IMG/VR virus record: IMGVR_UViG_3300005617_000117
Coordinates: 1-64,000 of that record
Source: a virus
DNA length: 64,000 nucleotides
Strand: one strand, 5' to 3'
In this document: piece by piece, positions 1 to 64,000 of the stretch
Position numbering within the stretch: position 1 is the first letter of the stretch
How the letters are laid out: each line of letters opens with the position of its first letter
Made by a program: the position numbers and the translations under genes
The notes under the pieces: generated by a model
The model's database searches: none
What the model saw: only the letters and a program-made list of their open reading frames with translations
Told to the model about the DNA's origin: nothing

Positions 1-110
1 GGTTTATAGATTCTTGAGCCACAATATAGATCCATATCGTTATGGGAGATATACAAGTTTGAGCATGACAAGATGGTAAAACAAAGAAGAACTGCTGCAA
101 TTACTCGCAT
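1..110 (-). CDS. putative lipoprotein (runs off the left edge of the window)
   Basis: Not in the ORF track. The reverse complement reads taaggagagattt-ATG then MRVIAAVLLCFTILSCSNLYISHNDMDLYCGSRIYK: strong RBS, basic N-terminus, hydrophobic stretch and lipobox-like ILSC. Confidence 0.65.
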   Translation of the reverse strand, partial: MRVIAAVLLCFTILSCSNLYISHNDMDLYCGSRIYK

Positions 111-122
111 AAATCTCTCCTT

Positions 123-151
123 AAAAAAATAAAGCCGCTGTTCGCGGCTTT
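123..151 (-). terminator. intrinsic terminator-like hairpin
   Basis: Minus strand aaagccgc-gaaca-gcggcttt followed by attttttt. Confidence 0.6.
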
Positions 152-254
152 GAGTCGTGTTGCTGTCGTCCTGGGGCATTCTTGATTGTCAAATTGGCAG
201 TCATGATTCTCCTACGATCGTGAACACTAAAAACTCCTGATATATTAGTACACG

Positions 255-287
255 AAAAAACCCCACAACTCTTTCGAATTGCGGGGC
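255..287 (-). terminator. intrinsic terminator after the 314..805 lipoprotein gene
   Basis: Minus strand gccccgcaattc-gaaa-gagttgtggggt followed by a T-run. GNRA tetraloop. Confidence 0.8.
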
Positions 288-313
288 TGTTGATTCTTAG
301 ATCGTCATTTTTG

Positions 314-805
314 TTACGTTGCTGGAGGGGCTGGCGGCGTCTTCTTTTCAGGACTTCCGAAGAACATAGTAAGCCATCGCATCTGTGGAGGCAACTTGTG
401 TCCAAGCTTTCTAGCTGCGGCTGCCGACGCCATGAGCACGGTAAGCTTTGTCCAAACGTCACCGTTTGTAGCAAGGTCTTTAGCTCTCGGATCGGGTGAT
501 GTCGTGGCCCGTGCATAAAACGCCGCTGCTTCGGCAGCGGAAATTTCTCCATCGTTATCTGTGTCGGCGGGTCCAACAATCGCTTCGAGTGATGCAACCG
601 TGTTGCGTGCCTCTTCTAGAGCGGCAGCATTAGCTGCAACCTGTCCCTGTAAGTTTTGTACGGTTACAGCCGTATCTGCTAACTTGCTGCCTACGAACCC
701 TATAAGGTCATTGATAGATACTGGGGCGGCGTCTGGATGAGAAGCAGAAATGCAACCCATGCTCATCGTCCCCAAAACAAGTGCTAATAGAATTTTACTG
801 ACCAT
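314..805 (-). CDS. lipoprotein with coiled coil, EF-hand-like loop and C-terminal hydrophobic segment (possible spanin-like lysis protein)
   Basis: Lipoprotein-type signal MVSKILLALVLGTMSMGC, heptad region LQGQVAANAAALEEARNTVASLE, EF-hand loop DTDNDGEISAAE. Overlaps the stop of the upstream gene. Confidence 0.65.
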   Translation of the reverse strand: MVSKILLALVLGTMSMGCISASHPDAAPVSINDLIGFVGSKLADTAVTVQNLQGQVAANAAALEEARNTVASLEAIVGPADTDNDGEISAAEAAAFYARATTSPDPRAKDLATNGDVWTKLTVLMASAAAARKLGHKLPPQMRWLTMFFGSPEKKTPPAPPAT

Positions 806-1040
806 GCGACTTCTCCTGTTTCCATTTTAGAATTTCCGTGTACGTTTCGATTAATATCGTCTTCTGCCCCTCTTGTATTTTGTTAATTGCCTGATCTTTT
901 AATATCATATGAAAGCCAAAATTCACATTAGTTTCATAAACTGGGACTTGTAGGCCGATCATAAGCTCTACATTGTCGTAAGTGCCTAGTAGACCACAAC
1001 TTGTGAGCATTAATATTAATGGTAATAGTAACTTTCTCAT
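795..1040 (-). CDS. putative lipoprotein
   Basis: MRKLLLPLILMLTSCG signal with lipobox LTSC. RBS aggaga upstream on the minus strand. Confidence 0.7.
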   Translation of the reverse strand: MRKLLLPLILMLTSCGLLGTYDNVELMIGLQVPVYETNVNFGFHMILKDQAINKIQEGQKTILIETYTEILKWKQEKSHGQ

Positions 1041-1059
1041 ATAAAATCTCCTAGTAAGG

Positions 1060-1068
1060 AGTACACTA
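1060..1068 (-). promoter_or_regulatory. putative late promoter TAGTGTACT
   Basis: Same TAGTGTA core found before the structural genes, about 20 nt upstream of the lipoprotein start on the same strand. Confidence 0.55.
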
Positions 1069-1225
1069 TCTCAAAATTTTCGAACAATTAAGATTTTTCT
1101 TGAGAAAAAAGGGGGTGTCGAAGGCTCTATAGTAATAGAGTTTTAGACTAACAGAACACGACTAGGCAGCACAGACAACCTAGTAGTCCTTGAAAAGAGA
1201 AGATAAGTACACAGAGGAGATCGTC

Positions 1226-1483
1226 GTGGCGATAGTGAGAGAAGATGACGTAGCTGGTCAAACAGTTAAAGTAGAACAGCAAGATAGTTTAATATATGTT
1301 AAGTTAGGGTTCGTGGGGCCGAAGACGTTGGAACAGGTCGAAAATAAGCCCTCGGACGCGATTCCTCTTTTTAAGGGGTTTTTTATTACTGGTAATTACG
1401 CAGACGTTAGGGCAGAGCTTCATAAACTAATAGATCAGGCATGTGATGCTCATGAAGAAGCTAGGAGACAACAAAATGGTTAA
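1226..1483 (+). CDS. hypothetical protein
   Basis: ORF 1190..1483. The GTG at 1226 follows RBS gaggaga. Confidence 0.65.
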   Translation: MAIVREDDVAGQTVKVEQQDSLIYVKLGFVGPKTLEQVENKPSDAIPLFKGFFITGNYADVRAELHKLIDQACDAHEEARRQQNG

Positions 1484-1730
1484 GAGTAGCAAGAATAATA
1501 AGCTAGATATCGTTACTAGCACTAATGGCGGACATAATGTTATTCACAATACAGCCACGGGCAAGTCTGAAGTGAAAGTGCCGCAGCCTGAAAAGGTAGA
1601 AGTTGCACCTATTGGAGTTGCTAAGGCAAGTCCCGCATTCCAGAAGGTTGAGCCAAAGGCTTTGGGTTCCAAGGAAGAAGAAGCCAAGGTATTGGCTAAA
1701 AATGTAGAGAAGACTGAGGAAACAAAGTAA
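1476..1730 (+). CDS. hypothetical Lys/Glu-rich protein
   Basis: ATG at 1476 follows aggaga and overlaps the upstream stop. Confidence 0.65.
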   Translation: MVKSSKNNKLDIVTSTNGGHNVIHNTATGKSEVKVPQPEKVEVAPIGVAKASPAFQKVEPKALGSKEEEAKVLAKNVEKTEETK

Positions 1731-2318
1731 GTGCCAACCGCCGTCCCGTTGCACTATACGCAAGTTAGTGGAATTATCGAAGTTCTAGTTTATCAGGAAA
1801 CGAAACGTCTGTCGAGAATGGCTCCCGACAGACCCGATCTTGAACAAGAAGTAAGATTGGCGTGTGTCAAAGCCTGTGAACTATATGATCCAAATCGAAT
1901 TGGGCCCTCCCCTTATCAGTTTCTTAAAACTTGCGTACGTAACCACCTTTATAATTTGAATCGTGGCAAGTACGTCCCAAATAATCCGCCATGCTCCCGC
2001 TGTCCTTTGTGGGATAAAGCCAATAAAGTCTGTATTATTAAGGAGGAAGGCTGTGAAAAGATTAAAATGTATCGTGAGCACATGGCGATGAAGGCCGCCC
2101 TCCACAAGCCAGATAACATAGGTTATGAAGCTCTTGATTCTAGGGCTGGACATAGTACAGACAATGCATTTGAGTTGGACGCAAGTATACGCGATGTTTT
2201 AACTCCTGAATTGATTCCTTATTATGAGCAAATGCTATCTGGACATTCATCGGATATTCCTCCAAAGATTAAGACGCAAATACGTAAAATAGTACGGAAT
2301 CTTTTGAAGGAGGACTAA
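1731..2318 (+). CDS. sigma70-like factor (region 2 only, plus Cys cluster), candidate late sigma
   Basis: DLEQEVRLACVKACELYDPNR...YQFLKTCVRNHLYNLNR resembles sigma region 2. A CSRC...C...C cluster follows. No clear region-4 HTH. Confidence 0.65.
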   Translation: MPTAVPLHYTQVSGIIEVLVYQETKRLSRMAPDRPDLEQEVRLACVKACELYDPNRIGPSPYQFLKTCVRNHLYNLNRGKYVPNNPPCSRCPLWDKANKVCIIKEEGCEKIKMYREHMAMKAALHKPDNIGYEALDSRAGHSTDNAFELDASIRDVLTPELIPYYEQMLSGHSSDIPPKIKTQIRKIVRNLLKED

Positions 2319-3119
2319 ATGGCTAACCGAGTTATTACAGAGCAAGAACTAGCTACAATCGCTCAATATGCTGAGTTAGGCAAGTCTGACGCCGAGATCG
2401 CAGATATTCTTGGTTGGACGGCGAATATGGCTAATGCTCCACGAGCCGTTGCCAAACAGCGTCGTAAGCTAAACTTAAAGAAGCGTGGCAACAATGAATT
2501 CAATCTCGTTAAAAAAGATGTCAGTCATCTAGCCAAAAATAAACTTCTCGAAGTCATGACTCGTCAAGAGAGATTTGACTTTATAAAGGCACGCATCAAT
2601 ACAAATCCTCGTAATATGATTGTGTTTTCTTCGCTTTCCGTGGAAGAACAAGCAGTCTTCCTTGATGCCTACTATAATATCTTGCAATCCACAGATTCTC
2701 TTACAGAGGCCGAAGAACAGCAACTTTTCCTTGCAATGATCGAATACGTGCTTTCGCTTCGAGCCCTTCAAATGAAGTCCGAAGAAGAGAAGTGCGTTAA
2801 GGAAACTCTACAAGGCGTACACGAAAAAGATAGTCCTCGTTACAAGTTGTCAACAAATCCTAGATATGACGAGGCTTACCAGAACCATGTAGAAAACTAC
2901 GAACGTCTTATGAAGACGCTAAAAATGTCTCGTCAACAGCGTCTTGAAAAAGTGAAGAGCGACCGTCGAACACTAGTTGATGTTGCTTCTGAATTGTCAA
3001 CGCAAAACGCTCAGGCTCAGGCGGCAGATGAAATTGAACGCCTATCTATTGTGAGCGACGAGGAACTAAAGAGACTTTTGGAGAACGGGTATATTTCGGG
3101 GCTTTTTGAGAGCAAATAA
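2319..3119 (+). CDS. putative terminase small subunit (HTH protein)
   Basis: N-terminal HTH-like GKSDAEIADILG, helical or coiled-coil remainder, and position upstream of TerL. Confidence 0.45.
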   Translation: MANRVITEQELATIAQYAELGKSDAEIADILGWTANMANAPRAVAKQRRKLNLKKRGNNEFNLVKKDVSHLAKNKLLEVMTRQERFDFIKARINTNPRNMIVFSSLSVEEQAVFLDAYYNILQSTDSLTEAEEQQLFLAMIEYVLSLRALQMKSEEEKCVKETLQGVHEKDSPRYKLSTNPRYDEAYQNHVENYERLMKTLKMSRQQRLEKVKSDRRTLVDVASELSTQNAQAQAADEIERLSIVSDEELKRLLENGYISGLFESK

Positions 3120-4051
3120 TGAAAATAGCAATGTTGTTCGCCCATTGGCGTCAGTTTGGTGAATCGTGGTCAACTCCACACTCTTGGCAAGACGAATTAA
3201 CTGCTCGTGGACACGAAGTAGTTGTTTATAATTTATACCACAACAATGGTGAATTAAATCGTAAAACGCGAATGCGTTCTTATTCCGACGCTGGACTTAA
3301 TCAGTTACATAATGATGTATGTGCTGGTATCCATTATGATGCTATTTATGTGCTAGATTACGGGCCTTGGCAAAGTTTGCGTCTTTGCAAGCAATATTTC
3401 CAAGACTCGATTCTTATTAAAGAATGCGGAGACGAGCCACAAGCACACCAGCTTCATATGCAAACGGCTCGCCAGTTTGATATTGTTCTGACTCCTGATA
3501 AAAGATGTGCAGCACGCTATCAGTCATTGGGAATCCCTGCAACTTGGCAAACCCACTTCGCTGACACAAAAATCTTTTATCCCCGCCCCGATATTGCGGA
3601 ATCTTGGGATTGCGTTACGACTTGCGGCCCCCGAGGTAATGGACTAACAGAAGAAATTAAGGCGGCCCTCGGAGATCGCTTTAATAACGAGCGTTATTTC
3701 TTTGGAGAAGATCACGCCAAGCGATTGTCTATGGGAAAGATAGTATTTCAGAAGTCTCAGTATGGCGAAATAACCCGGCGAATCTTCGAAGGTATCGCTT
3801 GTGGCAAAATGGTTATCGCTGATAAACTATCCGATGATACAGGTTTATCTTCTCTTTTAGAGGATGGTAAGGATATCGTTTATTACACGAATGCCACCGA
3901 GGCAATTGATGCAATAAATCACTATAGTAATCATCACGAAGAAAGACTAAAGATTGCGGCGAGCGGCTTTGACAAAGTGACCAAGTTACATAGTATTGGT
4001 GCCAGAGTAGATGAATTAATGGGACTCATCAATGACAAGCTCAAAACGTAA
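3119..4051 (+). CDS. glycosyltransferase, GT-B fold (CgeB / Glyco_trans_1_2-like)
   Basis: Typical CgeB-like C-terminus: ITRRIFEGIACGKMVIAD, DGKDIVYY, EERLKIAASG...HSIGARV. Confidence 0.85.
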   Translation: MKIAMLFAHWRQFGESWSTPHSWQDELTARGHEVVVYNLYHNNGELNRKTRMRSYSDAGLNQLHNDVCAGIHYDAIYVLDYGPWQSLRLCKQYFQDSILIKECGDEPQAHQLHMQTARQFDIVLTPDKRCAARYQSLGIPATWQTHFADTKIFYPRPDIAESWDCVTTCGPRGNGLTEEIKAALGDRFNNERYFFGEDHAKRLSMGKIVFQKSQYGEITRRIFEGIACGKMVIADKLSDDTGLSSLLEDGKDIVYYTNATEAIDAINHYSNHHEERLKIAASGFDKVTKLHSIGARVDELMGLINDKLKT

Positions 4052-4850
4052 TGGTATTGTGTCAGATTTTAGTAAGGCAGAATATAAACCGCACGATCCT
4101 ATGTGTGAGCCGGGATTAGTCTCTATTTTATTCCTATCGTGCAACAAACATAAGCTTGCAGATATTAGTCTTGCGTCCACGCACGCGGCCACGCGGGCAC
4201 ACGCGGGCGAGATAGAATGGTGTTTGCTAGAGCAGGGCACTGGAGAAGATGCCGACGACAACATTAGATTATTTCGGGATTTAAAGGTTGAGCGAAAAGC
4301 CATTATATTGCCAGACACAAACTACGGTATTAACAGTGGTTTCAACTCCCTATGGGCTATTTCCAGGGGAGAATTTTGTATGCACCATGAATCTGATTGG
4401 TTGAATCGACATACCTTTTTTGACTTCTTGCAATTAGCCAAGGAAATTATGGCTGAAAAATCAGAGGTTGGTATCGTTCAACTAAGGGCACCGAGCGATC
4501 CCAATGAGAACTGGGGACGCGGTAAACCGCAGTATAATCCTTGGTCTTGTTCTACCAAAGAGTTAGAAGACGCGAAAGTAAAAGTCTGGCTCGAAAAGAC
4601 AAAGAGCGGTCACGAGTACGGCATTTCGGAATTTGCTAATGGCTGGAATCATAATCCACAATTGGTTCGCAAGAGCTTATTTAGAGAGTGTGGGCCTCTT
4701 CCAGAACCGCCATTAAATTGTGATCTTCGTCATGGTGAAACAGAAATGGCCGAAAGGGTAGCCAATACCGGATGTGCTATTGCTCATATTGGTATTGAAC
4801 TATATTATCATATTGGTGGTGCCGTCAGGAGCTTATATGAACGATCATAA
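4032..4850 (+). CDS. glycosyltransferase, GT-A fold (GT2-like)
   Basis: VSILFLSCN start, NYGINSGFN, RGEFCMHHESDW (ExD motif), C-terminal YYHIGG. Confidence 0.75.
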   Translation: MTSSKRNGIVSDFSKAEYKPHDPMCEPGLVSILFLSCNKHKLADISLASTHAATRAHAGEIEWCLLEQGTGEDADDNIRLFRDLKVERKAIILPDTNYGINSGFNSLWAISRGEFCMHHESDWLNRHTFFDFLQLAKEIMAEKSEVGIVQLRAPSDPNENWGRGKPQYNPWSCSTKELEDAKVKVWLEKTKSGHEYGISEFANGWNHNPQLVRKSLFRECGPLPEPPLNCDLRHGETEMAERVANTGCAIAHIGIELYYHIGGAVRSLYERS

Positions 4851-5181
4851 CTTGCACGCTAAAGGTTGGGGCTATGAACTGTGGATTCATAATGATGAAA
4901 AATACTGCGGTAAACTGCTAGTTATCTTTGCTGGTAAGAAGTGTTCATTGCATTATCACAAACTTAAGCACGAGACGTTTTATCTTCAAAGTGGGCGACT
5001 TAGTGTTTATATGAAGTATCCAGATGGTCGTGAAGAACGATTTATTATGGAAAAAGGAATGATTCAGGAAGTGCCTGTGGGAACGATACACCAGATGCAG
5101 GCAATTGAACATGCCGAACTATTTGAGTTTTCAACACAACATTTTGACGACGATTCTCACAGAATTGAAAAGGGGGATTAA
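4837..5181 (+). CDS. cupin sugar isomerase (mannose-6-phosphate isomerase type II C-terminal-like)
   Basis: KGWGYELW...CSLHYHKLKHETFYLQSG...PVGTIHQM cupin motifs. RBS caggag before ATG 4837. Confidence 0.8.
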   Translation: MNDHNLHAKGWGYELWIHNDEKYCGKLLVIFAGKKCSLHYHKLKHETFYLQSGRLSVYMKYPDGREERFIMEKGMIQEVPVGTIHQMQAIEHAELFEFSTQHFDDDSHRIEKGD

Positions 5182-5439
5182 ATGCAATTACAAGTAGGAA
5201 AATACTATATCTGGAAAGGCAAGACTGTCAAACTAGTTTCTAAGTGGGCACAGGGCGTCCATTTTACATATACGTTTGATGATGGTACTAGCGTGAATGG
5301 TGACGCGGCACAAATGGTTGCCTCTGGTGATCTCAAGATTTCTATCGAGGCACCAGAGTCTCCGCCTCTTAAGCCAACCGGTTCTGCGTTAGGCGTTGCA
5401 AAGCCAGCAAAGATGCTTCCTCCAAAATGGAATAGCTAA
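5182..5439 (+). CDS. hypothetical protein
   Basis: 85-aa ORF translationally coupled on both sides. Confidence 0.65.
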   Translation: MQLQVGKYYIWKGKTVKLVSKWAQGVHFTYTFDDGTSVNGDAAQMVASGDLKISIEAPESPPLKPTGSALGVAKPAKMLPPKWNS

Positions 5440-5945
5440 TGGGCAGACCTCCAAATCCTAAGCCTATTTTAATAGTTGATACTCGGGAGCAACATCCTTT
5501 CGACTTCGATGGGGACGATGCTTTTGAGTCTATTGAACACACAAAATTAGACCAGGGCGATTATTCGCTCAAGGGTTTGGAGCACATTGTTTCTATTGAA
5601 CGAAAAGCTAATGTCAATGAAATTTATACTAATTTAAGTTCACAAGAAGCTCGTACTAGATTCTATGCTGAAGCACAAAGACTGGCTGAAAAAGTAAAGT
5701 TTCGATTTATTATTGTCGAACAAGAGTTCGAGGACGCCATGAATCCTTCAAGCTATGCAGTAAATACTATGCATCGCAACAAGTATTCGCCATATATGCC
5801 GCCCGCCTTAGTCATTGGCAATCTTATTACTTTTATGGTCAAATACAATATTCATGTTATGTTTGCTGGTTCTAAAGCCAAGACAATGGCCAAGAAAATT
5901 CTTATTACTATTCATGACATGCATAGAAAAGGCGAACTACAATAA
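5439..5945 (+). CDS. ERCC4/XPF-family nuclease
   Basis: ILIVDTREQ, GDYS and IERK motifs. Confidence 0.85.
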   Translation: MGRPPNPKPILIVDTREQHPFDFDGDDAFESIEHTKLDQGDYSLKGLEHIVSIERKANVNEIYTNLSSQEARTRFYAEAQRLAEKVKFRFIIVEQEFEDAMNPSSYAVNTMHRNKYSPYMPPALVIGNLITFMVKYNIHVMFAGSKAKTMAKKILITIHDMHRKGELQ

Positions 5946-7924
5946 TGCACTGGGTTAAGCCAATAACAAAAGGTGAGGTGCTCAAAACCTTTGAAGAGTT
6001 TGGACCAATGCACGGCCTAGTCGCAAACGCTAAGCCGTGTCTCGGCTGGTTCGTTTCACAAGTCTTTTGCAATAGACAGGGCAAACCACTAAAATTGCTG
6101 CCGTTCCAGATGGTTATGCTTAACATGCTATGGTACAAGAAGTTCCCAATGATCCTGGCCTGTCGAGGAGCAGGAAAGACGTTCATGTTGGGGCTTTATT
6201 GTTTATTAAGAGCAATGTTGGTGCCCGGTTCTAAGATCGTTATATGTGGTGCCGGTTATCGTCAAGCAAAACTTGTTTTCAAGTATATCCAAGAACTTTA
6301 CGAACAAAGTCCTGTAATTCAGGAATCATTAAAAGGATGGGGCGGACCAAAATATGGTTCTGACGCTGCAACTTTTAAAGTTGGACTCTCTGAAATTACC
6401 GCAATCCCAATTGGCGACGGCGATAAAATCCGAGGTCTTCGTGCGACAGTTCTTATTGCCGACGAGTTTGGTGCGATTCCAGAAGAGACATTCGAGATTG
6501 TTCTTTCGCCGTTCACTTCAGTCCATGCTAATCCAGCCCAAAGAGCGGCAATTGCAAGATTCGTTAAAAGATTGCAAGAATTAAAGGCTCATCCAGCACT
6601 GATAGAATTAGCACAAAATACGCAAGACTTCGGAAACCAAATTGTTATTTCGGGCACCGCCACTTATAAATATAATCACTTCTATAAGCGATTCAAAACC
6701 TACAAGATGTTTATTGATACGCAAGGCAATAAAGAAGAGATTAAAAAGGCGATTGAAGAAAGATCACTTGCTACTGCTGGTAAAATGGCCGCAGTATCAA
6801 CAGACGACGTAACAAGAATGGCAAAGATGTGGGTACATTATGCCGTTATGCAATTGCCATATACAGCATTACCAGAAGGTTTCTTGGATGAAGATACTAT
6901 TAGATCAAATAAGGCATCTTTCTCGTCATATCGATTTATGCAAGAGTATATGGCTCAATTTCCCGATGACTCTGATGGCTTTATTAAGAGGTCATCTATC
7001 GAATCGGCCACGCCGCACGCTCCCAATGAAACGCCGGTCATCATCGAACTATATGGCGATCCAAGGGCCGTATACGTTGCTGGAATCGACCCCGCCCGTT
7101 GGAACGACAATCTAGGCATTGTCATATTGAAATTAAGTTCTAGGGGCAAGGAAGTTGTTTATTGTGACGCCTGGAACAAAAAGGAATATGCCGAATCTGC
7201 TAAACGAATCCGAGAGATTTGTCAGAGATTTAATGTCCAGTATATTGCTATGGATAAAGGCGGAGGTGGTGATGCCATTACGGAATGGCTTTGCAAGAAA
7301 CAGGACGGCATTAAGCCTGATGAATTAATTTGGCCTATTCCAGACCAACTAGAAAAAACTTCTGATCTTGGTGCCCCAGGTAAAAAGATAATTGACCTTG
7401 TTAATTTCGCGGGCAATTGGTCCCCCGAAGCTGCACACGGTCTTGAAGCGGCGATTAATCACCGCAATCTCTTATTCCCTTCCACGGATGGTGCAAGCGA
7501 TACACAAACTATACGTCAGTACCTCCGCTATTATAATTTGCAGAATATTAATGAGGCCGAAAAGCAAAGATTATCTGTAGAATTATGGGGCATGGATGAT
7601 TGGGAAGCACAAGAGGTTGGGGGAGAGCCTGTAGTTGGTATTTTTAATAACATAAACGAATGTATTAATGAGACTTGTGCGATTATGAAGGAAACGACCG
7701 AGGGTGGCACAGAAAGATTTATTCTGCCACGACTGGCCGATCAGCCCGAAGGGCTAGACATGAGACGCCGCGACCGTTTCTCAGCTTTAATGCTTGCTAA
7801 TTATGCGGCCAAGTGTTTTCAGGGTCATGGCAATACTCCACCTAATAACGTAGGTCTATCTACATCTTCTAAACGAAGCCTTACCGGAAGAAAGCATAGA
7901 CGCCGTGGCAGCGTAGCTTTCTAG
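5945..7924 (+). CDS. terL: terminase large subunit
   Basis: Walker A ACRGAGKT, Walker B VLIADE, nuclease motifs GIDPA, AMDKGGGG and DRFSA. Lies just before the portal gene. Confidence 0.92.
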   Translation: MHWVKPITKGEVLKTFEEFGPMHGLVANAKPCLGWFVSQVFCNRQGKPLKLLPFQMVMLNMLWYKKFPMILACRGAGKTFMLGLYCLLRAMLVPGSKIVICGAGYRQAKLVFKYIQELYEQSPVIQESLKGWGGPKYGSDAATFKVGLSEITAIPIGDGDKIRGLRATVLIADEFGAIPEETFEIVLSPFTSVHANPAQRAAIARFVKRLQELKAHPALIELAQNTQDFGNQIVISGTATYKYNHFYKRFKTYKMFIDTQGNKEEIKKAIEERSLATAGKMAAVSTDDVTRMAKMWVHYAVMQLPYTALPEGFLDEDTIRSNKASFSSYRFMQEYMAQFPDDSDGFIKRSSIESATPHAPNETPVIIELYGDPRAVYVAGIDPARWNDNLGIVILKLSSRGKEVVYCDAWNKKEYAESAKRIREICQRFNVQYIAMDKGGGGDAITEWLCKKQDGIKPDELIWPIPDQLEKTSDLGAPGKKIIDLVNFAGNWSPEAAHGLEAAINHRNLLFPSTDGASDTQTIRQYLRYYNLQNINEAEKQRLSVELWGMDDWEAQEVGGEPVVGIFNNINECINETCAIMKETTEGGTERFILPRLADQPEGLDMRRRDRFSALMLANYAAKCFQGHGNTPPNNVGLSTSSKRSLTGRKHRRRGSVAF

Positions 7925-7930
7925 TGTATT
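7922..7930 (+). promoter_or_regulatory. putative late promoter TAGTGTATT (portal)
   Basis: Repeated motif. Overlaps the terL TAG stop and is followed by a short hairpin ctctcc-tgg-ggagag. Confidence 0.65.
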
Positions 7931-7981
7931 ACCTCTCCTGGGGAGAGTCGATATAATCGCAATTTTATTACGGTGAGGTCA

Positions 7982-10339
7982 ATGGTTAAAAAGACAAGAG
8001 GCGATATTAAGTTAGAAGCCATGCTGAGCCGATCAGCCAGTCCCGACACTATGTCACAGTCTACCGTGCGGGCCAATCAAAACAGGGCCATCGCTTATAC
8101 TGGCGGCAACGGCTTTTTAGGCGACAGCATTGAGCGTCGCTTCGATAATGGCGGCAATGGCACATTAAATAACCCGAGTGCATATGAAAGTGCCTACGGG
8201 ATTTACGGTAGTACCAGCACTGGTCCCTACGGTCGCCCAGGTGGCCTTTATAGTTCTGGTTTTAAATACCTTAAGAGATTTGCTGGTAACGCCAGTTTCA
8301 TTCATCAAATCATTGCATCCTGCGTTCTTTGCTATATCGGCGAAGGAGTAGTTCGTAGAGTTCTCGATCTTTATGCAGACTTCGTTTGCGAGAATTTCAT
8401 TATTCAGCATCCAGATAAGTCTGTTCGTAATTTCTATACCGCATGGGCTAAGAAGACAAAACTGAAGCTTCGACTTCGAACGTTCTTCTTGACGTTGTTC
8501 ACAACGGGTAACGTTTTTATTTATCGTCATTGGGCATCCCTAAAACCAGAGGACATCAAGGCTTTAAAGAGACTTGAGGCCAAGCTTATAGGAGAACAGT
8601 TATACGTCCAAGATAAGGAAGAAGACCGACAGGTGATTGCCGGTAAACCCGAAAAAACAAAGTGGCTCGATAATTTTATTGCTGCTAAAAAAGCCATTGC
8701 CCTACAAGATCCAAATACTCCAGAAATGAAGGATAGTGAACCGGCATCAAATGACGACATGATTCCGTGGGGATATACTGCTCTTAATCCATTGCAGATG
8801 GAATTGAGAGGCAAAAGATTTAAGGGTGAAAGTTATTGGGCCATTGCTCTTGATAAGAGCGAAGTCAGTGAACTTGCCAATCAATTCGGCATGACTGGTA
8901 ACAATAGCGACATTAGTTTTACGCGAATTAATCTGCCGTCTGAATTCAAGTCAAAAATTGCCAAATACCAGGGCACTGGTGTCGGTTATTCTGCCGAGAT
9001 TACTCTAGACTCACAGGATCTCAGCGTTGTACAAGATTACAAATTTGACTGGTTTGACTGGTCAATTCCCTTTGTTTATCCGGCTATTACGCCACTATAT
9101 TTCAAACAGTGTCTCCGAAAGATGGAGGCTCGTGCGTGCGAGAGCGTAATCAATTCTATATTCCTATTTAAGCTTGGAAATCTAGAAAAGGGAATGCCTG
9201 CGGAAGATGAGCATTTCGAACGTCTTGCTGACATGCTCCAGCAACCCGGTCAAGTCCAAAACATTCTTTGGAATGAAGCGATCAGTGCCGAAGTAATCCA
9301 GCCTGATATCAATCAAATTTTCGATGCCAAGAAGCATGTTTCTGCTGACCGAGATATCATGATGGCTCTTGGTATTCCAGAAGTCATGCTCGGTGGAGCG
9401 GGTGGTTCATACACAAACTCGTTCGTTGCTCTACAAACGGTTTTGGAAAGACTTGAATCTGCTCGTGATCTATTTGAAGACTGGATGCTTTCCGAAATGG
9501 CAATCATTGCCAAAGTAATGAAGTTCCGTCGTCTCCCAACTATTAAATGGGATAACAGTAGCTTGCAGGACGAGAGTGCCATTCGCACTTTATATATGAA
9601 CTTATTCGATCGTGGCATTATCTCACGCGATACGCTGTTACGCGAATTCGATACAGACTTCGATACTGAACTTGGCAAGCAAGAAGAGGAGACAGAAGTT
9701 GTGCCTCTTGATTCTGATTCTAATGACAAAGTAATGAAGAAGCGTGGCCCTTATATTAAAGACGCTCCTCCGGCTCCAACATTGTCGGGCGGAGGTGCTG
9801 CACCAAAGACGCCTAATGGTCGTCCCGGTGGATCAAAAGAAGCTTTGCCGCGTGGCAAGCAATCTAAGCCTCGCAGCCCTGTAGGCCAGAGCAAAGCCCT
9901 ATTAGACGACTATGATGATCTCTTGGGCGTTGGTAAAGATATGTTGGATTCTATCGAAAATAGAATAAGTGATAAACTATTAAGAACTAAGGGATTGAAA
10001 TACGTTAAACAGCTAGAGGCTGCTGATCGTGAACGTCTTGAAGGTCTAATACATAATGTATTTAGTCATTTACCCAGTAGTAAGCCAGAGAAATTTGATA
10101 CAGAAGATTATTTGGTACAATTACTAGAGTCAGATGGTAATGCTCGTATTAAAGCAAATGTATTATCAATCTATGCTGATAAGATAGCACGTTATGAAGA
10201 TAAGTTTGGTAAACAGCCATCTAGGGAGCATAGAAGACAGTTTATTATTAGTGCCTGGACTCAGTGTGCCATCAACGAGCGGGCTGCCTCGGTTAATAAT
10301 CAGATTAGTGTATTAAATGAGGGAGACTCTGATGATTAA
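7982..10339 (+). CDS. portal protein with C-terminal extension
   Basis: Follows TerL. Portal-like segments VVRRVLDLYADF, LFTTGNVFIY, IMMALGIPEVMLGG and LFDRGIISRDT. RBS gtgaggt before ATG 7982. Confidence 0.85.
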   Translation: MVKKTRGDIKLEAMLSRSASPDTMSQSTVRANQNRAIAYTGGNGFLGDSIERRFDNGGNGTLNNPSAYESAYGIYGSTSTGPYGRPGGLYSSGFKYLKRFAGNASFIHQIIASCVLCYIGEGVVRRVLDLYADFVCENFIIQHPDKSVRNFYTAWAKKTKLKLRLRTFFLTLFTTGNVFIYRHWASLKPEDIKALKRLEAKLIGEQLYVQDKEEDRQVIAGKPEKTKWLDNFIAAKKAIALQDPNTPEMKDSEPASNDDMIPWGYTALNPLQMELRGKRFKGESYWAIALDKSEVSELANQFGMTGNNSDISFTRINLPSEFKSKIAKYQGTGVGYSAEITLDSQDLSVVQDYKFDWFDWSIPFVYPAITPLYFKQCLRKMEARACESVINSIFLFKLGNLEKGMPAEDEHFERLADMLQQPGQVQNILWNEAISAEVIQPDINQIFDAKKHVSADRDIMMALGIPEVMLGGAGGSYTNSFVALQTVLERLESARDLFEDWMLSEMAIIAKVMKFRRLPTIKWDNSSLQDESAIRTLYMNLFDRGIISRDTLLREFDTDFDTELGKQEEETEVVPLDSDSNDKVMKKRGPYIKDAPPAPTLSGGGAAPKTPNGRPGGSKEALPRGKQSKPRSPVGQSKALLDDYDDLLGVGKDMLDSIENRISDKLLRTKGLKYVKQLEAADRERLEGLIHNVFSHLPSSKPEKFDTEDYLVQLLESDGNARIKANVLSIYADKIARYEDKFGKQPSREHRRQFIISAWTQCAINERAASVNNQISVLNEGDSDD
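10306..10314 (+). promoter_or_regulatory. putative late promoter TAGTGTATT
   Basis: Repeated motif, followed by RBS gggaga and ATG 10332. Confidence 0.65.
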
Positions 10340-11084
10340 ATATGAAAATGGCCAGTATTGTGTTTATTCACATGATGGTTCTAAGAAAATGGGATGTTAT
10401 GCCTCCGAGGGTGAGGCTCAAAAACGATTAAAACAAATCGAATACTTTAAAAACGTAAAGTCAAGCGAGGGAATTAACATGGGAATTGATCGTGAGGCTC
10501 TAGCAAACAAGGCAATCTTAATGGTTGCTGCAAAAATTAATCCAAAGGCCGAAGTTCGTAATCGTGGGAATGTAGTGTTTCCTGCGGCCTCAAAAAAGGT
10601 CAAGGATAAGAAGGATCATTTCCCAATCAACAACGAGAATCAGGCGAGAAACGCTTTAGCTCGTGTTGCTCAGTACAGTTCTGTGCCGCCTTGGTATGAA
10701 GGCTCTCTTGAAGAGCTACAGAAGGCCGTTCAGAGTGCTGTAAAGGGCAAGTACCCAGGGATTGAAGTTAGTAAGTCAAAGGGCGATGTATCAGTCAAGG
10801 CTCCGCCTGACAATCCTACAAAAGTCCCGGGCATTGAGCGACCAAAGCTAGATGGTTCCAATGACGCCGCGAAAGTCTATGCAGTTCTTGCAGAGCTAAC
10901 TCCAGATCAGCACAAGGCGTTTGCGTCTGCTCTAGTCAAACAACTTCAGATGCAACAGAGCCAATTAAGCGAGGCCATTACGTTGGCCGAAAAGCTTTTG
11001 GACGAGGGGATTACCCAGGAAGAATTCGCAGCATTGTCAAACTGGACACAGTATGACGTTCTTGTGCAACTTATGGGTAGCTAA
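10332..11084 (+). CDS. head-module protein with small N-terminal domain and DUF6582-like domain
   Basis: GQYCVYS...GCY..EAQKRLKQIEYFK module. HFPINNENQARNALARVAQ...KYPGIEV resembles DUF6582. Confidence 0.6.
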   Translation: MIKYENGQYCVYSHDGSKKMGCYASEGEAQKRLKQIEYFKNVKSSEGINMGIDREALANKAILMVAAKINPKAEVRNRGNVVFPAASKKVKDKKDHFPINNENQARNALARVAQYSSVPPWYEGSLEELQKAVQSAVKGKYPGIEVSKSKGDVSVKAPPDNPTKVPGIERPKLDGSNDAAKVYAVLAELTPDQHKAFASALVKQLQMQQSQLSEAITLAEKLLDEGITQEEFAALSNWTQYDVLVQLMGS

Positions 11085-11093
11085 GGAGGCTTA

Positions 11094-11375
11094 ATGTCTG
11101 CTTTACTTCTAAGCGGTTTTAAGAACAACATCAATATTATCGCCATTCGTGCGAGTGCGAGAACTCAGGTATACACAGATCGTGCCATCGACTTAAATGG
11201 CGACGGTATTAAAGAAGCTATTACTTCTGTGGGCGTACCAACTGGCACTGGTATTAAAGTGCAACAGACTGTCACGGTCAATCAAGGTGCCGCGAGAACA
11301 ATCGTTGAGGGATCGGATGCAGAATCCGTTAATACTCAAGACGGCGACACTTACTACACGTTGAGTAATCACTAA
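11094..11375 (+). CDS. small putative virion protein (paralog of 31814..31999)
   Basis: RBS taaggagg. The N-terminal 30 aa align without gaps to the 61-aa protein at 31814. Confidence 0.7.
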   Translation: MSALLLSGFKNNINIIAIRASARTQVYTDRAIDLNGDGIKEAITSVGVPTGTGIKVQQTVTVNQGAARTIVEGSDAESVNTQDGDTYYTLSNH

Positions 11376-11851
11376 TGGAAACTCGTAAAGAAAAAGAAGA
11401 GAAGGCACTACACGACGTATTTAAAAGTGCGGCTGACCGAATTAAAGAGCCCGGGTTTTATAACAAGGGCACTCGTAGTCCGAGCCAGTTTTGGCCTCGT
11501 ACATCTGATTCCGCCGAGCCCGGTGACGAACATAGCCATATCGTAAAGCCACAAGGAAAAGAATGGACGTATGTGCCTGTGACAGAAGAAGATAAGGCTA
11601 TTTATGATGGCCTTCATATTCATACACAGAGCAATCCTACTGGTATGCACACTCACTTAAAAGGTGGCAAGTCTGGCGGGGCTCACACTCATAGCCCACA
11701 GAATCCTCTCGGTGGCCACACTCATAAAGATATTGATGTCAAGGATCGCACGAATCCCCAGGGATTCTCAATCGATGGACATCACTATCACGACTACAAT
11801 GAGAATAAGCCGGGCGGACAACACACGCATCACCCCGAAAACTTCGCTTAA
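11375..11851 (+). CDS. His-rich GxHxH-repeat protein (probable metal binder)
   Basis: GLHIH, GMHTH, GAHTH, GGHTH, GHHYH and GQHTH repeats. Confidence 0.75.
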   Translation: METRKEKEEKALHDVFKSAADRIKEPGFYNKGTRSPSQFWPRTSDSAEPGDEHSHIVKPQGKEWTYVPVTEEDKAIYDGLHIHTQSNPTGMHTHLKGGKSGGAHTHSPQNPLGGHTHKDIDVKDRTNPQGFSIDGHHYHDYNENKPGGQHTHHPENFA

Positions 11852-11891
11852 TAATTCAACTTTTAGTTTATTTTGATGGTTGAGATTTAAT

Positions 11892-13697
11892 ATGAATAAA
11901 CCGTTCAAGACGTATGTAACTGCTAAAGCAGAGTTGGTTGATAAAGGTTCTGACCAATTTAAAGCTATGGCAGCGACAATTCAAGAAAAGTACGGCTTTG
12001 AGCTAAAGGCTCAAATTGACTTACAGTACGTACGCTCTTGTCTTGTTACAAGCGGTATGAACGGGAATGACGATATATTTCTACGCGACGAAATGTGGAA
12101 TGCCCGTCATTCACCAGTAATGAAGCCTGCCAACTGGCAACACAAGGATAAGGACATTATTGGGGTTGTTTATAGTGTTGAAGCCCGGGATCTTGATGGA
12201 AACGTGCTCGATTTAAATCAGGAAGAACCGCCTGATGTACCGTATGAATACTGGACTGAGGCAGTCGTATTTAAGTTAATCCATCGTGATCGTGCCAACG
12301 AGATTGAGGAAAGAGCCGCAAAAGGCACTTTATTCGTCTCAATGGAAGCGTGGTTCGATGATTATGGCTACGGATTCATTAAAGATAATGAACCTACCAA
12401 GATAATCGCCCGCAACGACCAGACATCCTTCCTAGATACTCATTTAAGAGCAAACGGTGGGTCTGGTAAGTATGATAATGTTAAAATCGGTAGGGCTCTA
12501 AAAGGTATTACTTTCGGTGGATACGGATTTGTTGACGTACCTGCTAATAAGCGATCTGTGATAGATAGTGTAATATCCAACATTGAGCCTGCGGTTTCTA
12601 GCGAAACTAACGCCGACTTAGATAAGTTAATACAAAGTTTGTTCAAAGAAGAACAGGAGATTGATATGACAAAGACGGTAGCACAGGACGCGGGTACGGG
12701 TGATTCACCTGTAAATGTAGATCCTAACGCGATTGCAAAGGCTGTTGCCGATGCGATCGAAGCCCGCGAAGCGGCCAAGGCCGCTGCCGATGCCGAAGCA
12801 AAGGCAAAAGCACAGGCCGCAGAATCAGCAAAGACTGCTGCCGCGAATGCCGAAAAGGTCGTAACGCTTGATGGTGCCGTAAAGGCCGCAGAAGGCAAGA
12901 CGACTGCTGCTCTTGAACTTGTCAAGACACGCGATGCGGCTCTAAATGAAGTTGTCAAGGCACTAGCTGGTGCAACGTCAGATACGCCTCCTGAGATTGC
13001 TGCGATTGACGCGGCGAATGCTCAGAATTCAGGCGAAGCAGATTTCCAGGCCAAGATTGCTTGGATCAAGAACTCAGTAGCTAGCAAGGTTGCTCCTGCG
13101 ATGGCAGAACTAACCGATCTTAAGAAGAAGCTATCTGCTGCTGCTGCAACTCTCCGCGAACAAGAAGTTCGTGATCTTCTAAAGGACGTTCTTTCAGAAG
13201 CAGAGGTTGCCACAATGGTAACTGTTGCATCCAAGAAGGATGACGCTGCTTATGCTGAATGGTTCGCAGAGAAAGAACTATTCGTTGAGCGAATCAAGGG
13301 TGCCAAGGCTCCTCCTGCAAAGAAGGATGAAAAGGCTGCCGACAAGAAAGAGGATGTTAAGGAAGATTGCTCAATGGCTGCTGTTATCAACGAACTTGTT
13401 AAGGTTCGTAAGAGTGCGAACGCTGACGTAAACTCTGGCGTTCAGGCTGGCCCTCTAAAGAATCCGCGATTCAAGATTGCCGGTTCTGAGGAATCCGTTG
13501 AGGATGTCCTTGATGGTGCCAAGAAGGAAGAGAAGATCGATCTCACCGCTGCAAAGGGTGGGAACGATGATGAAAAAGAAAATGGTTTCCGCACACTAGC
13601 TGCGGCGATCGTAAACAATGACAAGAAGGCAAATCCACGGCCCGGCAAAGCCAAGGCTGGTTTTGATCCTGTAGACAACGAAAGTAAGGGAGAATAA
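11892..13697 (+). CDS. prohead maturation protease fused to scaffold domain
   Basis: Protease-like motifs NGNDDIF, KPANWQH, IIG, VSME and F.G.G.V..PA in the N-terminal half. Ala/Lys/Glu-rich coiled-coil C-terminal half. Lies between portal and capsid genes. Confidence 0.8.
   Translation: MNKPFKTYVTAKAELVDKGSDQFKAMAATIQEKYGFELKAQIDLQYVRSCLVTSGMNGNDDIFLRDEMWNARHSPVMKPANWQHKDKDIIGVVYSVEARDLDGNVLDLNQEEPPDVPYEYWTEAVVFKLIHRDRANEIEERAAKGTLFVSMEAWFDDYGYGFIKDNEPTKIIARNDQTSFLDTHLRANGGSGKYDNVKIGRALKGITFGGYGFVDVPANKRSVIDSVISNIEPAVSSETNADLDKLIQSLFKEEQEIDMTKTVAQDAGTGDSPVNVDPNAIAKAVADAIEAREAAKAAADAEAKAKAQAAESAKTAAANAEKVVTLDGAVKAAEGKTTAALELVKTRDAALNEVVKALAGATSDTPPEIAAIDAANAQNSGEADFQAKIAWIKNSVASKVAPAMAELTDLKKKLSAAAATLREQEVRDLLKDVLSEAEVATMVTVASKKDDAAYAEWFAEKELFVERIKGAKAPPAKKDEKAADKKEDVKEDCSMAAVINELVKVRKSANADVNSGVQAGPLKNPRFKIAGSEESVEDVLDGAKKEEKIDLTAAKGGNDDEKENGFRTLAAAIVNNDKKANPRPGKAKAGFDPVDNESKGE
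12566..12574 (+). promoter_or_regulatory. putative internal late promoter TAGTGTAAT
   Basis: Motif copy about 90 nt upstream of an internal in-frame RBS and ATG at 12666. Confidence 0.45.
12666..13697 (+). CDS. nested in-frame scaffolding protein (internal start)
   Basis: caggaga-ttgat-ATG in frame with the protease (MTKTVAQD...), at the protease/coiled-coil boundary. Confidence 0.55.
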   Translation: MTKTVAQDAGTGDSPVNVDPNAIAKAVADAIEAREAAKAAADAEAKAKAQAAESAKTAAANAEKVVTLDGAVKAAEGKTTAALELVKTRDAALNEVVKALAGATSDTPPEIAAIDAANAQNSGEADFQAKIAWIKNSVASKVAPAMAELTDLKKKLSAAAATLREQEVRDLLKDVLSEAEVATMVTVASKKDDAAYAEWFAEKELFVERIKGAKAPPAKKDEKAADKKEDVKEDCSMAAVINELVKVRKSANADVNSGVQAGPLKNPRFKIAGSEESVEDVLDGAKKEEKIDLTAAKGGNDDEKENGFRTLAAAIVNNDKKANPRPGKAKAGFDPVDNESKGE

Positions 13698-13699
13698 CG

Positions 13700-14182
13700 A
13701 TGGGTCTATTACCTGCAAGACAAGTATTTGATACGAACGTTGATCTCACCGTATCCGGTGTAGCTGAACGTGGTGGTATTCTCTCATTCGTTCCGGGCGT
13801 AAACGGCCTTGGTGCGTATGCGAATGCGACTGCGGTTTCAGGGGCTCTAGTGCAGCCTGCTGGTCTGCTTCTAGATGACGTTGAAGCCATCAACAACATG
13901 AATCAGCCTGAATACCGTCAGCGTAACGTAGTTCCACAGGGCTCAGTAGTCGGCATTGCGACCGAAGGTGAGTTCTGGACGGACTTCGTAGAGCAGACGC
14001 TAGCTGGTCAGTCTGTTGGAACTTATGTTCCTGGCGATCCGCTATACATGGCAGACGATGGCAAGCTAAGCCGTAACAACGGAACTCTAGCGAATGCCGC
14101 GACCGCAAAGCGACAGCTTGTCGGCCGTGCATTGAGTGCCCTCGGATCTGACGGCTATCTACACGTAAGAATCGAACTATAA
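13700..14182 (+). CDS. capsid decoration/cement protein
   Basis: 160 aa, immediately upstream of the capsid gene, beta-rich with decoration-like G.L.DV and PGDPLY..DDGKLS patterns. RBS aagggag. Confidence 0.75.
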   Translation: MGLLPARQVFDTNVDLTVSGVAERGGILSFVPGVNGLGAYANATAVSGALVQPAGLLLDDVEAINNMNQPEYRQRNVVPQGSVVGIATEGEFWTDFVEQTLAGQSVGTYVPGDPLYMADDGKLSRNNGTLANAATAKRQLVGRALSALGSDGYLHVRIEL

Positions 14183-14209
14183 TACTAGTTCGCTAACAAG
14201 GAGATTAGA

Positions 14210-15241
14210 ATGAAAAAGTATGATCCTGCTGCTGTTGCAGCCCTTAAGCTAACTGCCGCTCCTAATGCGTCAGAACGCGAACAAGCTCAGAAGGCTTTTG
14301 CCGCTGAACTTAACTGGCCTCTACGCCAGGGTGTTTTCGATCGTGACAACACGGGCGAAATTTATGAGCGTCAGGTTCTACAGCCCGGTGCTCAGGCCAA
14401 CTATCCTCTAGACTTCGTACGTCCTGGCGAAGAGGATAACTACATGGCGTTCACCATGCCCAAGCAGGGTAAGGTGCCTGAACGTCACGTTGAAGGCGAC
14501 GAGCTATGGGTTCCTACATTCCGAATTGCCAATTCAATCGATTGGGACATTCGGTATGCGGAAGAGGCTCGTTTCGACGTAATCATGCGAGCGATCCGGG
14601 TCTATGAAGCCGGTTTCGTCCGCAAGATCAACTCCGACGCATGGCGAACGATTCTCGCGGCGGCGGATGGTCGTGGCTTGATTGTCACTGCTAACGGCAG
14701 TGCTCCATTCACTGGCTCAAGCGTAGCTGTAACGGCTGCTGCGGGTCAGTTCACCAAGGAACTAATCAGCCGAATGAAGACGGCGATGGTTCGTGGTGCG
14801 GGTGGCAACGGCAACTCTGGTCGTCTAACTGACGTTTATCTCTCACTCGAAGCGATGGAAGACATCCGTGCGTGGGACGTAGACGAAATCGATGAGTTCA
14901 CTCGTCGTGAAATCTTCGTCAACCGTGAGTACGGACTAGCATCAATCTATGGTGTTATCCTCCACGAAATGACGGAGTTCGGTGAGGGCCAGGAATATGA
15001 AGTATTCCTATCCAGCACGCTTGGCCGTGCCCACCAGACACAGGCTTCTGCTCTATGCAAGGAGTTCTGCGTAGGACTCGATCTATCAACCAACGACTCA
15101 TTCGTAATGCCTATCCGTAAGGAACTAGAAACATACGAAGATCCTACTCTCTATCGTCAACAGAGAGCCGGAATCTACGGCTGGATGGAGCACGGTTTCG
15201 CCGTACTCGACGCTCGTAGAGTGATCCTTGGAGAGTTCTAA
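14210..15241 (+). CDS. major capsid protein (HK97 fold)
   Basis: 343 aa after the decoration gene, strong RBS aaggaga, strongly biased codons, capsid-like C-terminus GIYGWMEHGFAVLDARRVILG, terminator downstream. Confidence 0.88.
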   Translation: MKKYDPAAVAALKLTAAPNASEREQAQKAFAAELNWPLRQGVFDRDNTGEIYERQVLQPGAQANYPLDFVRPGEEDNYMAFTMPKQGKVPERHVEGDELWVPTFRIANSIDWDIRYAEEARFDVIMRAIRVYEAGFVRKINSDAWRTILAAADGRGLIVTANGSAPFTGSSVAVTAAAGQFTKELISRMKTAMVRGAGGNGNSGRLTDVYLSLEAMEDIRAWDVDEIDEFTRREIFVNREYGLASIYGVILHEMTEFGEGQEYEVFLSSTLGRAHQTQASALCKEFCVGLDLSTNDSFVMPIRKELETYEDPTLYRQQRAGIYGWMEHGFAVLDARRVILGEF

Positions 15242-15273
15242 TCTCTGAAAAGTTAGTCTTAGTTTTGTAATCT

Positions 15274-15307
15274 TGGGGGCGGGGCATGATAGCCTCGCCC
15301 CCATTTT
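15274..15307 (+). terminator. intrinsic terminator after major capsid gene
   Basis: GC-rich stem gggggcggggc-atgata-gcctcgccccc followed by atttt. Confidence 0.85.
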
Positions 15308-15324
15308 GCTTCAGGAGTATCAAC

Positions 15325-15519
15325 ATGGAAACAGTAACAACGGGGACAACTGGAACAACACCTCCTCCTCACAAGTTAACGACTACGTTAACCGACCCTG
15401 CGACGGGCGACGTTTATGTGCTCGAAACTATTCAGGGCGAAGGAGAAACTTTGACAGAGTTTATTACTCGTCACAGAGCGGCAGTATCTGCATTACGTAG
15501 AATTTTGAAGGGATCATAA
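15325..15519 (+). CDS. small Thr/Pro-rich protein (tandem paralog 1)
   Basis: RBS caggag before ATG 15325. METVTTGTTGTTPPP...ETLTEFITRHRAAVSALRRILK. Confidence 0.7.
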   Translation: METVTTGTTGTTPPPHKLTTTLTDPATGDVYVLETIQGEGETLTEFITRHRAAVSALRRILKGS

Positions 15520-15529
15520 GGAGTATATC

Positions 15530-15745
15530 ATGGCTACAGCACCAGGGACACCAAGTCCAACCGACACAGCGGCACCAGCGGCGGCGAGCGGGCAAACACT
15601 CTCAACGAGTTGCCCCGACCCTAAGAATCCGGGATCTCCGTGGGTCATTACGACAACTCGTCTACCTAAAGAGACGTTAGTTGCTTGGTTTAAGAGACAT
15701 CAGGCTGCGGTAACTGCGGTAAATCGTTTCCTTAAAGATGTCTAA
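15530..15745 (+). CDS. small Thr/Pro-rich protein (tandem paralog 2)
   Basis: RBS taaggag. ...ETLVAWFKRHQAAVTAVNRFLK matches the upstream gene. Confidence 0.7.
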   Translation: MATAPGTPSPTDTAAPAAASGQTLSTSCPDPKNPGSPWVITTTRLPKETLVAWFKRHQAAVTAVNRFLKDV

Positions 15746-16181
15746 ACTAACTGTATACACCGATGGCTCTTGCCGGTGCGATACCGGCAAGGGCGGTTGG
15801 GGAGCAGTTATTATTTTAGAGGACGGCACAATTCACAAGTTATCGGGTTCAGAACCGCGAACAACAAACAATCGGATGGAACTACTAGCAGCAATTAAAG
15901 CTTTAGAGTTTATTGCCGAAAAATTTGATACTAAAAATAATATTACATTCTATACAGATTCTACTTATCTTTCTCGTGGCATGACTGAATGGACCAAGGG
16001 ATGGAAGAAAAGACAGTGGAAAATGAAGAATGGAAAAGCCATGAAAAATCAGGATTTATGGCTGCAACTTGATACTTTGGCTTGTTGCCAAAAAGCTAAA
16101 TGGAAATGGATTAAGGCACATAACGGGAATAAGTACAACGAAATGGCGGACGGTCTAGCTCAAGAGGCTTCTTTGCCATAG
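15738..16181 (+). CDS. rnhA: ribonuclease HI
   Basis: YTDGSC...GGWG, TTNNRMELLA, YTDSTY, KNQDLW and WIKAHNGNKYNEMADGLA. Full catalytic set present. Confidence 0.95.
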   Translation: MSKLTVYTDGSCRCDTGKGGWGAVIILEDGTIHKLSGSEPRTTNNRMELLAAIKALEFIAEKFDTKNNITFYTDSTYLSRGMTEWTKGWKKRQWKMKNGKAMKNQDLWLQLDTLACCQKAKWKWIKAHNGNKYNEMADGLAQEASLP

Positions 16182-16187
16182 TGTATT
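16179..16187 (+). promoter_or_regulatory. putative late promoter TAGTGTATT (neck operon)
   Basis: Repeated motif overlapping the rnhA TAG stop, followed by gggaga RBS and ATG 16206. Confidence 0.65.
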
Positions 16188-16205
16188 ATTTCCTGGGAGA
16201 AACGC

Positions 16206-17072
16206 ATGGCCAAAGTATTAACTGTAGGTGGCGACTTAAATCAACTGGATATATTTTTAAGTGCTAATGGCGTTCCTGTTGCTGCCAGCGGTATTTCGTT
16301 TAATGTCTATGACGCCAATAATGTCTTAGCTGTCTCGGGCGTCCCAACTAATCCAGAAACAGGAAAATACCTAGGAAGTGGTGTTGTTCCAGACGGTTTC
16401 GTTCTTGGAAGTTGGCATATTGACTGGCTTATCATTCCTACGGGCTCTGCCCAAATTACGGCCTCCGAGGATTTTGATGTTCAAGCTTTATCAGTCAGTT
16501 TTGGCTTCACGCCACCCGGCTCAATTACTTTTAATATTTATGACGCCGTTCGTATCGATGTCGGTGATCCAGACGCATTAATTTTCAATGACGAATATTT
16601 ACAGCGTGTTCTTATTAAAGCAGTCAGACGCCTCAATCAAGCCTTGGGACTAGCGGTCAAAATGCATGGCCCAACAGGAGTTGAAGGGGAATACGGTGGT
16701 CGCCGAATTCGCGTATATCCATTAACCGTAGACGTTGAGGCCGGTACGATCAGTCCAAATGATGACGAATACGCGGACCTTATTATTCTACAAATGGAAT
16801 ACATTATTAAGACCAGTGAAATATCCGCTCTTAAGCGTTTGAATGCATCCCTGGCATCATCTGTGTTTCAAGGATCTGTTGGTAGTGCTCAAAGTGATGG
16901 CGTATCAGTTACGAATGCGGACGGCGTACAAGTAAGCGTTAGCGTCGGTCGATTCCAGACGAGAGCATCGCTTTATCGATTGGATGTTGAGTTGCTTCGA
17001 GACGAATTGAATGCGGCAATCAAACGATTCTTAGGCAGACTGTCGGGCAACTTCGGAAAGATGATTTATTAA
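16206..17072 (+). CDS. head-tail adaptor/neck protein with N-terminal Ig-like domain
   Basis: AVRIDVGDPD...FNDEYL is adaptor-like. Beta-rich N-terminus. Position after the capsid genes. Confidence 0.6.
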   Translation: MAKVLTVGGDLNQLDIFLSANGVPVAASGISFNVYDANNVLAVSGVPTNPETGKYLGSGVVPDGFVLGSWHIDWLIIPTGSAQITASEDFDVQALSVSFGFTPPGSITFNIYDAVRIDVGDPDALIFNDEYLQRVLIKAVRRLNQALGLAVKMHGPTGVEGEYGGRRIRVYPLTVDVEAGTISPNDDEYADLIILQMEYIIKTSEISALKRLNASLASSVFQGSVGSAQSDGVSVTNADGVQVSVSVGRFQTRASLYRLDVELLRDELNAAIKRFLGRLSGNFGKMIY

Positions 17073-17074
17073 AC

Positions 17075-17656
17075 ATGGCCCTTAGACCATTTAGACAAGT
17101 TGAAGACATATATGACTATGACTTGCCCGTTCTAGAGACATCAGAACGAGGAGGCATTCTTTCATATGCTACTGCTTCCGGTCTAACATATTTACAGTAC
17201 GCGAGAGAGCCTAGCGGAGTTGTGCCTTTGGGGCTGCAATTAAACGATGTGGAATGGCTGAATTATCAGTATCAGCCTTATCCTCACGCCCGCGACGTAA
17301 GACTCCCATACGACGTTGTTAAAGTCGCCTTGCAGGGGCTTTTCGAGACTGACTGGCTTTACCTCGTAGGTGATATCTATGCAGGAATGCCAGCTTATGT
17401 GGGCCCTTCTGGCACATTTACAAATCTATCTTCTTTGGGAGGATATAGAGTTGGTAAATTTATGAGTGCTCTCGATCCTGATCCACATAATGTAACTATT
17501 GCTGGCTTAGGCTTTTCACGAAGTTTTCAAGAGCCACAAACCCACAACATTGTTATTGAAAATGACCAACGAGATCGTGTTACCGTCTTCTCGCCCGGGT
17601 ATGCCCGCGTGCGTATAGATCAGGGCACAATTCTAAGATCACAGGTGGGACAATAA
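17075..17656 (+). CDS. second capsid decoration-like protein (paralog of 13700..14182)
   Basis: Shares L.P.RQV, ERGGILS, G..L.DVE..N, G.F.TD, SAL and GY..VRI with the decoration protein. Confidence 0.7.
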   Translation: MALRPFRQVEDIYDYDLPVLETSERGGILSYATASGLTYLQYAREPSGVVPLGLQLNDVEWLNYQYQPYPHARDVRLPYDVVKVALQGLFETDWLYLVGDIYAGMPAYVGPSGTFTNLSSLGGYRVGKFMSALDPDPHNVTIAGLGFSRSFQEPQTHNIVIENDQRDRVTVFSPGYARVRIDQGTILRSQVGQ

Positions 17657-18192
17657 TGATTAATGTACCCGCAAATCAAAATCTTACTGCCAGTAGCGGC
17701 ATCGTTAATATGGGCTATTTGGCCGATCTCTATCATTCTATGATGGACGAAATGCTAGATGATATGGGTCGAGAAGTAACAATTCATTTAGAGCCGCAGA
17801 TTGCTTCTGATACTACAACTAATAGCCAGCCCCAAGTAATGCAATTAAATCCATTTTTTGGTCGTACGGTGTCGCCAAGCCCAAGTACAAAAGGGCCCGG
17901 AGTCAAAATCACACAACGAGACACGACTTACAAGGCTCATATTAGAGTCGGCCCTTACGCCGGTCCCAACTTAAGTGGTATGGGCACTTTGAAAGAAAAT
18001 GAGGCAATGATTACGGTCGTCATTGGTGCATTGTCTCATATTAAGGCGTGCCGTTCAATCAGCATTGAAGGCCGTCGTTATAGCGTATTAACAACAAGAC
18101 CGATTGGCCTTATTGACCGTAAATATGTGATGGTGAAAATAGCAGAAATTCAGGAGTCTGATATTAAAGACGATACAGGAACTAATGGTTAA
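17656..18192 (+). CDS. putative head-closure/stopper protein
   Basis: Position in the neck cluster. ISIEGRRYSV is typical of head-tail joining beta-barrels. Confidence 0.5.
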   Translation: MINVPANQNLTASSGIVNMGYLADLYHSMMDEMLDDMGREVTIHLEPQIASDTTTNSQPQVMQLNPFFGRTVSPSPSTKGPGVKITQRDTTYKAHIRVGPYAGPNLSGMGTLKENEAMITVVIGALSHIKACRSISIEGRRYSVLTTRPIGLIDRKYVMVKIAEIQESDIKDDTGTNG

Positions 18193-19220
18193 TGGGACTA
18201 GAATATAAATTACGCAGCACTCTAAAGCTGAACTACAAACTATTCCTAGACATGTGCTTCTTGCGAGAAGGTGGATTTACTACTGTCGCAAGTGGTCAGC
18301 AATTCTATGACGGTAGTGTAATGAGTTCATTGGTTCCAGACGAAAGTGCTCATGAGCTTTTCACGGGAATGCAAGTGGGTCAGGTTTGGCAATCAGCTTT
18401 CAGACAGTGGGTCTATGAATCTGGAGTGCCAGTTGATGGATCGCTTATTACTGCTCCTCCGCAGGTTGCTTCTGGTGTTTATATTCACGGTGCTTTTAGG
18501 CGGCCTGATGATCCTATATTTGCTCATAAGGTTGACTTTATTAATGGCCGTATTATTTTTGATAGCCCATTGCCATTAAATACCGAAGTTCACGCCGATT
18601 TTACCTACAGACATGTGAGGGTGGGCTTTGAGCATCAATTTAATCAGCAGTTTAATGACGGTTATATTGAGAGCAAATTTACAACTAATCCCGAAACTTC
18701 GATGCAGCTTGTGTACCCCTCGGGTACTAAACAGCCGTTCCCGGCCGTCTTTATTGAGGTTGATGGTAGAGATCATGCGGCCTATGAATTGGGCAATCGC
18801 TCTCTCATTACTCAGGACGAGATTAAATTTCATATTTGGGCCCTAGACGATCTCCAACGCGACAATATTGTGGATATCCTATATTCACAGACTAATAAAA
18901 CCATTCCTTTAATTAACTTTAATATTGCCCCTATTCCATTATCTGGCATATTCAATGAGATTTCGCCCGAGTATATCGCTTACCAAGATTTATTAAGAAA
19001 TAACAGGATCGTGACGACTATTGGCTCCGGCACGCCCCTAAGATATATGTCTTATATCGATAAGACTGTATTGCAAAATGAAGGAGCTACGCAAGAGTAC
19101 GAGAGGGCTCTTGTTACATTCTACGTCAAGACATATCTAAACGCCCCAGTAACCCCACTTGGACATGTTTTTGCCCCGATTAGTGACATTCCGTCCTTGG
19201 GGGACACGGCATTTAGCTAA
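18192..19220 (+). CDS. putative tail terminator/completion protein
   Basis: Terminator-like PFPAVFIE...YELG...IKFHIWA...QRDNIVDIL pattern, directly before the tube gene. Confidence 0.55.
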   Translation: MGLEYKLRSTLKLNYKLFLDMCFLREGGFTTVASGQQFYDGSVMSSLVPDESAHELFTGMQVGQVWQSAFRQWVYESGVPVDGSLITAPPQVASGVYIHGAFRRPDDPIFAHKVDFINGRIIFDSPLPLNTEVHADFTYRHVRVGFEHQFNQQFNDGYIESKFTTNPETSMQLVYPSGTKQPFPAVFIEVDGRDHAAYELGNRSLITQDEIKFHIWALDDLQRDNIVDILYSQTNKTIPLINFNIAPIPLSGIFNEISPEYIAYQDLLRNNRIVTTIGSGTPLRYMSYIDKTVLQNEGATQEYERALVTFYVKTYLNAPVTPLGHVFAPISDIPSLGDTAFS

Positions 19221-19227
19221 TGTTGCT

Positions 19228-19236
19228 TAGTGTATT
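19228..19236 (+). promoter_or_regulatory. putative late promoter TAGTGTATT (tail tube)
   Basis: Intergenic motif copy followed by leader hairpin cgttagggat...atccctggcg and RBS caggaga. Confidence 0.7.
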
Positions 19237-19298
19237 TAATGCGTTAGGGATACTTTAACTTCTTAATCCCTGGCGAATTAAAAGGCAGGAGAAATTAA

Positions 19299-20702
19299 AT
19301 GGTCAATAATCGTGTGTTCTGGCCAATCGAGCAAGTTGCGATCAAGGCAAACTCTATTGCGGCCACAGGGGCTGTCGCTCCCGTAAACTCAAGACGATAC
19401 ATTACTGGAGCCTTAGCTTCAGGTGTTAACGAAGTTGGAAATCAATGGGAAGTACCGCGTGGTTTGCAGTCTGCTGGTATGACAACTACATTCAATCTAG
19501 AACAGGTTTTCCAGATTGGACAGGTTGAAATTTACGAGAACTCTGAACGTCAGCCTGACGTAGAAATGACTCTAAGCAAGGCTATCGACGGTTCAAAGCC
19601 CATCTTCTTCATGGTGACTGACCCAACTCAGGGCAACGACATCGTAGCTCGTACTCAGAGCTTCAAGGTTGACGTTGCGATGGAGATTTATCCCGACTCA
19701 CAGTTCCGTGCAACAGGTCGTCCAATTACGATCGTCACGGCGTCGGGAATGGTTATTTCCAACATTTCGTACACGTTCCCCGTTGACGGCTTCGTAACAG
19801 AAGACATCACGCTTGTTGGTAACGACAAGATTTGGGGTACGCTCATCAACATTTCCGGTCAGACGCTCGGCAATGGTGGTACCGAAGCATTAGTCAACTT
19901 CGGTGACGATCAGAACGGCGGAAATCCAAGTGCTCCAAAGGGCTTACCTTCCGGCGTATTCGGACATGATGGAATCACCTCCCCTCTAGTTGAGGGTGGT
20001 GCCTTCGAACTTGCTGGTGGAACGGACGTAAACGGTGTAATTATCGTTGGCTCTGGTATCCAGCGTCGTGAAGACGTAGACCTACGCCGAAGCGTACTTC
20101 CAAAGGATATTCCTGGCATCAAGCAGTTCGCAAGTTCTGGTATCAATGCCGCATTCGTAAACGGCGGATTCGGTGCCCAAGGACCGGGAACGGCTTCTGC
20201 ATCAACACAGTTAATTGGTGATGCGAATACCGACTTCGTTCAGGAGCACATCCAGACGATTACGGTTTCAGTAGACCTTGGCCGTGATGACATCTTCGAA
20301 CTTGGTTCAAAGCGTCCTTTCGCAAAGGTTGTATCCTTCCCGATCGAAGTAACGGCCTCAGTAGAGGTTATTACTGCTCAGGGCGACCTAGTAGATGCTA
20401 GATCAGACTTGGACATCGGACCAGACAACACTGCTCCGAACCAGACGATGATTATTAGAACTGCTGACGGTCTACAGGTAGACCTTGGTGATGCGATGAG
20501 ACTCCAGGGCGTAGAGGTTGGTGGCGGAGACGCGGGTGGCGACAACATGACTGTAACCTACAACTTCGTAGGCTACAACACGTTCAACGTCAGTCACGAC
20601 TTCTTCCAGCCGAACCACAGAGTCATCATCTTTGAGACTGGCTTGAGCCGATTCAACGTTGGTTCACCACGCTTCAATAGAGCAGGACTAGGAATCTTCT
20701 AA
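19299..20702 (+). CDS. major tail tube protein
   Basis: Own promoter motif, strong RBS and terminator, capsid-like codon bias. Two internally repeated tube-like halves (GLQSAGMTTTFNLEQVFQIG and HIQTITVSVDLGRDDIFELG). Confidence 0.75.
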   Translation: MVNNRVFWPIEQVAIKANSIAATGAVAPVNSRRYITGALASGVNEVGNQWEVPRGLQSAGMTTTFNLEQVFQIGQVEIYENSERQPDVEMTLSKAIDGSKPIFFMVTDPTQGNDIVARTQSFKVDVAMEIYPDSQFRATGRPITIVTASGMVISNISYTFPVDGFVTEDITLVGNDKIWGTLINISGQTLGNGGTEALVNFGDDQNGGNPSAPKGLPSGVFGHDGITSPLVEGGAFELAGGTDVNGVIIVGSGIQRREDVDLRRSVLPKDIPGIKQFASSGINAAFVNGGFGAQGPGTASASTQLIGDANTDFVQEHIQTITVSVDLGRDDIFELGSKRPFAKVVSFPIEVTASVEVITAQGDLVDARSDLDIGPDNTAPNQTMIIRTADGLQVDLGDAMRLQGVEVGGGDAGGDNMTVTYNFVGYNTFNVSHDFFQPNHRVIIFETGLSRFNVGSPRFNRAGLGIF

Positions 20703-20714
20703 GAGTAATTAAAA

Positions 20715-20749
20715 CCCCCGGGGGAATTTGCCCCCGGGGGATCTTTTTT
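20715..20749 (+). terminator. intrinsic terminator after tail tube gene
   Basis: cccccggggg-aatttg-cccccggggg followed by atctttttt. Confidence 0.85.
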
Positions 20750-20759
20750 GGTGTTAGGT

Positions 20760-21932
20760 ATGGAAACGGTACAGGATATTTTGAATTATATTCTATGGGA
20801 TCGTCGCTTAGTTCTATTGCCAGATGGCAATGCTCTCGTCATACTAAATCCCACTCTAGAGGACAAAAATCGTGCCACTCTAGAAAAGCAAATTGTCATG
20901 CGACAAGCCTCGATTATGGAACTTCCCTCGGAAGATATTATATTTAAAAATGCCCGTGAAGGCGGAGAATGGACCGAAGAAGACGACCTGATTATTAAAG
21001 AGGCGGAAAATCATATCAAATTTCTAGAGTCAGAAAAGGCCCGACATAAGAGTGCGGCCAGAAAATCGGGCCTGGATAAGCAAATAGAAGAGACTAAGAA
21101 CAAGTTAGCTCTTGCTATGGAAAAGAAACAGAATCTCAGTACGTTAAGTGCCGAATACATGGGCAACGAGGCACAGGTCTTTGCTCTTATTAAAGCTACC
21201 GTAAGAAAAATGGACGGTTTACCTTTATTTGATGAAAACAATGGCGTTGCTAAACTCAAAGAGTCCGATGGTGGCTTAATTGCTACGCTTATTAGGGAAG
21301 TTATGACGGAGGGCGTACTGCCGCATTCAGAGATTCGGAAAGCCGCACGATCAATTGAGTGGCGGATGGTATGGACTCTTAATAGAGAGAATCTGGCAGC
21401 CTTATTTGGGACTCTTCCGGCTAACCTATCTTTTAATCAAAGAATGCTTGTTTATTGGAGCCGTGTCTATGATATGGCTTACGAATCTACCGAGAAACCT
21501 GATGACGATATTATTCAGGATGATGAAAAGTTCGACACTTGGCTTAAGAATCGTAACGAAGATAAGACCGACTCCGAAAAACTTAAAAAGACGGGCGGCA
21601 CGGACCACCACGAAAAGGGCGTAATCCTCGACGGTTATTATGTTGATGAGTGTACGTGTGGAGTGGCGGATATTAAGGTTAAGGGGCATGGAGAGCGTCC
21701 TAGACACGCTAACACATGTTTCTATGGCACATACAGGAAGTATACCCGCGAAGAGAAGAATAAGATTGCTGACGGCATATACGCCCGTAACTCCAGACGC
21801 ATTCAGATGCTCCAGACTCAAGAGCAGATGAAGGTCGCGGAGGTCGGTTTAATCGATGAAAAGGATCTTCGTACGAAGAAGTCAAGAATGCTCTTGGGAT
21901 CTAACCAAGAAGTTCACAGGATTAATAGATAA
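20760..21932 (+). CDS. putative tail assembly chaperone-like protein
   Basis: Charged helical protein between tube and tape measure. Its N-terminal half resembles 22486..23238. Confidence 0.5.
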   Translation: METVQDILNYILWDRRLVLLPDGNALVILNPTLEDKNRATLEKQIVMRQASIMELPSEDIIFKNAREGGEWTEEDDLIIKEAENHIKFLESEKARHKSAARKSGLDKQIEETKNKLALAMEKKQNLSTLSAEYMGNEAQVFALIKATVRKMDGLPLFDENNGVAKLKESDGGLIATLIREVMTEGVLPHSEIRKAARSIEWRMVWTLNRENLAALFGTLPANLSFNQRMLVYWSRVYDMAYESTEKPDDDIIQDDEKFDTWLKNRNEDKTDSEKLKKTGGTDHHEKGVILDGYYVDECTCGVADIKVKGHGERPRHANTCFYGTYRKYTREEKNKIADGIYARNSRRIQMLQTQEQMKVAEVGLIDEKDLRTKKSRMLLGSNQEVHRINR

Positions 21933-22486
21933 TGCAAAAAACATCAAAAGCTATACTCACCGAAAGTATTGAAAGACGAATGAAGCATGTCATGGTACAG
22001 CTTCTTAAGCAATTCGAGGAAAGATTTCCCGCTCTCAGCGATGACCAATATGGTCGCTTATTTAAGTTCGATATTAAGAACCAATTTAATGACGCTATGC
22101 GGGCGACGCGAGACGAGATCCGTGACTACGATGTAGAATATCGGCCAATGCGTTTTAATCCAGATAATACGCTTAGTGTGACAAAAGCTTTTATCGAGGG
22201 CGTCCAGCACATTTACTTTAATTCTATAGGCCCAGGAATGAAGATTGTTGCGGGGTTTAGTCCAGATAATTGTAGAATATTGGAAGCTATTAGAAGAGAA
22301 TTGGGCACGGGAATTGTTTATTCCTCATTTGATAATAAGACAGTAACATTTTCTGTGAATGGATTAGAGAACTGTATTAATGCAGTTATTCCATTTATGG
22401 ATCTATATAAATTACTTTCTCCGGTACAGTCTGAATATGCTACCTGGAGAAATATCGTGATTGGCGTTTACAATGGAGATAGGTAA
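21932..22486 (+). CDS. hypothetical protein
   Basis: 184-aa ORF coupled on both sides. Confidence 0.7.
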   Translation: MQKTSKAILTESIERRMKHVMVQLLKQFEERFPALSDDQYGRLFKFDIKNQFNDAMRATRDEIRDYDVEYRPMRFNPDNTLSVTKAFIEGVQHIYFNSIGPGMKIVAGFSPDNCRILEAIRRELGTGIVYSSFDNKTVTFSVNGLENCINAVIPFMDLYKLLSPVQSEYATWRNIVIGVYNGDR

Positions 22487-23238
22487 TGGACAAGATTTTT
22501 AAGGCTATTGATCGATATGGTGCTGAAATGGAGTTCGAGATTATCGAACCCACCGACGCTTTGACCCGCGAAGCAGATATGATTTACCGCAAGGCTTATA
22601 GCGAAGCTATGAAGGAAGGTATTCTTACCCGTGAGAAGATGCGAGAGCTATTTGATAAGCACGGCGTCTGGACTAAAGACGATGAAGATGCTTTTAGGGG
22701 CATGGTGGGAGAATTAACTGACCTTAATTTTAAGTTAGAGGACGCATCTAAGAAGAGTGATACTAGTGAGTGTATTAAAATAGCAGGAGAAATGGGTCAA
22801 ATTAGACTTAAAATGCTTAAGTCATTTAATATCCAGCAAACCGCCTATCTACAGTCTTGCGAGGGGTATGCTGAGTTAATGAGACTAGAATCTCTTATGG
22901 CTAGTTGCGTAGTTGTTAAGTCCAATAAACAGCGTTATTGGAAGACGTACAAGGACTACGTAATTGAGCGAGATCAGAACGACAAGTCAAATGTTGCTGT
23001 TAAAGCCTTAGCTTGTCGGAATATGATGTACGAACAGGACCGTGACGAAATTATTAACTCTTATCCAGAACAGCGGTGGTTGAAAGAAAAGCATTCAGAA
23101 ATGGTGGATAAGGCCAAAGAAGAGGCTCATAGAGTGCTGTTAGAACGAGTGAATGCATTAAAGGAAGCAGAAAGTGCCAACAAAGTTCCAAGTGAAACTA
23201 CTACGAACAGTGTCAGCGATCAAGGGGCCGCTAGCTAA
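22486..23238 (+). CDS. putative tail assembly chaperone-like protein (paralog of the 20760 N-terminal half)
   Basis: Shared PT...A, G.WT..D and S.E pattern. Position before the tape measure gene. Confidence 0.5.
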   Translation: MDKIFKAIDRYGAEMEFEIIEPTDALTREADMIYRKAYSEAMKEGILTREKMRELFDKHGVWTKDDEDAFRGMVGELTDLNFKLEDASKKSDTSECIKIAGEMGQIRLKMLKSFNIQQTAYLQSCEGYAELMRLESLMASCVVVKSNKQRYWKTYKDYVIERDQNDKSNVAVKALACRNMMYEQDRDEIINSYPEQRWLKEKHSEMVDKAKEEAHRVLLERVNALKEAESANKVPSETTTNSVSDQGAAS

Positions 23239-23833
23239 CGCCTTTAGACTTGTATTGCTAGAATTTAATATCTGGCTTGCCAAGGATCTTAAGAGGGCTT
23301 TAATTTACGGTGGACTAGGGATCGAAGGAATTACACAAACTTCTTTTTATCAGTGGTTAACTAGTGAAGACGGTTTAAGCCAACTAGGTATTCCGGCAGA
23401 CGAACCACCAAAGCTATTAGCTGCTTATGATAAGACGTTTCGCGTAGATACGCGAGGTTTTACAACTAAATTTGATTTCGGGAATGTTTACAATCTGTTG
23501 CAGGCGACGCCACATCCGGCAAATGGCACGGGACAGTTAAAGATTAAGTCGTGGATGTCCTGGGTGATAGATGGTAAAGTAGTGCCTAACTATGGTTATG
23601 TACCTCGTAACAAACTGCCAAATAGTAGAAAGTTGAGACAACACATTCGTCTTAATGATCCATTGGGAGGTTTGATGTTAAGAGCAAATAAGTTTGGTTC
23701 CACAGGACATTGGGCGTTGCCAGCCGTAGTAACAACGTATGCCGACCAATGGTTTATTAGCAATCAGGCCAAGATAGAAGCGGCAATGCAAACGAAACTT
23801 GAAGAAATCTTTACTCGTAGGTTAGCAATTTAA
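23174..23833 (+). CDS. hypothetical tail-region protein
   Basis: 219-aa ORF with GTG start after aaggaag, coupled to the tape measure gene. Confidence 0.6.
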   Translation: MPTKFQVKLLRTVSAIKGPLANAFRLVLLEFNIWLAKDLKRALIYGGLGIEGITQTSFYQWLTSEDGLSQLGIPADEPPKLLAAYDKTFRVDTRGFTTKFDFGNVYNLLQATPHPANGTGQLKIKSWMSWVIDGKVVPNYGYVPRNKLPNSRKLRQHIRLNDPLGGLMLRANKFGSTGHWALPAVVTTYADQWFISNQAKIEAAMQTKLEEIFTRRLAI

Positions 23834-26800
23834 TGGGTAGAATTCAACTAGAGGGTATCCTCAAGATAATCGATGTTGATATTAATCCGGCGGTCTTCCA
23901 GAAGATCAGCCGGGCAGTCAGCACTCTACCTTCGTCTTTCCAGCAAACCAGTAAGGCCGTTGGACAAACAACTTCTAATGTCCAGGGGCTTACTTCGAGT
24001 ATCGCCAAAACTAATCAGCAATTAAGTTTGGGCAATGCATTTGCCCAAAAGTTCTTGCAGCGAATGGCTCAGTTCGCCATCTTGCTTCCCATCTTCGCAA
24101 CTCTTAACAAAGCAATTCAGGGTGGCGTTAAGTTTATTAGCGACTTCGAATCAGAACTATTAAACATCGTCAGAATCGATCCTAAGAATGCGGTCGCCAG
24201 AATCCAAGAGATTTCTGATGCTGCCCTAGATATTGGTACTCGATTCGGTGTATCTGCCATCGAAGTTATTAAGAGCGTAAAAGTATTCGTCCAAGCTGGC
24301 GAAACCATTAGTTCCGCTCTAGATAAAGCTAGAGTCGCGGCTATTGCGACACAAGTGAGCACGCTCGATCTTGCACAGGCACAAGAACTACTTATTGGTG
24401 TACAGAAGCAGTTCTCAAATTCTGCTCTTTCAAATATCGAGATTCTAGACAAAGTATCGAAGGCAGAAGACTTGTCTGCTTCAGACGCTCAAGACATGGC
24501 CGACGCTTTCACGGCTGGTGGTAACGCTCTTGCTTTCGCCACTAAGGACTTCGATTATGCCATTTCTTTTATTGCTGGTTTACGCGAACAAACAAGAAAG
24601 ACCGGTAAGGAAATCGGAACATTCGCTAAGACAGTAGTTCCTAGATTATTTGCTAAGGGCGAAAGCCGCAGTGCTCTCGAACAGTTGGGCGTTTCCGTAC
24701 AGGATCAAACCGGCGAACTACGACCATTACAAGACGTTCTAAAAGATACAAAGACGGCGTTTGACGGTTTAACTGAGGCTGAGCAAGTCAATGCCGCGAA
24801 GGCTATCGCCGGAGCTAGACAATTCGAATCATTTTTGGCGACATTAAAGGCTGTCAACAGAACCAGCGAGATTTATACCGCAACAACAAATGCCGGTGGC
24901 ACCGCTGCTAATAAGTTAGCAATTGTTCAAGAAAAACTATCATACCAAGTCGATCAGACGATTGCCGAGTTCCAGAAACTAGCTGTAGAACTTGGTAATG
25001 CAGGACTTCTTGATTTCTTCAAAGATGCCTTAAAGGCCGCTCGTCTATTCGCACAAGGACTAGAAGAAACTGTTAAGGTAGCTAAGGCGTTGGGCGTAGC
25101 CGTTGTTCCATTGTTAGGCGTTGGTGCCTTCAAACTAGGAAAGATAGCGTTCGGTGGTAATAAGGGTGCTGGAGCAATACAAAATCCTATTGGCTCACAA
25201 CAGAGAAACTTTGCTTCGTCGGTGATGCAAACCACTCAAGGAAATGTTTTAAGATCAGGCGTGAGTTCAGGCGATGCCGGTATGCAATTCGCTAAATTCC
25301 AGGCAGCCTCAATTGCTGCCGGTTTAGCACTAAAAGTATTTTCAGAAGTTACTAAGGATGCCACTGGCAAGATGGCACAAGCCAGTGCTGCCGTTGGCGA
25401 TATTCTAGGGGCTGCACAAACTGGATTTCAGGTAGCGGCTCTGCTAGGACCAAAAGCTGGTTTGATGGTTGGAGTCTTCGAATTAGTAATTGACGCTGCT
25501 TCTAAGATTTCAAAAGCTTTAGAAGAAAGAGCAAAAGACATAGAGCAAATTAGAGAAGACACGGCTCATCTTAATGCCTCAAGGGGCCTTGCTTTGGACG
25601 CTGCGGCTGGCGAAGTATTAACCAAGCCTATTCTTGAGGCTATGCAAAAGGCTATTAGTAAGAGCGGCGGAGTTATTAATGACTCCTTCTTTAAGACTAT
25701 CAATACGGCCATTAAGCAAACGGTCGGCAATCAGGATCTTATTAAACAGGCCGGAGTTAGTGCCGACACCAGCAAGGCCGATCTTACTGACGTTTTAGCA
25801 AATCCACAATTTATTAGGAATTTGGCCGCTGCTCATCCAGAGTTTCAGAGATTAAATAATGCTTTGAAAGACGGTATGAGTCTATCTATGCAGCAGACTG
25901 CTCTTTATCGGGATCTTTATGCCGCTGCTGGTGGTGCCACGGCCGCGATCCAGGGATTACTTGATACGCTGAAGGCGGTCAAGGAAAGAGATCAACTTCG
26001 TCAGCAAGAGGCCGCAATCAATGAATTGCTCGGTCAGCGTAATCAATTGCTTCGCACCGATGTTCCTCTGTTTCAGACAGAAGTTGAACAACTACAAGAT
26101 CGTCAAAAGGCTCTCGGTAAATTCCTTGATGTCGCGGGTGCAGCAAAGAAAGATTTCGAAAATCTTGCAAAGACAAATCCAAGCGAACTAGGTTTCGTAG
26201 GACAAGGTGCTCAAGCACAAGGTGCCGCCCAAGACTTCCTAAAGCAGATCGAAACTGCATTTAATAATGCTGGTAAGAATGGTGATTTCAATCTCACAAA
26301 AGTAATTGATGATATCGTCAAGAAAACAACTGTTGACACAACTTTCGGTGCAGAAGATCAGACTCCTATTAGCGAAGCCGAACAAGGCAAAATGACCAAG
26401 GCGGCTATGGAGTTCGTTTCCGTTCTTCAGAAGGGACTTTCTGAGGATATCGAACGAGCTAAAGTTGACTTTGAACTAAGACAGGCTCTTGGTAGACAGG
26501 CTATTGAGCTTGCTAAAGTCCAAAAAGATATACAAGAGGCCACTAAGGGGGCACTCGATAATGCCGAACTAGCTCTTATCAAGTTGGGCGTAGATGCCAA
26601 TCTAACTGGCGAGGATTTAACGAACCTCGGAAATCTAACTACTACGCAATTCAATCAGATCGTCAAAACTGGAACGGGTGCCAATGATTCATTGAAGAAT
26701 CTTATTGAGACATTCGCCGGTAACGGTTTAGCACAGGCACAGCAACAGGCTCGTATCTCTTCTGAGAGTTTTACAAAAGAGTTGGATGTGCTTGATGGTA

Positions 26801-28896
26801 AAATCCAAGAGGTTACTAAGACTATATCTGAAACCAAGGGCGGAACCAATCAGGCCACTGGTAAGACTCGTATACAATTAGAAGAAGAACTTGGACAATT
26901 ACAGGTTCAAAGAATAACTAAGGTCAAAGAGGCCGAAGCCGCTGGTATCCACGACACTCTTGCACTTTTGAAGGCTCAGGCCGAAGCGGAAAAAGAGGCC
27001 GCTCAGAAAGCTAAGGAACTAGCTAAGGCCCTGGATGATTTGGCTGCCGCTCAGTTCGCTTTGAAGAATGGCGTTCATGATGCTATTCGTTCATTCAATG
27101 AATTCAGTGCTTCCAAGCTGAGAGAAGAGTTTGATAAGGATGCTTCTGCTCAGGAAAATCTAAAATCCGCTCAACAGGGCGTGTTACAAGCAACACAAGG
27201 ATTGGACGGAGCCTATAAGGGATTAATATCTTCTATCTTGGCATTTAATGACGCTCTGGCATCTGCCCAGGTAGAATCTGGAATGCTAGGAATTCAGATT
27301 GCTTCGCTTGGCGGAGGTATGACGGGAATTTCCGAGAGAATCACTGCGTTAAATACTGTATTTAGCAATGCGTTCAAAGATGCGAATATTACTTTAAAGG
27401 AAAGAATCGATCTAGAGAAGCAGTTAGCAACCGAGACGTTGACGTTCTTAAAGGACGCTCAGGCACAAATTACTAATGCCGGTCTTGAAGTATTCGGTCA
27501 ATCGCCAGAGCAGAATGCCGCCCTCGGCACAGGTATTCAGGGCTTACAGGCCGTGGCCGATAAACTTGGTGGATCGTTCGATGCATTTACTAAGTTAAAT
27601 CCAGATGAATTCCAAAATATCAGTAAAGAGTTATTATCTTTGCCGACGCAATTCCGTCAGCAAATGCTTGATGCATTAAGAACGCTACCAACTACTACAA
27701 ATATCGGTGGTTTTAGCCCCGAAGAACTACAGACTGCTCTCGGTCAGGTAGGTGCTGGAATCAACGCAGATGTAGGACTTCCGGCGATTGCCGACCTCAT
27801 GTCACAGCAAAAAGAAGAACTAATGAAGTTGCAGGAACTTGCAATCCGCGACGCGGACCTTCAAGTAGCACAGGTTGTGAATGCCCAAGAACAACTTGAT
27901 ACTGCCAAGGCACAATTAGATGCAGCGAATGTAGCTGCCGATAGGGCCTCTGATGAAGTGTTGGCAGTACGTGACGAAGTATTGGCAACGAATGACGCTC
28001 TTACGGCTGCGGCAGATCAGAGAGACAAATTAACTGCTGAGCTATTAAAGACTACGGATGCGGCATCAATTCGTCAGATTGAAGCTCAGGCCCGAGAATT
28101 CGCCAATCAGGTGCCTCTATTCACTGATATCTCAGATAAACTATTGGACGTAGTAACAACAATCGGCGGCCTTCAGAATAGCGTATTCGGTGCTCAGGAA
28201 AGTCTCACAAATACTCAGAATGCTGCTCTTGGCTACATTCCTAACTTTGCAGGGGGCAATCTATCTCCTGGCGAAGCTGCTGGACTAATTCGAGCCGCTT
28301 CACGCGAGAAGCGTATGATGCCTGCGGGTGCCGGTTTGGCGGTAGCTAATACAAGCGAAGCCATTATCCCCATGCATCACAAGGGATTTATTCCTAACTA
28401 TGCGGGTGGAACGGCCAGTGCTATTTCAAGTAGCATTCAGGCTATTAATGGTACAAACGCGGCTGTGGTTGCTGCGATTACAAATTCTATCACTAATTTG
28501 ATTAGTCAACTTAATGTCAATAATAATACTAGTGATATTGATAGACAAACATTAGATAAGCTAGACAGTATTCTCTCAACTTTAGAGGAAATTTCTACAT
28601 CTAATACAGCCATTAGTGATACTGTAAGTGCTGATACTGCGACAACAGGCACTGGTGGTACACAGACTGCAACTGGCACTATCCAGCCGGTTCAGATTAA
28701 TGTCACAACCAACGGTAGACAAGTGGTAACTGTTGCTGGTCTAGATAATCTAGAACCAGCCCTAAGACAAGGTATCCGACAGGCACAGCAAGAGCAGGCT
28801 GACCAAACTTTAGGACCGGTTAATGCGGCTGTCGAAGCAATCTTTAAAGTCTTAAGAGAACGTGGTCTTATTTCTTCATTCGGTCAAGGGCAGTAA
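23833..28896 (+). CDS. tail tape measure protein (TP901-like N-terminal core)
   Basis: 1687 aa, Ala/Gln/Leu-rich and helical. TP901-type segments REQTRKTGKEIGTFAKT, LEQLGVSV...GELRPL and IAGARQ. Hydrophobic middle segments. Confidence 0.92.
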   Translation: MGRIQLEGILKIIDVDINPAVFQKISRAVSTLPSSFQQTSKAVGQTTSNVQGLTSSIAKTNQQLSLGNAFAQKFLQRMAQFAILLPIFATLNKAIQGGVKFISDFESELLNIVRIDPKNAVARIQEISDAALDIGTRFGVSAIEVIKSVKVFVQAGETISSALDKARVAAIATQVSTLDLAQAQELLIGVQKQFSNSALSNIEILDKVSKAEDLSASDAQDMADAFTAGGNALAFATKDFDYAISFIAGLREQTRKTGKEIGTFAKTVVPRLFAKGESRSALEQLGVSVQDQTGELRPLQDVLKDTKTAFDGLTEAEQVNAAKAIAGARQFESFLATLKAVNRTSEIYTATTNAGGTAANKLAIVQEKLSYQVDQTIAEFQKLAVELGNAGLLDFFKDALKAARLFAQGLEETVKVAKALGVAVVPLLGVGAFKLGKIAFGGNKGAGAIQNPIGSQQRNFASSVMQTTQGNVLRSGVSSGDAGMQFAKFQAASIAAGLALKVFSEVTKDATGKMAQASAAVGDILGAAQTGFQVAALLGPKAGLMVGVFELVIDAASKISKALEERAKDIEQIREDTAHLNASRGLALDAAAGEVLTKPILEAMQKAISKSGGVINDSFFKTINTAIKQTVGNQDLIKQAGVSADTSKADLTDVLANPQFIRNLAAAHPEFQRLNNALKDGMSLSMQQTALYRDLYAAAGGATAAIQGLLDTLKAVKERDQLRQQEAAINELLGQRNQLLRTDVPLFQTEVEQLQDRQKALGKFLDVAGAAKKDFENLAKTNPSELGFVGQGAQAQGAAQDFLKQIETAFNNAGKNGDFNLTKVIDDIVKKTTVDTTFGAEDQTPISEAEQGKMTKAAMEFVSVLQKGLSEDIERAKVDFELRQALGRQAIELAKVQKDIQEATKGALDNAELALIKLGVDANLTGEDLTNLGNLTTTQFNQIVKTGTGANDSLKNLIETFAGNGLAQAQQQARISSESFTKELDVLDGKIQEVTKTISETKGGTNQATGKTRIQLEEELGQLQVQRITKVKEAEAAGIHDTLALLKAQAEAEKEAAQKAKELAKALDDLAAAQFALKNGVHDAIRSFNEFSASKLREEFDKDASAQENLKSAQQGVLQATQGLDGAYKGLISSILAFNDALASAQVESGMLGIQIASLGGGMTGISERITALNTVFSNAFKDANITLKERIDLEKQLATETLTFLKDAQAQITNAGLEVFGQSPEQNAALGTGIQGLQAVADKLGGSFDAFTKLNPDEFQNISKELLSLPTQFRQQMLDALRTLPTTTNIGGFSPEELQTALGQVGAGINADVGLPAIADLMSQQKEELMKLQELAIRDADLQVAQVVNAQEQLDTAKAQLDAANVAADRASDEVLAVRDEVLATNDALTAAADQRDKLTAELLKTTDAASIRQIEAQAREFANQVPLFTDISDKLLDVVTTIGGLQNSVFGAQESLTNTQNAALGYIPNFAGGNLSPGEAAGLIRAASREKRMMPAGAGLAVANTSEAIIPMHHKGFIPNYAGGTASAISSSIQAINGTNAAVVAAITNSITNLISQLNVNNNTSDIDRQTLDKLDSILSTLEEISTSNTAISDTVSADTATTGTGGTQTATGTIQPVQINVTTNGRQVVTVAGLDNLEPALRQGIRQAQQEQADQTLGPVNAAVEAIFKVLRERGLISSFGQGQ

Positions 28897-28900
28897 TTAA

Positions 28901-30397
28901 ATGAATAAGTCAGTCGTCCCTAACGAGCCTATTCCGACAGTCGTAGTTAGCTACGACGGTATAGATATTACGCCCGCTCCTATTTTAACTTGGAATACCG
29001 AAACTACGTTCGCAGACGACGGTACTCGCCAAAGCACACGCACGCGAATTACGCTAGATAGCTCTATTCTTATTTTACCGTCTGGCTCTTACGAGCAGAT
29101 GTATCAGAAACAGCAAGACCTAAGAAGCGTATTTTCTACTGACTATAAAGACTTCGTTATTCGTGCCGGTGCAGCTAATAGAACTTTAGCAAGTGGTACA
29201 GTCATTGCTTCTGGTCTTCGTCCTAAAGTAAATTCAGTTAATATTGAGCCGGATGTTCATGTTACTAGATTCGATTATACTGTAGAACTTGAAGATACGT
29301 CTAGCGTTTCGGGCGTTAGCGGCTCGGTCCAAAGCTTCTCTAATCAATGGAGTTTCAAGGAGAATTCTTCTAGCTGCACGCTTGATGTAACACATACGAT
29401 TAGTGCCGAAGGCTTAAGTAGTGAGCCAGATGCATTGCAACAGGCGATGACGAGAGTAAAGGCAAATCTTGGTATTGACAAGCTGCCAATCGACTTGCCG
29501 TATTTCACGCAACCAAACGCTTCTGGCGGTTTCGGATTTATCCATCCATCCAATCCATCTGGCGGACCAATATTTGAGATTGCGGTTTCCCGCGAAGAGT
29601 CTGCCGACGTAGTTAATGGCACATACTCAGTAACAGAAGTCTTTACGATTGTTTCTGGTGTACCATTCTATTTCACAGAAAGATCCTCATCATTCTCAGA
29701 AAATGAGGACGGAATAGCAACGGTCAGCCTTCAGGGTAAAGTGCAAGGACTAGGTAGAACCTTAAGTATAGGCTATCCAGACGGTGGAGTTGGATTCGAG
29801 AGGGCACTTTCTGGATTCGTTAATTATGTTAGACCACAGTGGCCTTGGGATGCCTCCGGTATTTATGTAAAATACAAGACTCATCCAAGCGGCTTGAATC
29901 TTAATAATCCAACCAATATTTCAATCACTGAGAATAAGTGCCAGGGCACAATCGACTTCAATGTTACGTTCTCAGATGATCGTAAACTTAATCTACCAAG
30001 CGGTATTGCCGCCCTAACTTCGAGCGTAACAAGAACTGATGGTGTTCGTGTTTATGCTTCGCACCCAATTCCGTTCCGAAGACTCGGACCATTACTACAG
30101 GATATCCGTACAACTACGGAAGGCAATGTTGGGATTACTTGCCAAGCTATTGCCGAATATAGTGGTGATCCAAAGGCAGACACTAATAGGGCTATTGCCG
30201 CAGTTCAAGATGAATTAAACAGACTAAGAAGAATTCACGCTAACTCTGCCAACTTTATTACCCTTCGGGTGGCGAGCTTGGAACAACAGACGGGCGATGT
30301 TGACTTGACAGTACAGGCTACGGTTAATTACATCTTTACAGTAGACCTCGTAGATGTCATTTCTCCAACAGCAGACATTACATTAAGGGCAATTTAA
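28901..30397 (+). CDS. distal tail/hub protein
   Basis: Beta-rich 498-aa protein directly after the tape measure gene, with many xSG motifs. Confidence 0.6.
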   Translation: MNKSVVPNEPIPTVVVSYDGIDITPAPILTWNTETTFADDGTRQSTRTRITLDSSILILPSGSYEQMYQKQQDLRSVFSTDYKDFVIRAGAANRTLASGTVIASGLRPKVNSVNIEPDVHVTRFDYTVELEDTSSVSGVSGSVQSFSNQWSFKENSSSCTLDVTHTISAEGLSSEPDALQQAMTRVKANLGIDKLPIDLPYFTQPNASGGFGFIHPSNPSGGPIFEIAVSREESADVVNGTYSVTEVFTIVSGVPFYFTERSSSFSENEDGIATVSLQGKVQGLGRTLSIGYPDGGVGFERALSGFVNYVRPQWPWDASGIYVKYKTHPSGLNLNNPTNISITENKCQGTIDFNVTFSDDRKLNLPSGIAALTSSVTRTDGVRVYASHPIPFRRLGPLLQDIRTTTEGNVGITCQAIAEYSGDPKADTNRAIAAVQDELNRLRRIHANSANFITLRVASLEQQTGDVDLTVQATVNYIFTVDLVDVISPTADITLRAI

Positions 30398-30954
30398 TGA
30401 TTACTTTTCCAACAATTGAATGGTTAAATCACAGTACGACCATAGATCCTTCTGGCCACAGACATCAGAAGAATCCTACGTTCGGCTATTTAAAAAATGT
30501 GAATACACAAGTCGGTGGTGAACTTGATTTCGGCTCTGTGAATGTCGCCGTTTCTGGTCAGGTCAGCGACACGATGCTAGTTTTCCCACGAGCATCCACA
30601 TTAGGAAATGCCTCCGGGATTTTCAATCTTAGAACGTTTCTTGTTTCTTTGTCGGCCTGGGGTGCTGGCAGCTATCGTTTTCTTGAAAGAAAAACCATCC
30701 ACTTTAATAACGGCCTACACTTGACCCAGGCCGATACGGACACCCCAACAGTCGTACCTTCTACTCCTAATTTTAAAGGCACTCTTGCTCCTAACTATAC
30801 TGATGGACAGCCACACCTGTCTGGAGTATTGGATCAGGATGTCGGACAATATATGTATCTAGCTGTGTTTGTCGATACTAATGTTCCTCCTGGTACATAT
30901 GGAGGTGCTGGTCTAGGATCATTTAGATATCGACTGTTGTACGATTTCTCTTAA
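30397..30954 (+). CDS. putative virion protein (paralog of 31145..31750)
   Basis: Shared P.VVP.TPN, D.DV.Q.MY and G.YG..G.G..R...YD.S motifs. Confidence 0.65.
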   Translation: MITFPTIEWLNHSTTIDPSGHRHQKNPTFGYLKNVNTQVGGELDFGSVNVAVSGQVSDTMLVFPRASTLGNASGIFNLRTFLVSLSAWGAGSYRFLERKTIHFNNGLHLTQADTDTPTVVPSTPNFKGTLAPNYTDGQPHLSGVLDQDVGQYMYLAVFVDTNVPPGTYGGAGLGSFRYRLLYDFS

Positions 30955-30964
30955 GGAGAGTAGT

Positions 30965-31144
30965 ATGGAAGTATCGCAAGAAATTATTTTAGAAAGCGAA
31001 ACGAATTTACCTCTAGAATTACCAAAATGGATAAAGAGAATTAAAATCGGCGAACGAATCTTTCTTTTTAAGTGGACATTTGTTGGGTGGAAGCCATTAA
31101 AGCCCGACGAAGAAGAAGATATCAGAATTAGATACGGAGTATAA
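30965..31144 (+). CDS. small hypothetical protein (59 aa, not in the ORF track)
   Basis: RBS taaggaga then ATG 30965, MEVSQEIILESETNLPLELPKW...RYGV. The stop abuts the next ATG. Confidence 0.7.
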   Translation: MEVSQEIILESETNLPLELPKWIKRIKIGERIFLFKWTFVGWKPLKPDEEEDIRIRYGV

Positions 31145-31750
31145 ATGACCCTCCCTGGACCGCCAATCATAGAGATTTTTGAATATGACACTACGGAGAC
31201 AAGTAGTCCTGTAGGGAATCGTCATATTGAGGGCGGTGCTTTCGCCTTCGTTCAAAGGGTTGCTTTGGGGGCAAAAACATATACCCCAGGATCTTCGGGG
31301 ACATTAGTTTTCAGGGACATTAAATTTAATGCCGGAGTGCCCGTATCCCACATTAACTCTACAGTATCAGCCCTAACGCTCAGAATGGCCACCAGCGGGG
31401 CTAGATTATCTGATATGAAGGTGTTCTTGAGCCAAGGTTCTGCTTTAAGTGGCTCCAGGGACGTTGGCCTAGACCCTGCTATTATCCAATATGCCGCCAG
31501 TGGCATTTGGCAACCTAATCCTATCTGGACATCTGGAATAACCGGCCGCCTACCTTCGGTAGTGCCCACAACCCCTAATTTATTTAGACAGGACGGCGAT
31601 AATCGTATTGACGGGGAACAGGATGCAGATGTGTCCCAGTTTATGTATATGAATTTAATTGTACCATTTGGCTATCCTATGGGGTCTTATGGCATTACCG
31701 GTTCTGGACTTCTAAGGATAGGGATTGTATATGACTATAGTTTTGATTAG
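31145..31750 (+). CDS. putative virion protein (paralog of 30397..30954)
   Basis: Motifs shared with the paralog. SG-rich and beta-rich. Confidence 0.65.
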   Translation: MTLPGPPIIEIFEYDTTETSSPVGNRHIEGGAFAFVQRVALGAKTYTPGSSGTLVFRDIKFNAGVPVSHINSTVSALTLRMATSGARLSDMKVFLSQGSALSGSRDVGLDPAIIQYAASGIWQPNPIWTSGITGRLPSVVPTTPNLFRQDGDNRIDGEQDADVSQFMYMNLIVPFGYPMGSYGITGSGLLRIGIVYDYSFD

Positions 31751-31756
31751 TGTATT
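31748..31756 (+). promoter_or_regulatory. putative late promoter TAGTGTATT
   Basis: Motif overlapping a TAG stop, upstream of a standalone small gene. Confidence 0.65.
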
Positions 31757-31813
31757 TTAACTCCTGACCGCACATGGATGGTCATCCAATAAAAAGAAAT
31801 AGGGAGATTTTCA

Positions 31814-31999
31814 ATGGCAACGAAGAACTTTACAAGCTCTGCAAACCGTGCAAACGTGATTTTCTGGAGCTATTCAACGAAGATTGCGAACTTCACCGAC
31901 CGAAAGACGACTTCCCGTGCTCTACACGCAGAAGGTACGTCTCTCAATAACCTTGGTGTCGGCGTAACTGTAACGAATCCATTCACTATCCTAGCGTAA
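31814..31999 (+). CDS. small, probably abundant virion protein (61 aa)
   Basis: Own promoter motif, RBS agggaga and terminator. Capsid-like codon usage. Paralog of 11094..11375. Confidence 0.75.
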   Translation: MATKNFTSSANRANVIFWSYSTKIANFTDRKTTSRALHAEGTSLNNLGVGVTVTNPFTILA

Positions 32000-32034
32000 T
32001 TAGCTAACGATATACGTCAACTAATTGACGACCC

Positions 32035-32068
32035 GGCCCATACTCTATCCTGAGTGTGGGCCTTTTTT
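32035..32068 (+). terminator. intrinsic terminator
   Basis: ggcccatactc-tatcct-gagtgtgggcc followed by tttttt. A second hairpin cgtcaa-ctaa-ttgacg lies just upstream. Confidence 0.85.
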
Positions 32069-32070
32069 AT

Positions 32071-32079
32071 TAGTGTAAT
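32071..32079 (+). promoter_or_regulatory. putative late promoter TAGTGTAAT (tail-tip operon)
   Basis: Motif directly after a terminator and before the next operon. Confidence 0.7.
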
Positions 32080-32091
32080 TCTAGTTCGGGC

Positions 32092-32598
32092 GTGGCTATT
32101 TGCCTAGCCTCGGGTGATAGGGACAGTATAATGGCTAGTTACATCTTCGAACACGAAGGGAATCGTGGGCTATTAAAGCTCACGACCCACAGCGGACATG
32201 GCATTTTAATTGAATGCCACAAAGCCGATCACGAAATGTTTAAAATTGGTGGCACTGCCGCCGATTCTGTCCTTATTTTTCCAGGCATCGTCCAGTCTAT
32301 TGCCGATAAAGTGGCAACCATCCAAAGTCTTGAAAATGATGCCATGATCTTCAATGGCAGACTATATGATGAGACATTAAAAATCGGTGACGTAGCTTTT
32401 GCCATTGAATTCTATGATATTCATATGGAAGGTAAACCGCCATCATGGTTAATTGCTCCATCGCCTATCGAACAGTCTCGCATTCTATTTATTAATATTG
32501 ATTGTGTAGATGGTGGTCATTCAGTATGTAGACGTTATCGTGTCAGCCCATTTACCGGCGAATGCCGTATGATGGAGTTCAATAATGGCACTGAATAA
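32092..32598 (+). CDS. hypothetical tail-region protein (alternative start ATG 32131)
   Basis: 168-aa ORF overlapping the start of the LamG gene. Confidence 0.6.
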   Translation: MAICLASGDRDSIMASYIFEHEGNRGLLKLTTHSGHGILIECHKADHEMFKIGGTAADSVLIFPGIVQSIADKVATIQSLENDAMIFNGRLYDETLKIGDVAFAIEFYDIHMEGKPPSWLIAPSPIEQSRILFINIDCVDGGHSVCRRYRVSPFTGECRMMEFNNGTE

Positions 32599-35500
32599 CG
32601 AGGGCAATCTTGTAATTCTGAGTCCATTTAATGAACCTAGCGGTGCTGCGTTCTTTAAGAATTATGCCCCCGCTTATTTCAATAATCGTGGCAGTGGTCT
32701 AAGCTACGATTGGCACGTTCATATTACCGGCGGTGATACAAACGAACCTCAATCATGTTGGCCGGGCACAGACGGCATATTTATGCCCGAATCTGGCACA
32801 ACTCATTTTGGTTATCGAGTGCAAGGAACCGCAGAAACTAATGCGGCGGCCAATAATACCGCAGCAGAAAAAGTTCTTATTATCGGTCCTGGCGGCTGGA
32901 ACTCAAGAAGTCTTCTTTCTATTCCGCCGATTTCTCAAAGCGGCTTTACTATCGGTTATTGGATTAGTCCGCAGTCTGATGGTTTTATTAAACATGCCAC
33001 GACAGAGATCATGGCCAAGAGACATGCCGTTATTCAAAAAGGTGCTACAAACGAAGCCCTTTATCTTGGCGTGTCTGGAGCAAGACAGCAAGCCGCTCAA
33101 TTCACGCAAGACGTTTTCGCTTCAGGTTTAAGAGCGTTCGCGGTTGTCATTAATTCGACTGCGGCCAATGATCGTAGACTAGATATTCCTATTGAGTCTG
33201 GTGCTTATACGCACATCACATTTACTTACAAGCACTTTGGTACTGCCAACGAAATCACACTCTATAAGAACGGCGTTTCTGGTGCGGCGATTATTACGCC
33301 AACACAACTAGTGAGTTCTAATGCCCAGTGGGCAGATCGTCCATTAACAATTGGTGGATGCATTGACACTAACGCGGTAGGCACAGATAGATATGACGAA
33401 GCGGCTGGATGGGGCCACCTCATTTCTGGTGTTTATGCTTACGATCGTATTTTGAGTGCGGCCGAAATCGCCCAAATCCACAATCAGGGCGGACTACAAG
33501 TAGATAGTGCCTTAACTTATCCGGCATATAAAGCAGTTACTATTTCTGATCCTAGCATAGTAACTTATGCACCATTTATTAGTCCCGGTTTTATTGACGC
33601 TAGCCGTCATCACTTAAATCTATTTGCCAACCAAGACGAAGGTGCGATCGGTAACTACATTATTTGTCCTGGCCCATTCAATCATGCTATGGCATTTAAT
33701 GATACTACAAACTCTATCGACTTGGCAATTGGAACGCCGAGCGGAACTCTAATAGAATTATTGTATGGCGGAAACGGCAGCTTTACGATTGCTGGCTGGT
33801 TCTTCCAAGATAATGCGGCTGGCGTAACATCAACAACGTTCGACAATACAACGCTTTTCTCATTTGGATCAGTTGGGCCTACGGGAGAATTCGGTCCAGC
33901 TAGACAAACCGGCGGTTTCCAAGTATCTGCATCTGGTGCGGCCAACAGCGTTCGTATGTCCGCCCGCCTATATGATGGCGGCCTTGTTACTGTTGCAAAT
34001 ACAACTGTTCTTTACCACAATGACGGTGACCACTTCCTTTCGATGGCTCACCACGCGGCTCTCGTATACGACGAACAGACAAAAGGTATTGCATTTTACG
34101 TAGACGGCCTATTAAGTCAGAGCGGCACAATGCCGAACTCAATGTTGCCACAAATGCAACGGCTTGCGGGCAGCGGATATCCACTAGTTTTCTTAGGTGG
34201 AGTAATTAACGAAGCGGTTGATACTTATAGCAACGTTGGTGGTGATGACTGTGCCGTATGCGATATATTTATTGCGAACAGACCGCTACTACCCTCAGAA
34301 ATTAAGTTTATTGCCGAGAGCGGTGTAGATGTTACTCCAACCTACTATTCAGTGCATGATCCTAGGTTACGTGGCTATTGGGATTGCACGGGATCTGGAA
34401 CAAACGATCTATTAATCCGCGATACTTCTATGATTTTCTCCAGCGGTGGTATTCCTGGCCATCTTGTCCAGTGTGCCGCAGATCCTATGTGGGATAATAT
34501 AGAAGCCAGCGTTGATAAGGGGCAATTAGGTAGAACAGATAGATTTAGTTTAGCAAGAGATCCAATCAGAGGCATTACCTCGGGTGCGTGGGCGGTCATG
34601 GGTGCGAGCGATGGTATTCCTCATACCGCCTCTGTTACAGGCGAATGGAGCCGTACGTCTTCAACGGATTTCTGTCAACGTTTCCGAATGTGTTCTGATG
34701 AACGAGATATTCGTGCTCCAACGTTTATTAATGAATATATTATTGGATTTAATGTTACACCAAGCGGTTCATTGCCCACTAACTACTTCGGACAAGCTGG
34801 CCGCGAAACTAACTCGATGCTGACGCATTTTGGCGAAGTAAGTGCTACAGACTCATTCTTCTCTTATTTGACTCTACATTCTGATCCTGCTTCTGGCGTA
34901 ATCATCGTATTTGAAAGTGCAGATGGCACATCCTTAATGACTCCGCTAGTTTCTGGATCGTTAATAAATGGCATCCAGTCTAGAGTAATGTTCCATGCCA
35001 AGCCACTTCTTCCATTTAATAGTGATACATTAACTCCGATTGAGTGCTGCTTATACATTAATGGAAATCCAGTAACAAGAAATGTGTTTGCAAGTAATGC
35101 GGCGGTCGGTCCAGCGGCCCGACTATACGATCTCGACGCCAATGGTGCTGCCGACAACTGGACTATGCAAATTGGTGGACGCGGCTTAAATGACACATTC
35201 AGTTCGCAAGTAACTAGCCAAGACGGACTAGGCCAAATCTATATGAATGGCATTTTCTGCATGGTTGGAACATTCAGCAGAAACGACATTTTAAGATTGG
35301 CCGCATCTGGTATTAACTCCAGCAAGACAATAAGTAATTTCTCAAATAGTATTCCTAGTGCCCCATTAACAATCCAAGATCCAAATCTAGAGGGCTACTG
35401 GAGATTTAGTGGTCCTGATGCTGGATCTGGCATTACCGACCTAAGTTCTAAGAACAATAACTTAACAGCTATCGCTCGGTCTGTTGGTTCACAGTCTGCA

Positions 35501-37258
35501 TTCACACTTCGTTATATACCAATGGGATTCGTAAATGCCCCTACGCCTAGACAGGCCAGCGGTATTACATATAACGGCACTGCTCTATCGGCAGCAAATC
35601 CGCCGCCGTTCGCAGTTTCAGGTGCTCAATTCCAGATTCCACAAAGCGGATTTTCAGTTGGCTTTTGGATCGCACCAAGAGAAGCGACGGCCGCCTCAGA
35701 TGCAGTTGTTGTATTATCATACGGTATCGTGCCAAGCAGTGCGACAAGTGCCGTCTTCTCGGATTCTTCATGGGCCATTGGTTTTGATGATGATAGTAAC
35801 TTATGCATGTGGCTATCGCAAGATGGCAAGATGAAGTTGACGAATGCGGCGACCCCCGCAAGTTCTCAGACAAAATGTGCTATTTTAAGAACGCCAGTGT
35901 CAGATCCGGGATCTGATATTGAAATATTTAGACGAGGTTATTTCAATCCTGGTCATATAGACAGTCTTGAGCATGTAATATTTACATTTAATCATTCGCC
36001 AAATGGTGGTGTAAGTGGTATAGCTAAAGGCTATTTGAATGGCGAGAAGGTTGCCGAAATGGCCGTGCCTGCCAGCGGCTTCCATCAGCCTATGGTGCCG
36101 GAATCTCGCTTTATCAGTTTTATGATTCCACAAACTGGTACTTGGGCATTCGGTACGGCCCGTGGTGCTCAGCTTAGCGTATTGACCGATGTATTTTACA
36201 TGTCTCGTCCAATTACAGATGAAGAAGCACGATATGTTGCTCTAAATGGTATTGGCCCTCCATCAGTTACGGAAGCGTCAGGAGCAATAGGAGGTTATGT
36301 AGTAGGATTAGCTGGTGCAGATGGCACGATTGGTGCCTATATGACCGGCTTCGATACCGGCTCTGGATTGATTGGCGGATATATTAATGGTGCTAACGAA
36401 AGTTCTGGTGCCATTGGCGGATATCTACCAGCCCTAAGTCTACCATCTGGTTATGTGGGTGCCTATATCTCTGCGACCATTGGGGCGTCAGGAGCAATCG
36501 GCGGATATATTTCCAGCAAAGACATGGCTTCTGGAGTCATCGGAAGCTGGATGCGTGGAGCCATCCGAAACGTTCATTATTTTGACGCGGCCTTCTCTGT
36601 TGAATTCTTCTCATTCTCAGATTTCGACGCGAAGTTCCGAGTTAATCAAACAAACACAAGCGATTTCGATGCTCAAATCGTAGTGTTCCAGAGTGAACAG
36701 CCCCCAGGAGTGGACATTATTATTCCGAATGCAACATTATTCGGCACTTCAATTCCTTGGGACCAATACTTTATTGGCAGTGGTCGAGCCGTACAAGGCA
36801 AGAGCATTGTCCAAGCCAAGTTTACTTTCGGTGACTTTAATGCACCGGTTCTAGTAAGCCAGAGTGGAAATGATTTATACCCCGTATCACATACGTTCTC
36901 TCAGAGCGGAGTATATATCGTAAGATTCTCAGTGATTGATTCTAATGGTCAGCATAATTCAGCTACAAGAATCATTAACTTAGCGTCTGGAGTTTCTCCA
37001 GTTAATATTGCATTATCAGGTATCCCGGGAGAAGGATTTGCTCCATTAAGCGTACAGTTTAGTCAGACGGTAATATCACAGCCAAATAATGTGGCAATTG
37101 TGGCACAACTACTTAGCTTTGATGATGGACAAGAGAGTATTAATATTAATCCTTTGCACGTATATACAGAAGTAGGAGTTTATAGACCGGTTTGGGTTGT
37201 CAGGGATTCTAGAGGATGCATTTGGGGCGACAGTTTGGTGGCAGGAGTGGATAACTAA
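32585..37258 (+). CDS. large tail fibre/adhesin: several LamG (concanavalin-like) domains, 14-aa repeat stalk and C-terminal PKD-like domains
   Basis: Repeated LamG motifs (FTIGYWI, HITFTY...LYKNG, YDRILSAAEI, FTIAGWF...FYVDG...NRPLLPSEI, FSVGFWI...YLNG). PKD-like FGD...SHTFSQSGVYIV and FDDG...HVYTEVGVY. Confidence 0.8.
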   Translation: MALNNEGNLVILSPFNEPSGAAFFKNYAPAYFNNRGSGLSYDWHVHITGGDTNEPQSCWPGTDGIFMPESGTTHFGYRVQGTAETNAAANNTAAEKVLIIGPGGWNSRSLLSIPPISQSGFTIGYWISPQSDGFIKHATTEIMAKRHAVIQKGATNEALYLGVSGARQQAAQFTQDVFASGLRAFAVVINSTAANDRRLDIPIESGAYTHITFTYKHFGTANEITLYKNGVSGAAIITPTQLVSSNAQWADRPLTIGGCIDTNAVGTDRYDEAAGWGHLISGVYAYDRILSAAEIAQIHNQGGLQVDSALTYPAYKAVTISDPSIVTYAPFISPGFIDASRHHLNLFANQDEGAIGNYIICPGPFNHAMAFNDTTNSIDLAIGTPSGTLIELLYGGNGSFTIAGWFFQDNAAGVTSTTFDNTTLFSFGSVGPTGEFGPARQTGGFQVSASGAANSVRMSARLYDGGLVTVANTTVLYHNDGDHFLSMAHHAALVYDEQTKGIAFYVDGLLSQSGTMPNSMLPQMQRLAGSGYPLVFLGGVINEAVDTYSNVGGDDCAVCDIFIANRPLLPSEIKFIAESGVDVTPTYYSVHDPRLRGYWDCTGSGTNDLLIRDTSMIFSSGGIPGHLVQCAADPMWDNIEASVDKGQLGRTDRFSLARDPIRGITSGAWAVMGASDGIPHTASVTGEWSRTSSTDFCQRFRMCSDERDIRAPTFINEYIIGFNVTPSGSLPTNYFGQAGRETNSMLTHFGEVSATDSFFSYLTLHSDPASGVIIVFESADGTSLMTPLVSGSLINGIQSRVMFHAKPLLPFNSDTLTPIECCLYINGNPVTRNVFASNAAVGPAARLYDLDANGAADNWTMQIGGRGLNDTFSSQVTSQDGLGQIYMNGIFCMVGTFSRNDILRLAASGINSSKTISNFSNSIPSAPLTIQDPNLEGYWRFSGPDAGSGITDLSSKNNNLTAIARSVGSQSAFTLRYIPMGFVNAPTPRQASGITYNGTALSAANPPPFAVSGAQFQIPQSGFSVGFWIAPREATAASDAVVVLSYGIVPSSATSAVFSDSSWAIGFDDDSNLCMWLSQDGKMKLTNAATPASSQTKCAILRTPVSDPGSDIEIFRRGYFNPGHIDSLEHVIFTFNHSPNGGVSGIAKGYLNGEKVAEMAVPASGFHQPMVPESRFISFMIPQTGTWAFGTARGAQLSVLTDVFYMSRPITDEEARYVALNGIGPPSVTEASGAIGGYVVGLAGADGTIGAYMTGFDTGSGLIGGYINGANESSGAIGGYLPALSLPSGYVGAYISATIGASGAIGGYISSKDMASGVIGSWMRGAIRNVHYFDAAFSVEFFSFSDFDAKFRVNQTNTSDFDAQIVVFQSEQPPGVDIIIPNATLFGTSIPWDQYFIGSGRAVQGKSIVQAKFTFGDFNAPVLVSQSGNDLYPVSHTFSQSGVYIVRFSVIDSNGQHNSATRIINLASGVSPVNIALSGIPGEGFAPLSVQFSQTVISQPNNVAIVAQLLSFDDGQESININPLHVYTEVGVYRPVWVVRDSRGCIWGDSLVAGVDN
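36272..36691 (+). repeat. ten 14-aa (42-nt period) protein repeats
   Basis: Seven units of xxSG(A/L/V)IG(G/A)Yxxxxx followed in register by three xxxx(D/Y)FDAxxxVxx units. Confidence 0.75.
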
Positions 37259-40200
37259 TGGGCGAATTAATTTCAGTCAGTGGATCAAGTCTACCATTCA
37301 ATGCAATTGCATGGCCGTCTGGCTTATTTGCATCGGGCACGCCCGGCTATAATCTAACGGCATTTCTTGCTTCATTAAATGCTAACTTCGGATTTAACTT
37401 AACGCCGCACACGTTTCAGATGGAATGGGTGCCCGCTGGCGATGCCTCCTCATTCCACGGAGCATCAGGCCAATTGCCGCCAATCGGAAGCAACTTTGAA
37501 CTTTATGTGGGAGACTTTTTCCTACGGGGTTATGTTACTCACTCAGATTACGTGACTAGTAAAGATGGGACGATGATTAATCTCAATGTAGAAGATTATC
37601 GAAGAGTCCTACAAAAAGTTAAGATACATACAGAAGACTTGGGCGAAAACGTCCCATCGGGAGTTGTTTCTGTAGCAAGAGCATTCCGTAAAGTCAATGG
37701 GCTTTATAATCTTGATGGTACTGCGTCTGATCCTTTAACACTAGAGTATCAGAGAATTCTTGATATTGGGGCGACTTATACTCAGATTCTTTCTGCAATC
37801 GATTATACATATAACGAGGGCAAGTCTTCATTGCCAGTTTCAGAACTGCCTACAAAAGCTAAACTTCAGGCGAATCTTGGACCCGACCTAGACAATCTGC
37901 GTTGGCAATTTAACTTAACAACTATTGACGAAATGATGAGCCGTATCCTAGCGGACTCTGGATTTGATTGGTATTGGAACATGAGTTCTGCCCAATTAAA
38001 TCTCGTGAATAAAAAGAATATCTTTGATGTTACTGAAAACAGAATTCTTGATTACGTGTCCACATTCGGCAGTGCAAGCGGTCTTAATGAAACCGTCCAA
38101 TTAGGATTCGGACAGGACGTAGTTTCTGATCCAACAAGATTCCGACTAATGGGCGGACATCAGCAAGGCGTAATTAACTCGCAACTATTAAGTCCAATCG
38201 ACGGTCTAGATACTTCTGCTCTTGATAATCACATTGTATTCAAGAAGGCGTGGGATCAATTAACGATTGGTTTCTATGATGCTGATGGTTTCTATCGCAC
38301 CTATATTCCTCACGAACGCGAACTCCAGCTTTCGATGGCGGGTATTGAACAATGGTCATACTTTAAGAAATTCCAGAGTGATAGTAGTGGTGATTATCCT
38401 CCTGGGTTTGAATTACCAGCGGACGCGGGATCTATCGCGGCCCAGGACGGAACATTCCAAAGCCGCCTCAATCCGTTAATGCCTCTCGCGGGCGAGGCCA
38501 CGAGTGCGGGGCAGTCTGGTATTCGTATCATTTCTAACAGACGAGATCAGGAACACAACTGGACTCTTGATTTCTTTAACAGGGTAAGAAACCACGCCTC
38601 TAGACATTATGGACGCACTTACATTGCTTCTGGAGTTATGTTTAATAATGCCTCCGGGATGTTCCGTCCAATCGATGCCGCATGGGCAAATATCGAAAAC
38701 CAAATTAATGGAACAACGCTATCTCCGTCTGGCTCGACAAGCGGCCTCTTCGTAGAAAATTATGAAATTAACAGACAGCTAGGGCCAGTCAGTCCATTTA
38801 TCACAGACGACTTCCGAGTTGCTGCCCATTGCGTCCTACCGGCTGACACCGTTTATGGTCCGTTAGGTGACGACGTTCCGGCTTCCTTTGCGAACTGGAC
38901 TGAGGATGCTCCACCATTTAATCCATCTGGCGATGGACGACACTACATCCCTGTGCAAATTTCTATGGTTGGTCAGAGAGTTATTGACCCACGAAGCAAT
39001 GATCTCTTCTCATTCGAATCTTATCCAGAAGGCACTTTGTTATGTCAGTTGCCAATTAATGCTGGACCACGTACGGGACTGATAAATGACGGAATAATTA
39101 GAAGTCTAGAAACTTTAATTTCTACACGAGACAAGTTGGGTGGCTCAGGCTTACAGGATATAGTAGATCCTTCAATTGTTCTAAATGTATATTCAGAGTT
39201 GAGCGGTGTTGTCGTGCCCGTAGAGGCGAGAACTCGATATGGACAAATCTATCCAACCACTTGGGTTTCAGGTATTTTGAATCCTCGTACACATGAAGAA
39301 GTGCAGTTAGACGATCAGTTCGTGCCCTGGGCATTCTCTCCACAGGGAACTAAAAATTCGCTTGATATTATGACTGACCGTGCAATGGCAAGAGTAATTG
39401 GCAAGGTTGTTCGCAGTGACACTTCTAGATTTGCTGATTTTACTCAAGTTGGATTACCATTGCTTTCATTTGACTCATTTGCGAATCAGCAAGTAGATGC
39501 TAATGGTTTATACGGATCAATCGTCCACGGAGTCAATGAATTAAATCTTGGTTTCTCTATTGACGGTTTCCAGACTCGCTATAAGGTACAGTCTTATTAT
39601 CCAAAATTTGGCAAGGAAGCTCCTCTTGGAGAAAGAGTCCGTGCCATTCTAAATGGTATTATTAATCCTATCGACTTTACATTCTTAAAGTTAGGCAATC
39701 AGGTTCCTCCTCCGCCGCCAAGTCCTTTGATTGATGCCGGAGCCAGAGATATTCCTTTCTTTGCCACACGAGAAGAAAGAGCGGTTCGAGTTAGAATTTC
39801 CGAAGTCAATGACATCTTCACGCTTGCAAGCGTAGGATTACCACTCCAAGAAAGATATCGAGGTGTTGATGCTCACGGTTATAAGAAGCCATATGCCAAC
39901 TCATTCTCGTCTGACTTAGATCAAAAACGTGGAGCTATCTGCATTGACGGCTTCTTAAACGTCGATGATTCTGCGATTTATCATACTGATGCATTCGAAT
40001 TGCCCGGCGGAACTACTATTCTCAGATACTTTACTGGAGGCCGCCCATTCGGCAATAGCACGATCGTTACTGTTGAACAGGTGAGCGTAGACGTTCCCGG
40101 AACATATGATGTTACAATCTTTGAAAATAATGACGCCGACAGAGCAATCTTGGCTGTTCCAGTTCTTAATGGCTCAGTTAATATTGGCGATAGAACTACG

Positions 40201-40545
40201 CTTTCCGCAAGAGGCGACGCATCTGTTACTGTTGGGCCAAACGTTGGCGGCCTGTATATTAATGGAACTTCGCTTGGTGCAGGCGTAGTACCAGTAGAAA
40301 TCGTTTCTGTTACTAACGAGGGTACGATTGCTGCTACGGCAGTATGTCAAATCCTTAATTCTAATGGTATTGCAGCCGAAAATGGGGCCCAAACCAGTGG
40401 CGTTATTCCTTTGCCTTACAGACAATTTGCCACTTCTGGCGACCGAGGATTCTTGGCGACTACCACGGTTCCAGATGCCGTAAGCGGTAGCGGTGTCAGC
40501 GTTAGTTTCGTTGAAATAGTCAAGCCAGCCTTCGTTCGGTACTAA
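37258..40545 (+). CDS. tail tip / baseplate hub-like structural protein
   Basis: 1095-aa beta-rich, SG-rich protein in the tail-tip operon. Confidence 0.6.
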   Translation: MGELISVSGSSLPFNAIAWPSGLFASGTPGYNLTAFLASLNANFGFNLTPHTFQMEWVPAGDASSFHGASGQLPPIGSNFELYVGDFFLRGYVTHSDYVTSKDGTMINLNVEDYRRVLQKVKIHTEDLGENVPSGVVSVARAFRKVNGLYNLDGTASDPLTLEYQRILDIGATYTQILSAIDYTYNEGKSSLPVSELPTKAKLQANLGPDLDNLRWQFNLTTIDEMMSRILADSGFDWYWNMSSAQLNLVNKKNIFDVTENRILDYVSTFGSASGLNETVQLGFGQDVVSDPTRFRLMGGHQQGVINSQLLSPIDGLDTSALDNHIVFKKAWDQLTIGFYDADGFYRTYIPHERELQLSMAGIEQWSYFKKFQSDSSGDYPPGFELPADAGSIAAQDGTFQSRLNPLMPLAGEATSAGQSGIRIISNRRDQEHNWTLDFFNRVRNHASRHYGRTYIASGVMFNNASGMFRPIDAAWANIENQINGTTLSPSGSTSGLFVENYEINRQLGPVSPFITDDFRVAAHCVLPADTVYGPLGDDVPASFANWTEDAPPFNPSGDGRHYIPVQISMVGQRVIDPRSNDLFSFESYPEGTLLCQLPINAGPRTGLINDGIIRSLETLISTRDKLGGSGLQDIVDPSIVLNVYSELSGVVVPVEARTRYGQIYPTTWVSGILNPRTHEEVQLDDQFVPWAFSPQGTKNSLDIMTDRAMARVIGKVVRSDTSRFADFTQVGLPLLSFDSFANQQVDANGLYGSIVHGVNELNLGFSIDGFQTRYKVQSYYPKFGKEAPLGERVRAILNGIINPIDFTFLKLGNQVPPPPPSPLIDAGARDIPFFATREERAVRVRISEVNDIFTLASVGLPLQERYRGVDAHGYKKPYANSFSSDLDQKRGAICIDGFLNVDDSAIYHTDAFELPGGTTILRYFTGGRPFGNSTIVTVEQVSVDVPGTYDVTIFENNDADRAILAVPVLNGSVNIGDRTTLSARGDASVTVGPNVGGLYINGTSLGAGVVPVEIVSVTNEGTIAATAVCQILNSNGIAAENGAQTSGVIPLPYRQFATSGDRGFLATTTVPDAVSGSGVSVSFVEIVKPAFVRY

Positions 40546-40548
40546 TTC

Positions 40549-42465
40549 ATGGTTGTAGCTTCTGGAACCATCCCATATCAGTATGAGGGAATCTATCCCT
40601 TTAGAGTGCCCGATAGTCGATCTGTCGGTTTTTCTGGTATTCTATACGAACAAACAATGACCGTCCATACAGCAGAATTATTTAGATTCTTTGGATCTGA
40701 TGACGATCCGTTCGTGTTCCAGAAGTATTTTAATATTAATGCTGCCACAGAATTATTTACGCCTCGACCTGATGGTGCCAATCTTGACGGTCGTGTGAAT
40801 GGTTTGCCCGCTGGATCATTCTTCATGAACTATATTGAAGACATGCGGCAGAGCTTCTCGCTTATGTTCTCGTTTAGCAACGTCGATTTAGCCGGGAATA
40901 TTTTAGCCTTTAAAAAGGACTGGCTTCTTTGGGTCGGAAGCATTAGCGGCACTCAAGGAGATTTTACAAGATCCTTAGAAACAATTAATTCTGGTCCAAT
41001 TCTTAGTATGGATTTTGACGACGTTGGGGCTAGTGGCGTTCTTACCGATATTGACTTAAGAGAAGTGTCTTACCAGCCGTATTCAAGATGGGGCAAAACT
41101 CTATCTGTAACTTATAACATTGCCTCGGTTAGACTCGGACCTATTTTCCCAGGCTTTATGTCTACCGCAGGACTGTTCGTTAATTTAAACTCCAGAGAAC
41201 AAGCACTTAGCTTCACGACTGGCGGGACAACTAGAACGTCGGCAGATTGGACCGCTGGACAAATGATATTAGATGGAGACATGTTCTTCTCTGATACAGA
41301 TTTTGCCCTGGCCGCAGGAACGGCAACTCGTCAAACACTAGAAGGTGATATTTCTCATAACGCCTATCCGGTACTTTCACTTCCTGGCCGTGTATTTAGA
41401 AATCACTTAAATGGCACGGTAGATCCGCGTGCTCGGGCGATCGTAGATCCCATTCCGTTAGCCATTGGTGGATATGGTATTGGAGCAATCAATAGTTTAT
41501 CTGCTCATCCTAAATTAGTTGTACCATCGGGCACTTTAAGTTTTAGTCCACAATTATCCTATAACGGCACTCATCTTGGTAGCGGATTTTATGTGTTTGA
41601 TAATAGTTTCTGGATTGACCAAGACGAAATCCTTAATCCTTCCGGCCTAAGACTACTAAATCCTTTGGCCCCACCGTCATTCGTTTGGTTTAGAATTGCA
41701 GATCAAGCTAATGCATTTGACGATCTCGGCGGCAACCACGCCTGGAGCACGCAGAACATGGTTGGTCTGATGGATAACGGCACAAACTATGTTAAAATGT
41801 CCACCATGCTTGCGACAGCAGATGCCGACAGAAAGATGGGATTCTTCTCATATGATAAATCTACTCTAGACCTTGTTTCAGTAGATCAACCGGTTCAAGA
41901 CTGGACAGTATTTACTGCAACTATCTCTGTCCCTGGAGTTTTAGCTCATGCCTCGTGGGATGGTACTTACTACTACGCCTATACCCAAAGCGGATCTGGT
42001 CCTGCTAGAAATATCTTCTTATTTGATAGCGGATTTATCCTGGCAGACTCTAAGTTTTATGGGGCACACACATTAACTTGGATTCAGGGCAATATATTTA
42101 CTGGCGGCGTTTTCGGAGCCGTTGGAGATACGGTCTATGAACTATTAATAGATCCTGATCCTGGCAATGACATTGTTACTGATACTGGCATTGCTTATAC
42201 TGTGGATGTTAGCGTTGCAGCGTGGCCAGCCAGTCATTCAAGCGTAGTAACTAAAATCTATCCGCCGAAACAAATTACTGGATCTCCTTATTTTACAGAC
42301 GGTACATGGATGATGGCTATTAATGGATCTAATGTAGTAGTTATGTTTAGAGGTGAATTATCTGGATCATCTATTGTACCACAGGAAGGGTTTGTTGTCA
42401 GTGCATTGGGTGCGGCGGTCACGGCAAGAGCCGGTTATGAGTTCGTATATGGCAACTTTACTTAG
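40549..42465 (+). CDS. putative tail/receptor-binding structural protein
   Basis: 638-aa beta-rich, SG-rich protein. The C-terminal half has propeller-like segments (SWDGTYYY). Confidence 0.55.
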   Translation: MVVASGTIPYQYEGIYPFRVPDSRSVGFSGILYEQTMTVHTAELFRFFGSDDDPFVFQKYFNINAATELFTPRPDGANLDGRVNGLPAGSFFMNYIEDMRQSFSLMFSFSNVDLAGNILAFKKDWLLWVGSISGTQGDFTRSLETINSGPILSMDFDDVGASGVLTDIDLREVSYQPYSRWGKTLSVTYNIASVRLGPIFPGFMSTAGLFVNLNSREQALSFTTGGTTRTSADWTAGQMILDGDMFFSDTDFALAAGTATRQTLEGDISHNAYPVLSLPGRVFRNHLNGTVDPRARAIVDPIPLAIGGYGIGAINSLSAHPKLVVPSGTLSFSPQLSYNGTHLGSGFYVFDNSFWIDQDEILNPSGLRLLNPLAPPSFVWFRIADQANAFDDLGGNHAWSTQNMVGLMDNGTNYVKMSTMLATADADRKMGFFSYDKSTLDLVSVDQPVQDWTVFTATISVPGVLAHASWDGTYYYAYTQSGSGPARNIFLFDSGFILADSKFYGAHTLTWIQGNIFTGGVFGAVGDTVYELLIDPDPGNDIVTDTGIAYTVDVSVAAWPASHSSVVTKIYPPKQITGSPYFTDGTWMMAINGSNVVVMFRGELSGSSIVPQEGFVVSALGAAVTARAGYEFVYGNFT

Positions 42466-42471
42466 TGTAAT
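42463..42471 (+). promoter_or_regulatory. putative late promoter TAGTGTAAT
   Basis: Motif overlapping a TAG stop, immediately upstream of a structured RNA. Confidence 0.65.
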
Positions 42472-42480
42472 TTAATTATA

Positions 42481-42581
42481 CCCGGATGCCAGACGGTATC
42501 TCGTGGGACTTGCCCCGAAGGGCCACAGGCGTTCGGACTTACCGATAGCTAAGGTTTAAAAAGCCTTGGCTATTTTTATTT
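42481..42581 (+). ncRNA. candidate structured small RNA or attenuator leader
   Basis: GC-rich non-coding stretch between promoter motif and terminator. Stem ccggatgcc/ggcgttcgg, inner gtg/cac and gccc-cgaa-gggc, possible pseudoknot cggta/taccg. Confidence 0.5.
42545..42581 (+). terminator. intrinsic terminator upstream of the 42597 gene
   Basis: atagctaaggttt-aaa-aagccttggctat followed by ttttattt. Confidence 0.7.
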
Positions 42582-42596
42582 GATGGGAGATTTTTC

Positions 42597-43253
42597 ATGG
42601 TAAGCGGAATTAGATTCGCAGGATGTTCTGGAGCGATGGGTGGACAGCCTAGCAATAGAGCGTTCCCCAACGGTCTAGAAGTATTTAATATGCAGCCTGG
42701 GGATACGTCTGCACCTCTACGTGTAGGCTTCTTCGGTGCTGGAGGGGCTCCTAACGCCTCAGTAATCGTTGGCGAATACCAAGACCGCACCCACAGAACT
42801 AATCATAACGGGGCCGATTTAGGCGTCTTTATTAATAATAAATTCTCATCTTCTACGGTAGCAATTGTTTCTGGCGTTACGTTCCCCAACTTAATCGATA
42901 TGCCAGCAAGTTCCGGTACTCTGATGTGCCGGTTTACAGAGCCAAGTGCTCAGCAAGTACAAACTCAGAACGCCACGTTCCGGGCGGTTTCATTTAACTC
43001 TAACTCAGGCGTTCCGAACATCGATGCTATTCCTGCTAACGTAACCGTACAGGCTTTCGAGCTAAAGAATACGGTTGGTGGTGCTGGCAACTCTTCATGG
43101 ACTAATATTACCAGCGGAAGCAATGCCCTTGCACTTAATGCACAGGCTGCGACCGCAACGGTTCATGACTTTATAGTTGCCGTTTCTGCTTCTCCGACCG
43201 CTACGGGAACTAATCGAGACTTCGGCTTCGCCGTAAGATTAGAATACTTCTAA
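42597..43253 (+). CDS. putative virion protein
   Basis: RBS gggaga. 218 aa, rich in Ser/Gly/Ala/Thr, six SG motifs. Last gene of the structural block. Confidence 0.65.
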   Translation: MVSGIRFAGCSGAMGGQPSNRAFPNGLEVFNMQPGDTSAPLRVGFFGAGGAPNASVIVGEYQDRTHRTNHNGADLGVFINNKFSSSTVAIVSGVTFPNLIDMPASSGTLMCRFTEPSAQQVQTQNATFRAVSFNSNSGVPNIDAIPANVTVQAFELKNTVGGAGNSSWTNITSGSNALALNAQAATATVHDFIVAVSASPTATGTNRDFGFAVRLEYF

Positions 43254-43313
43254 GATTTTTCCGTAACTTTTCTCAGAAAAACCGGCATATTACCTAGCGT
43301 TCAAGGAGGTATT

Positions 43314-43790
43314 ATGACGAATCTCGCTTTCAGAGCAGACAGTCCAGGCGTTGGACCGAATAGATGGATCGCAAGCTTAAGTGACGGATCTACAGTCTTC
43401 GAAGATCGATTACCTAATATACCGTCGTCATGGATTAGGCTGCAAGAGTACGTACGAGAATCTGGTCTACAAATTACTCGTTTGCGGTCCCAGGCAAATG
43501 GCGTCATGGTCCAACTCCCTCCTTTTAAGGATGAGAATGGTCTTCAGCAGTTGGATGGCTATTGGCATAGTAAACGTCAGACAGCTTTCTTGCATCCAGA
43601 CATTATGCAAGAGACTTCCCACGGCATTGGATTTATCAGGGGAGATACTCTGTCCATTAGTTGGATTAAAGAAAACGGATCGATAGAAGAAGAGCAAAGA
43701 CCGTATAATAGACAAAAAGACCTAGCGGGAATTTTAAATGTCAAAATATCAGTCGATCACAACTCCAACGATTCAGCACGACGAATTTAA
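43314..43790 (+). CDS. hypothetical protein (first gene of the replication block)
   Basis: Strong RBS aaggagg. WIASLSDGSTVFE...SWIRL motif. Confidence 0.75.
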   Translation: MTNLAFRADSPGVGPNRWIASLSDGSTVFEDRLPNIPSSWIRLQEYVRESGLQITRLRSQANGVMVQLPPFKDENGLQQLDGYWHSKRQTAFLHPDIMQETSHGIGFIRGDTLSISWIKENGSIEEEQRPYNRQKDLAGILNVKISVDHNSNDSARRI

Positions 43791-44208
43791 TATTGTCACG
43801 GAACTTATTTTCTTAAATAATTATGGGAATGTTGGTGAATATCCGTGGCGAGGTCAATATAGAGACTTCTGGTCTAAGACGCTAGCAATAATTCGCAAGT
43901 TGCACAAAGTCCACGGTCTATCGGTCGATCAACTAGCGTTCTATATATTTAAGTGCAGCCCCAAAGAGCTTTCTCAGCAAGAATTTGCTAAAGCCGCCGT
44001 AGTTGCTAAAAAACTATTCCTTAAATTTAATCTTGACGAATTAGTTAATCGGTACAGAGAAAAATTCAAACCGATTGAAATGACGGGGCTAGAAGCGGCA
44101 CCATATAGTGACCGTACTATCACAGAACCTAAACGAAAAACACTTATTGAATTATTAAAGGAATTGGAAAATGGCCAAGGAGCAAACTCTATTCACGAAG
44201 GAAGTTGA
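43738..44208 (+). CDS. hypothetical protein
   Basis: 156-aa ORF overlapping both neighbours. Confidence 0.7.
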   Translation: MSKYQSITTPTIQHDEFNIVTELIFLNNYGNVGEYPWRGQYRDFWSKTLAIIRKLHKVHGLSVDQLAFYIFKCSPKELSQQEFAKAAVVAKKLFLKFNLDELVNRYREKFKPIEMTGLEAAPYSDRTITEPKRKTLIELLKELENGQGANSIHEGS

Positions 44209-45250
44209 AAGCGTAGATGGTGCAAAAATTATTAATGCATCAGACATTGAGAATCCAGAACTAAATGCCACAGGATCGTTCAGTCTAGACTTTGACTTGG
44301 TTGTGCCAATTCCCGATGGAAGAATCGTAGAAATCTATGGTGGCGAAGGTGCGGGAAAGTCCAGTCTCGCCCTTGAAATTATTGGGCAGGGCCTTAAGAA
44401 AGGCAAGAAAGCTCTATATGTAAATATGGAGCGAAGTCTTAATAGAAGCCTGCTCGAAACCATTCGAAGCATCAAGCCGTTTATTAATAAGCCGGATTCT
44501 CCACTTTCGATTATGTGGGCTCCAAATGGAGAAACCGCACTAGAACTATGTCGCAAATGGTGCGTGACTAATCCAAACTCTGTGCTCGTATTGGATTCTA
44601 TCGATGCGTGCGTGCCCGCAGCCGTGCTCACGGGCGAGATCGGCGATAGTCATATGGGTAATCACGCTAAATTAATGTCGCAGGCAATCAGAACGCTTAT
44701 CACAGCCATTGAAGATAATCATGTGGCATTCGTCTGTATTAATCAGCTTCGCAGCAAGATGAGTCCTTATGGTAATCCCAACGAGACTAGCGGCGGCAAT
44801 GCCATGAAGTATTACGCTAGTCAGCGAATTGAAGTATTGAAGCCGGGTAAAGCCGAAATGATCGTAACTACTGATGGAAACGTTCTTGGTTTCAATATGC
44901 GATACAAGGTCATTAAGAATAAGTGTGCCCCGCAAGGACAGGACGGCGTAGTACCTATTCTATATTTTAATGGCATCTACCGAGAACTAGAAATCATTAA
45001 TATGATGGCCAAGTTCGGCCTGTTACAAATGGGAGGAAAGGGCGGAGCACAAGTACAACTCCCGACGCTTGACAAGGATGGCAAGGAAACCGGAGAGCAC
45101 ATTATGTGCAGCAAGTTTAATGCTGCCCGTCGTCTTTTTACGATAGACCCAATTCTCTGTGCCCATCTGGAAAAGAAGCTAAGAGCATTCCTCATTCAAA
45201 GCACATCAACAAAGAATGTAATAGAAACAGATGAAATTTCAGAGTCTTAA
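44171..45250 (+). CDS. recA: RecA-family recombinase
   Basis: GRIVEIYGGEGAGKSS, LVLDSI, AKLMSQA, INQLRSK, ETSGGNAMKYYASQR and KNK motifs. Confidence 0.95.
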   Translation: MAKEQTLFTKEVESVDGAKIINASDIENPELNATGSFSLDFDLVVPIPDGRIVEIYGGEGAGKSSLALEIIGQGLKKGKKALYVNMERSLNRSLLETIRSIKPFINKPDSPLSIMWAPNGETALELCRKWCVTNPNSVLVLDSIDACVPAAVLTGEIGDSHMGNHAKLMSQAIRTLITAIEDNHVAFVCINQLRSKMSPYGNPNETSGGNAMKYYASQRIEVLKPGKAEMIVTTDGNVLGFNMRYKVIKNKCAPQGQDGVVPILYFNGIYRELEIINMMAKFGLLQMGGKGGAQVQLPTLDKDGKETGEHIMCSKFNAARRLFTIDPILCAHLEKKLRAFLIQSTSTKNVIETDEISES

Positions 45251-45647
45251 TGGTCAGGAAGTTCATTGCGAAGTCTCGCAGAGCAAATATCCTACCCGCA
45301 CTAAAGACCAGTGCAAGTCAGATGGCCAATTTAATCTCGGCCAGCAATTAAAATTACTTTACAAGGGCGTGCCGATTCTTGAGGAATTCCCAATTCCAGG
45401 GACCAAGCTTTCTCTTGATTTCTTTATTCCTAGTTTTAAAGCAGCCTTCGAGTTTCAAGGCTCACAGCACGATTCTTTTAACAAGTTCTTTCATGCAGAT
45501 AAAAAAGACTTTGTTAAACAGACGAAAAGAGATCAAGATAAGAAGGAGTGGTGCAAGCTGAACGCCATTAAATTAATTGAGATACGAAAGCCAGACCTTA
45601 CGTTTGATGAGCTAAAGGCGGCTATTTTGGAGATTGTGAATGGCTAA
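45231..45647 (+). CDS. PD-(D/E)XK / VSR-like (DUF559-like) endonuclease
   Basis: LEEF...LDFFIP...AFEFQGSQH...RDQDKKEWC..N.I.LIEI pattern. Confidence 0.75.
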   Translation: MKFQSLNGQEVHCEVSQSKYPTRTKDQCKSDGQFNLGQQLKLLYKGVPILEEFPIPGTKLSLDFFIPSFKAAFEFQGSQHDSFNKFFHADKKDFVKQTKRDQDKKEWCKLNAIKLIEIRKPDLTFDELKAAILEIVNG

Positions 45648-47136
45648 TATTGCCGCAGAAAAACTACTGCTGGCGTCTTTTATCAGACATCCAGATACAT
45701 TCTTTGCTTTTCAGAATTATGTAACTGAAAACGATTTCATGAGTGTGGCCCACAAGTTTGTTTTCCAGGCCATGCAAAAGCTTTATCTAGATAAGTCAAT
45801 TGATCGTATTAGCAAGATGAAGATTATCGCCGAAGCTAAAAATCTCGGCTGTGAGAACTTCATGTCCATGACCAAAGACGGAAAGCTTCTTGATGAGATT
45901 TTCGCCGAAGCACCGTCAGTCGAAGAAACTGCCAACCACTTTCAGGTTGTTAAAAAGGAAACGATTAAAAGAGCCTATCTCACAGTTAATGATGAGGTTC
46001 GCGGATACATTAATACGACTCTAGATCCTGCGATGACAATGGTGGACACGGTTGAACAAAAGTTAATCAACGTTAGCCAGCAACTAAATCATGATGACGC
46101 CCAAATTATCAATCTAGGTAAAGATGCCGAGGGTGTTATTGCGGACCTAGCCAATAATCCTGGCCATCTTGGATGGGACTTGGCATTCCCAGTGTGGCAA
46201 AATAAGATTGGTCAGATTAGAAATGGCTCGATCACATTCGTAGTTGGTACAGCCAAATCAGGCAAAAGTCAGTTTGGAATGCGTAATGCGTTGCACGTTG
46301 CCCACAAATTTAGAGCACCCGTTCTTCTTATTGACACAGAACTAAAAAAGAAAGACCAGATTGTTAGGTTGGTCGGTATGATGGCAGGAGTACCATACGA
46401 AATACTTGAGACGGGCTTCTGGAAATTGGACGACGATAAATGGGCTGGCATGAATCTAAAACCCGAACTAATTACGGCCCTCAAAGTTTATCGCCAGCGA
46501 ATGAACGACCCGATTCTTTGGTCCAAAGCACGCGAACTTCCCTTTTCTTATTTAGAGGCTAGCGGCATGGGCGTGGAAGAGGTTATTCCAAAGATTCGTA
46601 GATGGGTCATGACGACAGCAAAGCCAGACAAAATGGCTAAATTCCCACAATGTTTAATTGTATACGACTATATCAAGCTAGCAACATTCGATGAATTAAA
46701 GGGTGGCAAATTGCAAGAGTGGCAGCTTCACGGGCTTAATATGGCCGCTATGCACGATTTCGTGAACAAATGGAACGTGCCCATGATTGCTCTTGGCCAA
46801 ACCAATAACACAATTGGATACGATATTAAGATGGTGGCCGGAGCCAAGCGAATTATCGATAACGTTAGTTCGGTGACATTGCTGCATCGCAAAGACACAG
46901 ATCAAAAGTCAATGGATGGCAATGGCAACTACTTCTTAATGCCACTAGTAACACGATACGGTGCAGGACTTGAAAGAGGCCATATTAATATCGCGTTCAA
47001 TCCAGAAATTGGAGAATTTACAGAACTTGGTTTAAGTCAAATCGATTACCGAGAAGAGCAGAAGAAACGACTAGAAGAATGGAAGCAGGAAAAGAAGAAT
47101 AATAATAAGAAGTCAAAAGATGACTACGATGATTAA
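45640..47136 (+). CDS. dnaB: replicative DNA helicase
   Basis: N-terminal AEK.LL...F...H...F domain, Walker A GTAKSGKS, IDTE, IVYDYIKL, LGQ and TRYG. Confidence 0.9.
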   Translation: MANIAAEKLLLASFIRHPDTFFAFQNYVTENDFMSVAHKFVFQAMQKLYLDKSIDRISKMKIIAEAKNLGCENFMSMTKDGKLLDEIFAEAPSVEETANHFQVVKKETIKRAYLTVNDEVRGYINTTLDPAMTMVDTVEQKLINVSQQLNHDDAQIINLGKDAEGVIADLANNPGHLGWDLAFPVWQNKIGQIRNGSITFVVGTAKSGKSQFGMRNALHVAHKFRAPVLLIDTELKKKDQIVRLVGMMAGVPYEILETGFWKLDDDKWAGMNLKPELITALKVYRQRMNDPILWSKARELPFSYLEASGMGVEEVIPKIRRWVMTTAKPDKMAKFPQCLIVYDYIKLATFDELKGGKLQEWQLHGLNMAAMHDFVNKWNVPMIALGQTNNTIGYDIKMVAGAKRIIDNVSSVTLLHRKDTDQKSMDGNGNYFLMPLVTRYGAGLERGHINIAFNPEIGEFTELGLSQIDYREEQKKRLEEWKQEKKNNNKKSKDDYDD

Positions 47137-48148
47137 ACTCGATCGTACCAAGCTTAAAGATCATGCCAACGCCAACATTAATCGCATCCTTGATATTTTA
47201 GGAATAACGTATCGTCGGAGCGGCGATCTTATTCAGGCGTCGTGCCCATGCAAACAACATCCGGGGGATGGCGATAATCCAACTGCATTTTCTTGGCGAG
47301 ATAGCGTAGGACATTGGGTTTGCTGGACACATCATTGCGAACAAGAATTGGGGGCAGACGTTTTTGGTCTTATTCGCAGCGTTGTCGGCTGTGGCTTTAA
47401 CGATTCGCTTGATTGGGTTGCAACCTTTTTAAGCAATCACAAAATCAATATTGATGAACAGCCAAAAACGAAATATAAGAATAGTGGCCCATCTTTAAGA
47501 ATCCATGAGCCATTGAACGAATCTCTTATTCGATATCTTCAACCGAATTACGACTATCTACTTGGTCGCGGATATAAACTAGAAACTCTCAAAAAGTTCG
47601 AGATTGGATTTTGGAATCGATTGGGCACATTCATGCATAATCGTCAAATCTTTCCGATTAGAGATATTCGCGGCAGCCTTGTGGGATTTTCTGGTCGCAC
47701 CATTTATCCAGAAGCAGATTGGGGCAAGTATCAGATTAAAGCAAAATGGGTGCATGGACGCTATTATGATAGATGGCCGAAACTGGACGAATTAAAAACT
47801 GGCTCGCTTCTATTTAATCTTGATAAGGCAAAAGATCATATCGGTCTTCAAAAGACCCTCATACTTGTTGAGGGGCCATTAGACGGCTTAAGATTAGACG
47901 AGGCCGGTTTCTATAATTGGGTAGCTTTATTAGGATGTAACTTCGGAGCCTCCCATAGATCACTACTAGTTTCTTTAGGGATTAATAATCTAGTCATGGC
48001 TCTTGATATAGATAAAGCGGGAACTAACGCAACATCTAAAATCGAGAGATCATTGTCGGAATTTTTCCATATTCATAAGCCAGTAATGCAAAATGATCCT
48101 GGCAAAACTTCTATAGAGGATCTAAAGAAAATCTTTAATGCTTATTAA
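47120..48148 (+). CDS. dnaG: DNA primase (start may be 47129)
   Basis: Zinc finger CPCKQH...CWTHHC, NRQIFPIRD...VGFSGR, TOPRIM LVEGPLD and DIDKAG. Confidence 0.92.
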   Translation: MTTMIKLDRTKLKDHANANINRILDILGITYRRSGDLIQASCPCKQHPGDGDNPTAFSWRDSVGHWVCWTHHCEQELGADVFGLIRSVVGCGFNDSLDWVATFLSNHKINIDEQPKTKYKNSGPSLRIHEPLNESLIRYLQPNYDYLLGRGYKLETLKKFEIGFWNRLGTFMHNRQIFPIRDIRGSLVGFSGRTIYPEADWGKYQIKAKWVHGRYYDRWPKLDELKTGSLLFNLDKAKDHIGLQKTLILVEGPLDGLRLDEAGFYNWVALLGCNFGASHRSLLVSLGINNLVMALDIDKAGTNATSKIERSLSEFFHIHKPVMQNDPGKTSIEDLKKIFNAY

Positions 48149-49079
48149 AAATGCTAGTGCCTCTCGAATAGAAACGTTCAATACCTGTCTTTTCAAGTAT
48201 TGGCTTACTTATCACGAGAAAGCAAAATTAAAATCTAATTGGGGAGCGACGCACGGCAGTCTACTTCATGACATTTTAGAGAAGTTTGCTAATGGCACAG
48301 ACAAAGATTGGATGGATCGTCTATACAAGGGGTATGGCGGAGTATTAATTACCGAAGACAAGTTTGGTGCCAAGATCACTATGGAGTCTCCATTAGCTTG
48401 GGCTAAACCAGATGATTATGCCAATGTCCAACCAGAATGTGATGGATGCAAATACGCCAAAGATGGCCAGTGCTCTATCAGTTTGCAGAAGTTAGATGCC
48501 TTAAAAGGTTGTCCAAAGGATCTCTTCGATAATAGTATAAGAATCTTAGAGGACGTATTCCGTCGATATGACCCTCTATATTCTAATGCAGAAATGTTGG
48601 TTGGTACAGAATATAAGATAGAGTTTATGATTCCCGAGACGGAAACTCCACTCATTTGCATATTAGACCTCGTTATAAACCGAGGTAATGGTGTCTTAGA
48701 GGTCATCGATTATAAGTTTGGCAAACACACCAAAGACTTTGATGAGCTAAGCACGGATGTACAAGCAAGAATATGTTCCTACGCTGCCCGCAAAGAATTT
48801 ATAGAAGACATAAATAAAAAGGGGCATAAGTTCACGAATGTATTCTTGACTTTTGATTATTTCTCGAAGGCACCATCGACTGTTGCCTTTACTGCGATTC
48901 AGGACAGTGCCACAGAAAAGTCTCTTATTCTTACTGTGAAGAAAATTAAGAATACGGACGAAGTAACCAGAGTATGTGGCAGCAAAGACCCGAGCACTCA
49001 ATGGAAGTGTAAAGCCATGTGCGATCCAGTTGTTTGTAACAAACTATGGAAGGGAAACTTTAAGCTTGAATCTAATTGA
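48138..49079 (+). CDS. PD-(D/E)XK nuclease, Cas4/AddB-like with Cys clusters
   Basis: SASRIETFNTC, G..LHDILE, E...LD...IDYK, Q...Y motifs and C-terminal CKAMC...C. Confidence 0.85.
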   Translation: MLIKNASASRIETFNTCLFKYWLTYHEKAKLKSNWGATHGSLLHDILEKFANGTDKDWMDRLYKGYGGVLITEDKFGAKITMESPLAWAKPDDYANVQPECDGCKYAKDGQCSISLQKLDALKGCPKDLFDNSIRILEDVFRRYDPLYSNAEMLVGTEYKIEFMIPETETPLICILDLVINRGNGVLEVIDYKFGKHTKDFDELSTDVQARICSYAARKEFIEDINKKGHKFTNVFLTFDYFSKAPSTVAFTAIQDSATEKSLILTVKKIKNTDEVTRVCGSKDPSTQWKCKAMCDPVVCNKLWKGNFKLESN

Positions 49080-49632
49080 ACACGGCATTAGTCTTAAAAA
49101 ACGCCGAATATTCCTTTCGGGGGAATTGGAAGCTGATAATGCGGATACTGTGATGCGAGCACTGATCCGTATGGCAGACATTAGTGCCGACCCAATCGAT
49201 CTTATAGTGAATTCTCCAGGCGGAGAACTATACGACGCTTTCGCTATTTATGACATAATGAAGACGGTTCCGAACATTATTAGAACTCTTGCGATTGGTC
49301 AATGTCAATCGGCTGTCCCACTTCTAGTGGCGGCGGGCAGCCCCGGCTTCAGATATAGTTTTCCCAATTGCCATTTTATGGTGCATGACATTTGGATTGA
49401 AGGGGCACCGGATGCAACGGTAGAAGCTGCCGCAAAAGAGTTACGTCATACTAAACAGCTAAGAACAAAGTATTTAGAATTAATGACCGCGAATACCAAG
49501 ATTGGTATGGTAGAGTGGAAGAAAATCTGTAGAAAGCCCGGGGACATGTTCTTTGGGCCGAACGAGGCATTGAAGTACGGCATTATTGACAACATAGCAA
49601 CGAAGGACGTATGGAATGGCATTAAAACTTAA
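49066..49632 (+). CDS. clpP: ClpP protease proteolytic subunit
   Basis: RRIFLSGE, I.L.VNSPGG, GQCQSA (Ser), FMVH (His), GDMF (Asp), EALKYGIID. Likely TTG start at 49066. Confidence 0.9.
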   Translation: MNLIEHGISLKKRRIFLSGELEADNADTVMRALIRMADISADPIDLIVNSPGGELYDAFAIYDIMKTVPNIIRTLAIGQCQSAVPLLVAAGSPGFRYSFPNCHFMVHDIWIEGAPDATVEAAAKELRHTKQLRTKYLELMTANTKIGMVEWKKICRKPGDMFFGPNEALKYGIIDNIATKDVWNGIKT

Positions 49633-50239
49633 GATATTCGCTTGCGATAACGATCACAAGATTCTTTCGAGCAGTAAGAACGAAAGCCGTTTCGACAAGG
49701 GCAAAATAGTCTGTGGCACTTGTGGTAAACGCATGTCCGCATTTAAGTCTGCATCTTGGAGTGCTTCTAAGCATTTTCTTTGCGAGCACGGCCACGTTAT
49801 TACGATCACTCCATTTAATAACGGCAATTGCAACCTCTCGTGGGGAGGCAGACAGGGCGAATATACAAATGTTGACAAGACGCCAGAAGAATTTACAGCC
49901 CTTTTGAATGAGAAAAAAGTATTGTGTCCGGTCGGATCTTGCGGATCTAATCTTACATCTTTAGAGGGGAATCATCTAGAAGTTCCCAAGCTATTAGTTG
50001 CCAAGACTAGAACAAGGGTTGGCGACCTATGGGATAGACAAGGATGCCCACGCCCGGTCGCGGGGAGCTACGATAAGAATTATAATTTCCGTGAATCTGA
50101 ATTTACTCAGCGGAATAAAGAGCGAGTTAAGAAGTTAAAAACAAAGCGAAATACCAAGCCTGTTGGAGAAATAATAACGAAGGCCACAGAGAAAAACTAC
50201 AAGAGCGGCGAAAAAGCTCCAACAAAAGAAGACCTATGA
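49616..50239 (+). CDS. Cys/His-rich zinc-ribbon protein with basic tail
   Basis: CDNDH, CGTC, CEHGH and CPVGSC motifs. Confidence 0.65.
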   Translation: MALKLKIFACDNDHKILSSSKNESRFDKGKIVCGTCGKRMSAFKSASWSASKHFLCEHGHVITITPFNNGNCNLSWGGRQGEYTNVDKTPEEFTALLNEKKVLCPVGSCGSNLTSLEGNHLEVPKLLVAKTRTRVGDLWDRQGCPRPVAGSYDKNYNFRESEFTQRNKERVKKLKTKRNTKPVGEIITKATEKNYKSGEKAPTKEDL

Positions 50240-53200
50240 AATCATTTACACACTTACATCTACATTCTAGAGCGTCTTTCTTGGACGCATCTTGCTCACC
50301 AGAAGCCATTGCCAAGGCGGCAAAAGACGCCGGGATGGCTTCTATTGCTATTACTGACCACAATAACCTATTCAATGCAATTCCTTTTTACAAGGCTTGT
50401 CAGAAGCAAGGAATAAAGCCTATTCTTGGTATTGAATTAAACGTCGTTGAAGATTGTGCCGAGAGTATCCAGCTAAAGACCAAAGATGTATATCATGTAG
50501 TTTTGCTGGCAGAAAATAACGTTGGCTGGAATAATATCATTAAGATGGTAAATCTTGCTAACGACGAGAAGCATTTTTATTATTCACCACGCATTGATTT
50601 TAAGATTCTAGAAAGTCATAAAGACGGCGTTATTCTACTGACATCTTGTCATAGTGGTATTCTGGCAAAAAATATCGTCTTTAATGACGATGGAGAAGTA
50701 AGCAATACATTCAAGGCAGAAGCAATCACAAGAAAGCTTCTTAGTATTTTTGACAGAGATCACTTCTATATTGAAGTACAAGACCTCAAGGAATCAAAAT
50801 ATCTAAAGATTAACGAGGCACTTCGTAAAGTTGGTATGAAATACGGTATTAAAACCGTCGCCACGAATGATGTTCATTACGTTGAATCTAAAGATGCCGA
50901 AGCCCATAAAGCCCTGCGTAAGATGGCAGAGTTTCAGTACAATAGAATGAGCGGCAGTTCTTTTGAGACGGACGAATATTATCTCAAAACGCGAACGGAA
51001 ATGGATGGCCTTACGTTCTCAGAAGAAGAGAAAGACTTAACCAATGATATTGCCAATAGATGCAATGTCACAATTAACTTTGCCGAAAAAAGGCTACCAT
51101 CTTACGGCTTCTTACCAGAAGGTAAGACTGCCATGCAAACTTTACGAGAGACAGTTAAAACAGCTACACACGATTGGGCTCCAGATTATCAGGCAAGGCT
51201 CGAAAGAGAGCTTAAGGACATTGAGACGCTCGGCTTTGCCGATTATTTCTTAATTGTTGCCGACGTAGTGAATTGGGCGAAAACTCAAAATATGCTTGTT
51301 GGTCCTGGACGTGGCTCGGCTGGCGGCAGTCTTGTAAGTTATGCACTAGGCGTTACGAATATTAATCCTATGAAATATGGGCTCATTTGGGAGCGATTCC
51401 TTAACGTTGGTCGCAAGAGTCTACCAGATATTGATACAGACTTCCCTCGTTCTCAGCGGGCCGCAGTGATCGATTATATTAAAGCTAGATTCGGTCACGA
51501 AAAGGTAACACAGTTGGCAACCTTCAATAAATTGGCTGCCCGTGCCGTACTTAAAGAAGTCTTTAAGATTTATGGTATGCCGTTCGATGAGGCCAACATT
51601 ATTACATCGCTTTTGCCTCTTAAAAATGACGAGCACTCACAGATTACGCTCGATGAAGCGATTACAATGGTGCCAGAATTAAAAGCATATGAGGACAAGT
51701 ACAAGGCTTGGTTTTCCGTTGCAAGGGCTCTAGAGGGCTGCTACAAGTCCCTTGGCACGCACGCCGCCGCCGTCGTAATCTCCAACAAGAACTTCTCTGA
51801 GGGCGAATATCCGCTATGCCGCTCCTCGGACGATAAGTCATTAATTTTCGCCTGGGACATGCAGGCCGTAGATGATCTTGGTCTACTTAAGTTGGACGTA
51901 CTAGGCTTATCCACCCTTGATATTATTCAGGATACTTTGGATATTGCAAACAAACGTCACAATCTAAATATAACTCTTGATACCATTCCCCTCGATGATG
52001 AAAAGACGTTTACTCTCTTGGCCGAAGGCAAGACGGTTGGAGTATTCCAGCTAGAAAAGCAACTAGGTAGAACTTGGAGCAAGCAACTTGCACCAAAATC
52101 AATCGAAGAGATTTCGGACTTAGTTTCGCTCATTCGCCCTGGGCCGATGGAATCAAAGATGCATGAAATGTATAGGGACGTAAAGGCTGGCGAACGAATG
52201 CCAGATTACGTGCATCATTCCCTAAAACCAATTTTGGACCCGACTTACGGTGCTCTACTTTATCAGGAACAGGTAATTGAGATTTGTAAAGTCTTAGCCG
52301 GTATGTCTCTGATCGACGCCGACTTAGTAAGAAAGGCGATGGGTAAAAAGAAGCCCGAAGAAATGCGTAAGTGGCAGAAGACGTTCGTAGATGGCTGTGT
52401 AAAGAATAGCATTCCAGAGGATGCCGCCGAACAGATTTGGTCTTATATCGACAAATTCTCTGGATACGGCTTTAACAAGTCGCACGGAATCGGCTATGCC
52501 CTACTGGCTTATTACACGGCTTATTTAAAGGCCAACTACACGGTTGAATTTGTTTGTGCCAACCTTAAGAATAGCGAAGGGGCCCAAGACACTCTTGAAG
52601 ACATTAATCAATTCGTTCACGACAGCAAGCTCTTTAACATTGAGATAACGCCGCCTCGTATCGAGCAGGGCAATTCGGATTTCGAGATTACTAGTGATAA
52701 TAAGATTGCCTTTGGTCTATCCTTCTTAAAGGGGGCTGGCGAAAAAGGCATTGATAATGCCCGTCGAGCTTATGCAGCTATGCCTAAATCCGACATTCAC
52801 AATTTCATATTTCAGGCTTACGAGACAAGCGTGAATCGCAGAGTCATGGAATCTCTTATTTATAGCGGGGCTCTTGATTCGTTTGGCATGTCTAGAAGTC
52901 AAGCCTACGCTCACTTCAATCTATATGAATCCCTAACCCCCGCTGAAAGAAAGATTATTACAGACCATCCAGAATATGCGTGGGTCAATGTTGTGAAGGC
53001 CCTGGCGGATGATGTGCGTTCAGTTGCCATGAAAGAACAGTGGCAAGTTAAAATTCCCAACGTTAGACGCCGAGCGACATTACGCGAACTACTAAAAGAG
53101 TATGATGCGAGCGACACATTCGACGGCTTCGTATCTAAGATTGGTTGGGAAAAGACGTATCTTGGTATTGCTCTCAGCGGAGACGAAACAAGTTTATTTG

Positions 53201-53490
53201 TGTCCAAGAATAAATGCAGCGATATCATAAACTTTGGTGGAGAGGATATGCCCATCGAAGTTATTGTGAGAATTGAGAATATTAAAAAGGTATTAACAAA
53301 GACAAAGCAAGAAGAAATGGCGTTCTTAACAGTTACAGATAATACAGCTAAATTAGATAACTTTGTTGTGTTCCCGCGAGCCTGGAACTATATTAAGAAT
53401 GCCATATTAATTGGTAATATTGCTAGAATTAAAGGCAAAATAGATAAGCGGGGATCTGTTCTAGTGGATAGGTTGGAGCGTGTAAGATGA
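50236..53490 (+). CDS. dnaE: DNA polymerase III alpha subunit
   Basis: PHP motifs HLHLHS, AITDH and ATNDVHY. GPGRGSAGGSLV, PDIDTD, KLDVLGL, LYQEQ, YGFNKSH, C-terminal OB fold. No intein seen. Confidence 0.97.
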   Translation: MKSFTHLHLHSRASFLDASCSPEAIAKAAKDAGMASIAITDHNNLFNAIPFYKACQKQGIKPILGIELNVVEDCAESIQLKTKDVYHVVLLAENNVGWNNIIKMVNLANDEKHFYYSPRIDFKILESHKDGVILLTSCHSGILAKNIVFNDDGEVSNTFKAEAITRKLLSIFDRDHFYIEVQDLKESKYLKINEALRKVGMKYGIKTVATNDVHYVESKDAEAHKALRKMAEFQYNRMSGSSFETDEYYLKTRTEMDGLTFSEEEKDLTNDIANRCNVTINFAEKRLPSYGFLPEGKTAMQTLRETVKTATHDWAPDYQARLERELKDIETLGFADYFLIVADVVNWAKTQNMLVGPGRGSAGGSLVSYALGVTNINPMKYGLIWERFLNVGRKSLPDIDTDFPRSQRAAVIDYIKARFGHEKVTQLATFNKLAARAVLKEVFKIYGMPFDEANIITSLLPLKNDEHSQITLDEAITMVPELKAYEDKYKAWFSVARALEGCYKSLGTHAAAVVISNKNFSEGEYPLCRSSDDKSLIFAWDMQAVDDLGLLKLDVLGLSTLDIIQDTLDIANKRHNLNITLDTIPLDDEKTFTLLAEGKTVGVFQLEKQLGRTWSKQLAPKSIEEISDLVSLIRPGPMESKMHEMYRDVKAGERMPDYVHHSLKPILDPTYGALLYQEQVIEICKVLAGMSLIDADLVRKAMGKKKPEEMRKWQKTFVDGCVKNSIPEDAAEQIWSYIDKFSGYGFNKSHGIGYALLAYYTAYLKANYTVEFVCANLKNSEGAQDTLEDINQFVHDSKLFNIEITPPRIEQGNSDFEITSDNKIAFGLSFLKGAGEKGIDNARRAYAAMPKSDIHNFIFQAYETSVNRRVMESLIYSGALDSFGMSRSQAYAHFNLYESLTPAERKIITDHPEYAWVNVVKALADDVRSVAMKEQWQVKIPNVRRRATLRELLKEYDASDTFDGFVSKIGWEKTYLGIALSGDETSLFVSKNKCSDIINFGGEDMPIEVIVRIENIKKVLTKTKQEEMAFLTVTDNTAKLDNFVVFPRAWNYIKNAILIGNIARIKGKIDKRGSVLVDRLERVR

Positions 53491-53726
53491 CACAATACGA
53501 ATATAAAATTGTCGAACTCGAATTACCAGAGGATCTAAGTGCTGCTGTTGCACACGCCTTCCTGGGCAATCCGTTAAATCCACAACAGCGTCAGAGTTTG
53601 AATACGTTTGTAGAAAAGAAATTAAACGAATTAGGTAAAAATGGCTGGCTACTGCATAATAGTGGATTAGCTACTATACCAACTTTACTGGTTTACAAAA
53701 CCAAAGGAGCAAGAAATGTCAGATAA
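53487..53726 (+). CDS. DUF4177-like small protein
   Basis: QYEYKIVEL...LNELGKNGW.L pattern. Confidence 0.65.
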   Translation: MTQYEYKIVELELPEDLSAAVAHAFLGNPLNPQQRQSLNTFVEKKLNELGKNGWLLHNSGLATIPTLLVYKTKGARNVR

Positions 53727-54129
53727 GATTGTACAAACCCTAACAGGTCGTATTTTTAAGGAGCCAACTACTACAGAGAAGGCTATTCGTGTAGAAGTTG
53801 TTTCTAATCTATATGACCGTCAGCAGGACGGCTCTGCCGGATCTCACCCACTTTACACGACCATTATCCTAACTGGTGGTCTTATGAAGCTATGGGCCGG
53901 TCGCATGGGAGAACTCGTCAAGGGTGCTCGCGTAAGCGTCACGGGCGATTGGAACTTCTCACTCTTCCAGAAGCGAGACAATACGCCGGGATTCTCGGGC
54001 TCACTTTTCCCGCTTATCTTTGAAGTCAATCCTCCACGTTCACAGTCAACGGGAACCACGGAAGCGGCCCCCGCTGCTGCTGCCGCTGCTACGACTCAGG
54101 GTCCGAAGGAAGATGACCTACCTTTCTAA
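53716..54129 (+). CDS. ssb: single-stranded DNA-binding protein
   Basis: OB-fold-like LTGRI...P and LVKGARVSVTG. Acidic tail ending DDLPF. RBS aaggag. Confidence 0.88.
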   Translation: MSDKIVQTLTGRIFKEPTTTEKAIRVEVVSNLYDRQQDGSAGSHPLYTTIILTGGLMKLWAGRMGELVKGARVSVTGDWNFSLFQKRDNTPGFSGSLFPLIFEVNPPRSQSTGTTEAAPAAAAAATTQGPKEDDLPF

Positions 54130-54529
54130 TCTGATTCAGAACATAGCCAAAGATATTTGCCGCTGTAATCACTGTTCCGGTCTATTTGACGACCTCTGCC
54201 AAATAGGTGCATTGACAGCAGATAAACTAGCACATAAATCTAGTCCGTATATTGCGATATCGGTTCGGCGTGCCATGTTAAAAGCGGTCCCTCAGAGACA
54301 GCCGGAGTCTCTTGGGGACCGTGATTATGCAGATACTCGCGGGATAGATTTAAGTCCCGAATTTTACATTAATGATTTAATAGCATCTGACCAAGAACGA
54401 AGTATTTTCATACAGCATTATTTATACAATGTTTCCGTCGATAAGATCGCGGAAGCCACCAAAATGTCTGTCAGTGCTATCTATAGAATACTATCTCGTT
54501 TAAGGAAGGATCTTGTTAATGCCATCTAA
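54113..54529 (+). CDS. ECF-like sigma factor (divergent region 2 plus region-4 HTH)
   Basis: FDDLCQIGAL...Y....VRRAM resembles region 2. ERSIFIQHY...SVDKIAEATKMSVSAIYRILSRLR resembles region 4. ATG 54113. Confidence 0.7.
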   Translation: MTYLSNLIQNIAKDICRCNHCSGLFDDLCQIGALTADKLAHKSSPYIAISVRRAMLKAVPQRQPESLGDRDYADTRGIDLSPEFYINDLIASDQERSIFIQHYLYNVSVDKIAEATKMSVSAIYRILSRLRKDLVNAI

Positions 54530-56324
54530 GACTAGAATTCTATTCGTCGGTGAAGCCTCCTGTCTATCTACCGGATTCTCGACATACTATAGAGAATTAC
54601 TACCTCGTCTGGTCGCTACAGGAAAATACGAGATTGCAGAGTTGGGCAGTTATATTCGTCCCGACGATCCATTAGCAATTAACTTCGTTGCTGGTCGTTG
54701 GAAATTCTATGGCGTCATGCCCACTAACGATCAAGAAAATCACATCTACAGTCAGCCCTCTAGCAATCCCCGCGACAAAGGACAGAACATTAATCAGTTC
54801 GGGGCATGGAAATTTGACGCAGCCGTAGCGGATTTCAAGCCAGATATCGTTATCGATATTCGTGACAATTGGATGCTTACGTGGCAATTACGTTCTCCAT
54901 TTAGAAAATGGATGAAATTGGTTTGGATGCCTACGGTTGACGCCGAACCACAGCACGAAGATTGGATTGCTGACTACGAACAGGCCGATATCATTCTTTC
55001 ATACTCAGATTATGGCATTAACACGTTGATGCGTCAGAGCCAGAAAATGAAAGTATTTCCCCGTCCAATGCGGCCGGGTGTAGATATTGAAGGCTTCAAG
55101 CCAGAGGATCGAGAGATTATTCGAGCCAAGTATGGCATTAAGTCGGACATTCCTGTGATTGGCACAGTGATGCGAAATCAGTCTCGAAAGCTATATCCCG
55201 ATCTACTAGACGCATTTTCACGTATGAAGAAGAAGTACGCGGGAGAATCGGTAGTAGATAAATCAGTTCTTCTCTTGCATTCTTGCTGGCCAGACAATGC
55301 CTTTAGTTACGATTACCCTCGCCATATCATGAGACTCCAGGGATATCCTTGGATGCAAAATCATTTCAAGGGCATTAAAAACTCTATCCTACAGACATTC
55401 ATGTGCCATGACGATGCGTGTAGAAAGAATCATATTGGTTATGCAATGGCAATTCACGGCCGACCAATTCAGCAAAATGTTGTGCCGATGCCATGTCCGC
55501 ACTGCGGCAAGAATAGTGCCACTTGCCCAACCACGGGCAAAGGTTTTAACCGCGAAGCCCTTTCAGAAGTTTATAACTTAATGGATCTGTATGTGCAGTG
55601 TTCGATTTGCGAGGGTGACGGAATGCCAATTCAAGAAGCTAAGGCTTGTGGCGTTCCGACTCTTGTAATGGATTACACGGCAATGCGTGAAAAGGGACGA
55701 TTCCCGCAAGAATATATGCATTTCGCAAAGCACAAAATTACGCCCGAAACTTATGGGGTTCATAAGGGCGGCGAAGTTATTAAGGTCCAGCGTTATTATT
55801 ACGAACCAGAAACTTCTTGCATGAGGGCTTTACCCGACATTGATGATATGGCTACAAAGATGCGAGACATTTTGACGGATAAAGAAAGACACGCCAAGAT
55901 GAAATTAGAAGCCCGTCAGTGCGTTGAAGAAGTATATGACTGGAATAAGCTATCGAAGCAATGGGAGTTCTTACTTGATAGTATCAAGCCCAAGGATCGT
56001 ACGAATACTTGGGATAGTCCAATCGTTGTCCATGAGAAAGTAAAGCCGCCAACACCGCCCGACAATTTAAGTGACGAAGCATATGTAGAATGGCTATATC
56101 TCAACATCATGAAATATTCAGCAGTTGATACGGTCGGTGCTCAAATGTGGATGCATCACCTTAAGAGTGGCGTCACTCGTCAGCAACTTCTAGATCAGTT
56201 CGTTAAGCTTTCGTCTGACCAAGAAGGCGAAGATAATTCGCGTCAGAAGATTAGAGAACAAATTGCAATTGCCAAGGGCGAGACAGTAAAAACCTCCGAC
56301 AAGCCAGCGATGGAGTTCGTATAA
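54519..56324 (+). CDS. glycosyltransferase GT4-like with Cys-rich insert and C-terminal DUF4214-like domain
   Basis: RILFVGE...TGF, FKPDIVI, MRNQSRK, YNLMDLYV..S..EGDGMPIQEAKACGVP. Confidence 0.88.
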   Translation: MPSKTRILFVGEASCLSTGFSTYYRELLPRLVATGKYEIAELGSYIRPDDPLAINFVAGRWKFYGVMPTNDQENHIYSQPSSNPRDKGQNINQFGAWKFDAAVADFKPDIVIDIRDNWMLTWQLRSPFRKWMKLVWMPTVDAEPQHEDWIADYEQADIILSYSDYGINTLMRQSQKMKVFPRPMRPGVDIEGFKPEDREIIRAKYGIKSDIPVIGTVMRNQSRKLYPDLLDAFSRMKKKYAGESVVDKSVLLLHSCWPDNAFSYDYPRHIMRLQGYPWMQNHFKGIKNSILQTFMCHDDACRKNHIGYAMAIHGRPIQQNVVPMPCPHCGKNSATCPTTGKGFNREALSEVYNLMDLYVQCSICEGDGMPIQEAKACGVPTLVMDYTAMREKGRFPQEYMHFAKHKITPETYGVHKGGEVIKVQRYYYEPETSCMRALPDIDDMATKMRDILTDKERHAKMKLEARQCVEEVYDWNKLSKQWEFLLDSIKPKDRTNTWDSPIVVHEKVKPPTPPDNLSDEAYVEWLYLNIMKYSAVDTVGAQMWMHHLKSGVTRQQLLDQFVKLSSDQEGEDNSRQKIREQIAIAKGETVKTSDKPAMEFV

Positions 56325-57580
56325 TGAAGATTTGCTTTACTGGTCCTCTATTAGACTTTTCTGGCTTTGCCACGGCCTCACGAAACTTTTTGCAAGCCAT
56401 TGTATTGGCCTCAAAAGAAGCAAACGCAGAAGTTGTTGCTCGTGCTCTACGCTACGATATGCCAGACCCAGGAGCAGAATATAAACCAGATGCTTGGCTG
56501 CTAGACGCTTTAAAGGGGTCGTTGCAAGATGTAGACTTTTTAATTCAGGCGACTACATGTAATATTGAGGCGGTCCCGAAGCCTGGGATTCTAAATGCCC
56601 TTTATACTTTCTTTGAACTTGATAGAATTCCTCCAGCCTGGGCGGCAAAAGCAAACGAATTTGATCTTTTGATTGTGCCATGCCAATATAATGCCCACAT
56701 GCTTATGCGATGTGGCGTTACAAAACCAATTTTTATTATTCAACCGCCCACTGACATTAGTAGATATGACACATTCTTAAAGCCGGTAGCAGATCCTATG
56801 TTGCCCGATTTGGCCAACAAAACAGTCTTCTATAATATTTGTCAACTTTCTGGCAAGAAAGGTATTGACGCTCTTCTAAGAGCATACTACGCGGCGTTTG
56901 CAGATATGCCCGACGATGTTGTGCTAATCCTTAAAACATATATTAATATGGGCAATCGCCATAATGATTTAAATATGGTGAAGGATTTTATCAAACGAGT
57001 AAAGACCGCATGTCGCATTCCTTTAGAAAAATTACCGCCAGTGCTTCCAATAACGCAAATCATGAGCGACGATCAAATTCGCGGCATACATGCGAAATGT
57101 CACGCCTACGTAAATTCTTCACGAGCAGAAGGCTTTTGTCTACCGGCGTTTGACGCACTAGGCTTCGGCAAAACGCTGATTACTAATGCGTTCGGTGGAA
57201 TGGCAGAATACGCTAATGACAAGACGGCCCTAGTTTATGGCGGCTGTATATCAAACGTCTACGACGTTCCGCACGGCGACCAATTCTTGTATACTGGTCT
57301 AGCACGATGGTTTGAACCTTCCACCGCCCATATGTCCGATTTGATGAGATCATTTCATATGCTCCGTAAAGGTGCAGAAGCCAACCAACTGAATGACGAA
57401 AATAAAACTGCTTGGAATGGTATCTTAGAGAGGCAACGTAATGGTGTCGAACTAACACAGAAGTATTGTTTGCGGAAGAACGGGCCCGCTATTTTAGGAC
57501 TTCTATTACAAGGCTATGCTTCTTGGAAACAGTTTGGTAAATTAGTAATGCCGAAGCAGGAGAATCAGCCCAATGAATAA
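56324..57580 (+). CDS. glycosyltransferase GT4-like
   Basis: SGFATASRN, KKGIDALLRAY, HAYVNSSRAEGFCLPAFDALGFGK. Confidence 0.88.
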   Translation: MKICFTGPLLDFSGFATASRNFLQAIVLASKEANAEVVARALRYDMPDPGAEYKPDAWLLDALKGSLQDVDFLIQATTCNIEAVPKPGILNALYTFFELDRIPPAWAAKANEFDLLIVPCQYNAHMLMRCGVTKPIFIIQPPTDISRYDTFLKPVADPMLPDLANKTVFYNICQLSGKKGIDALLRAYYAAFADMPDDVVLILKTYINMGNRHNDLNMVKDFIKRVKTACRIPLEKLPPVLPITQIMSDDQIRGIHAKCHAYVNSSRAEGFCLPAFDALGFGKTLITNAFGGMAEYANDKTALVYGGCISNVYDVPHGDQFLYTGLARWFEPSTAHMSDLMRSFHMLRKGAEANQLNDENKTAWNGILERQRNGVELTQKYCLRKNGPAILGLLLQGYASWKQFGKLVMPKQENQPNE

Positions 57581-58607
57581 TATTATGTATGTGGCACAGA
57601 TGTCAAGCATAACGCAACGTATCAATAATCCTATAAAGCTAGTACAGTGCATTCAGATGCATAACGAGGCGGAATTCGCCCCAATCGTTCTAAAATCCAT
57701 CTACGACGAGGTTGACCAGATTATTGTTATTGAGGGGGCGGTTGCCAATCGTCCCAACTCTACGCCAGATGGGCACTCCATAGATAATACCTGGGAGATC
57801 ATCCAAGATTTTAAAGTCAATCATGATCCTAAAAAGAAAATTCTGGCCGTCAGGATAAAGAAGCCCTGGAAGAATCTAGAAGAACTAAAGCAGACATTTA
57901 TCGAACTTACTGTAGATGGCGACTGGCTAATAATTAACGACGCCGATGAAATTTATCGCCCCGAAGATATCCGCCGGGTACGGCAGGCAATTGAGCTACA
58001 TCCGCACGCTTGCGAGATTGTTCCCACCTTTCTCCACTTTTACAGGGACTTTAAGCACGTATATGCTCCGGCCCCCGAATGGCAACCGCAGCATCAGAGA
58101 ATTTTTAAGCGAATCAATGGGATGAAATATAACAGTCACCCAATTGTTACACTGCCCGATGGACATTGCAGCTACTTCTCATCACATATGCAGCATCGTC
58201 GCTATCTGATCGATAAGTTCTTTATCTTCCATTATGGCTATGCTCGATCCAATATGGATAAGATCATGACCGAGAAACAGGAATACTACAAGAAGGAGCT
58301 AGCTAATCACGCCAGGGCCGATGTCAAGTTTGACGCAAAGGTAAAAGAATGGGTCGGTCGTCTTGAGCCAGATGCCAACATTCTATCGTTCCCACTAGAC
58401 CAGCATCCGGCTGTCGTACGGGAACACCCTATGTTCCACTTTGAGGATGCAGTTTTTGCCAAGAAGCAATTCAAGCCCTGGACAGAAGATCGTCTATATT
58501 CACAGGTTTTGAACAATCAACCTTATGGCAATATTTGGCTATGCATGAATGGCATGGCCGCTCCAGCAATGTCACTTTTCCATAATCAGATTAGTTTATT
58601 ATCTTAG
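57573..58607 (+). CDS. glycosyltransferase GT2-like (GT-A)
   Basis: HNEAEF...LKSI...VDQIIVIEG, SIDNT, DWLIINDADE (DxD), FHYGY. Confidence 0.85.
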   Translation: MNNIMYVAQMSSITQRINNPIKLVQCIQMHNEAEFAPIVLKSIYDEVDQIIVIEGAVANRPNSTPDGHSIDNTWEIIQDFKVNHDPKKKILAVRIKKPWKNLEELKQTFIELTVDGDWLIINDADEIYRPEDIRRVRQAIELHPHACEIVPTFLHFYRDFKHVYAPAPEWQPQHQRIFKRINGMKYNSHPIVTLPDGHCSYFSSHMQHRRYLIDKFFIFHYGYARSNMDKIMTEKQEYYKKELANHARADVKFDAKVKEWVGRLEPDANILSFPLDQHPAVVREHPMFHFEDAVFAKKQFKPWTEDRLYSQVLNNQPYGNIWLCMNGMAAPAMSLFHNQISLLS

Positions 58608-58635
58608 CGGGATTTTAAACTAATGGAGAAGGAAG

Positions 58636-60024
58636 ATGTTTTGCACGAAGCTGGCACCAAAATTTACTGTAGAAATTGATACCGATCATGGTTGGATCAT
58701 CTTTGCAGATTCAGACAATGGATTCAAGTCTGTCTATAATATAGACAAAATTGCCAAGCAAGCCGAAGACGGCGTTTGGGTCCAGCCTCATTGCGGTCAC
58801 ACCGTTAGCAATGGAACAGGGCTATTACCAATTACGTACGCCCTAGGATTTGAAAACAGTCTTGCCAGATTAACAGGACCGGCCACCGCCCTCCAAGGAA
58901 GCGATTGGCACCAAGCACGTTCTAGTCATACAACTGGCGACGCAGATAGATTCTTTATTTCTGTTGGTGGCGAAAGATGTCAACGAGGCTTTCTAGATGG
59001 GCTTGCGTCACTTAAGTCCAGAGCGAAAGATCAAGAAAATAGACCAGTTGCGTGGTGGCCCTTTACATTTAAATATGATAACGGATATTACGGCGTTTTG
59101 AATAACGGCGTAGATATCTGGAAATACGACGGTATGATGTTAAATGGTATCGAAGATCCAGCTAATGGTTGGGATATCTTTGATGCCGCCCACCTCGAAT
59201 CAGCCTGTCTATTTTATGGGGCAGCCATCGGTGATCGCCAGTGCCTAGCAAACTTCTTTATGCTTGCCGCGTGGGTCTATTCAACTTTCCCTGGGGGCGG
59301 ACCAAAAGCTGGTAGTGTTCAAAAGGGCTGGCACGGAAGCAATCAGGAACGAGCCAGAGGATGGCGTTACTGGTTTGATGCCCGAGCAATTATGTTAGGT
59401 TTTGATACCGCTGATGCAGCCGTTATTGATATCTTCTTTGCAGGACAGGCTCCTAAGAAACACGCGACAGCGATCCTTAAGGACGCTCTAGATAATCCGC
59501 AGCCGCTTGGTGGCGATCACGCCGACGAACGAACGATGGTTGACTTTAAAGATGGAAGCGGCGAAATCAAAGGTTTCTATCCGTGGGCAAACGGTATCAT
59601 GGTCGGCGGTTGGGGATATATGCGTCGAACGGGCATTATTAACGATCCATTAAAAACTCAGATGGATACGTGGATGTCAGATCGTGCGGCAGAAGTTATT
59701 AAAAGAGCCGTTAGTAATCTTGGCACATCTTATGCGGCATCCAGTACAAGTACGTTTGTTCAGGCGGATGTAGATAAAGCCAACTCCTTAGAAAAGGATA
59801 AAGGGCACTTCTACGAACTCGTTGACTTTGGCGGTGGTGTCGGCGTTATTCGAGACAGACCAAGAAAGGCCGATTCTGAAGTTTTGGCCGGAGGTCTTTC
59901 CTTATTGTATAGCTATGGCAATCCAATTGTACAGACGTTATTAAACGTATGCGATAAAATTGGATCAGTCGATTATGATAAAAGAGCTAAATATCTGGAC
60001 ATCGCTTACGGGCAGATTTTCTAA
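58636..60024 (+). CDS. hypothetical Trp/Asp/Gly-rich protein, possible carbohydrate-active alpha-toroid
   Basis: RBS ggagaagg and own terminator. DAAH...Y....GD and QERARGW motifs. Confidence 0.6.
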   Translation: MFCTKLAPKFTVEIDTDHGWIIFADSDNGFKSVYNIDKIAKQAEDGVWVQPHCGHTVSNGTGLLPITYALGFENSLARLTGPATALQGSDWHQARSSHTTGDADRFFISVGGERCQRGFLDGLASLKSRAKDQENRPVAWWPFTFKYDNGYYGVLNNGVDIWKYDGMMLNGIEDPANGWDIFDAAHLESACLFYGAAIGDRQCLANFFMLAAWVYSTFPGGGPKAGSVQKGWHGSNQERARGWRYWFDARAIMLGFDTADAAVIDIFFAGQAPKKHATAILKDALDNPQPLGGDHADERTMVDFKDGSGEIKGFYPWANGIMVGGWGYMRRTGIINDPLKTQMDTWMSDRAAEVIKRAVSNLGTSYAASSTSTFVQADVDKANSLEKDKGHFYELVDFGGGVGVIRDRPRKADSEVLAGGLSLLYSYGNPIVQTLLNVCDKIGSVDYDKRAKYLDIAYGQIF

Positions 60025-60052
60025 GTAATCTTTCGGGACTTTGACATAATAT

Positions 60053-60084
60053 AGACGCAGGAAACGAACGCCTGCGTCTCTTTT
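60053..60084 (+). terminator. intrinsic terminator
   Basis: agacgcagg-aaacgaacg-cctgcgtct followed by ctttt. Confidence 0.75.
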
Positions 60085-60102
60085 ATTTCAAGGTCTTATT
60101 TA

Positions 60103-60954
60103 ATGATCTCATATCTCATTTCGTCATATGATAGTGGACAATACCTAGACAGACACCTCAGAAATCTTCTAGAGGAACAGTCTGACCAAAATTTAGAAGT
60201 AGTTATTGTCGTCCCCAATTCTCCCGGTATAGATGCAGAAGTTGCTAAGAAGTGGGCTCTTAAAGATACACGAGTTAACTTTATTGATTGGCCCGGCCGC
60301 GAACCTTATGGCTCTTCTTGGTTAAGAGCATGGCAAGAAGCCAAGGGAGATTTCGTATGTAATTCTAATGCGGACGATTTTCATCACCCTAAGTTTAATG
60401 AAACGTTCACAAAGATTACCGATCAATTTAAAGACACGTACCATTGCTTTAGTAAAGAGCCTGCCTTCTGGTATGCAGGAATTGTAGTAGTTTCAGAGGA
60501 AACTGGTCAGGTTATCGGGGCCGGAAGACGCCAACCGTTTAACCACGAACGATTCTCTTATGAATGCGATGGCGGCCCACAAGTCTGTTGGCGAAACGAC
60601 CTACTCTTTACCCAAAAACTAAATTGGGAATTAATGTGGGCACGCTCAGCCGAACATACTTCGGCCTTCGATTACTGGCTCTGGCTTTACTTTATGTCTC
60701 TTGGTTTTAGAGGACAAGTAATTGATGAATGTCTAACGTATTATACACAACGTAAACTCTCTATTGAGAACCGCAATAAAGGACAGAATACTTACGAGGC
60801 TCTTGCGTCGATTGCCGAATTCTTCCCCAATAATTTTAATCCTGGCGGACATCTACATAAACACCATCCCGAATTTGCAGACTTTAATAAATTACCACCC
60901 AAGGACGCATGGGTACAAGCAAGAAATGAGGGGCGTGCATGGGACGCAAAGTAA
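60103..60954 (+). CDS. glycosyltransferase GT2-like (GT-A)
   Basis: ISYLISSYDSGQYL...Q...EVVIV, AKGDFVCNSNADD, DYWLWL. Confidence 0.85.
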   Translation: MISYLISSYDSGQYLDRHLRNLLEEQSDQNLEVVIVVPNSPGIDAEVAKKWALKDTRVNFIDWPGREPYGSSWLRAWQEAKGDFVCNSNADDFHHPKFNETFTKITDQFKDTYHCFSKEPAFWYAGIVVVSEETGQVIGAGRRQPFNHERFSYECDGGPQVCWRNDLLFTQKLNWELMWARSAEHTSAFDYWLWLYFMSLGFRGQVIDECLTYYTQRKLSIENRNKGQNTYEALASIAEFFPNNFNPGGHLHKHHPEFADFNKLPPKDAWVQARNEGRAWDAK

Positions 60955-62069
60955 GAGTTGTTCATCTTCTCAAAGACCTTGGATTAGGTGGTACACAAAA
61001 GACGGCAGAACTTCTAGTTAGAGAACTGGTACAGAAGTATAATAACGAATATGAAACGTTTGTACTTTACGATGCTGGTCACGAATTAACTAGATATTTA
61101 AATTTCGAGGCGGCAGTCGGTGGGCCCGAGCATATGGTGCCCTACAGATTTACTTCACAGGCTATTGAAGTATTGCAATCACTTAGACCAGATATCACGC
61201 ACGTTTATCGTGCGGGTACGCCCGAATGGCCCATCCCTGGCAAAGACATCAAGCAAACTATTTTCGTAGAAACTAATGTTTTCGGCTTTGTCGATCCCAA
61301 TCCAGAAGTTCACAAATCTCTCTTTATGAGTAAATGGTTAATGGATTGCAGTAGAAAACAGCACGGCGATGCAATTTTTGATACTGTCGGTCGTAGTGGT
61401 AGATTTGACTTTCTTAATAATCCGGTTGATCTACCAGCAACCCAAGATACATTCCTAGACATCAGACCAGACAAAGATACGATTGTTCTTGGTCGTGTCG
61501 GCCGTCCTGATGACGGGATCTACGATGATATCAATGTTAAGGCCGCTATGGTTCTAGTTAGTAAAGGCTACAAGATTCTATTTTTAACGCTAGCGGCCCC
61601 TCCAAGAATGATGGATGATCTGGAGAAATATGATGTTCCGCACATCAATATAGCTCCAACGGTATCTCCGACTGTTCTTAGTGCTTTTTATAATTCTATT
61701 GATATTCTCGCACACGCACGAGCGGATGGAGAAACGTTCGGAAGCAATATAGCGGAAGCGATGATGCACGGTAAGCCTGTAGTAACACATATTGCAGTGC
61801 CTAGCCATCCTAGAATGGGTGTATTTCAGGCACAAACCGAACTTGTTCAGGACGATGTTACTGGATATGTAGTACGACATGAGATTGCGGCTTATGCTGA
61901 TGCACTAGAGCAATTAATTAATATTGGTCCACTACGAAAGAAGTTAGGGATTGCAGGCAAGGAATGGGCCGAAAAGAACTGTAGCACAGAAGTTTGCGGA
62001 GCTAAGCTGCACAAAACTTATCAGGATCTAATTTACAAGTATGGCCACTTGATTCGGTCTAGGAGCTAA
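60939..62069 (+). CDS. glycosyltransferase GT4-like
   Basis: L.LGGTQK, LRPDITH, GRVGR, DILAH...GETFGSNIAEAMMHGKPVV. Confidence 0.9.
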   Translation: MGRKVRVVHLLKDLGLGGTQKTAELLVRELVQKYNNEYETFVLYDAGHELTRYLNFEAAVGGPEHMVPYRFTSQAIEVLQSLRPDITHVYRAGTPEWPIPGKDIKQTIFVETNVFGFVDPNPEVHKSLFMSKWLMDCSRKQHGDAIFDTVGRSGRFDFLNNPVDLPATQDTFLDIRPDKDTIVLGRVGRPDDGIYDDINVKAAMVLVSKGYKILFLTLAAPPRMMDDLEKYDVPHINIAPTVSPTVLSAFYNSIDILAHARADGETFGSNIAEAMMHGKPVVTHIAVPSHPRMGVFQAQTELVQDDVTGYVVRHEIAAYADALEQLINIGPLRKKLGIAGKEWAEKNCSTEVCGAKLHKTYQDLIYKYGHLIRSRS

Positions 62070-63151
62070 TGATGATTTTTGAGAGTCTTTCGTTTGATGA
62101 CGTAAACTTAATTCCCAAGTACAATGACAAGAGTAGAAAACAAGTTTCTATTGCGATGGATTTTGCAGGATTTGTTTTTGCTCATCCATTTATTTCTTCT
62201 AATATGGATACCATTACGGGGCCAAAGATGGCCGCTGCAATGCATGAAACAGGTGGTTTCGGTATTCTCCATAGATTTTGTACTATTGAAGAAAATCTTC
62301 AAATGTTTAAAGATGCTGGCTGTGTATGGCAAGGATCGTGTGACTATAAGAGTCATGGCGTTGGAGTTTCTATAGGCATTAAAGACGAAGAAATCGAACG
62401 AGCCGCCGCCCTGTACGAAGCGGGTGCCCGTATTATTTGTGTTGACATTGCACATGGTCATTCCAAGCAAATGGGGCAAATGCTCAAAAAACTCAGAGAT
62501 AATTTTCCAGGCATTACATTGATTGCCGGTAATGTCGCCACATATGCTGGAGCAGACTATCTTATTAGTTGTGGTGCTCACGCCGTTAAAGTAGGCATCG
62601 GTCCCGGCGGAGCGTGTTCTACACGCATGAAGACTGGTTGTGGAGTGCCACAATTAACTGCAATCATGGAGGCTTCTAAGGCTAATGGAATTATTATTGC
62701 CGATGGTGGCGTAAAGACTCCTGGCGATGCAGTTAAAGCTTTAGCTGCCGGGGCACACTTTGTCATGCTCGGCTCATTCTTCGCCGGTTGTAGCGAGACG
62801 CCCGGCGAAGTTGTCGAATATCCTAGTGCTAATTCCGACTTGCTTTATGGTAAACCAATTAATCACATTATTCGACGCAAGCGTTTCCGTGGCATGGCTT
62901 CACGCGAAGCCCAAGAAGATTTTATGGGCAAGATGGATGATTGGAAGACGGCCGAAGGCGTCTCCATCGAAGTACCTTACACTGGTCCAGTAGCCGATAA
63001 GGTTGCTGATTTATGTGGCGGTCTTCGCTCAGGCATGACATATTGCGGGGCCGCTTCAATAGACGAGCTACACCGTAGAGCAGATTTTACAAAGATTTCA
63101 CATTCAGGTTATATGGAGGGTACACCCCATGCGTCCACTAGATTGGCTTAA
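62069..63151 (+). CDS. IMPDH/GMP-reductase family oxidoreductase without CBS domains, probably GMP reductase-like
   Basis: [73 protein letters not shown]. The flap lacks the IMPDH Arg-Tyr dyad. Confidence 0.9.
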
Positions 63152-63500
63152 AAATTTAACATGGATTAGAGCAATTCGTCTTTACCCAACTGCTAAACAA
63201 AATTACGCTTGTTTATTAGATGCATATATTAACCTTGTATCAAAGGTCAAAGAATTAACTATTCAACTTGAAGCAAAGAATGCTATGCGATCTGTTGCCG
63301 ATATTCTTGCTCCAAAGGAACAAGAACGAAGTCAACCATATAAAACGTCCCACGAAGGCGTGAGAATGAGCACTTTAACGTGGCACGAAGAGAGACTTTT
63401 GAGAATCGAATTGCAGGCTTATAAGGATAAGCTAGCAAAGGCCAGCGATCAGATTGACTCACTCAAGGACGAGGTACGACATGCCAACAGGGCCGATTAA
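63129..63500 (+). CDS. hypothetical coiled-coil protein
   Basis: 123-aa ORF after RBS ggagg, overlapping both neighbours. Confidence 0.6.
   Translation: MRPLDWLKNLTWIRAIRLYPTAKQNYACLLDAYINLVSKVKELTIQLEAKNAMRSVADILAPKEQERSQPYKTSHEGVRMSTLTWHEERLLRIELQAYKDKLAKASDQIDSLKDEVRHANRAD

Positions 63501-64000: not shown

What the first reader, a model, noticed from the sequence alone, without database searches (positions are those of the whole stretch)
13700..43253. Ser-Gly dipeptides are enriched only in predicted surface-exposed virion proteins
Approximate manual SG counts. High: 32585 LamG protein about 39 in 1557 aa (reverse dipeptide GS only about 13), 37258 about 21/1095, 28901 about 13/498, 40549 about 12/638, 42597 6/218, 31145 6/201, 30397 4/185, 18192 6/342, tail tube 6/467, 16206 4/288, 17075 3/193. 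Low: tape measure 4/1687, major capsid 1/343, portal 2/788, TerL 1/659, DnaE 5/1084. The context recurs as (A/P/V/S/G)-S-G-(aliphatic/T), for example LASGTVIASGL, WPSGLFASGTP and VSGVSGS. The sites are dispersed and encoded by varied codons, which points to protein-level selection for a motif rather than a DNA repeat.
Basis: seen in the sequence. Interest (0 to 1): 0.85.

Follow-up and report, generated by a model that had tools for sequence, protein, structure and literature searches.

The report
Ser-Gly turn motif on phage tail
The tail, baseplate and fibre proteins of this uncultured large phage and its relatives carry the short pattern (Ala/Pro)-Ser-Gly-(Val/Ile/Leu) far more often than chance and conserve the serine strictly. 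It may be where the phage's own sugar-transferring enzymes attach a sugar coat, but no chemistry shows that yet.

Summary

- **Size of the excess:** after per-protein shuffling, the ORFs at 28901-43253 hold 103 SG against 42.3 expected (z 9.9), the top of all 400 dipeptides. GS is 41 against 42.4, and the rest of the window is 48 against 53.6.
- **Extended motif:** the pattern is hydrophobic-x-[A/P]-S-G-[I/V/L]. [AP]SG[IVL] occurs 25 times against 1.8 expected. Versions with D, N or T in place of S are not enriched.
- **Protein-level selection:** the coding hexamers are in frame 101 times against 22 and 7 out of frame. Ser codons switch between TCN and AGY at conserved sites. Ten of 13 SG sites in the hub protein are kept in at least 117 of 120 homologues.
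- **Lineage-specific:** the excess recurs across the clade, at 33-44% GC. It is absent from the tail proteins of nine unrelated phages.
- **Not simply "surface-exposed":** the major capsid protein is not enriched, and the central baseplate hub is.
- **Glycan genes:** the phage encodes at least ten soluble glycosyltransferases, five methyltransferases and nucleotide-sugar enzymes.

Best reading, at about 45%: the motif is a Ser-specific acceptor site for phage-encoded tail glycosylation. This is unproven. This scan has noted the same pattern before in other genomes.

The parts
28901..30397 (+). 498-aa baseplate hub built of repeated tail-tube-like domains. SG is 13 against 3.8 expected.
   Evidence: Counts are. 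Ten of 13 SG sites are kept in at least 117 of 120 homologues. The AF2 model has pLDDT 76.6. Its Foldseek matches are weak (best E 8.7e-4, TM 0.12-0.18) and are nearly all tail tube, Dit or baseplate chains. Ten of 13 SG sites lie in loops or hairpin turns of the model.
30397..30954 (+). 185-aa baseplate protein. SG is 4 against 1.5; the clade-wide ratio is 3.15.
31145..31750 (+). 201-aa beta-sandwich baseplate protein. SG is 6 against 2.3, with five SG sites conserved across the family.
   Evidence: In the AF2 model the SG sites sit at strand edges and turns.
32585..37258 (+). 1557-aa LamG and PKD domain protein. SG is 39 against 17.0, GS is 13.
   Evidence: The clade-wide ratio is 2.12.
37258..40545 (+). 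1095-aa baseplate or fibre protein. SG is 21 against 8.6.
   Evidence: Some SG sites are ancient and others are specific to the clade.
40549..42465 (+). 638-aa distal tail protein. SG is 12 against 5.8.
42597..43253 (+). 218-aa distal tail protein. SG is 6 against 2.2; the clade-wide ratio is 2.83.
16206..20702 (+). Neck and sheath-level ORFs (16206, 17075, 17656, 18192, 19299) with a moderate SG excess. The pooled count with ORF 15738 is 22 against 10.5. The 342-aa ORF at 18192 has a clade-wide ratio of 3.26.
   Evidence: The identity of the 467-aa ORF (tube or sheath) was not resolved.
14210..15241 (+). Major capsid protein, a negative control. SG is 1 against 1.2; the clade-wide ratio is 0.62.
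23833..28896 (+). Tape measure protein, a negative control. SG is 4 against 7.8.
32092..32598 (+). 168-aa ORF inside the baseplate cluster that is not SG-rich. The clade-wide ratio is 0.53.
54513..56324 (+). 603-aa GT4-type glycosyltransferase with a C-terminal DUF4214 domain and a conserved Cys4 insertion (C298, C303, C328, C331). It is core to the clade and is the candidate initiating enzyme.
   Evidence: Pfam assignment is. Orthologues occur in all complete relatives. Its nearest protein clusters are virus-only.
3119..4051 (+). 310-aa Glyco_trans_1_2 enzyme in the packaging operon. It has homologues in relatives G001 and G003.
56324..62069 (+). Further glycosyltransferases: 56324 (GT1), 57573 (GT2, core to the clade), 60103 (GT2) and 60939 (GT1). 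The glycan island runs on to genome coordinate 77 kb.

Best explanation
The outer tail apparatus of this phage clade carries a selected, Ser-specific short motif: hydrophobic-x-[Ala/Pro]-Ser-Gly-[Val/Ile/Leu]. The proteins concerned are the neck and sheath-level proteins, the baseplate hub and wedge proteins, and the fibres. The motif sits at tight turns and strand edges of beta-rich domains.

Most likely these serines are acceptor sites for O-glycosylation in the host cytoplasm by the phage's own soluble enzymes. A phage-specific GT4-type transferase that is core to the clade (54513, with a Cys4 finger insertion and a DUF4214 domain) would add the first sugar. The other transferases, methyltransferases and GDP-sugar enzymes of the 54.5-77 kb island would then build a methylated glycan containing deoxyhexose. 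The result would be a sugar-coated tail.

Shown here:
- the motif exists, is Ser-specific, is conserved and is specific to this lineage;
- the enzyme set exists and the enzymes are soluble.

Inferred only:
- any sugar is attached to these serines;
- which enzyme initiates;
- what the coat does (protection or adhesion).
For: - **Excess and order specificity.** SG is 103 against 42.3 (z 9.9) while GS is 41 against 42.4. In the whole SG-rich class, SG is 153 against 62.0, [AP]SG 51 against 8.5, SG[IVL] 74 against 13.4 and [AP]SG[IVL] 25 against 1.8. The analogues are not enriched: [AP]DG 8 against 5.1, [AP]NG 5 against 5.1, [AP]TG 7 against 6.6 and TG[IVL] 5 against 11.5.
- **The same motif in three divergent genomes.** The extended motif appears independently in genomes of 44, 33 and 39% GC.
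- **Selection on Ser itself.** The coding hexamers are in frame 101 times against 22 and 7 out of frame. TCN and AGY codons switch at conserved sites. Ser in SG has conservation 0.80, with ten of 13 sites at 97.5% or more. Other Ser scores 0.41 and Asp in DG 0.22.
- **Spans unrelated folds and is lineage-specific.** Eleven protein families have clade-wide ratios of 1.75-3.3, while TerL, portal, capsid, the tube region and a 168-aa baseplate ORF have 0.3-0.9. In the 1095-aa family, sites 466, 630 and 649 are SG only in the closer relatives and read LD, DT or TD in distant homologues. The tail proteins of T4, and eight further phages genome-wide, show no comparable excess.
- **A trans-acting machinery is present.** At least ten glycosyltransferases, five methyltransferases, a HAD phosphatase, a nucleotidyltransferase, and GDP-mannose 4,6-dehydratase plus an epimerase are encoded.
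- **The machinery looks soluble.** No ORF with more than 3 predicted TM segments is found in G000 or in two complete relatives. No Bac_transf or Glycos_transf_4 initiating enzyme is found in G000.
- **DNA is a less likely target.** No ThyA-like hydroxymethylase is found in G000 or in the complete relative G003.
- **The candidate enzymes are core to the clade.** The 54513 transferase occurs in every complete or near-complete relative tested, and 3119 and 57573 have homologues in G001 and G003.
- **Precedent.** The cytoplasmic transferase TibC modifies Ser but not Thr in a beta-helix adhesin. One mapped site reads N-S-G-G, and the enzyme carries a Cys4 finger insertion (PMC4358343).
Against: - No chemical evidence exists that any glycan is attached to these proteins.
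- The motif is also what a type I turn with a G1 bulge looks like. In both AF2 models the sites sit at turns and strand edges, so a structural role is sufficient in principle.
- The central hub protein is as enriched as the fibres, and the capsid is not enriched. This fits a 'surface shield' poorly.
- Non-structural cytoplasmic proteins show no avoidance of the motif.
- The motif and the transferase are both universal in the clade, so their association amounts to one evolutionary event.
- Cultured phages with weak homologues of the transferase give mixed results. TJE1 distal tail ORFs have 23 against 10.5. S-CBS4 and Mae-JY09 show no general excess.
- The glycan island could serve another target.
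Confidence: 0.45

Rival explanations
1. The motif is purely structural or serves assembly. [A/P]-S-G-hydrophobic would be this lineage's preferred way to make a tight beta-hairpin turn (type I turn with G1 bulge) or a subunit contact in its tail proteins. No modification would be involved.
For: - Positions -1 (A/P), 0 (S), +1 (G) and the flanking hydrophobic residues match the classic turn pattern (the turn statistics are from general knowledge).
- Ten of 13 hub sites, and four of six sites in the 201-aa protein, lie in coil next to strands.
- The buried central hub is enriched.
- Some SG sites are shared with homologues of 24-30% identity.
- Cytoplasmic proteins show no avoidance of the motif.
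Against: - Turn positions normally accept D, N, S or T, but only Ser is enriched here.
- Asp before conserved Gly drifts freely, while Ser is invariant.
- The excess spans at least 11 unrelated protein families yet is absent from the same kinds of protein in nine other phages.
- A lineage-wide habit across unrelated folds calls for a shared trans-acting factor.
Confidence: 0.3
2. The serines are targets or ligands for something other than a glycan. Possibilities are another modification (phosphorylation, acylation, cross-linking through dehydroalanine), a docking code for a tail chaperone, or direct binding of host surface polymers.
For: - Selection is strict for Ser and is specific to the lineage.
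- Five methyltransferases and several ORFs of unknown function are conserved nearby.
- The proteins concerned are tail-specific, not a general surface set.
Against: No kinase, acyltransferase or lanthipeptide-like dehydratase was seen among the ORFs scanned, but not all ORFs were scanned. The glycan machinery is by far the largest conserved enzyme set.
Confidence: 0.15
3. The excess is an artefact of composition, repeats or a DNA-level motif.
For: S and G are both somewhat raised in these proteins. A 14-residue tandem repeat and fibre repeats contribute a minority of the sites.
Against: - Per-protein shuffles remove the effect of composition, and GS is at expectation.
- The coding hexamers are frame-specific.
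- The sites are dispersed and conserved through codon changes.
Confidence: 0.02

Closest known systems
Bacterial autotransporter heptosyltransferases (TibC/AAH, BAHT family) acting on TibA and AIDA-I (PMC4358343)
   Same: It is a soluble cytoplasmic GT-B enzyme that hyperglycosylates many sites on a beta-rich surface protein. Ser but not Thr is modified, and one mapped site reads N-S-G-G. The enzyme carries a Cys4 metal finger inserted in the catalytic domain. The 54513 family also has four invariant Cys inserted just before its C-lobe.
   Different: 54513 matches Pfam Glycos_transf_1 (GT4-type); the Pfam table lists only Glycos_transf_1, Glyco_trans_1_4 and DUF4214 for it. No ADP-heptose pathway was seen; the phage has GDP-sugar enzymes instead. 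The substrates are phage tail proteins of many folds, not one beta-helix adhesin. No activity has been shown.
Virion glycosylation of mycobacteriophages by phage-encoded glycosyltransferases (Freeman et al. 2023, as cited in PMC12619734; the paper itself is not held)
   Same: Phage-encoded transferases are proposed to decorate the phage's own structural proteins.
   Different: In mycobacteriophages the glycans sit on C-termini of the capsid and tail tube subunits. Here the capsid and tube region are not enriched, and the capsid has no Ser/Thr-rich C-terminal tail. The candidate sites are dispersed internal turns with a defined sequence. Myrna, the mycobacteriophage included as a control, shows no SG excess.
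Autonomous glycosylation systems of giant viruses (chloroviruses, mimivirus), from general knowledge
   Same: There is a large virus-encoded set of soluble transferases, methyltransferases and nucleotide-sugar enzymes, with no lipid-carrier machinery and non-canonical acceptor sites.
   Different: Those systems modify capsid or fibril proteins of eukaryotic viruses, and the chlorovirus glycans are N-linked. Here the candidate targets are the tail proteins of a bacteriophage, through Ser.
Ser-Gly xylosylation sites of eukaryotic proteoglycans, from general knowledge
   Same: The Ser-Gly dipeptide is the core of a Ser-specific O-glycosylation site.
   Different: Proteoglycan sites have acidic flanks. 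Here Asp is avoided at -1 and Glu at +1 and +2, and the flanks are A/P and I/V/L. No GT14 enzyme was identified.
Type I turn with G1 bulge in beta-hairpins, from general structural knowledge
   Same: The pattern is A/P, then a small polar residue, then Gly, followed by a strand residue. The sites lie at turns in the models.
   Different: The generic turn accepts D, N, S or T, and it is not specific to one phage lineage or to tail proteins.

Membership tests
BAHT (TibC/AAH) protein heptosyltransferases | Heptosyltransferase (GT9-like) catalytic domain | tested here: not met
   Pfam assigns 54513 to Glycos_transf_1 and Glyco_trans_1_4. The Pfam table for this protein lists no other glycosyltransferase family. 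phmmer against the PDB found nothing.
BAHT (TibC/AAH) protein heptosyltransferases | Four conserved Cys forming a metal finger inserted in the catalytic domain | tested here: inconclusive
   C298, C303, C328 and C331 are invariant in seven orthologues of 33-83% identity, arranged as CxxC...CxxC. Metal binding and homology to the TibC finger were not tested.
BAHT (TibC/AAH) protein heptosyltransferases | Ser-specific modification of a beta-rich substrate | not testable with these tools
   Only sequence statistics are available. Ser is enriched and Thr, Asp and Asn are not.
Mycobacteriophage-type virion glycosylation | Phage-encoded glycosyltransferases | tested here: met
   At least ten transferase domains were found by Pfam.
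Mycobacteriophage-type virion glycosylation | Acceptor sites at C-termini of the capsid and tail tube subunits | tested here: not met
   The capsid SG ratio is 0.62 and the capsid has no Ser/Thr-rich C-terminal tail. The tube-region ORFs have ratios of 0.3-0.9.
Mycobacteriophage-type virion glycosylation | Glycan shown on virion proteins | not testable with these tools
   The phage is uncultured. No proteomic data were examined.
Lipid-linked (en bloc) bacterial O-glycosylation (PglL/PglB type) | Multi-pass membrane oligosaccharyltransferase, flippase and an initiating phosphoglycosyltransferase | tested here: not met
   No ORF of 100 aa or more has more than 3 predicted TM segments in G000, G001 or G003. 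G000 has no Bac_transf or Glycos_transf_4 match. G000 is only 66% complete.
DNA hypermodification by glycosylation (T4-like) | Pyrimidine hydroxymethylase (ThyA-like) supplying the acceptor base | tested here: not met
   No PF00303 match was found in G000 or in the complete relative G003. G001 has one strong ThyA match. Other routes of DNA modification were not tested.
Proteoglycan Ser-Gly xylosylation site | Acidic residues flanking Ser-Gly | tested here: not met
   Asp is depleted at -1 and Glu at +1 and +2. A/P and I/V/L are enriched.
Generic type I turn with G1 bulge | D, N, S or T interchangeable before Gly | tested here: not met
   [AP]DG is at 1.6 times expectation, [AP]NG at 1.0 and [AP]TG at 1.06, against [AP]SG at 6.0. 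Ser is invariant while Asp drifts.

The most novel reading that the evidence does not exclude
A widespread clade of uncultured phages of about 100-180 kb uses a defined, Ser-only sequon, [A/P]-S-G-[I/V/L] at beta-turns. A phage-specific GT4 enzyme bearing a Cys4 finger, together with about ten further phage enzymes, would build a methylated deoxyhexose glycan on the whole outer tail apparatus in the host cytoplasm. This would be the first sequence-defined O-glycosylation code for bacteriophage tails.
Probability: 0.4. Interest if true: 0.85.

Novelty: new variant of a known kind. Interest (0 to 1): 0.72.

Why it matters
Phage virion glycosylation has so far been shown only for a few mycobacteriophages, on capsid and tube C-termini. 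A short sequence-defined acceptor motif would change that in three ways.
- Glycosylated phage proteins could be predicted from sequence alone.
- The large 'orphan' glycosyltransferase islands of many environmental phages would have an explanation.
- There would be a compact enzyme-plus-tag pair to test for glyco-engineering.

It would also bear on how tails resist proteases or stick to host surfaces.

Even if the motif proves purely structural, the result is unusual. A Ser-only turn code shared by eleven unrelated tail protein families, and absent from other phages, would need explaining.

Tried and rejected
**Explanations rejected**
- Composition. Per-protein shuffles keep the excess, and GS is at expectation.
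- Internal repeats. Only a 14-residue repeat in the 1557-aa protein and the fibre repeats contribute, and they are a minority of sites.
- DNA motif. The pattern occurs in frame 101 times, against 22 and 7 out of frame and 8-17 on the reverse strand.
- General habit of tail fibres. T4 baseplate and fibre proteins are at expectation. Nine phages give 0-2 tiny ORFs at p<1e-3, against 8-13 ORFs in the clade genomes. HTVC008M and P-SSM2 fibre ORFs have a mild SG excess, but GS rises with it.
- Avoidance of the deamidation-prone NG and DG pairs. NG is 31 against 25 and DG 34 against 27, so neither is depleted.
- Sequon avoidance in cytoplasmic proteins. It was not seen, with ratios of 0.92-1.22. Head and internal virion proteins show only a mild deficit: SG 45 against 58.8 and [AP]SG 2 against 7.5.

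**Searches that gave nothing**
- PHROGs returned nothing for ten tail proteins.
- Pfam found only LamG and PKD domains in the tail proteins.
- phmmer against the PDB returned nothing useful for 54513, 3119, the 467-aa ORF or the 1557-aa protein.
- No close cultured phage was found.
- Literature searches found no report of a Ser-Gly motif in phage tails. The Freeman 2023 paper is not held.

**Contrast test for the glycosyltransferase link**
- SG-poor homologues of the 1095-aa protein exist, but their genomic neighbours are SG-rich. They are therefore not SG-free phages.
- All complete relatives carry the 54513 transferase.
- Weak transferase homologues in the cultured phages TJE1, S-CBS4 and Mae-JY09 gave mixed results.
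- Alignments A1 and A4 were too divergent for locus searches, and P0135 alone found nothing.

**Complex prediction**
- Prediction of 54513 with the 201-aa protein gave no answer. It counts neither for nor against binding.
Full report
**Setting.** The window is the first 64 kb of a single 102,814-bp viral contig, which CheckV estimates to be 66% complete. It has no close cultured relative. The capsid protein hits only Bacillus phage G, at 23% identity. TerL hits Bacillus phages at 26%. Metagenomes hold many relatives. Several are complete genomes of 150-183 kb with direct terminal repeats.

**The observation.** I translated 52 plus-strand ORFs and counted dipeptides. I then shuffled each protein on its own, which keeps its composition.
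- The eight ORFs from 28901 to 43253 hold 103 SG against 42.3 expected (z 9.9). This is the largest deviation of all 400 dipeptides; the next is about z 4.
- In the same ORFs GS is 41 against 42.4, TG is depleted at 19 against 32.4, and AG is 29 against 37.2.
- ORFs 15738-20702 give SG 22 against 10.5.
- All other ORFs of the window give SG 48 against 53.6.
- A second SG-rich cluster lies outside the window, at genome 88146-91147. It has three fibre-like proteins with 15 against 4.7, 6 against 2.6 and 12 against 4.4.

**It is a longer, Ser-specific motif.** The SG-rich ORFs of this genome and of two divergent complete relatives show the same context. The relatives are G001 (33% GC) and G003 (39% GC). 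Ala or Pro is favoured at -1, Ile or Val at -3 and at +1 after Gly, and Asp and Arg are avoided at -1.

| Pattern, SG-rich class of this genome (6,671 aa) | Observed | Expected |
|---|---|---|
| SG | 153 | 62.0 |
| [AP]SG | 51 | 8.5 |
| SG[IVL] | 74 | 13.4 |
| [AP]SG[IVL] | 25 | 1.8 (z 17) |
| [AP]DG | 8 | 5.1 |
| [AP]NG | 5 | 5.1 |
| [AP]TG | 7 | 6.6 |
| TG[IVL] | 5 | 11.5 |

The remaining 24,818 aa of the genome hold one [AP]SG[IVL] against 2.5 expected. A 10,001-aa set of T4 tail proteins holds two against 1.5.

**Selection acts on the protein.**
- Ser-Gly coding hexamers occur 101 times in frame. They occur 22 and 7 times in the other two frames, and 8-17 times per frame on the opposite strand.
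- Among 120 homologues of the 498-aa protein (55-86% identity), mean SG is 11.1 against 3.7 expected. Ten of the 13 sites are kept in at least 117 of 120 sequences.
- At seven of those ten sites the Ser codon switches between TCN and AGY among relatives. That switch needs two base changes while Ser is kept.
- As a control in the same alignment, Asp before Gly has conservation 0.22 and drifts to S, A, T, N or E. Ser before Gly has 0.80, and other Ser 0.41.

**It is lineage-specific and crosses folds.** I collected orthologues from about 80 related loci, which gives a bimodal picture.
- Ratios of 1.75-3.3 were found for eleven families: 16206, 17075, 18192, 19299, 28901, 30397, 31145, 32585, 37258, 40549 and 42597.
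- Ratios of 0.3-0.9 were found for TerL, portal, the capsid, 20748, 21932, 22486 and the 168-aa ORF 32092.
- GS is near 1 in most families.

In the 1095-aa family, some SG sites (8, 21, 671) are shared with homologues of 24-30% identity. Others (466, 630, 649) are SG only in the closer relatives and read LD, DT or TD in the distant ones. Those distant homologues still sit beside strongly SG-rich neighbours, so the trait covers the whole clade.

Nine unrelated phages served as a baseline: T4, lambda, T5, SPO1, Myrna, HTVC008M, Ma-LMM01, P-SSM2 and phiKZ. Their genome-wide SG ratios are 1.0-1.44, and they give 0-2 tiny ORFs at p<1e-3 for the extended motif. The three clade genomes give 8-13 such ORFs.

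**Structure.** The AF2 model of the 498-aa protein has pLDDT 76.6. It is a chain of beta-beta-alpha-beta-beta units whose Foldseek matches, all weak (best E 8.7e-4, TM 0.12-0.18), are nearly all tail tube, Dit and baseplate chains, so it is a baseplate hub. Ten of its 13 SG serines fall in coil, mostly hairpin turns or the residues just before a strand, and four are in low-confidence loops. The 201-aa protein models as a beta-sandwich, with its SG sites at strand edges and turns. The motif therefore has the shape of a type I turn with a G1 bulge. The generic form of that turn accepts Asp, Asn, Ser or Thr, which is not what is seen here.

**The enzyme set.** Pfam finds the following:
- glycosyltransferases at 3119, 54513, 56324, 57573, 60103 and 60939, and at genome 66346, 67233 and 68849, with a probable paralogue at 63454;
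- five methyltransferases;
- a HAD phosphatase and a nucleotidyltransferase;
- GDP-mannose 4,6-dehydratase and an epimerase/reductase.

No ORF has more than three predicted membrane spans in this genome or in the two complete relatives. G000 has no initiating phosphoglycosyltransferase. Neither G000 nor G003 has a ThyA-like hydroxymethylase.

Three transferases (3119, 54513 and 57573) have homologues in both G001 and G003. The 54513 type occurs in every complete or near-complete relative examined. Its nearest protein clusters are virus-only. Its family carries four invariant cysteines, arranged CxxC...CxxC, inserted before the C-lobe.

**Reading.** A habit shared by eleven unrelated tail protein families, strict for Ser and confined to one phage lineage, points to a shared trans-acting factor. 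The largest conserved enzyme set in these genomes is a soluble glycan-building machinery. I therefore favour Ser O-glycosylation of the outer tail, at about 45%.

The nearest working parallel is TibC/AAH. It is a cytoplasmic GT-B enzyme with a Cys4 finger, and it modifies Ser but not Thr at many sites of a beta-helix adhesin. One mapped site reads N-S-G-G (PMC4358343). 54513 is not a member of that family, because Pfam places it in Glycos_transf_1.

**Weaknesses.**
- There is no chemistry.
- The hub is enriched and the capsid is not.
- Cytoplasmic proteins do not avoid the motif.
- The motif and the transferase co-occur as a single evolutionary event.
- Cultured phages with weak homologues of the transferase give mixed results.

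A purely structural or assembly role remains a serious rival, at about 30%.

**Earlier notes of this scan.** After I had derived the motif, I found that earlier notes describe the same Ser-Gly or [A/P]-S-G excess in tail proteins of other uncultured phages. There are 33 such notes from at least 29 genomes, and the eight I read carry the same tentative glycosylation reading. I took from them the lead to the TibC paper and read it myself. They are not independent evidence.

Noticed in passing
window 54513-64000, continuing to genome coordinate 77023 (L001:1-13023): A glycan island of about 23 kb holds at least nine glycosyltransferase domains, five methyltransferases (FkbM, MT_24 and MT_11 types), a HAD phosphatase, a nucleotidyltransferase, and GDP-mannose 4,6-dehydratase with an epimerase/reductase. 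An IMPDH/GMP-reductase gene (62069-63151) is embedded in it.
   Followed up: partly
window 54513-56324, residues 298-331: Four invariant cysteines (CxxC...CxxC) form an insertion in the clade-core GT4-type transferase. This resembles the Cys4 iron finger of TibC in layout. A DUF4214 domain lies at the C-terminus.
   Followed up: partly
L002:5146-8147 (genome 88146-91147, outside the window): A second cluster holds three fibre-like proteins rich in SG (15 against 4.7, 6 against 2.6, 12 against 4.4). They have internal repeats of the type ...LSGL...GSGI...INGxxGPxI... Two of the three (347 and 255 aa) share a C-terminal domain.
   Followed up: partly
window 36278-36532 (residues 1232-1316 of the 1557-aa protein): Six tandem copies of a 14-residue unit are each built around S-G-A/V-I-G-G-Y-I/L.
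   Followed up: no
window 32092-32598: A 168-aa ORF in the middle of the baseplate cluster is consistently SG-poor across the clade (ratio 0.53), unlike all its neighbours. It may be an internal part or an assembly factor.
   Followed up: no
whole contig G000: The contig is linear and estimated to be 66% complete. Complete relatives with direct terminal repeats are 150-183 kb, so about a third of this genome is probably missing.
   Followed up: partly
L190 (Tetrasphaera phage TJE1, NC_019930) 5388-10731 and 30112-34217: This cultured actinobacterial phage has a small glycan cassette upstream of its terminase: a nucleotidyltransferase, an epimerase, a methyltransferase, and a transferase weakly similar to 54513. 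Its five distal tail ORFs hold 23 SG against 10.5 expected, with GS 9.
   Followed up: partly
window 3119-5181: A Glyco_trans_1_2 enzyme (3119) and a cupin (4774) lie between the small and large terminase genes. The ORF at 4032, between them, has no Pfam match. G003 keeps 3119 and 4032 in the same arrangement; the cupin ORF was not compared.
   Followed up: partly

What the first reader, a model, noticed from the sequence alone, without database searches (positions are those of the whole stretch)
42463..42596. Structured RNA of about 100 nt with alternative folds between a late motif and a terminator
Fold A: 9-bp stem ccggatgcc (42482-42490) with ggcgttcgg (42528-42536) enclosing gtg/cac and gccc-cgaa-gggc, plus a possible pseudoknot cggta (42494-42498) with taccg (42540-42544) that abuts the terminator stem. 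Fold B: local hairpin gatgcc-agac-ggtatc, which excludes fold A. The sequence ggactt(g/a)cc occurs twice. The terminator ends just before the RBS of gene 42597, so this is either a standalone late small RNA or an attenuator for that gene. By eye it matches no tRNA, hammerhead, HDV-like, twister, pistol or common riboswitch consensus.
Basis: partly seen in the sequence, partly recalled or inferred. Interest (0 to 1): 0.7.

Follow-up and report, generated by a model that had tools for sequence, protein, structure and literature searches.

The report
Structured leader RNA with built-in terminator
This stretch of about 110 nt is the 5' leader of a conserved phage late gene; it keeps one copy of a hairpin motif that is conserved and covaries in 26 related phage leaders and is absent from Rfam, and here that hairpin overlaps a terminator, so a transcription attenuator is the likeliest reading.

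Summary

- **Family element.** In 26 distinct leaders of the orthologous gene (44-57% protein identity) the order is: TAGTGTA box, hairpin H1, hairpin H2, ribosome-binding site (SD), ATG. Each hairpin carries an invariant internal loop (Y-R pair, R.A, U.U, U-A pair) flanked by covarying stems.
- **Covariation.** 95% of cells are paired against 84% in shuffles, and the covariation score is 0.43 against 0.21 (0 of 500 shuffles reach it).
- **Distribution.** There is one strong copy per genome, always before this gene, and no Rfam match.
- **This window.** Only one such hairpin survives (42529-42549, GCGUU-CGG-ACUUA-CCG-AUAGC).
- **Energetics.** Before the terminator is transcribed, fold A and a three-hairpin form that contains the motif differ by only 0.9 kcal/mol.

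Best reading (0.45): a cis-regulatory leader working as an attenuator, with the conserved hairpin as a probably factor-stabilised antiterminator. The main rivals are a constitutive leaky terminator and a standalone late sRNA.

Limits: only one distinct close relative could be fetched, and there is no transcript evidence. The same scan noted this stretch a second time, from an overlapping window of this genome.

The parts
42463..42471 (+). TAGTGTAAT box. A late-promoter-like, single -10-type element that overlaps the TAG stop codon of the 638-aa gene.
   Evidence: TAGTGTAWT occurs 9 times in the window, all on the + strand, against 1.0 +/- 1.0 expected. The whole genome has 11 forward and 1 reverse copies of TAGTGTA. 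Relative G001 has 9 forward and 0 reverse. The box is invariant at the head of the family leaders. Promoter function is inferred, not shown.
42485..42500 (+). It contains the 11-mer AGACGGTATCT (42491-42501).
   Evidence: L004 keeps it as GAUGCC-AGAU-GGCGUC. Both differences preserve pairing (U-A to U-G, G-U to G-C). It sits where H1 sits in the family but lacks the H1 internal loop.
42482..42536 (+). Fold A: P1 is 42482-42490 paired with 42528-42536, enclosing the inner helices. It sequesters the 5' half (GCGUU) of the conserved hairpin.
   Evidence: This is the MFE structure. L004 uses another register (ACGCUG with CAGCGU) that also covers GCGU.
42512..42523 (+). Hairpin M: GCCC-CGAA-GGGC.
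   Evidence: Present in the window and lost in a 16-nt deletion in L004, so it is dispensable.
42529..42549 (+). Conserved motif hairpin (H2 type): G-C, C-G, G.A, U.U, U-A, then CGG/CCG with loop ACUUA. Proposed antiterminator or factor-binding site.
   Evidence: Top hit of model R2 in the window (20.9 bits, E 0.05). Aligned as the motif hairpin by R1. The core is identical to the family core, which is invariant in 26 of 26 leaders. L004 keeps GCGUU...AUAGC with a different upper stem, CGGAC/GUCUG.
42544..42582 (+). Intrinsic terminator: 14-bp stem-loop 42544-42574, then UUUUAUUU. Its first 6 nt (GAUAGC) are the 3' half of the motif hairpin.
   Evidence: Terminator scan. Fold -16.3 kcal/mol, z = -5.0. 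Conserved in L004 with a compensatory G-C to A-U change in the stem.
42585..42599 (+). Ribosome-binding site (GGGAGA) and the ATG of the 218-aa gene (42597-43253).
   Evidence: There is no other box between the terminator and the ATG, so the gene must be transcribed through the terminator (reading of the sequence).

Best explanation
The element is the 5' leader of the 218-aa late gene, not an independent gene. It is a clade-specific remodelling of a conserved leader RNA found in a family of uncultured phages of about 150-180 kb.

**Family form.** A TAGTGTA box is followed after 10-12 nt by two hairpins, H1 and H2. Each carries the same invariant internal loop (Y-R, R.A, U.U, U-A). The ribosome-binding site follows.

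**Window form.** H1 is replaced by an unrelated hairpin B (plus hairpin M). One motif hairpin is kept at 42529-42549, and an intrinsic terminator has been added.
- The 5' half of the motif hairpin can pair with an upstream segment (fold A).
- Its 3' half is the base of the terminator stem.

**Proposed mechanism (inferred).**
- When the motif hairpin forms, probably held by a factor that recognises its internal loop, the terminator loses its six basal pairs. The remaining stem is then cut off from the U-run, and RNA polymerase reads into the gene.
- When fold A forms, or the hairpin is not held, the terminator forms. A by-product RNA of about 105 nt is released.

**Shown:** orthology, conservation and covariation of the motif, the overlaps, and the near-equal energies of the two nascent folds.
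**Inferred:** promoter activity of the box, termination, the switching, and the existence of a binding factor.
For: - **Orthology.** The gene order 1095-aa, 638-aa, leader, 218-aa, 158-aa, 156-aa, RecA-like is kept in all relatives tested.
- **Family element.** The 23-leader alignment and RNAalifold give two hairpins with 2x2 internal loops; 8 of 12 pairs have changes on both sides.
- **Covariation on 26 leaders.** 95.3% of cells are paired against 83.8% in shuffles. The covariation score is 0.432 against 0.213 (0 of 500 shuffles). Slid controls give at most 0.12.
- **Invariant core.** U.U and U-A are invariant and R.A is never paired, in both hairpins, 26 of 26.
- **RNA-level structure.** G-U and U-G pairs are common in the stems, so the structure is on the sense RNA.
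- **Gene specificity.** There is one strong match (55-76 bits) per genome in five near-complete relatives; all others score 24 bits or less.
- **Window hairpin.** 42529-42549 is the best R2 match in the window. Its core is kept in L004 with a re-registered upper stem.
- **Bistability.** For the nascent RNA 42478-42549, fold A is -26.5 kcal/mol and the B+M+motif form is only 0.9 kcal/mol higher. In L004 the gap is 1.8 kcal/mol.
- **Unusual layout.** Here the order is box, leader, terminator, ribosome-binding site. At 32040-32079 in the same genome the terminator comes before the box.
- **Terminator conservation.** The terminator is conserved with a compensatory change.
- **Need for read-through.** The gene is intact and 83% identical to its relative, so it must be expressed through the terminator.
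Against: - Only one distinct close relative carries the terminator version, so neither the switch helices nor the terminator overlap can be tested by covariation.
- The upstream partner of GCGUU differs in register between the two phages.
- In the full-length RNA the terminator form is 10.6 kcal/mol more stable than the motif form. Read-through therefore needs a factor or kinetic trapping, and no factor is identified.
- No ANTAR or CAT_RBD (BglG-type) match reached its cut-off in five genomes; the RegA search found nothing but had no positive control.
- The 218-aa product is a near-neutral beta-sandwich with no sign of RNA binding.
- R2 does not recover the L004 hairpin at E <= 10.
- Most family members have no terminator, so the ancestral function of the motif is something other than antitermination.
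- One family member, L023, lacks the element altogether.
- There are no transcript data.
Confidence: 0.45

Rival explanations
1. Constitutive leaky terminator. The hairpins only protect or shape the mRNA, as 5' stabilisers for the 218-aa message and a 3' stabiliser for the tail-fibre operon. A fixed fraction of polymerases reads through. The motif hairpin is a vestige or a translational operator unrelated to termination.
For: - The genome has other intrinsic terminators inside the late region, after the genes ending at 15241 and 20702, with genes continuing downstream and no new box. Partial read-through therefore seems usual here.
- The terminator form is far more stable at equilibrium.
- No antiterminator protein family was found.
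Against: - The terminator lies after the promoter box, unlike the terminator-then-box order at 32040-32079.
- Both halves of the conserved core have alternative partners in both phages, and the nascent folds are nearly isoenergetic.
- A vestige would not be expected to keep all eight core positions.
Confidence: 0.25
2. Standalone late small RNA. Box, structured RNA of about 105 nt and terminator form a self-contained gene whose product acts in trans, for example as a decoy for the factor that binds the motif or as a base-pairing sRNA.
For: - The promoter-like box and a strong terminator bracket about 105 nt.
- The unit is conserved in L004, where an HNH gene rather than the 218-aa gene follows it.
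- The 11-mer AGRCGGTATCT is shared with a second late leader.
Against: - In 26 orthologous leaders the homologous RNA has no terminator and runs straight into the gene.
- The 218-aa gene has no other promoter.
- There is no other copy or target-like complement enriched in the genome.
Confidence: 0.12
3. Factor-independent, polymerase-modifying RNA of the HK022 put type. The promoter-proximal hairpins act in cis on RNA polymerase and make it resistant to the terminator that follows.
For: - The family has two promoter-proximal hairpins with conserved internal loops.
- In the window clade a terminator lies directly downstream.
- No protein partner was found.
- The description of put rests on my own knowledge; I did not find a paper on it in the library.
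Against: - Most family members have no nearby terminator to override.
- The element is single-copy and gene-specific rather than placed at operon heads.
- The window keeps only one of the two hairpins.
Confidence: 0.08
4. Small-molecule riboswitch. The twin internal loops form a ligand pocket, as in tandem-hairpin riboswitches.
For: - The conserved nucleotides are confined to two small internal loops in tandem hairpins just upstream of a ribosome-binding site.
- The window version has an expression platform that looks like a terminator.
Against: - The downstream gene is a structural-looking beta-sandwich protein with no metabolic link.
- There is no Rfam riboswitch match.
- The window keeps only one of the two loops.
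Confidence: 0.05
5. No function beyond the terminator. The rest is neutral intergenic sequence that happens to fold.
For: The leader without the terminator is only modestly more stable than shuffles (z = -2.1).
Against: - The motif hairpin matches a family core that is invariant in 26 leaders, and it lies at the orthologous place.
- Hairpin B changes keep pairing in L004.
Confidence: 0.05

Closest known systems
RAT-terminator attenuators read by BglG/SacY/LicT-type antiterminators
   Same: A single hairpin with internal loops partly overlaps the 5' arm of an intrinsic terminator. Holding the hairpin prevents the terminator from forming (mechanism as summarised in PMC3369931). The layout at 42529-42549 and 42544-42574 is the same.
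   Different: - There is no RAT sequence or Rfam match.
- No CAT_RBD protein is present in five genomes.
- The motif core (Y-R, R.A, U.U, U-A) is different.
- Most relatives have the hairpins without any terminator.
ANTAR targets (dual-hairpin antiterminators: EutV, NasR, AmiR)
   Same: Two tandem small hairpins carry the same conserved feature and are read as a pair. In ANTAR systems the second hairpin competes with a terminator (PMC3369931, PMC8934654).
   Different: - ANTAR recognises hexanucleotide terminal loops with A1 and G4. Here the terminal loops vary freely and the conserved part is an internal loop.
- No ANTAR domain is encoded.
- The window keeps only one hairpin.
Lambdoid PR'-tR' unit (6S RNA) overridden by Q
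   Same: A late promoter is followed within about 100-200 nt by a strong terminator, which gives a short by-product RNA unless transcription is antiterminated (my own knowledge).
   Different: - This unit controls one gene inside the late region, not the whole late operon.
- No Q-like factor or Q-binding element was looked for or found.
- The conserved RNA hairpin has no counterpart in lambda.
Translational operators in phage leaders (T4 gene 32 and regA targets, MS2/PP7 coat-protein hairpins)
   Same: They are gene-specific and single-copy, and they combine a sequence-specific loop or bulge with a covarying stem placed just upstream of the ribosome-binding site. This fits the family form of the element (my own knowledge).
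   Different: - No RegA homologue was found, although the control for that search was silent.
- The ribosome-binding site is not within the hairpins.
- The product shows no RNA-binding features.

Membership tests
Twin-hairpin leader of the 218-aa gene family (defined here, models R1 and R2) | Lies between the TAGTGTA box and the start of the orthologous gene | tested here: met
   Conserved synteny. Box at 42463 and ATG at 42597.
Twin-hairpin leader of the 218-aa gene family (defined here, models R1 and R2) | H2-type hairpin with the core Y-R, R.A, U.U, U-A, C-G | tested here: met
   42529-42549 is the top R2 hit in the window (20.9 bits, E 0.05). All core positions match the family invariants.
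Twin-hairpin leader of the 218-aa gene family (defined here, models R1 and R2) | H1 hairpin (GCRUUG...CAUAGC) 10-12 nt after the box | tested here: not met
   R1 aligns only model positions 16-98 to 42527-42599, at 17.1 bits. Nothing at 42472-42526 matches H1. Hairpin B occupies that place.
Twin-hairpin leader of the 218-aa gene family (defined here, models R1 and R2) | Leader runs into the ribosome-binding site without a terminator | tested here: not met
   A terminator lies at 42544-42582. No family leader shows one.
Intrinsic (Rho-independent) terminator | Stable stem-loop followed directly by a U-run | tested here: met
   14-bp stem, loop of 3, then TTTATTT. z = -5.0. Function was not tested.
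RAT/BglG-type antitermination | CAT_RBD (PF03123) RNA-binding protein encoded, and the RAT consensus present | tested here: not met
   No PF03123 match in G000, G001, G002, G005 or G006, while the controls matched in 4 genomes. No Rfam match. A host-encoded factor cannot be excluded.
ANTAR dual-hairpin target | Two hairpins with hexaloops carrying A1 and G4, plus an ANTAR protein | tested here: not met
   Terminal loops vary in length and sequence. There is no ANTAR match above cut-off, though the control genomes were silent, so the protein test is weak.
Any Rfam 15 family, tRNA or tmRNA | Covariance-model or ARAGORN match | tested here: not met
   0 matches at gathering score in the window. 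The only match at E <= 10 is STnc240 at 16.7 bits, over the terminator. Family leaders give none. No tRNA or tmRNA was found.
HK022 put-type polymerase-modifying RNA | Two-hairpin RNA that alone makes polymerase resistant to terminators | not testable with these tools
   This needs in vitro transcription. No put model was available to compare.

The most novel reading that the evidence does not exclude
The twin hairpins with the invariant R.A/U.U internal loop are the operator of an undescribed RNA-binding regulator, phage- or host-encoded and probably dimeric. This regulator sets the output of a tail-fibre-adjacent late protein. Within one phage family the same operator has been rewired from a plain leader element into the antiterminator of a transcription attenuator. 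That would be a natural example of one RNA-protein module being moved between levels of control.
Probability: 0.3. Interest if true: 0.65.

Novelty: new variant of a known kind. Interest (0 to 1): 0.5.

Why it matters
- **A new candidate RNA family.** The element is well supported: 26 distinct leaders, strong covariation and an invariant eight-nucleotide core. It comes from large uncultured phages, is absent from Rfam, and is tied to a single conserved gene next to the tail-fibre genes.
- **A natural comparison for function.** The window's clade shows the same hairpin built into a terminator. Comparing the two forms should show what the motif binds and whether it acts on transcription or translation.
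- **Late-gene expression in phages with no cultured relative.** The element adds to the picture of a single-box TAGTGTA promoter, leader hairpins and internal terminators. It also marks a spot where HNH homing endonuclease genes have inserted in at least two lineages, with a likely remnant in a third.

Tried and rejected
- **Known RNA families.** Rfam at gathering score and at E <= 10, on the window and on family leaders, gave nothing relevant. ARAGORN found nothing.
- **Cultured relatives.** DNA and protein searches of GenBank phages gave no match for the region or for the 218-aa protein. The terminase is at most 27% identical to Bacillus phage terminases.
- **More window-type leaders.**
  - IMG/VR by protein and by DNA pattern, and JGI metagenomes, returned only the one relative.
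  - GTDB genomes returned none of the close clade.
- **Multi-copy element or regulon.**
  - A loose YRUU-stem-AUAR scan of the genome gave 25 forward and 27 reverse hits, against about 29 in shuffles. The motif is not enriched.
  - blastn of the leader against the genome found no second copy.
- **Leader peptide.** An ATG at 42487 opens a 20-codon frame but has no ribosome-binding site. I rejected this as the basis of attenuation (reading).
- **Function of the 218-aa protein.** The AF2 model is good (pLDDT 88). Foldseek against PDB and BFVD found nothing at E <= 0.001. VIA-align gave a best Z of 5.8, to generic beta-sandwiches. Pfam, PHROGs and the ESM Atlas found nothing.
- **Partner proteins.** No ANTAR or CAT_RBD match reached its cut-off and RegA gave no hit; the controls for ANTAR and RegA were silent, so those two answers are weak.
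- **Literature.** A search for a TAGTGTA phage promoter found nothing relevant. One paper search failed on a syntax error.
Full report
**What is in the sequence.**

The window is part of a 102.8-kb phage record (about 66% complete) with essentially all genes on the + strand. The finding lies between two genes:
- a 638-aa gene (40549-42465), the last of a run of large fibre-like genes;
- a 218-aa gene (42597-43253), which is followed by two small genes, a RecA/UvsX-like gene and a DnaB-like helicase gene.

The opposite strand is unremarkable (z = -0.6). Taken apart:
- the terminator gives z = -5.0;
- the leader without it gives only z = -2.1.

Rfam gives nothing at gathering score. At E <= 10 it gives only a 16.7-bit match of an sRNA terminator model over the terminator. 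ARAGORN finds no tRNA or tmRNA.

**The 'late motif'.**

- TAGTGTAWT occurs nine times in the window, all on the + strand, against 1.0 expected.
- The whole genome has 11 forward and 1 reverse copies of TAGTGTA, mostly just upstream of gene starts.
- The closest relative has 9 forward and 0 reverse.
- The copy at 42463 overlaps the stop codon of the 638-aa gene.
- Elsewhere (32040-32079) a terminator comes directly before such a box. Here the terminator comes after the box and the leader.

That the box is a promoter is an inference. A weak sigma region-2 match in the gene at 1731-2318 (E 0.003, below the Pfam cut-off) is compatible with a phage-encoded reader of the box.

**Relatives.**

Only one distinct close relative could be fetched (83% protein identity; loci L001-L011, all the same phage). 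In it:
- the box, hairpin B, the GCGTTCGGACTT block, GATAGC and both terminator arms are conserved;
- the GCCC-CGAA-GGGC hairpin is deleted;
- the terminator stem carries a compensatory G-C to A-U change;
- an HNH endonuclease gene (Pfam HNH, E 3e-14) has been inserted between the terminator and the 218-aa gene.

A profile search of IMG/VR gave 42 loci at 33-57% identity, and GTDB genomes gave one phage-sized contig binned with a Hydrogenophaga MAG. Gene order around the leader is the same in all of them.

**The conserved element.**

In 26 distinct leaders of these relatives the layout is the same.
- **Order of parts.** TAGTGTA, 10-12 nt, hairpin H1, a 14-18-nt linker, hairpin H2 with a longer lower stem, about 15 nt, the ribosome-binding site, ATG.
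- **Shared core.** Both hairpins share one core. Reading inward it is a Y-R pair, an R opposite A that is never a standard pair, U opposite U (26 of 26), a U-A pair (26 of 26), then a G-C pair in H1 or a C-G pair in H2. A variable stem and loop follow.
- **Consensus fold.** RNAalifold predicts exactly these two hairpins with 2x2 internal loops. Eight of twelve pairs have changes on both sides.
- **Covariation.** On the model-based alignment, 95.3% of cells pair against 83.8% in shuffles. The covariation score is 0.432 against 0.213 (0 of 500 shuffles), and slid controls stay at or below 0.12. That alignment is fitted to the structure. The independent MAFFT alignment and my gap-free anchored counts agree with it.
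- **Strand.** Frequent G-U and U-G pairs place the structure on the sense RNA.
- **Copy number.** Each of five near-complete relatives has one strong match (55-76 bits), always before this gene.
- **Known families.** The leaders hit nothing in Rfam.
- **Exceptions.** One relative (L023) lacks the element. In L034, and as an apparent remnant in L018/L035, an HNH-type ORF has taken over the leader and the first codons.

**How the window fits.**

- A model of the H2 hairpin alone finds its best match in the whole window, on both strands, at 42527-42551 (20.9 bits, E 0.05; next best 14.1 bits). The full-leader model aligns the same hairpin.
- The hairpin is GCGUU-CGG-ACUUA-CCG-AUAGC (42529-42549) and carries every core position.
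- L004 keeps GCGUU and AUAGC but has a 5-bp upper stem, CGGAC/GUCUG. The short model does not recover it, probably because of the longer insert.
- H1 is missing. Its place is taken by hairpin B, whose two differences in L004 both preserve pairing.

So the window's clade has a remodelled leader: box, hairpin B, (hairpin M), one motif hairpin, terminator, ribosome-binding site.

**The competing structures.**

- The 5' half of the motif hairpin (42529-42536) is the 3' arm of fold A.
- Its 3' half (42544-42549) is the base of the terminator stem.
- For the RNA as it exists before the terminator's 3' arm is made (42478-42549), fold A is -26.5 kcal/mol. The form with hairpins B, M and the motif hairpin is only 0.9 kcal/mol higher.
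- In L004 a different upstream segment (ACGCUG) covers CAGCGU, and the two forms differ by 1.8 kcal/mol.
- In the full-length RNA the terminator form wins by 10.6 kcal/mol.
- If the motif hairpin is held, the terminator keeps only its upper eight pairs, six nucleotides away from the U-run. By the established rules for intrinsic terminators this should abolish termination.
- The 218-aa gene has no other promoter-like box. It is intact and conserved, so some read-through must occur.

**Mechanism.**

I take the element to be a cis-regulatory leader that works as an attenuator. The conserved hairpin is the antiterminator, most likely stabilised by a factor that reads its internal loop. Fold A (or its L004 equivalent) is the anti-antiterminator, and an RNA of about 105 nt is the terminated by-product.

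What remains inference: promoter activity, termination, switching and the factor.

Points against this reading:
- there are only two sequences of this type;
- the sequestering helix sits in a different register in the two;
- no ANTAR or CAT_RBD match reached its cut-off and RegA gave no hit, though two of the three controls were silent;
- the gene product is a near-neutral beta-sandwich of unknown function (pLDDT 88, best structural Z 5.8).

Because most relatives have no terminator, the motif's ancestral role must be something else, such as a translational operator or an mRNA stability or processing signal. I could not decide that.

**Comparison with known systems.**

- **RAT/BglG-type attenuators.** The layout resembles these: a hairpin with internal loops overlapping a terminator.
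- **ANTAR dual-hairpin targets.** The family form resembles these (PMC3369931, PMC8934654).
- **Why it is not a member of either.** The defining features of both were tested and not met. Conservation is in internal loops, not terminal loops. There is no RAT or Rfam match. No cognate protein domain is encoded.
- **Other analogues.** Lambda PR'-tR' and HK022 put are looser analogues, from my own knowledge.

I therefore file this as a new variant of a known kind: a structured leader and attenuator built on an undescribed RNA motif.

**Other notes from this scan.**

The same scan noted this stretch a second time from an overlapping window, along with the box and a second leader sharing the 11-mer AGRCGGTATCT. 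I confirmed the following:
- the 11-mer occurs exactly twice in the genome, both times shortly after a box;
- the 12-mer CAGACGGTATCT of the window's leader recurs in the relative's leader of the other gene.

The long-range pairing proposed for that second leader is not conserved in the relative.

Noticed in passing
L004:5045-5608; L034:1872-2500; L018:2415-2500: HNH homing-endonuclease genes have been inserted between the leader and the 218-aa gene in separate lineages. In L034 the inserted ORF starts with the same first codons (MVS) as the displaced gene. L018 and L035 carry what looks like a short remnant (MSNLDLCP...).
   Followed up: partly
window 42491-42501 and genome 87095-87105 (L062:1096-1106); L063 about 1413-1424: The 11-mer AGRCGGTATCT occurs exactly twice in the 102.8-kb genome, each time 20-30 nt after a TAGTGTA box. 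One copy is in this leader. The other is in the leader of a 162-aa gene at 87.18 kb, where it forms the 5' arm of a promoter-proximal hairpin. In relative G001 that second leader carries CAGACGGTATCT, identical to the window's copy. This suggests recombination between late leaders or a shared recognition sequence.
   Followed up: partly
window 7922, 10306, 12566, 16179, 18314, 19228, 31748, 32071, 42463: The strand-specific TAGTGTAWT box lies before late genes (9 found against 1 expected). It is conserved in relatives down to 44% protein identity, with one variant, TAGAGTA, in L012. No published promoter of this sequence was found.
   Followed up: partly
window 42597-43253: The 218-aa protein is a conserved viral beta-sandwich (AF2 pLDDT 88) with more than 120 homologues. 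It has no Pfam, PHROG or clear structural match and is always placed between a fibre-like gene with a variable C-terminus and the recombination module.
   Followed up: yes
window 40549-42465 compared with relatives: The 638-aa upstream protein shares only its N-terminal two thirds with the relatives' upstream gene. The C-terminus differs, as expected for a receptor-binding fibre.
   Followed up: partly
window 15275-15310, 20712-20750, 32040-32070: GC-rich intrinsic terminators lie inside the late region after the genes ending at 15241, 20702 and about 31999. Two of them are followed by further genes without a new box, which suggests that partial read-through is used to set gene dosage.
   Followed up: no
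L069 (NZ_JAILWB010000012.1, 157,945 bp): A phage-sized contig binned with a Hydrogenophaga MAG carries the gene and a canonical twin-hairpin leader. It is the only host hint for the family, and a weak one.
   Followed up: no
L023:2464-2503: One family member has only a 40-nt leader with the box and no hairpins, so the element is dispensable in at least one lineage.
   Followed up: no
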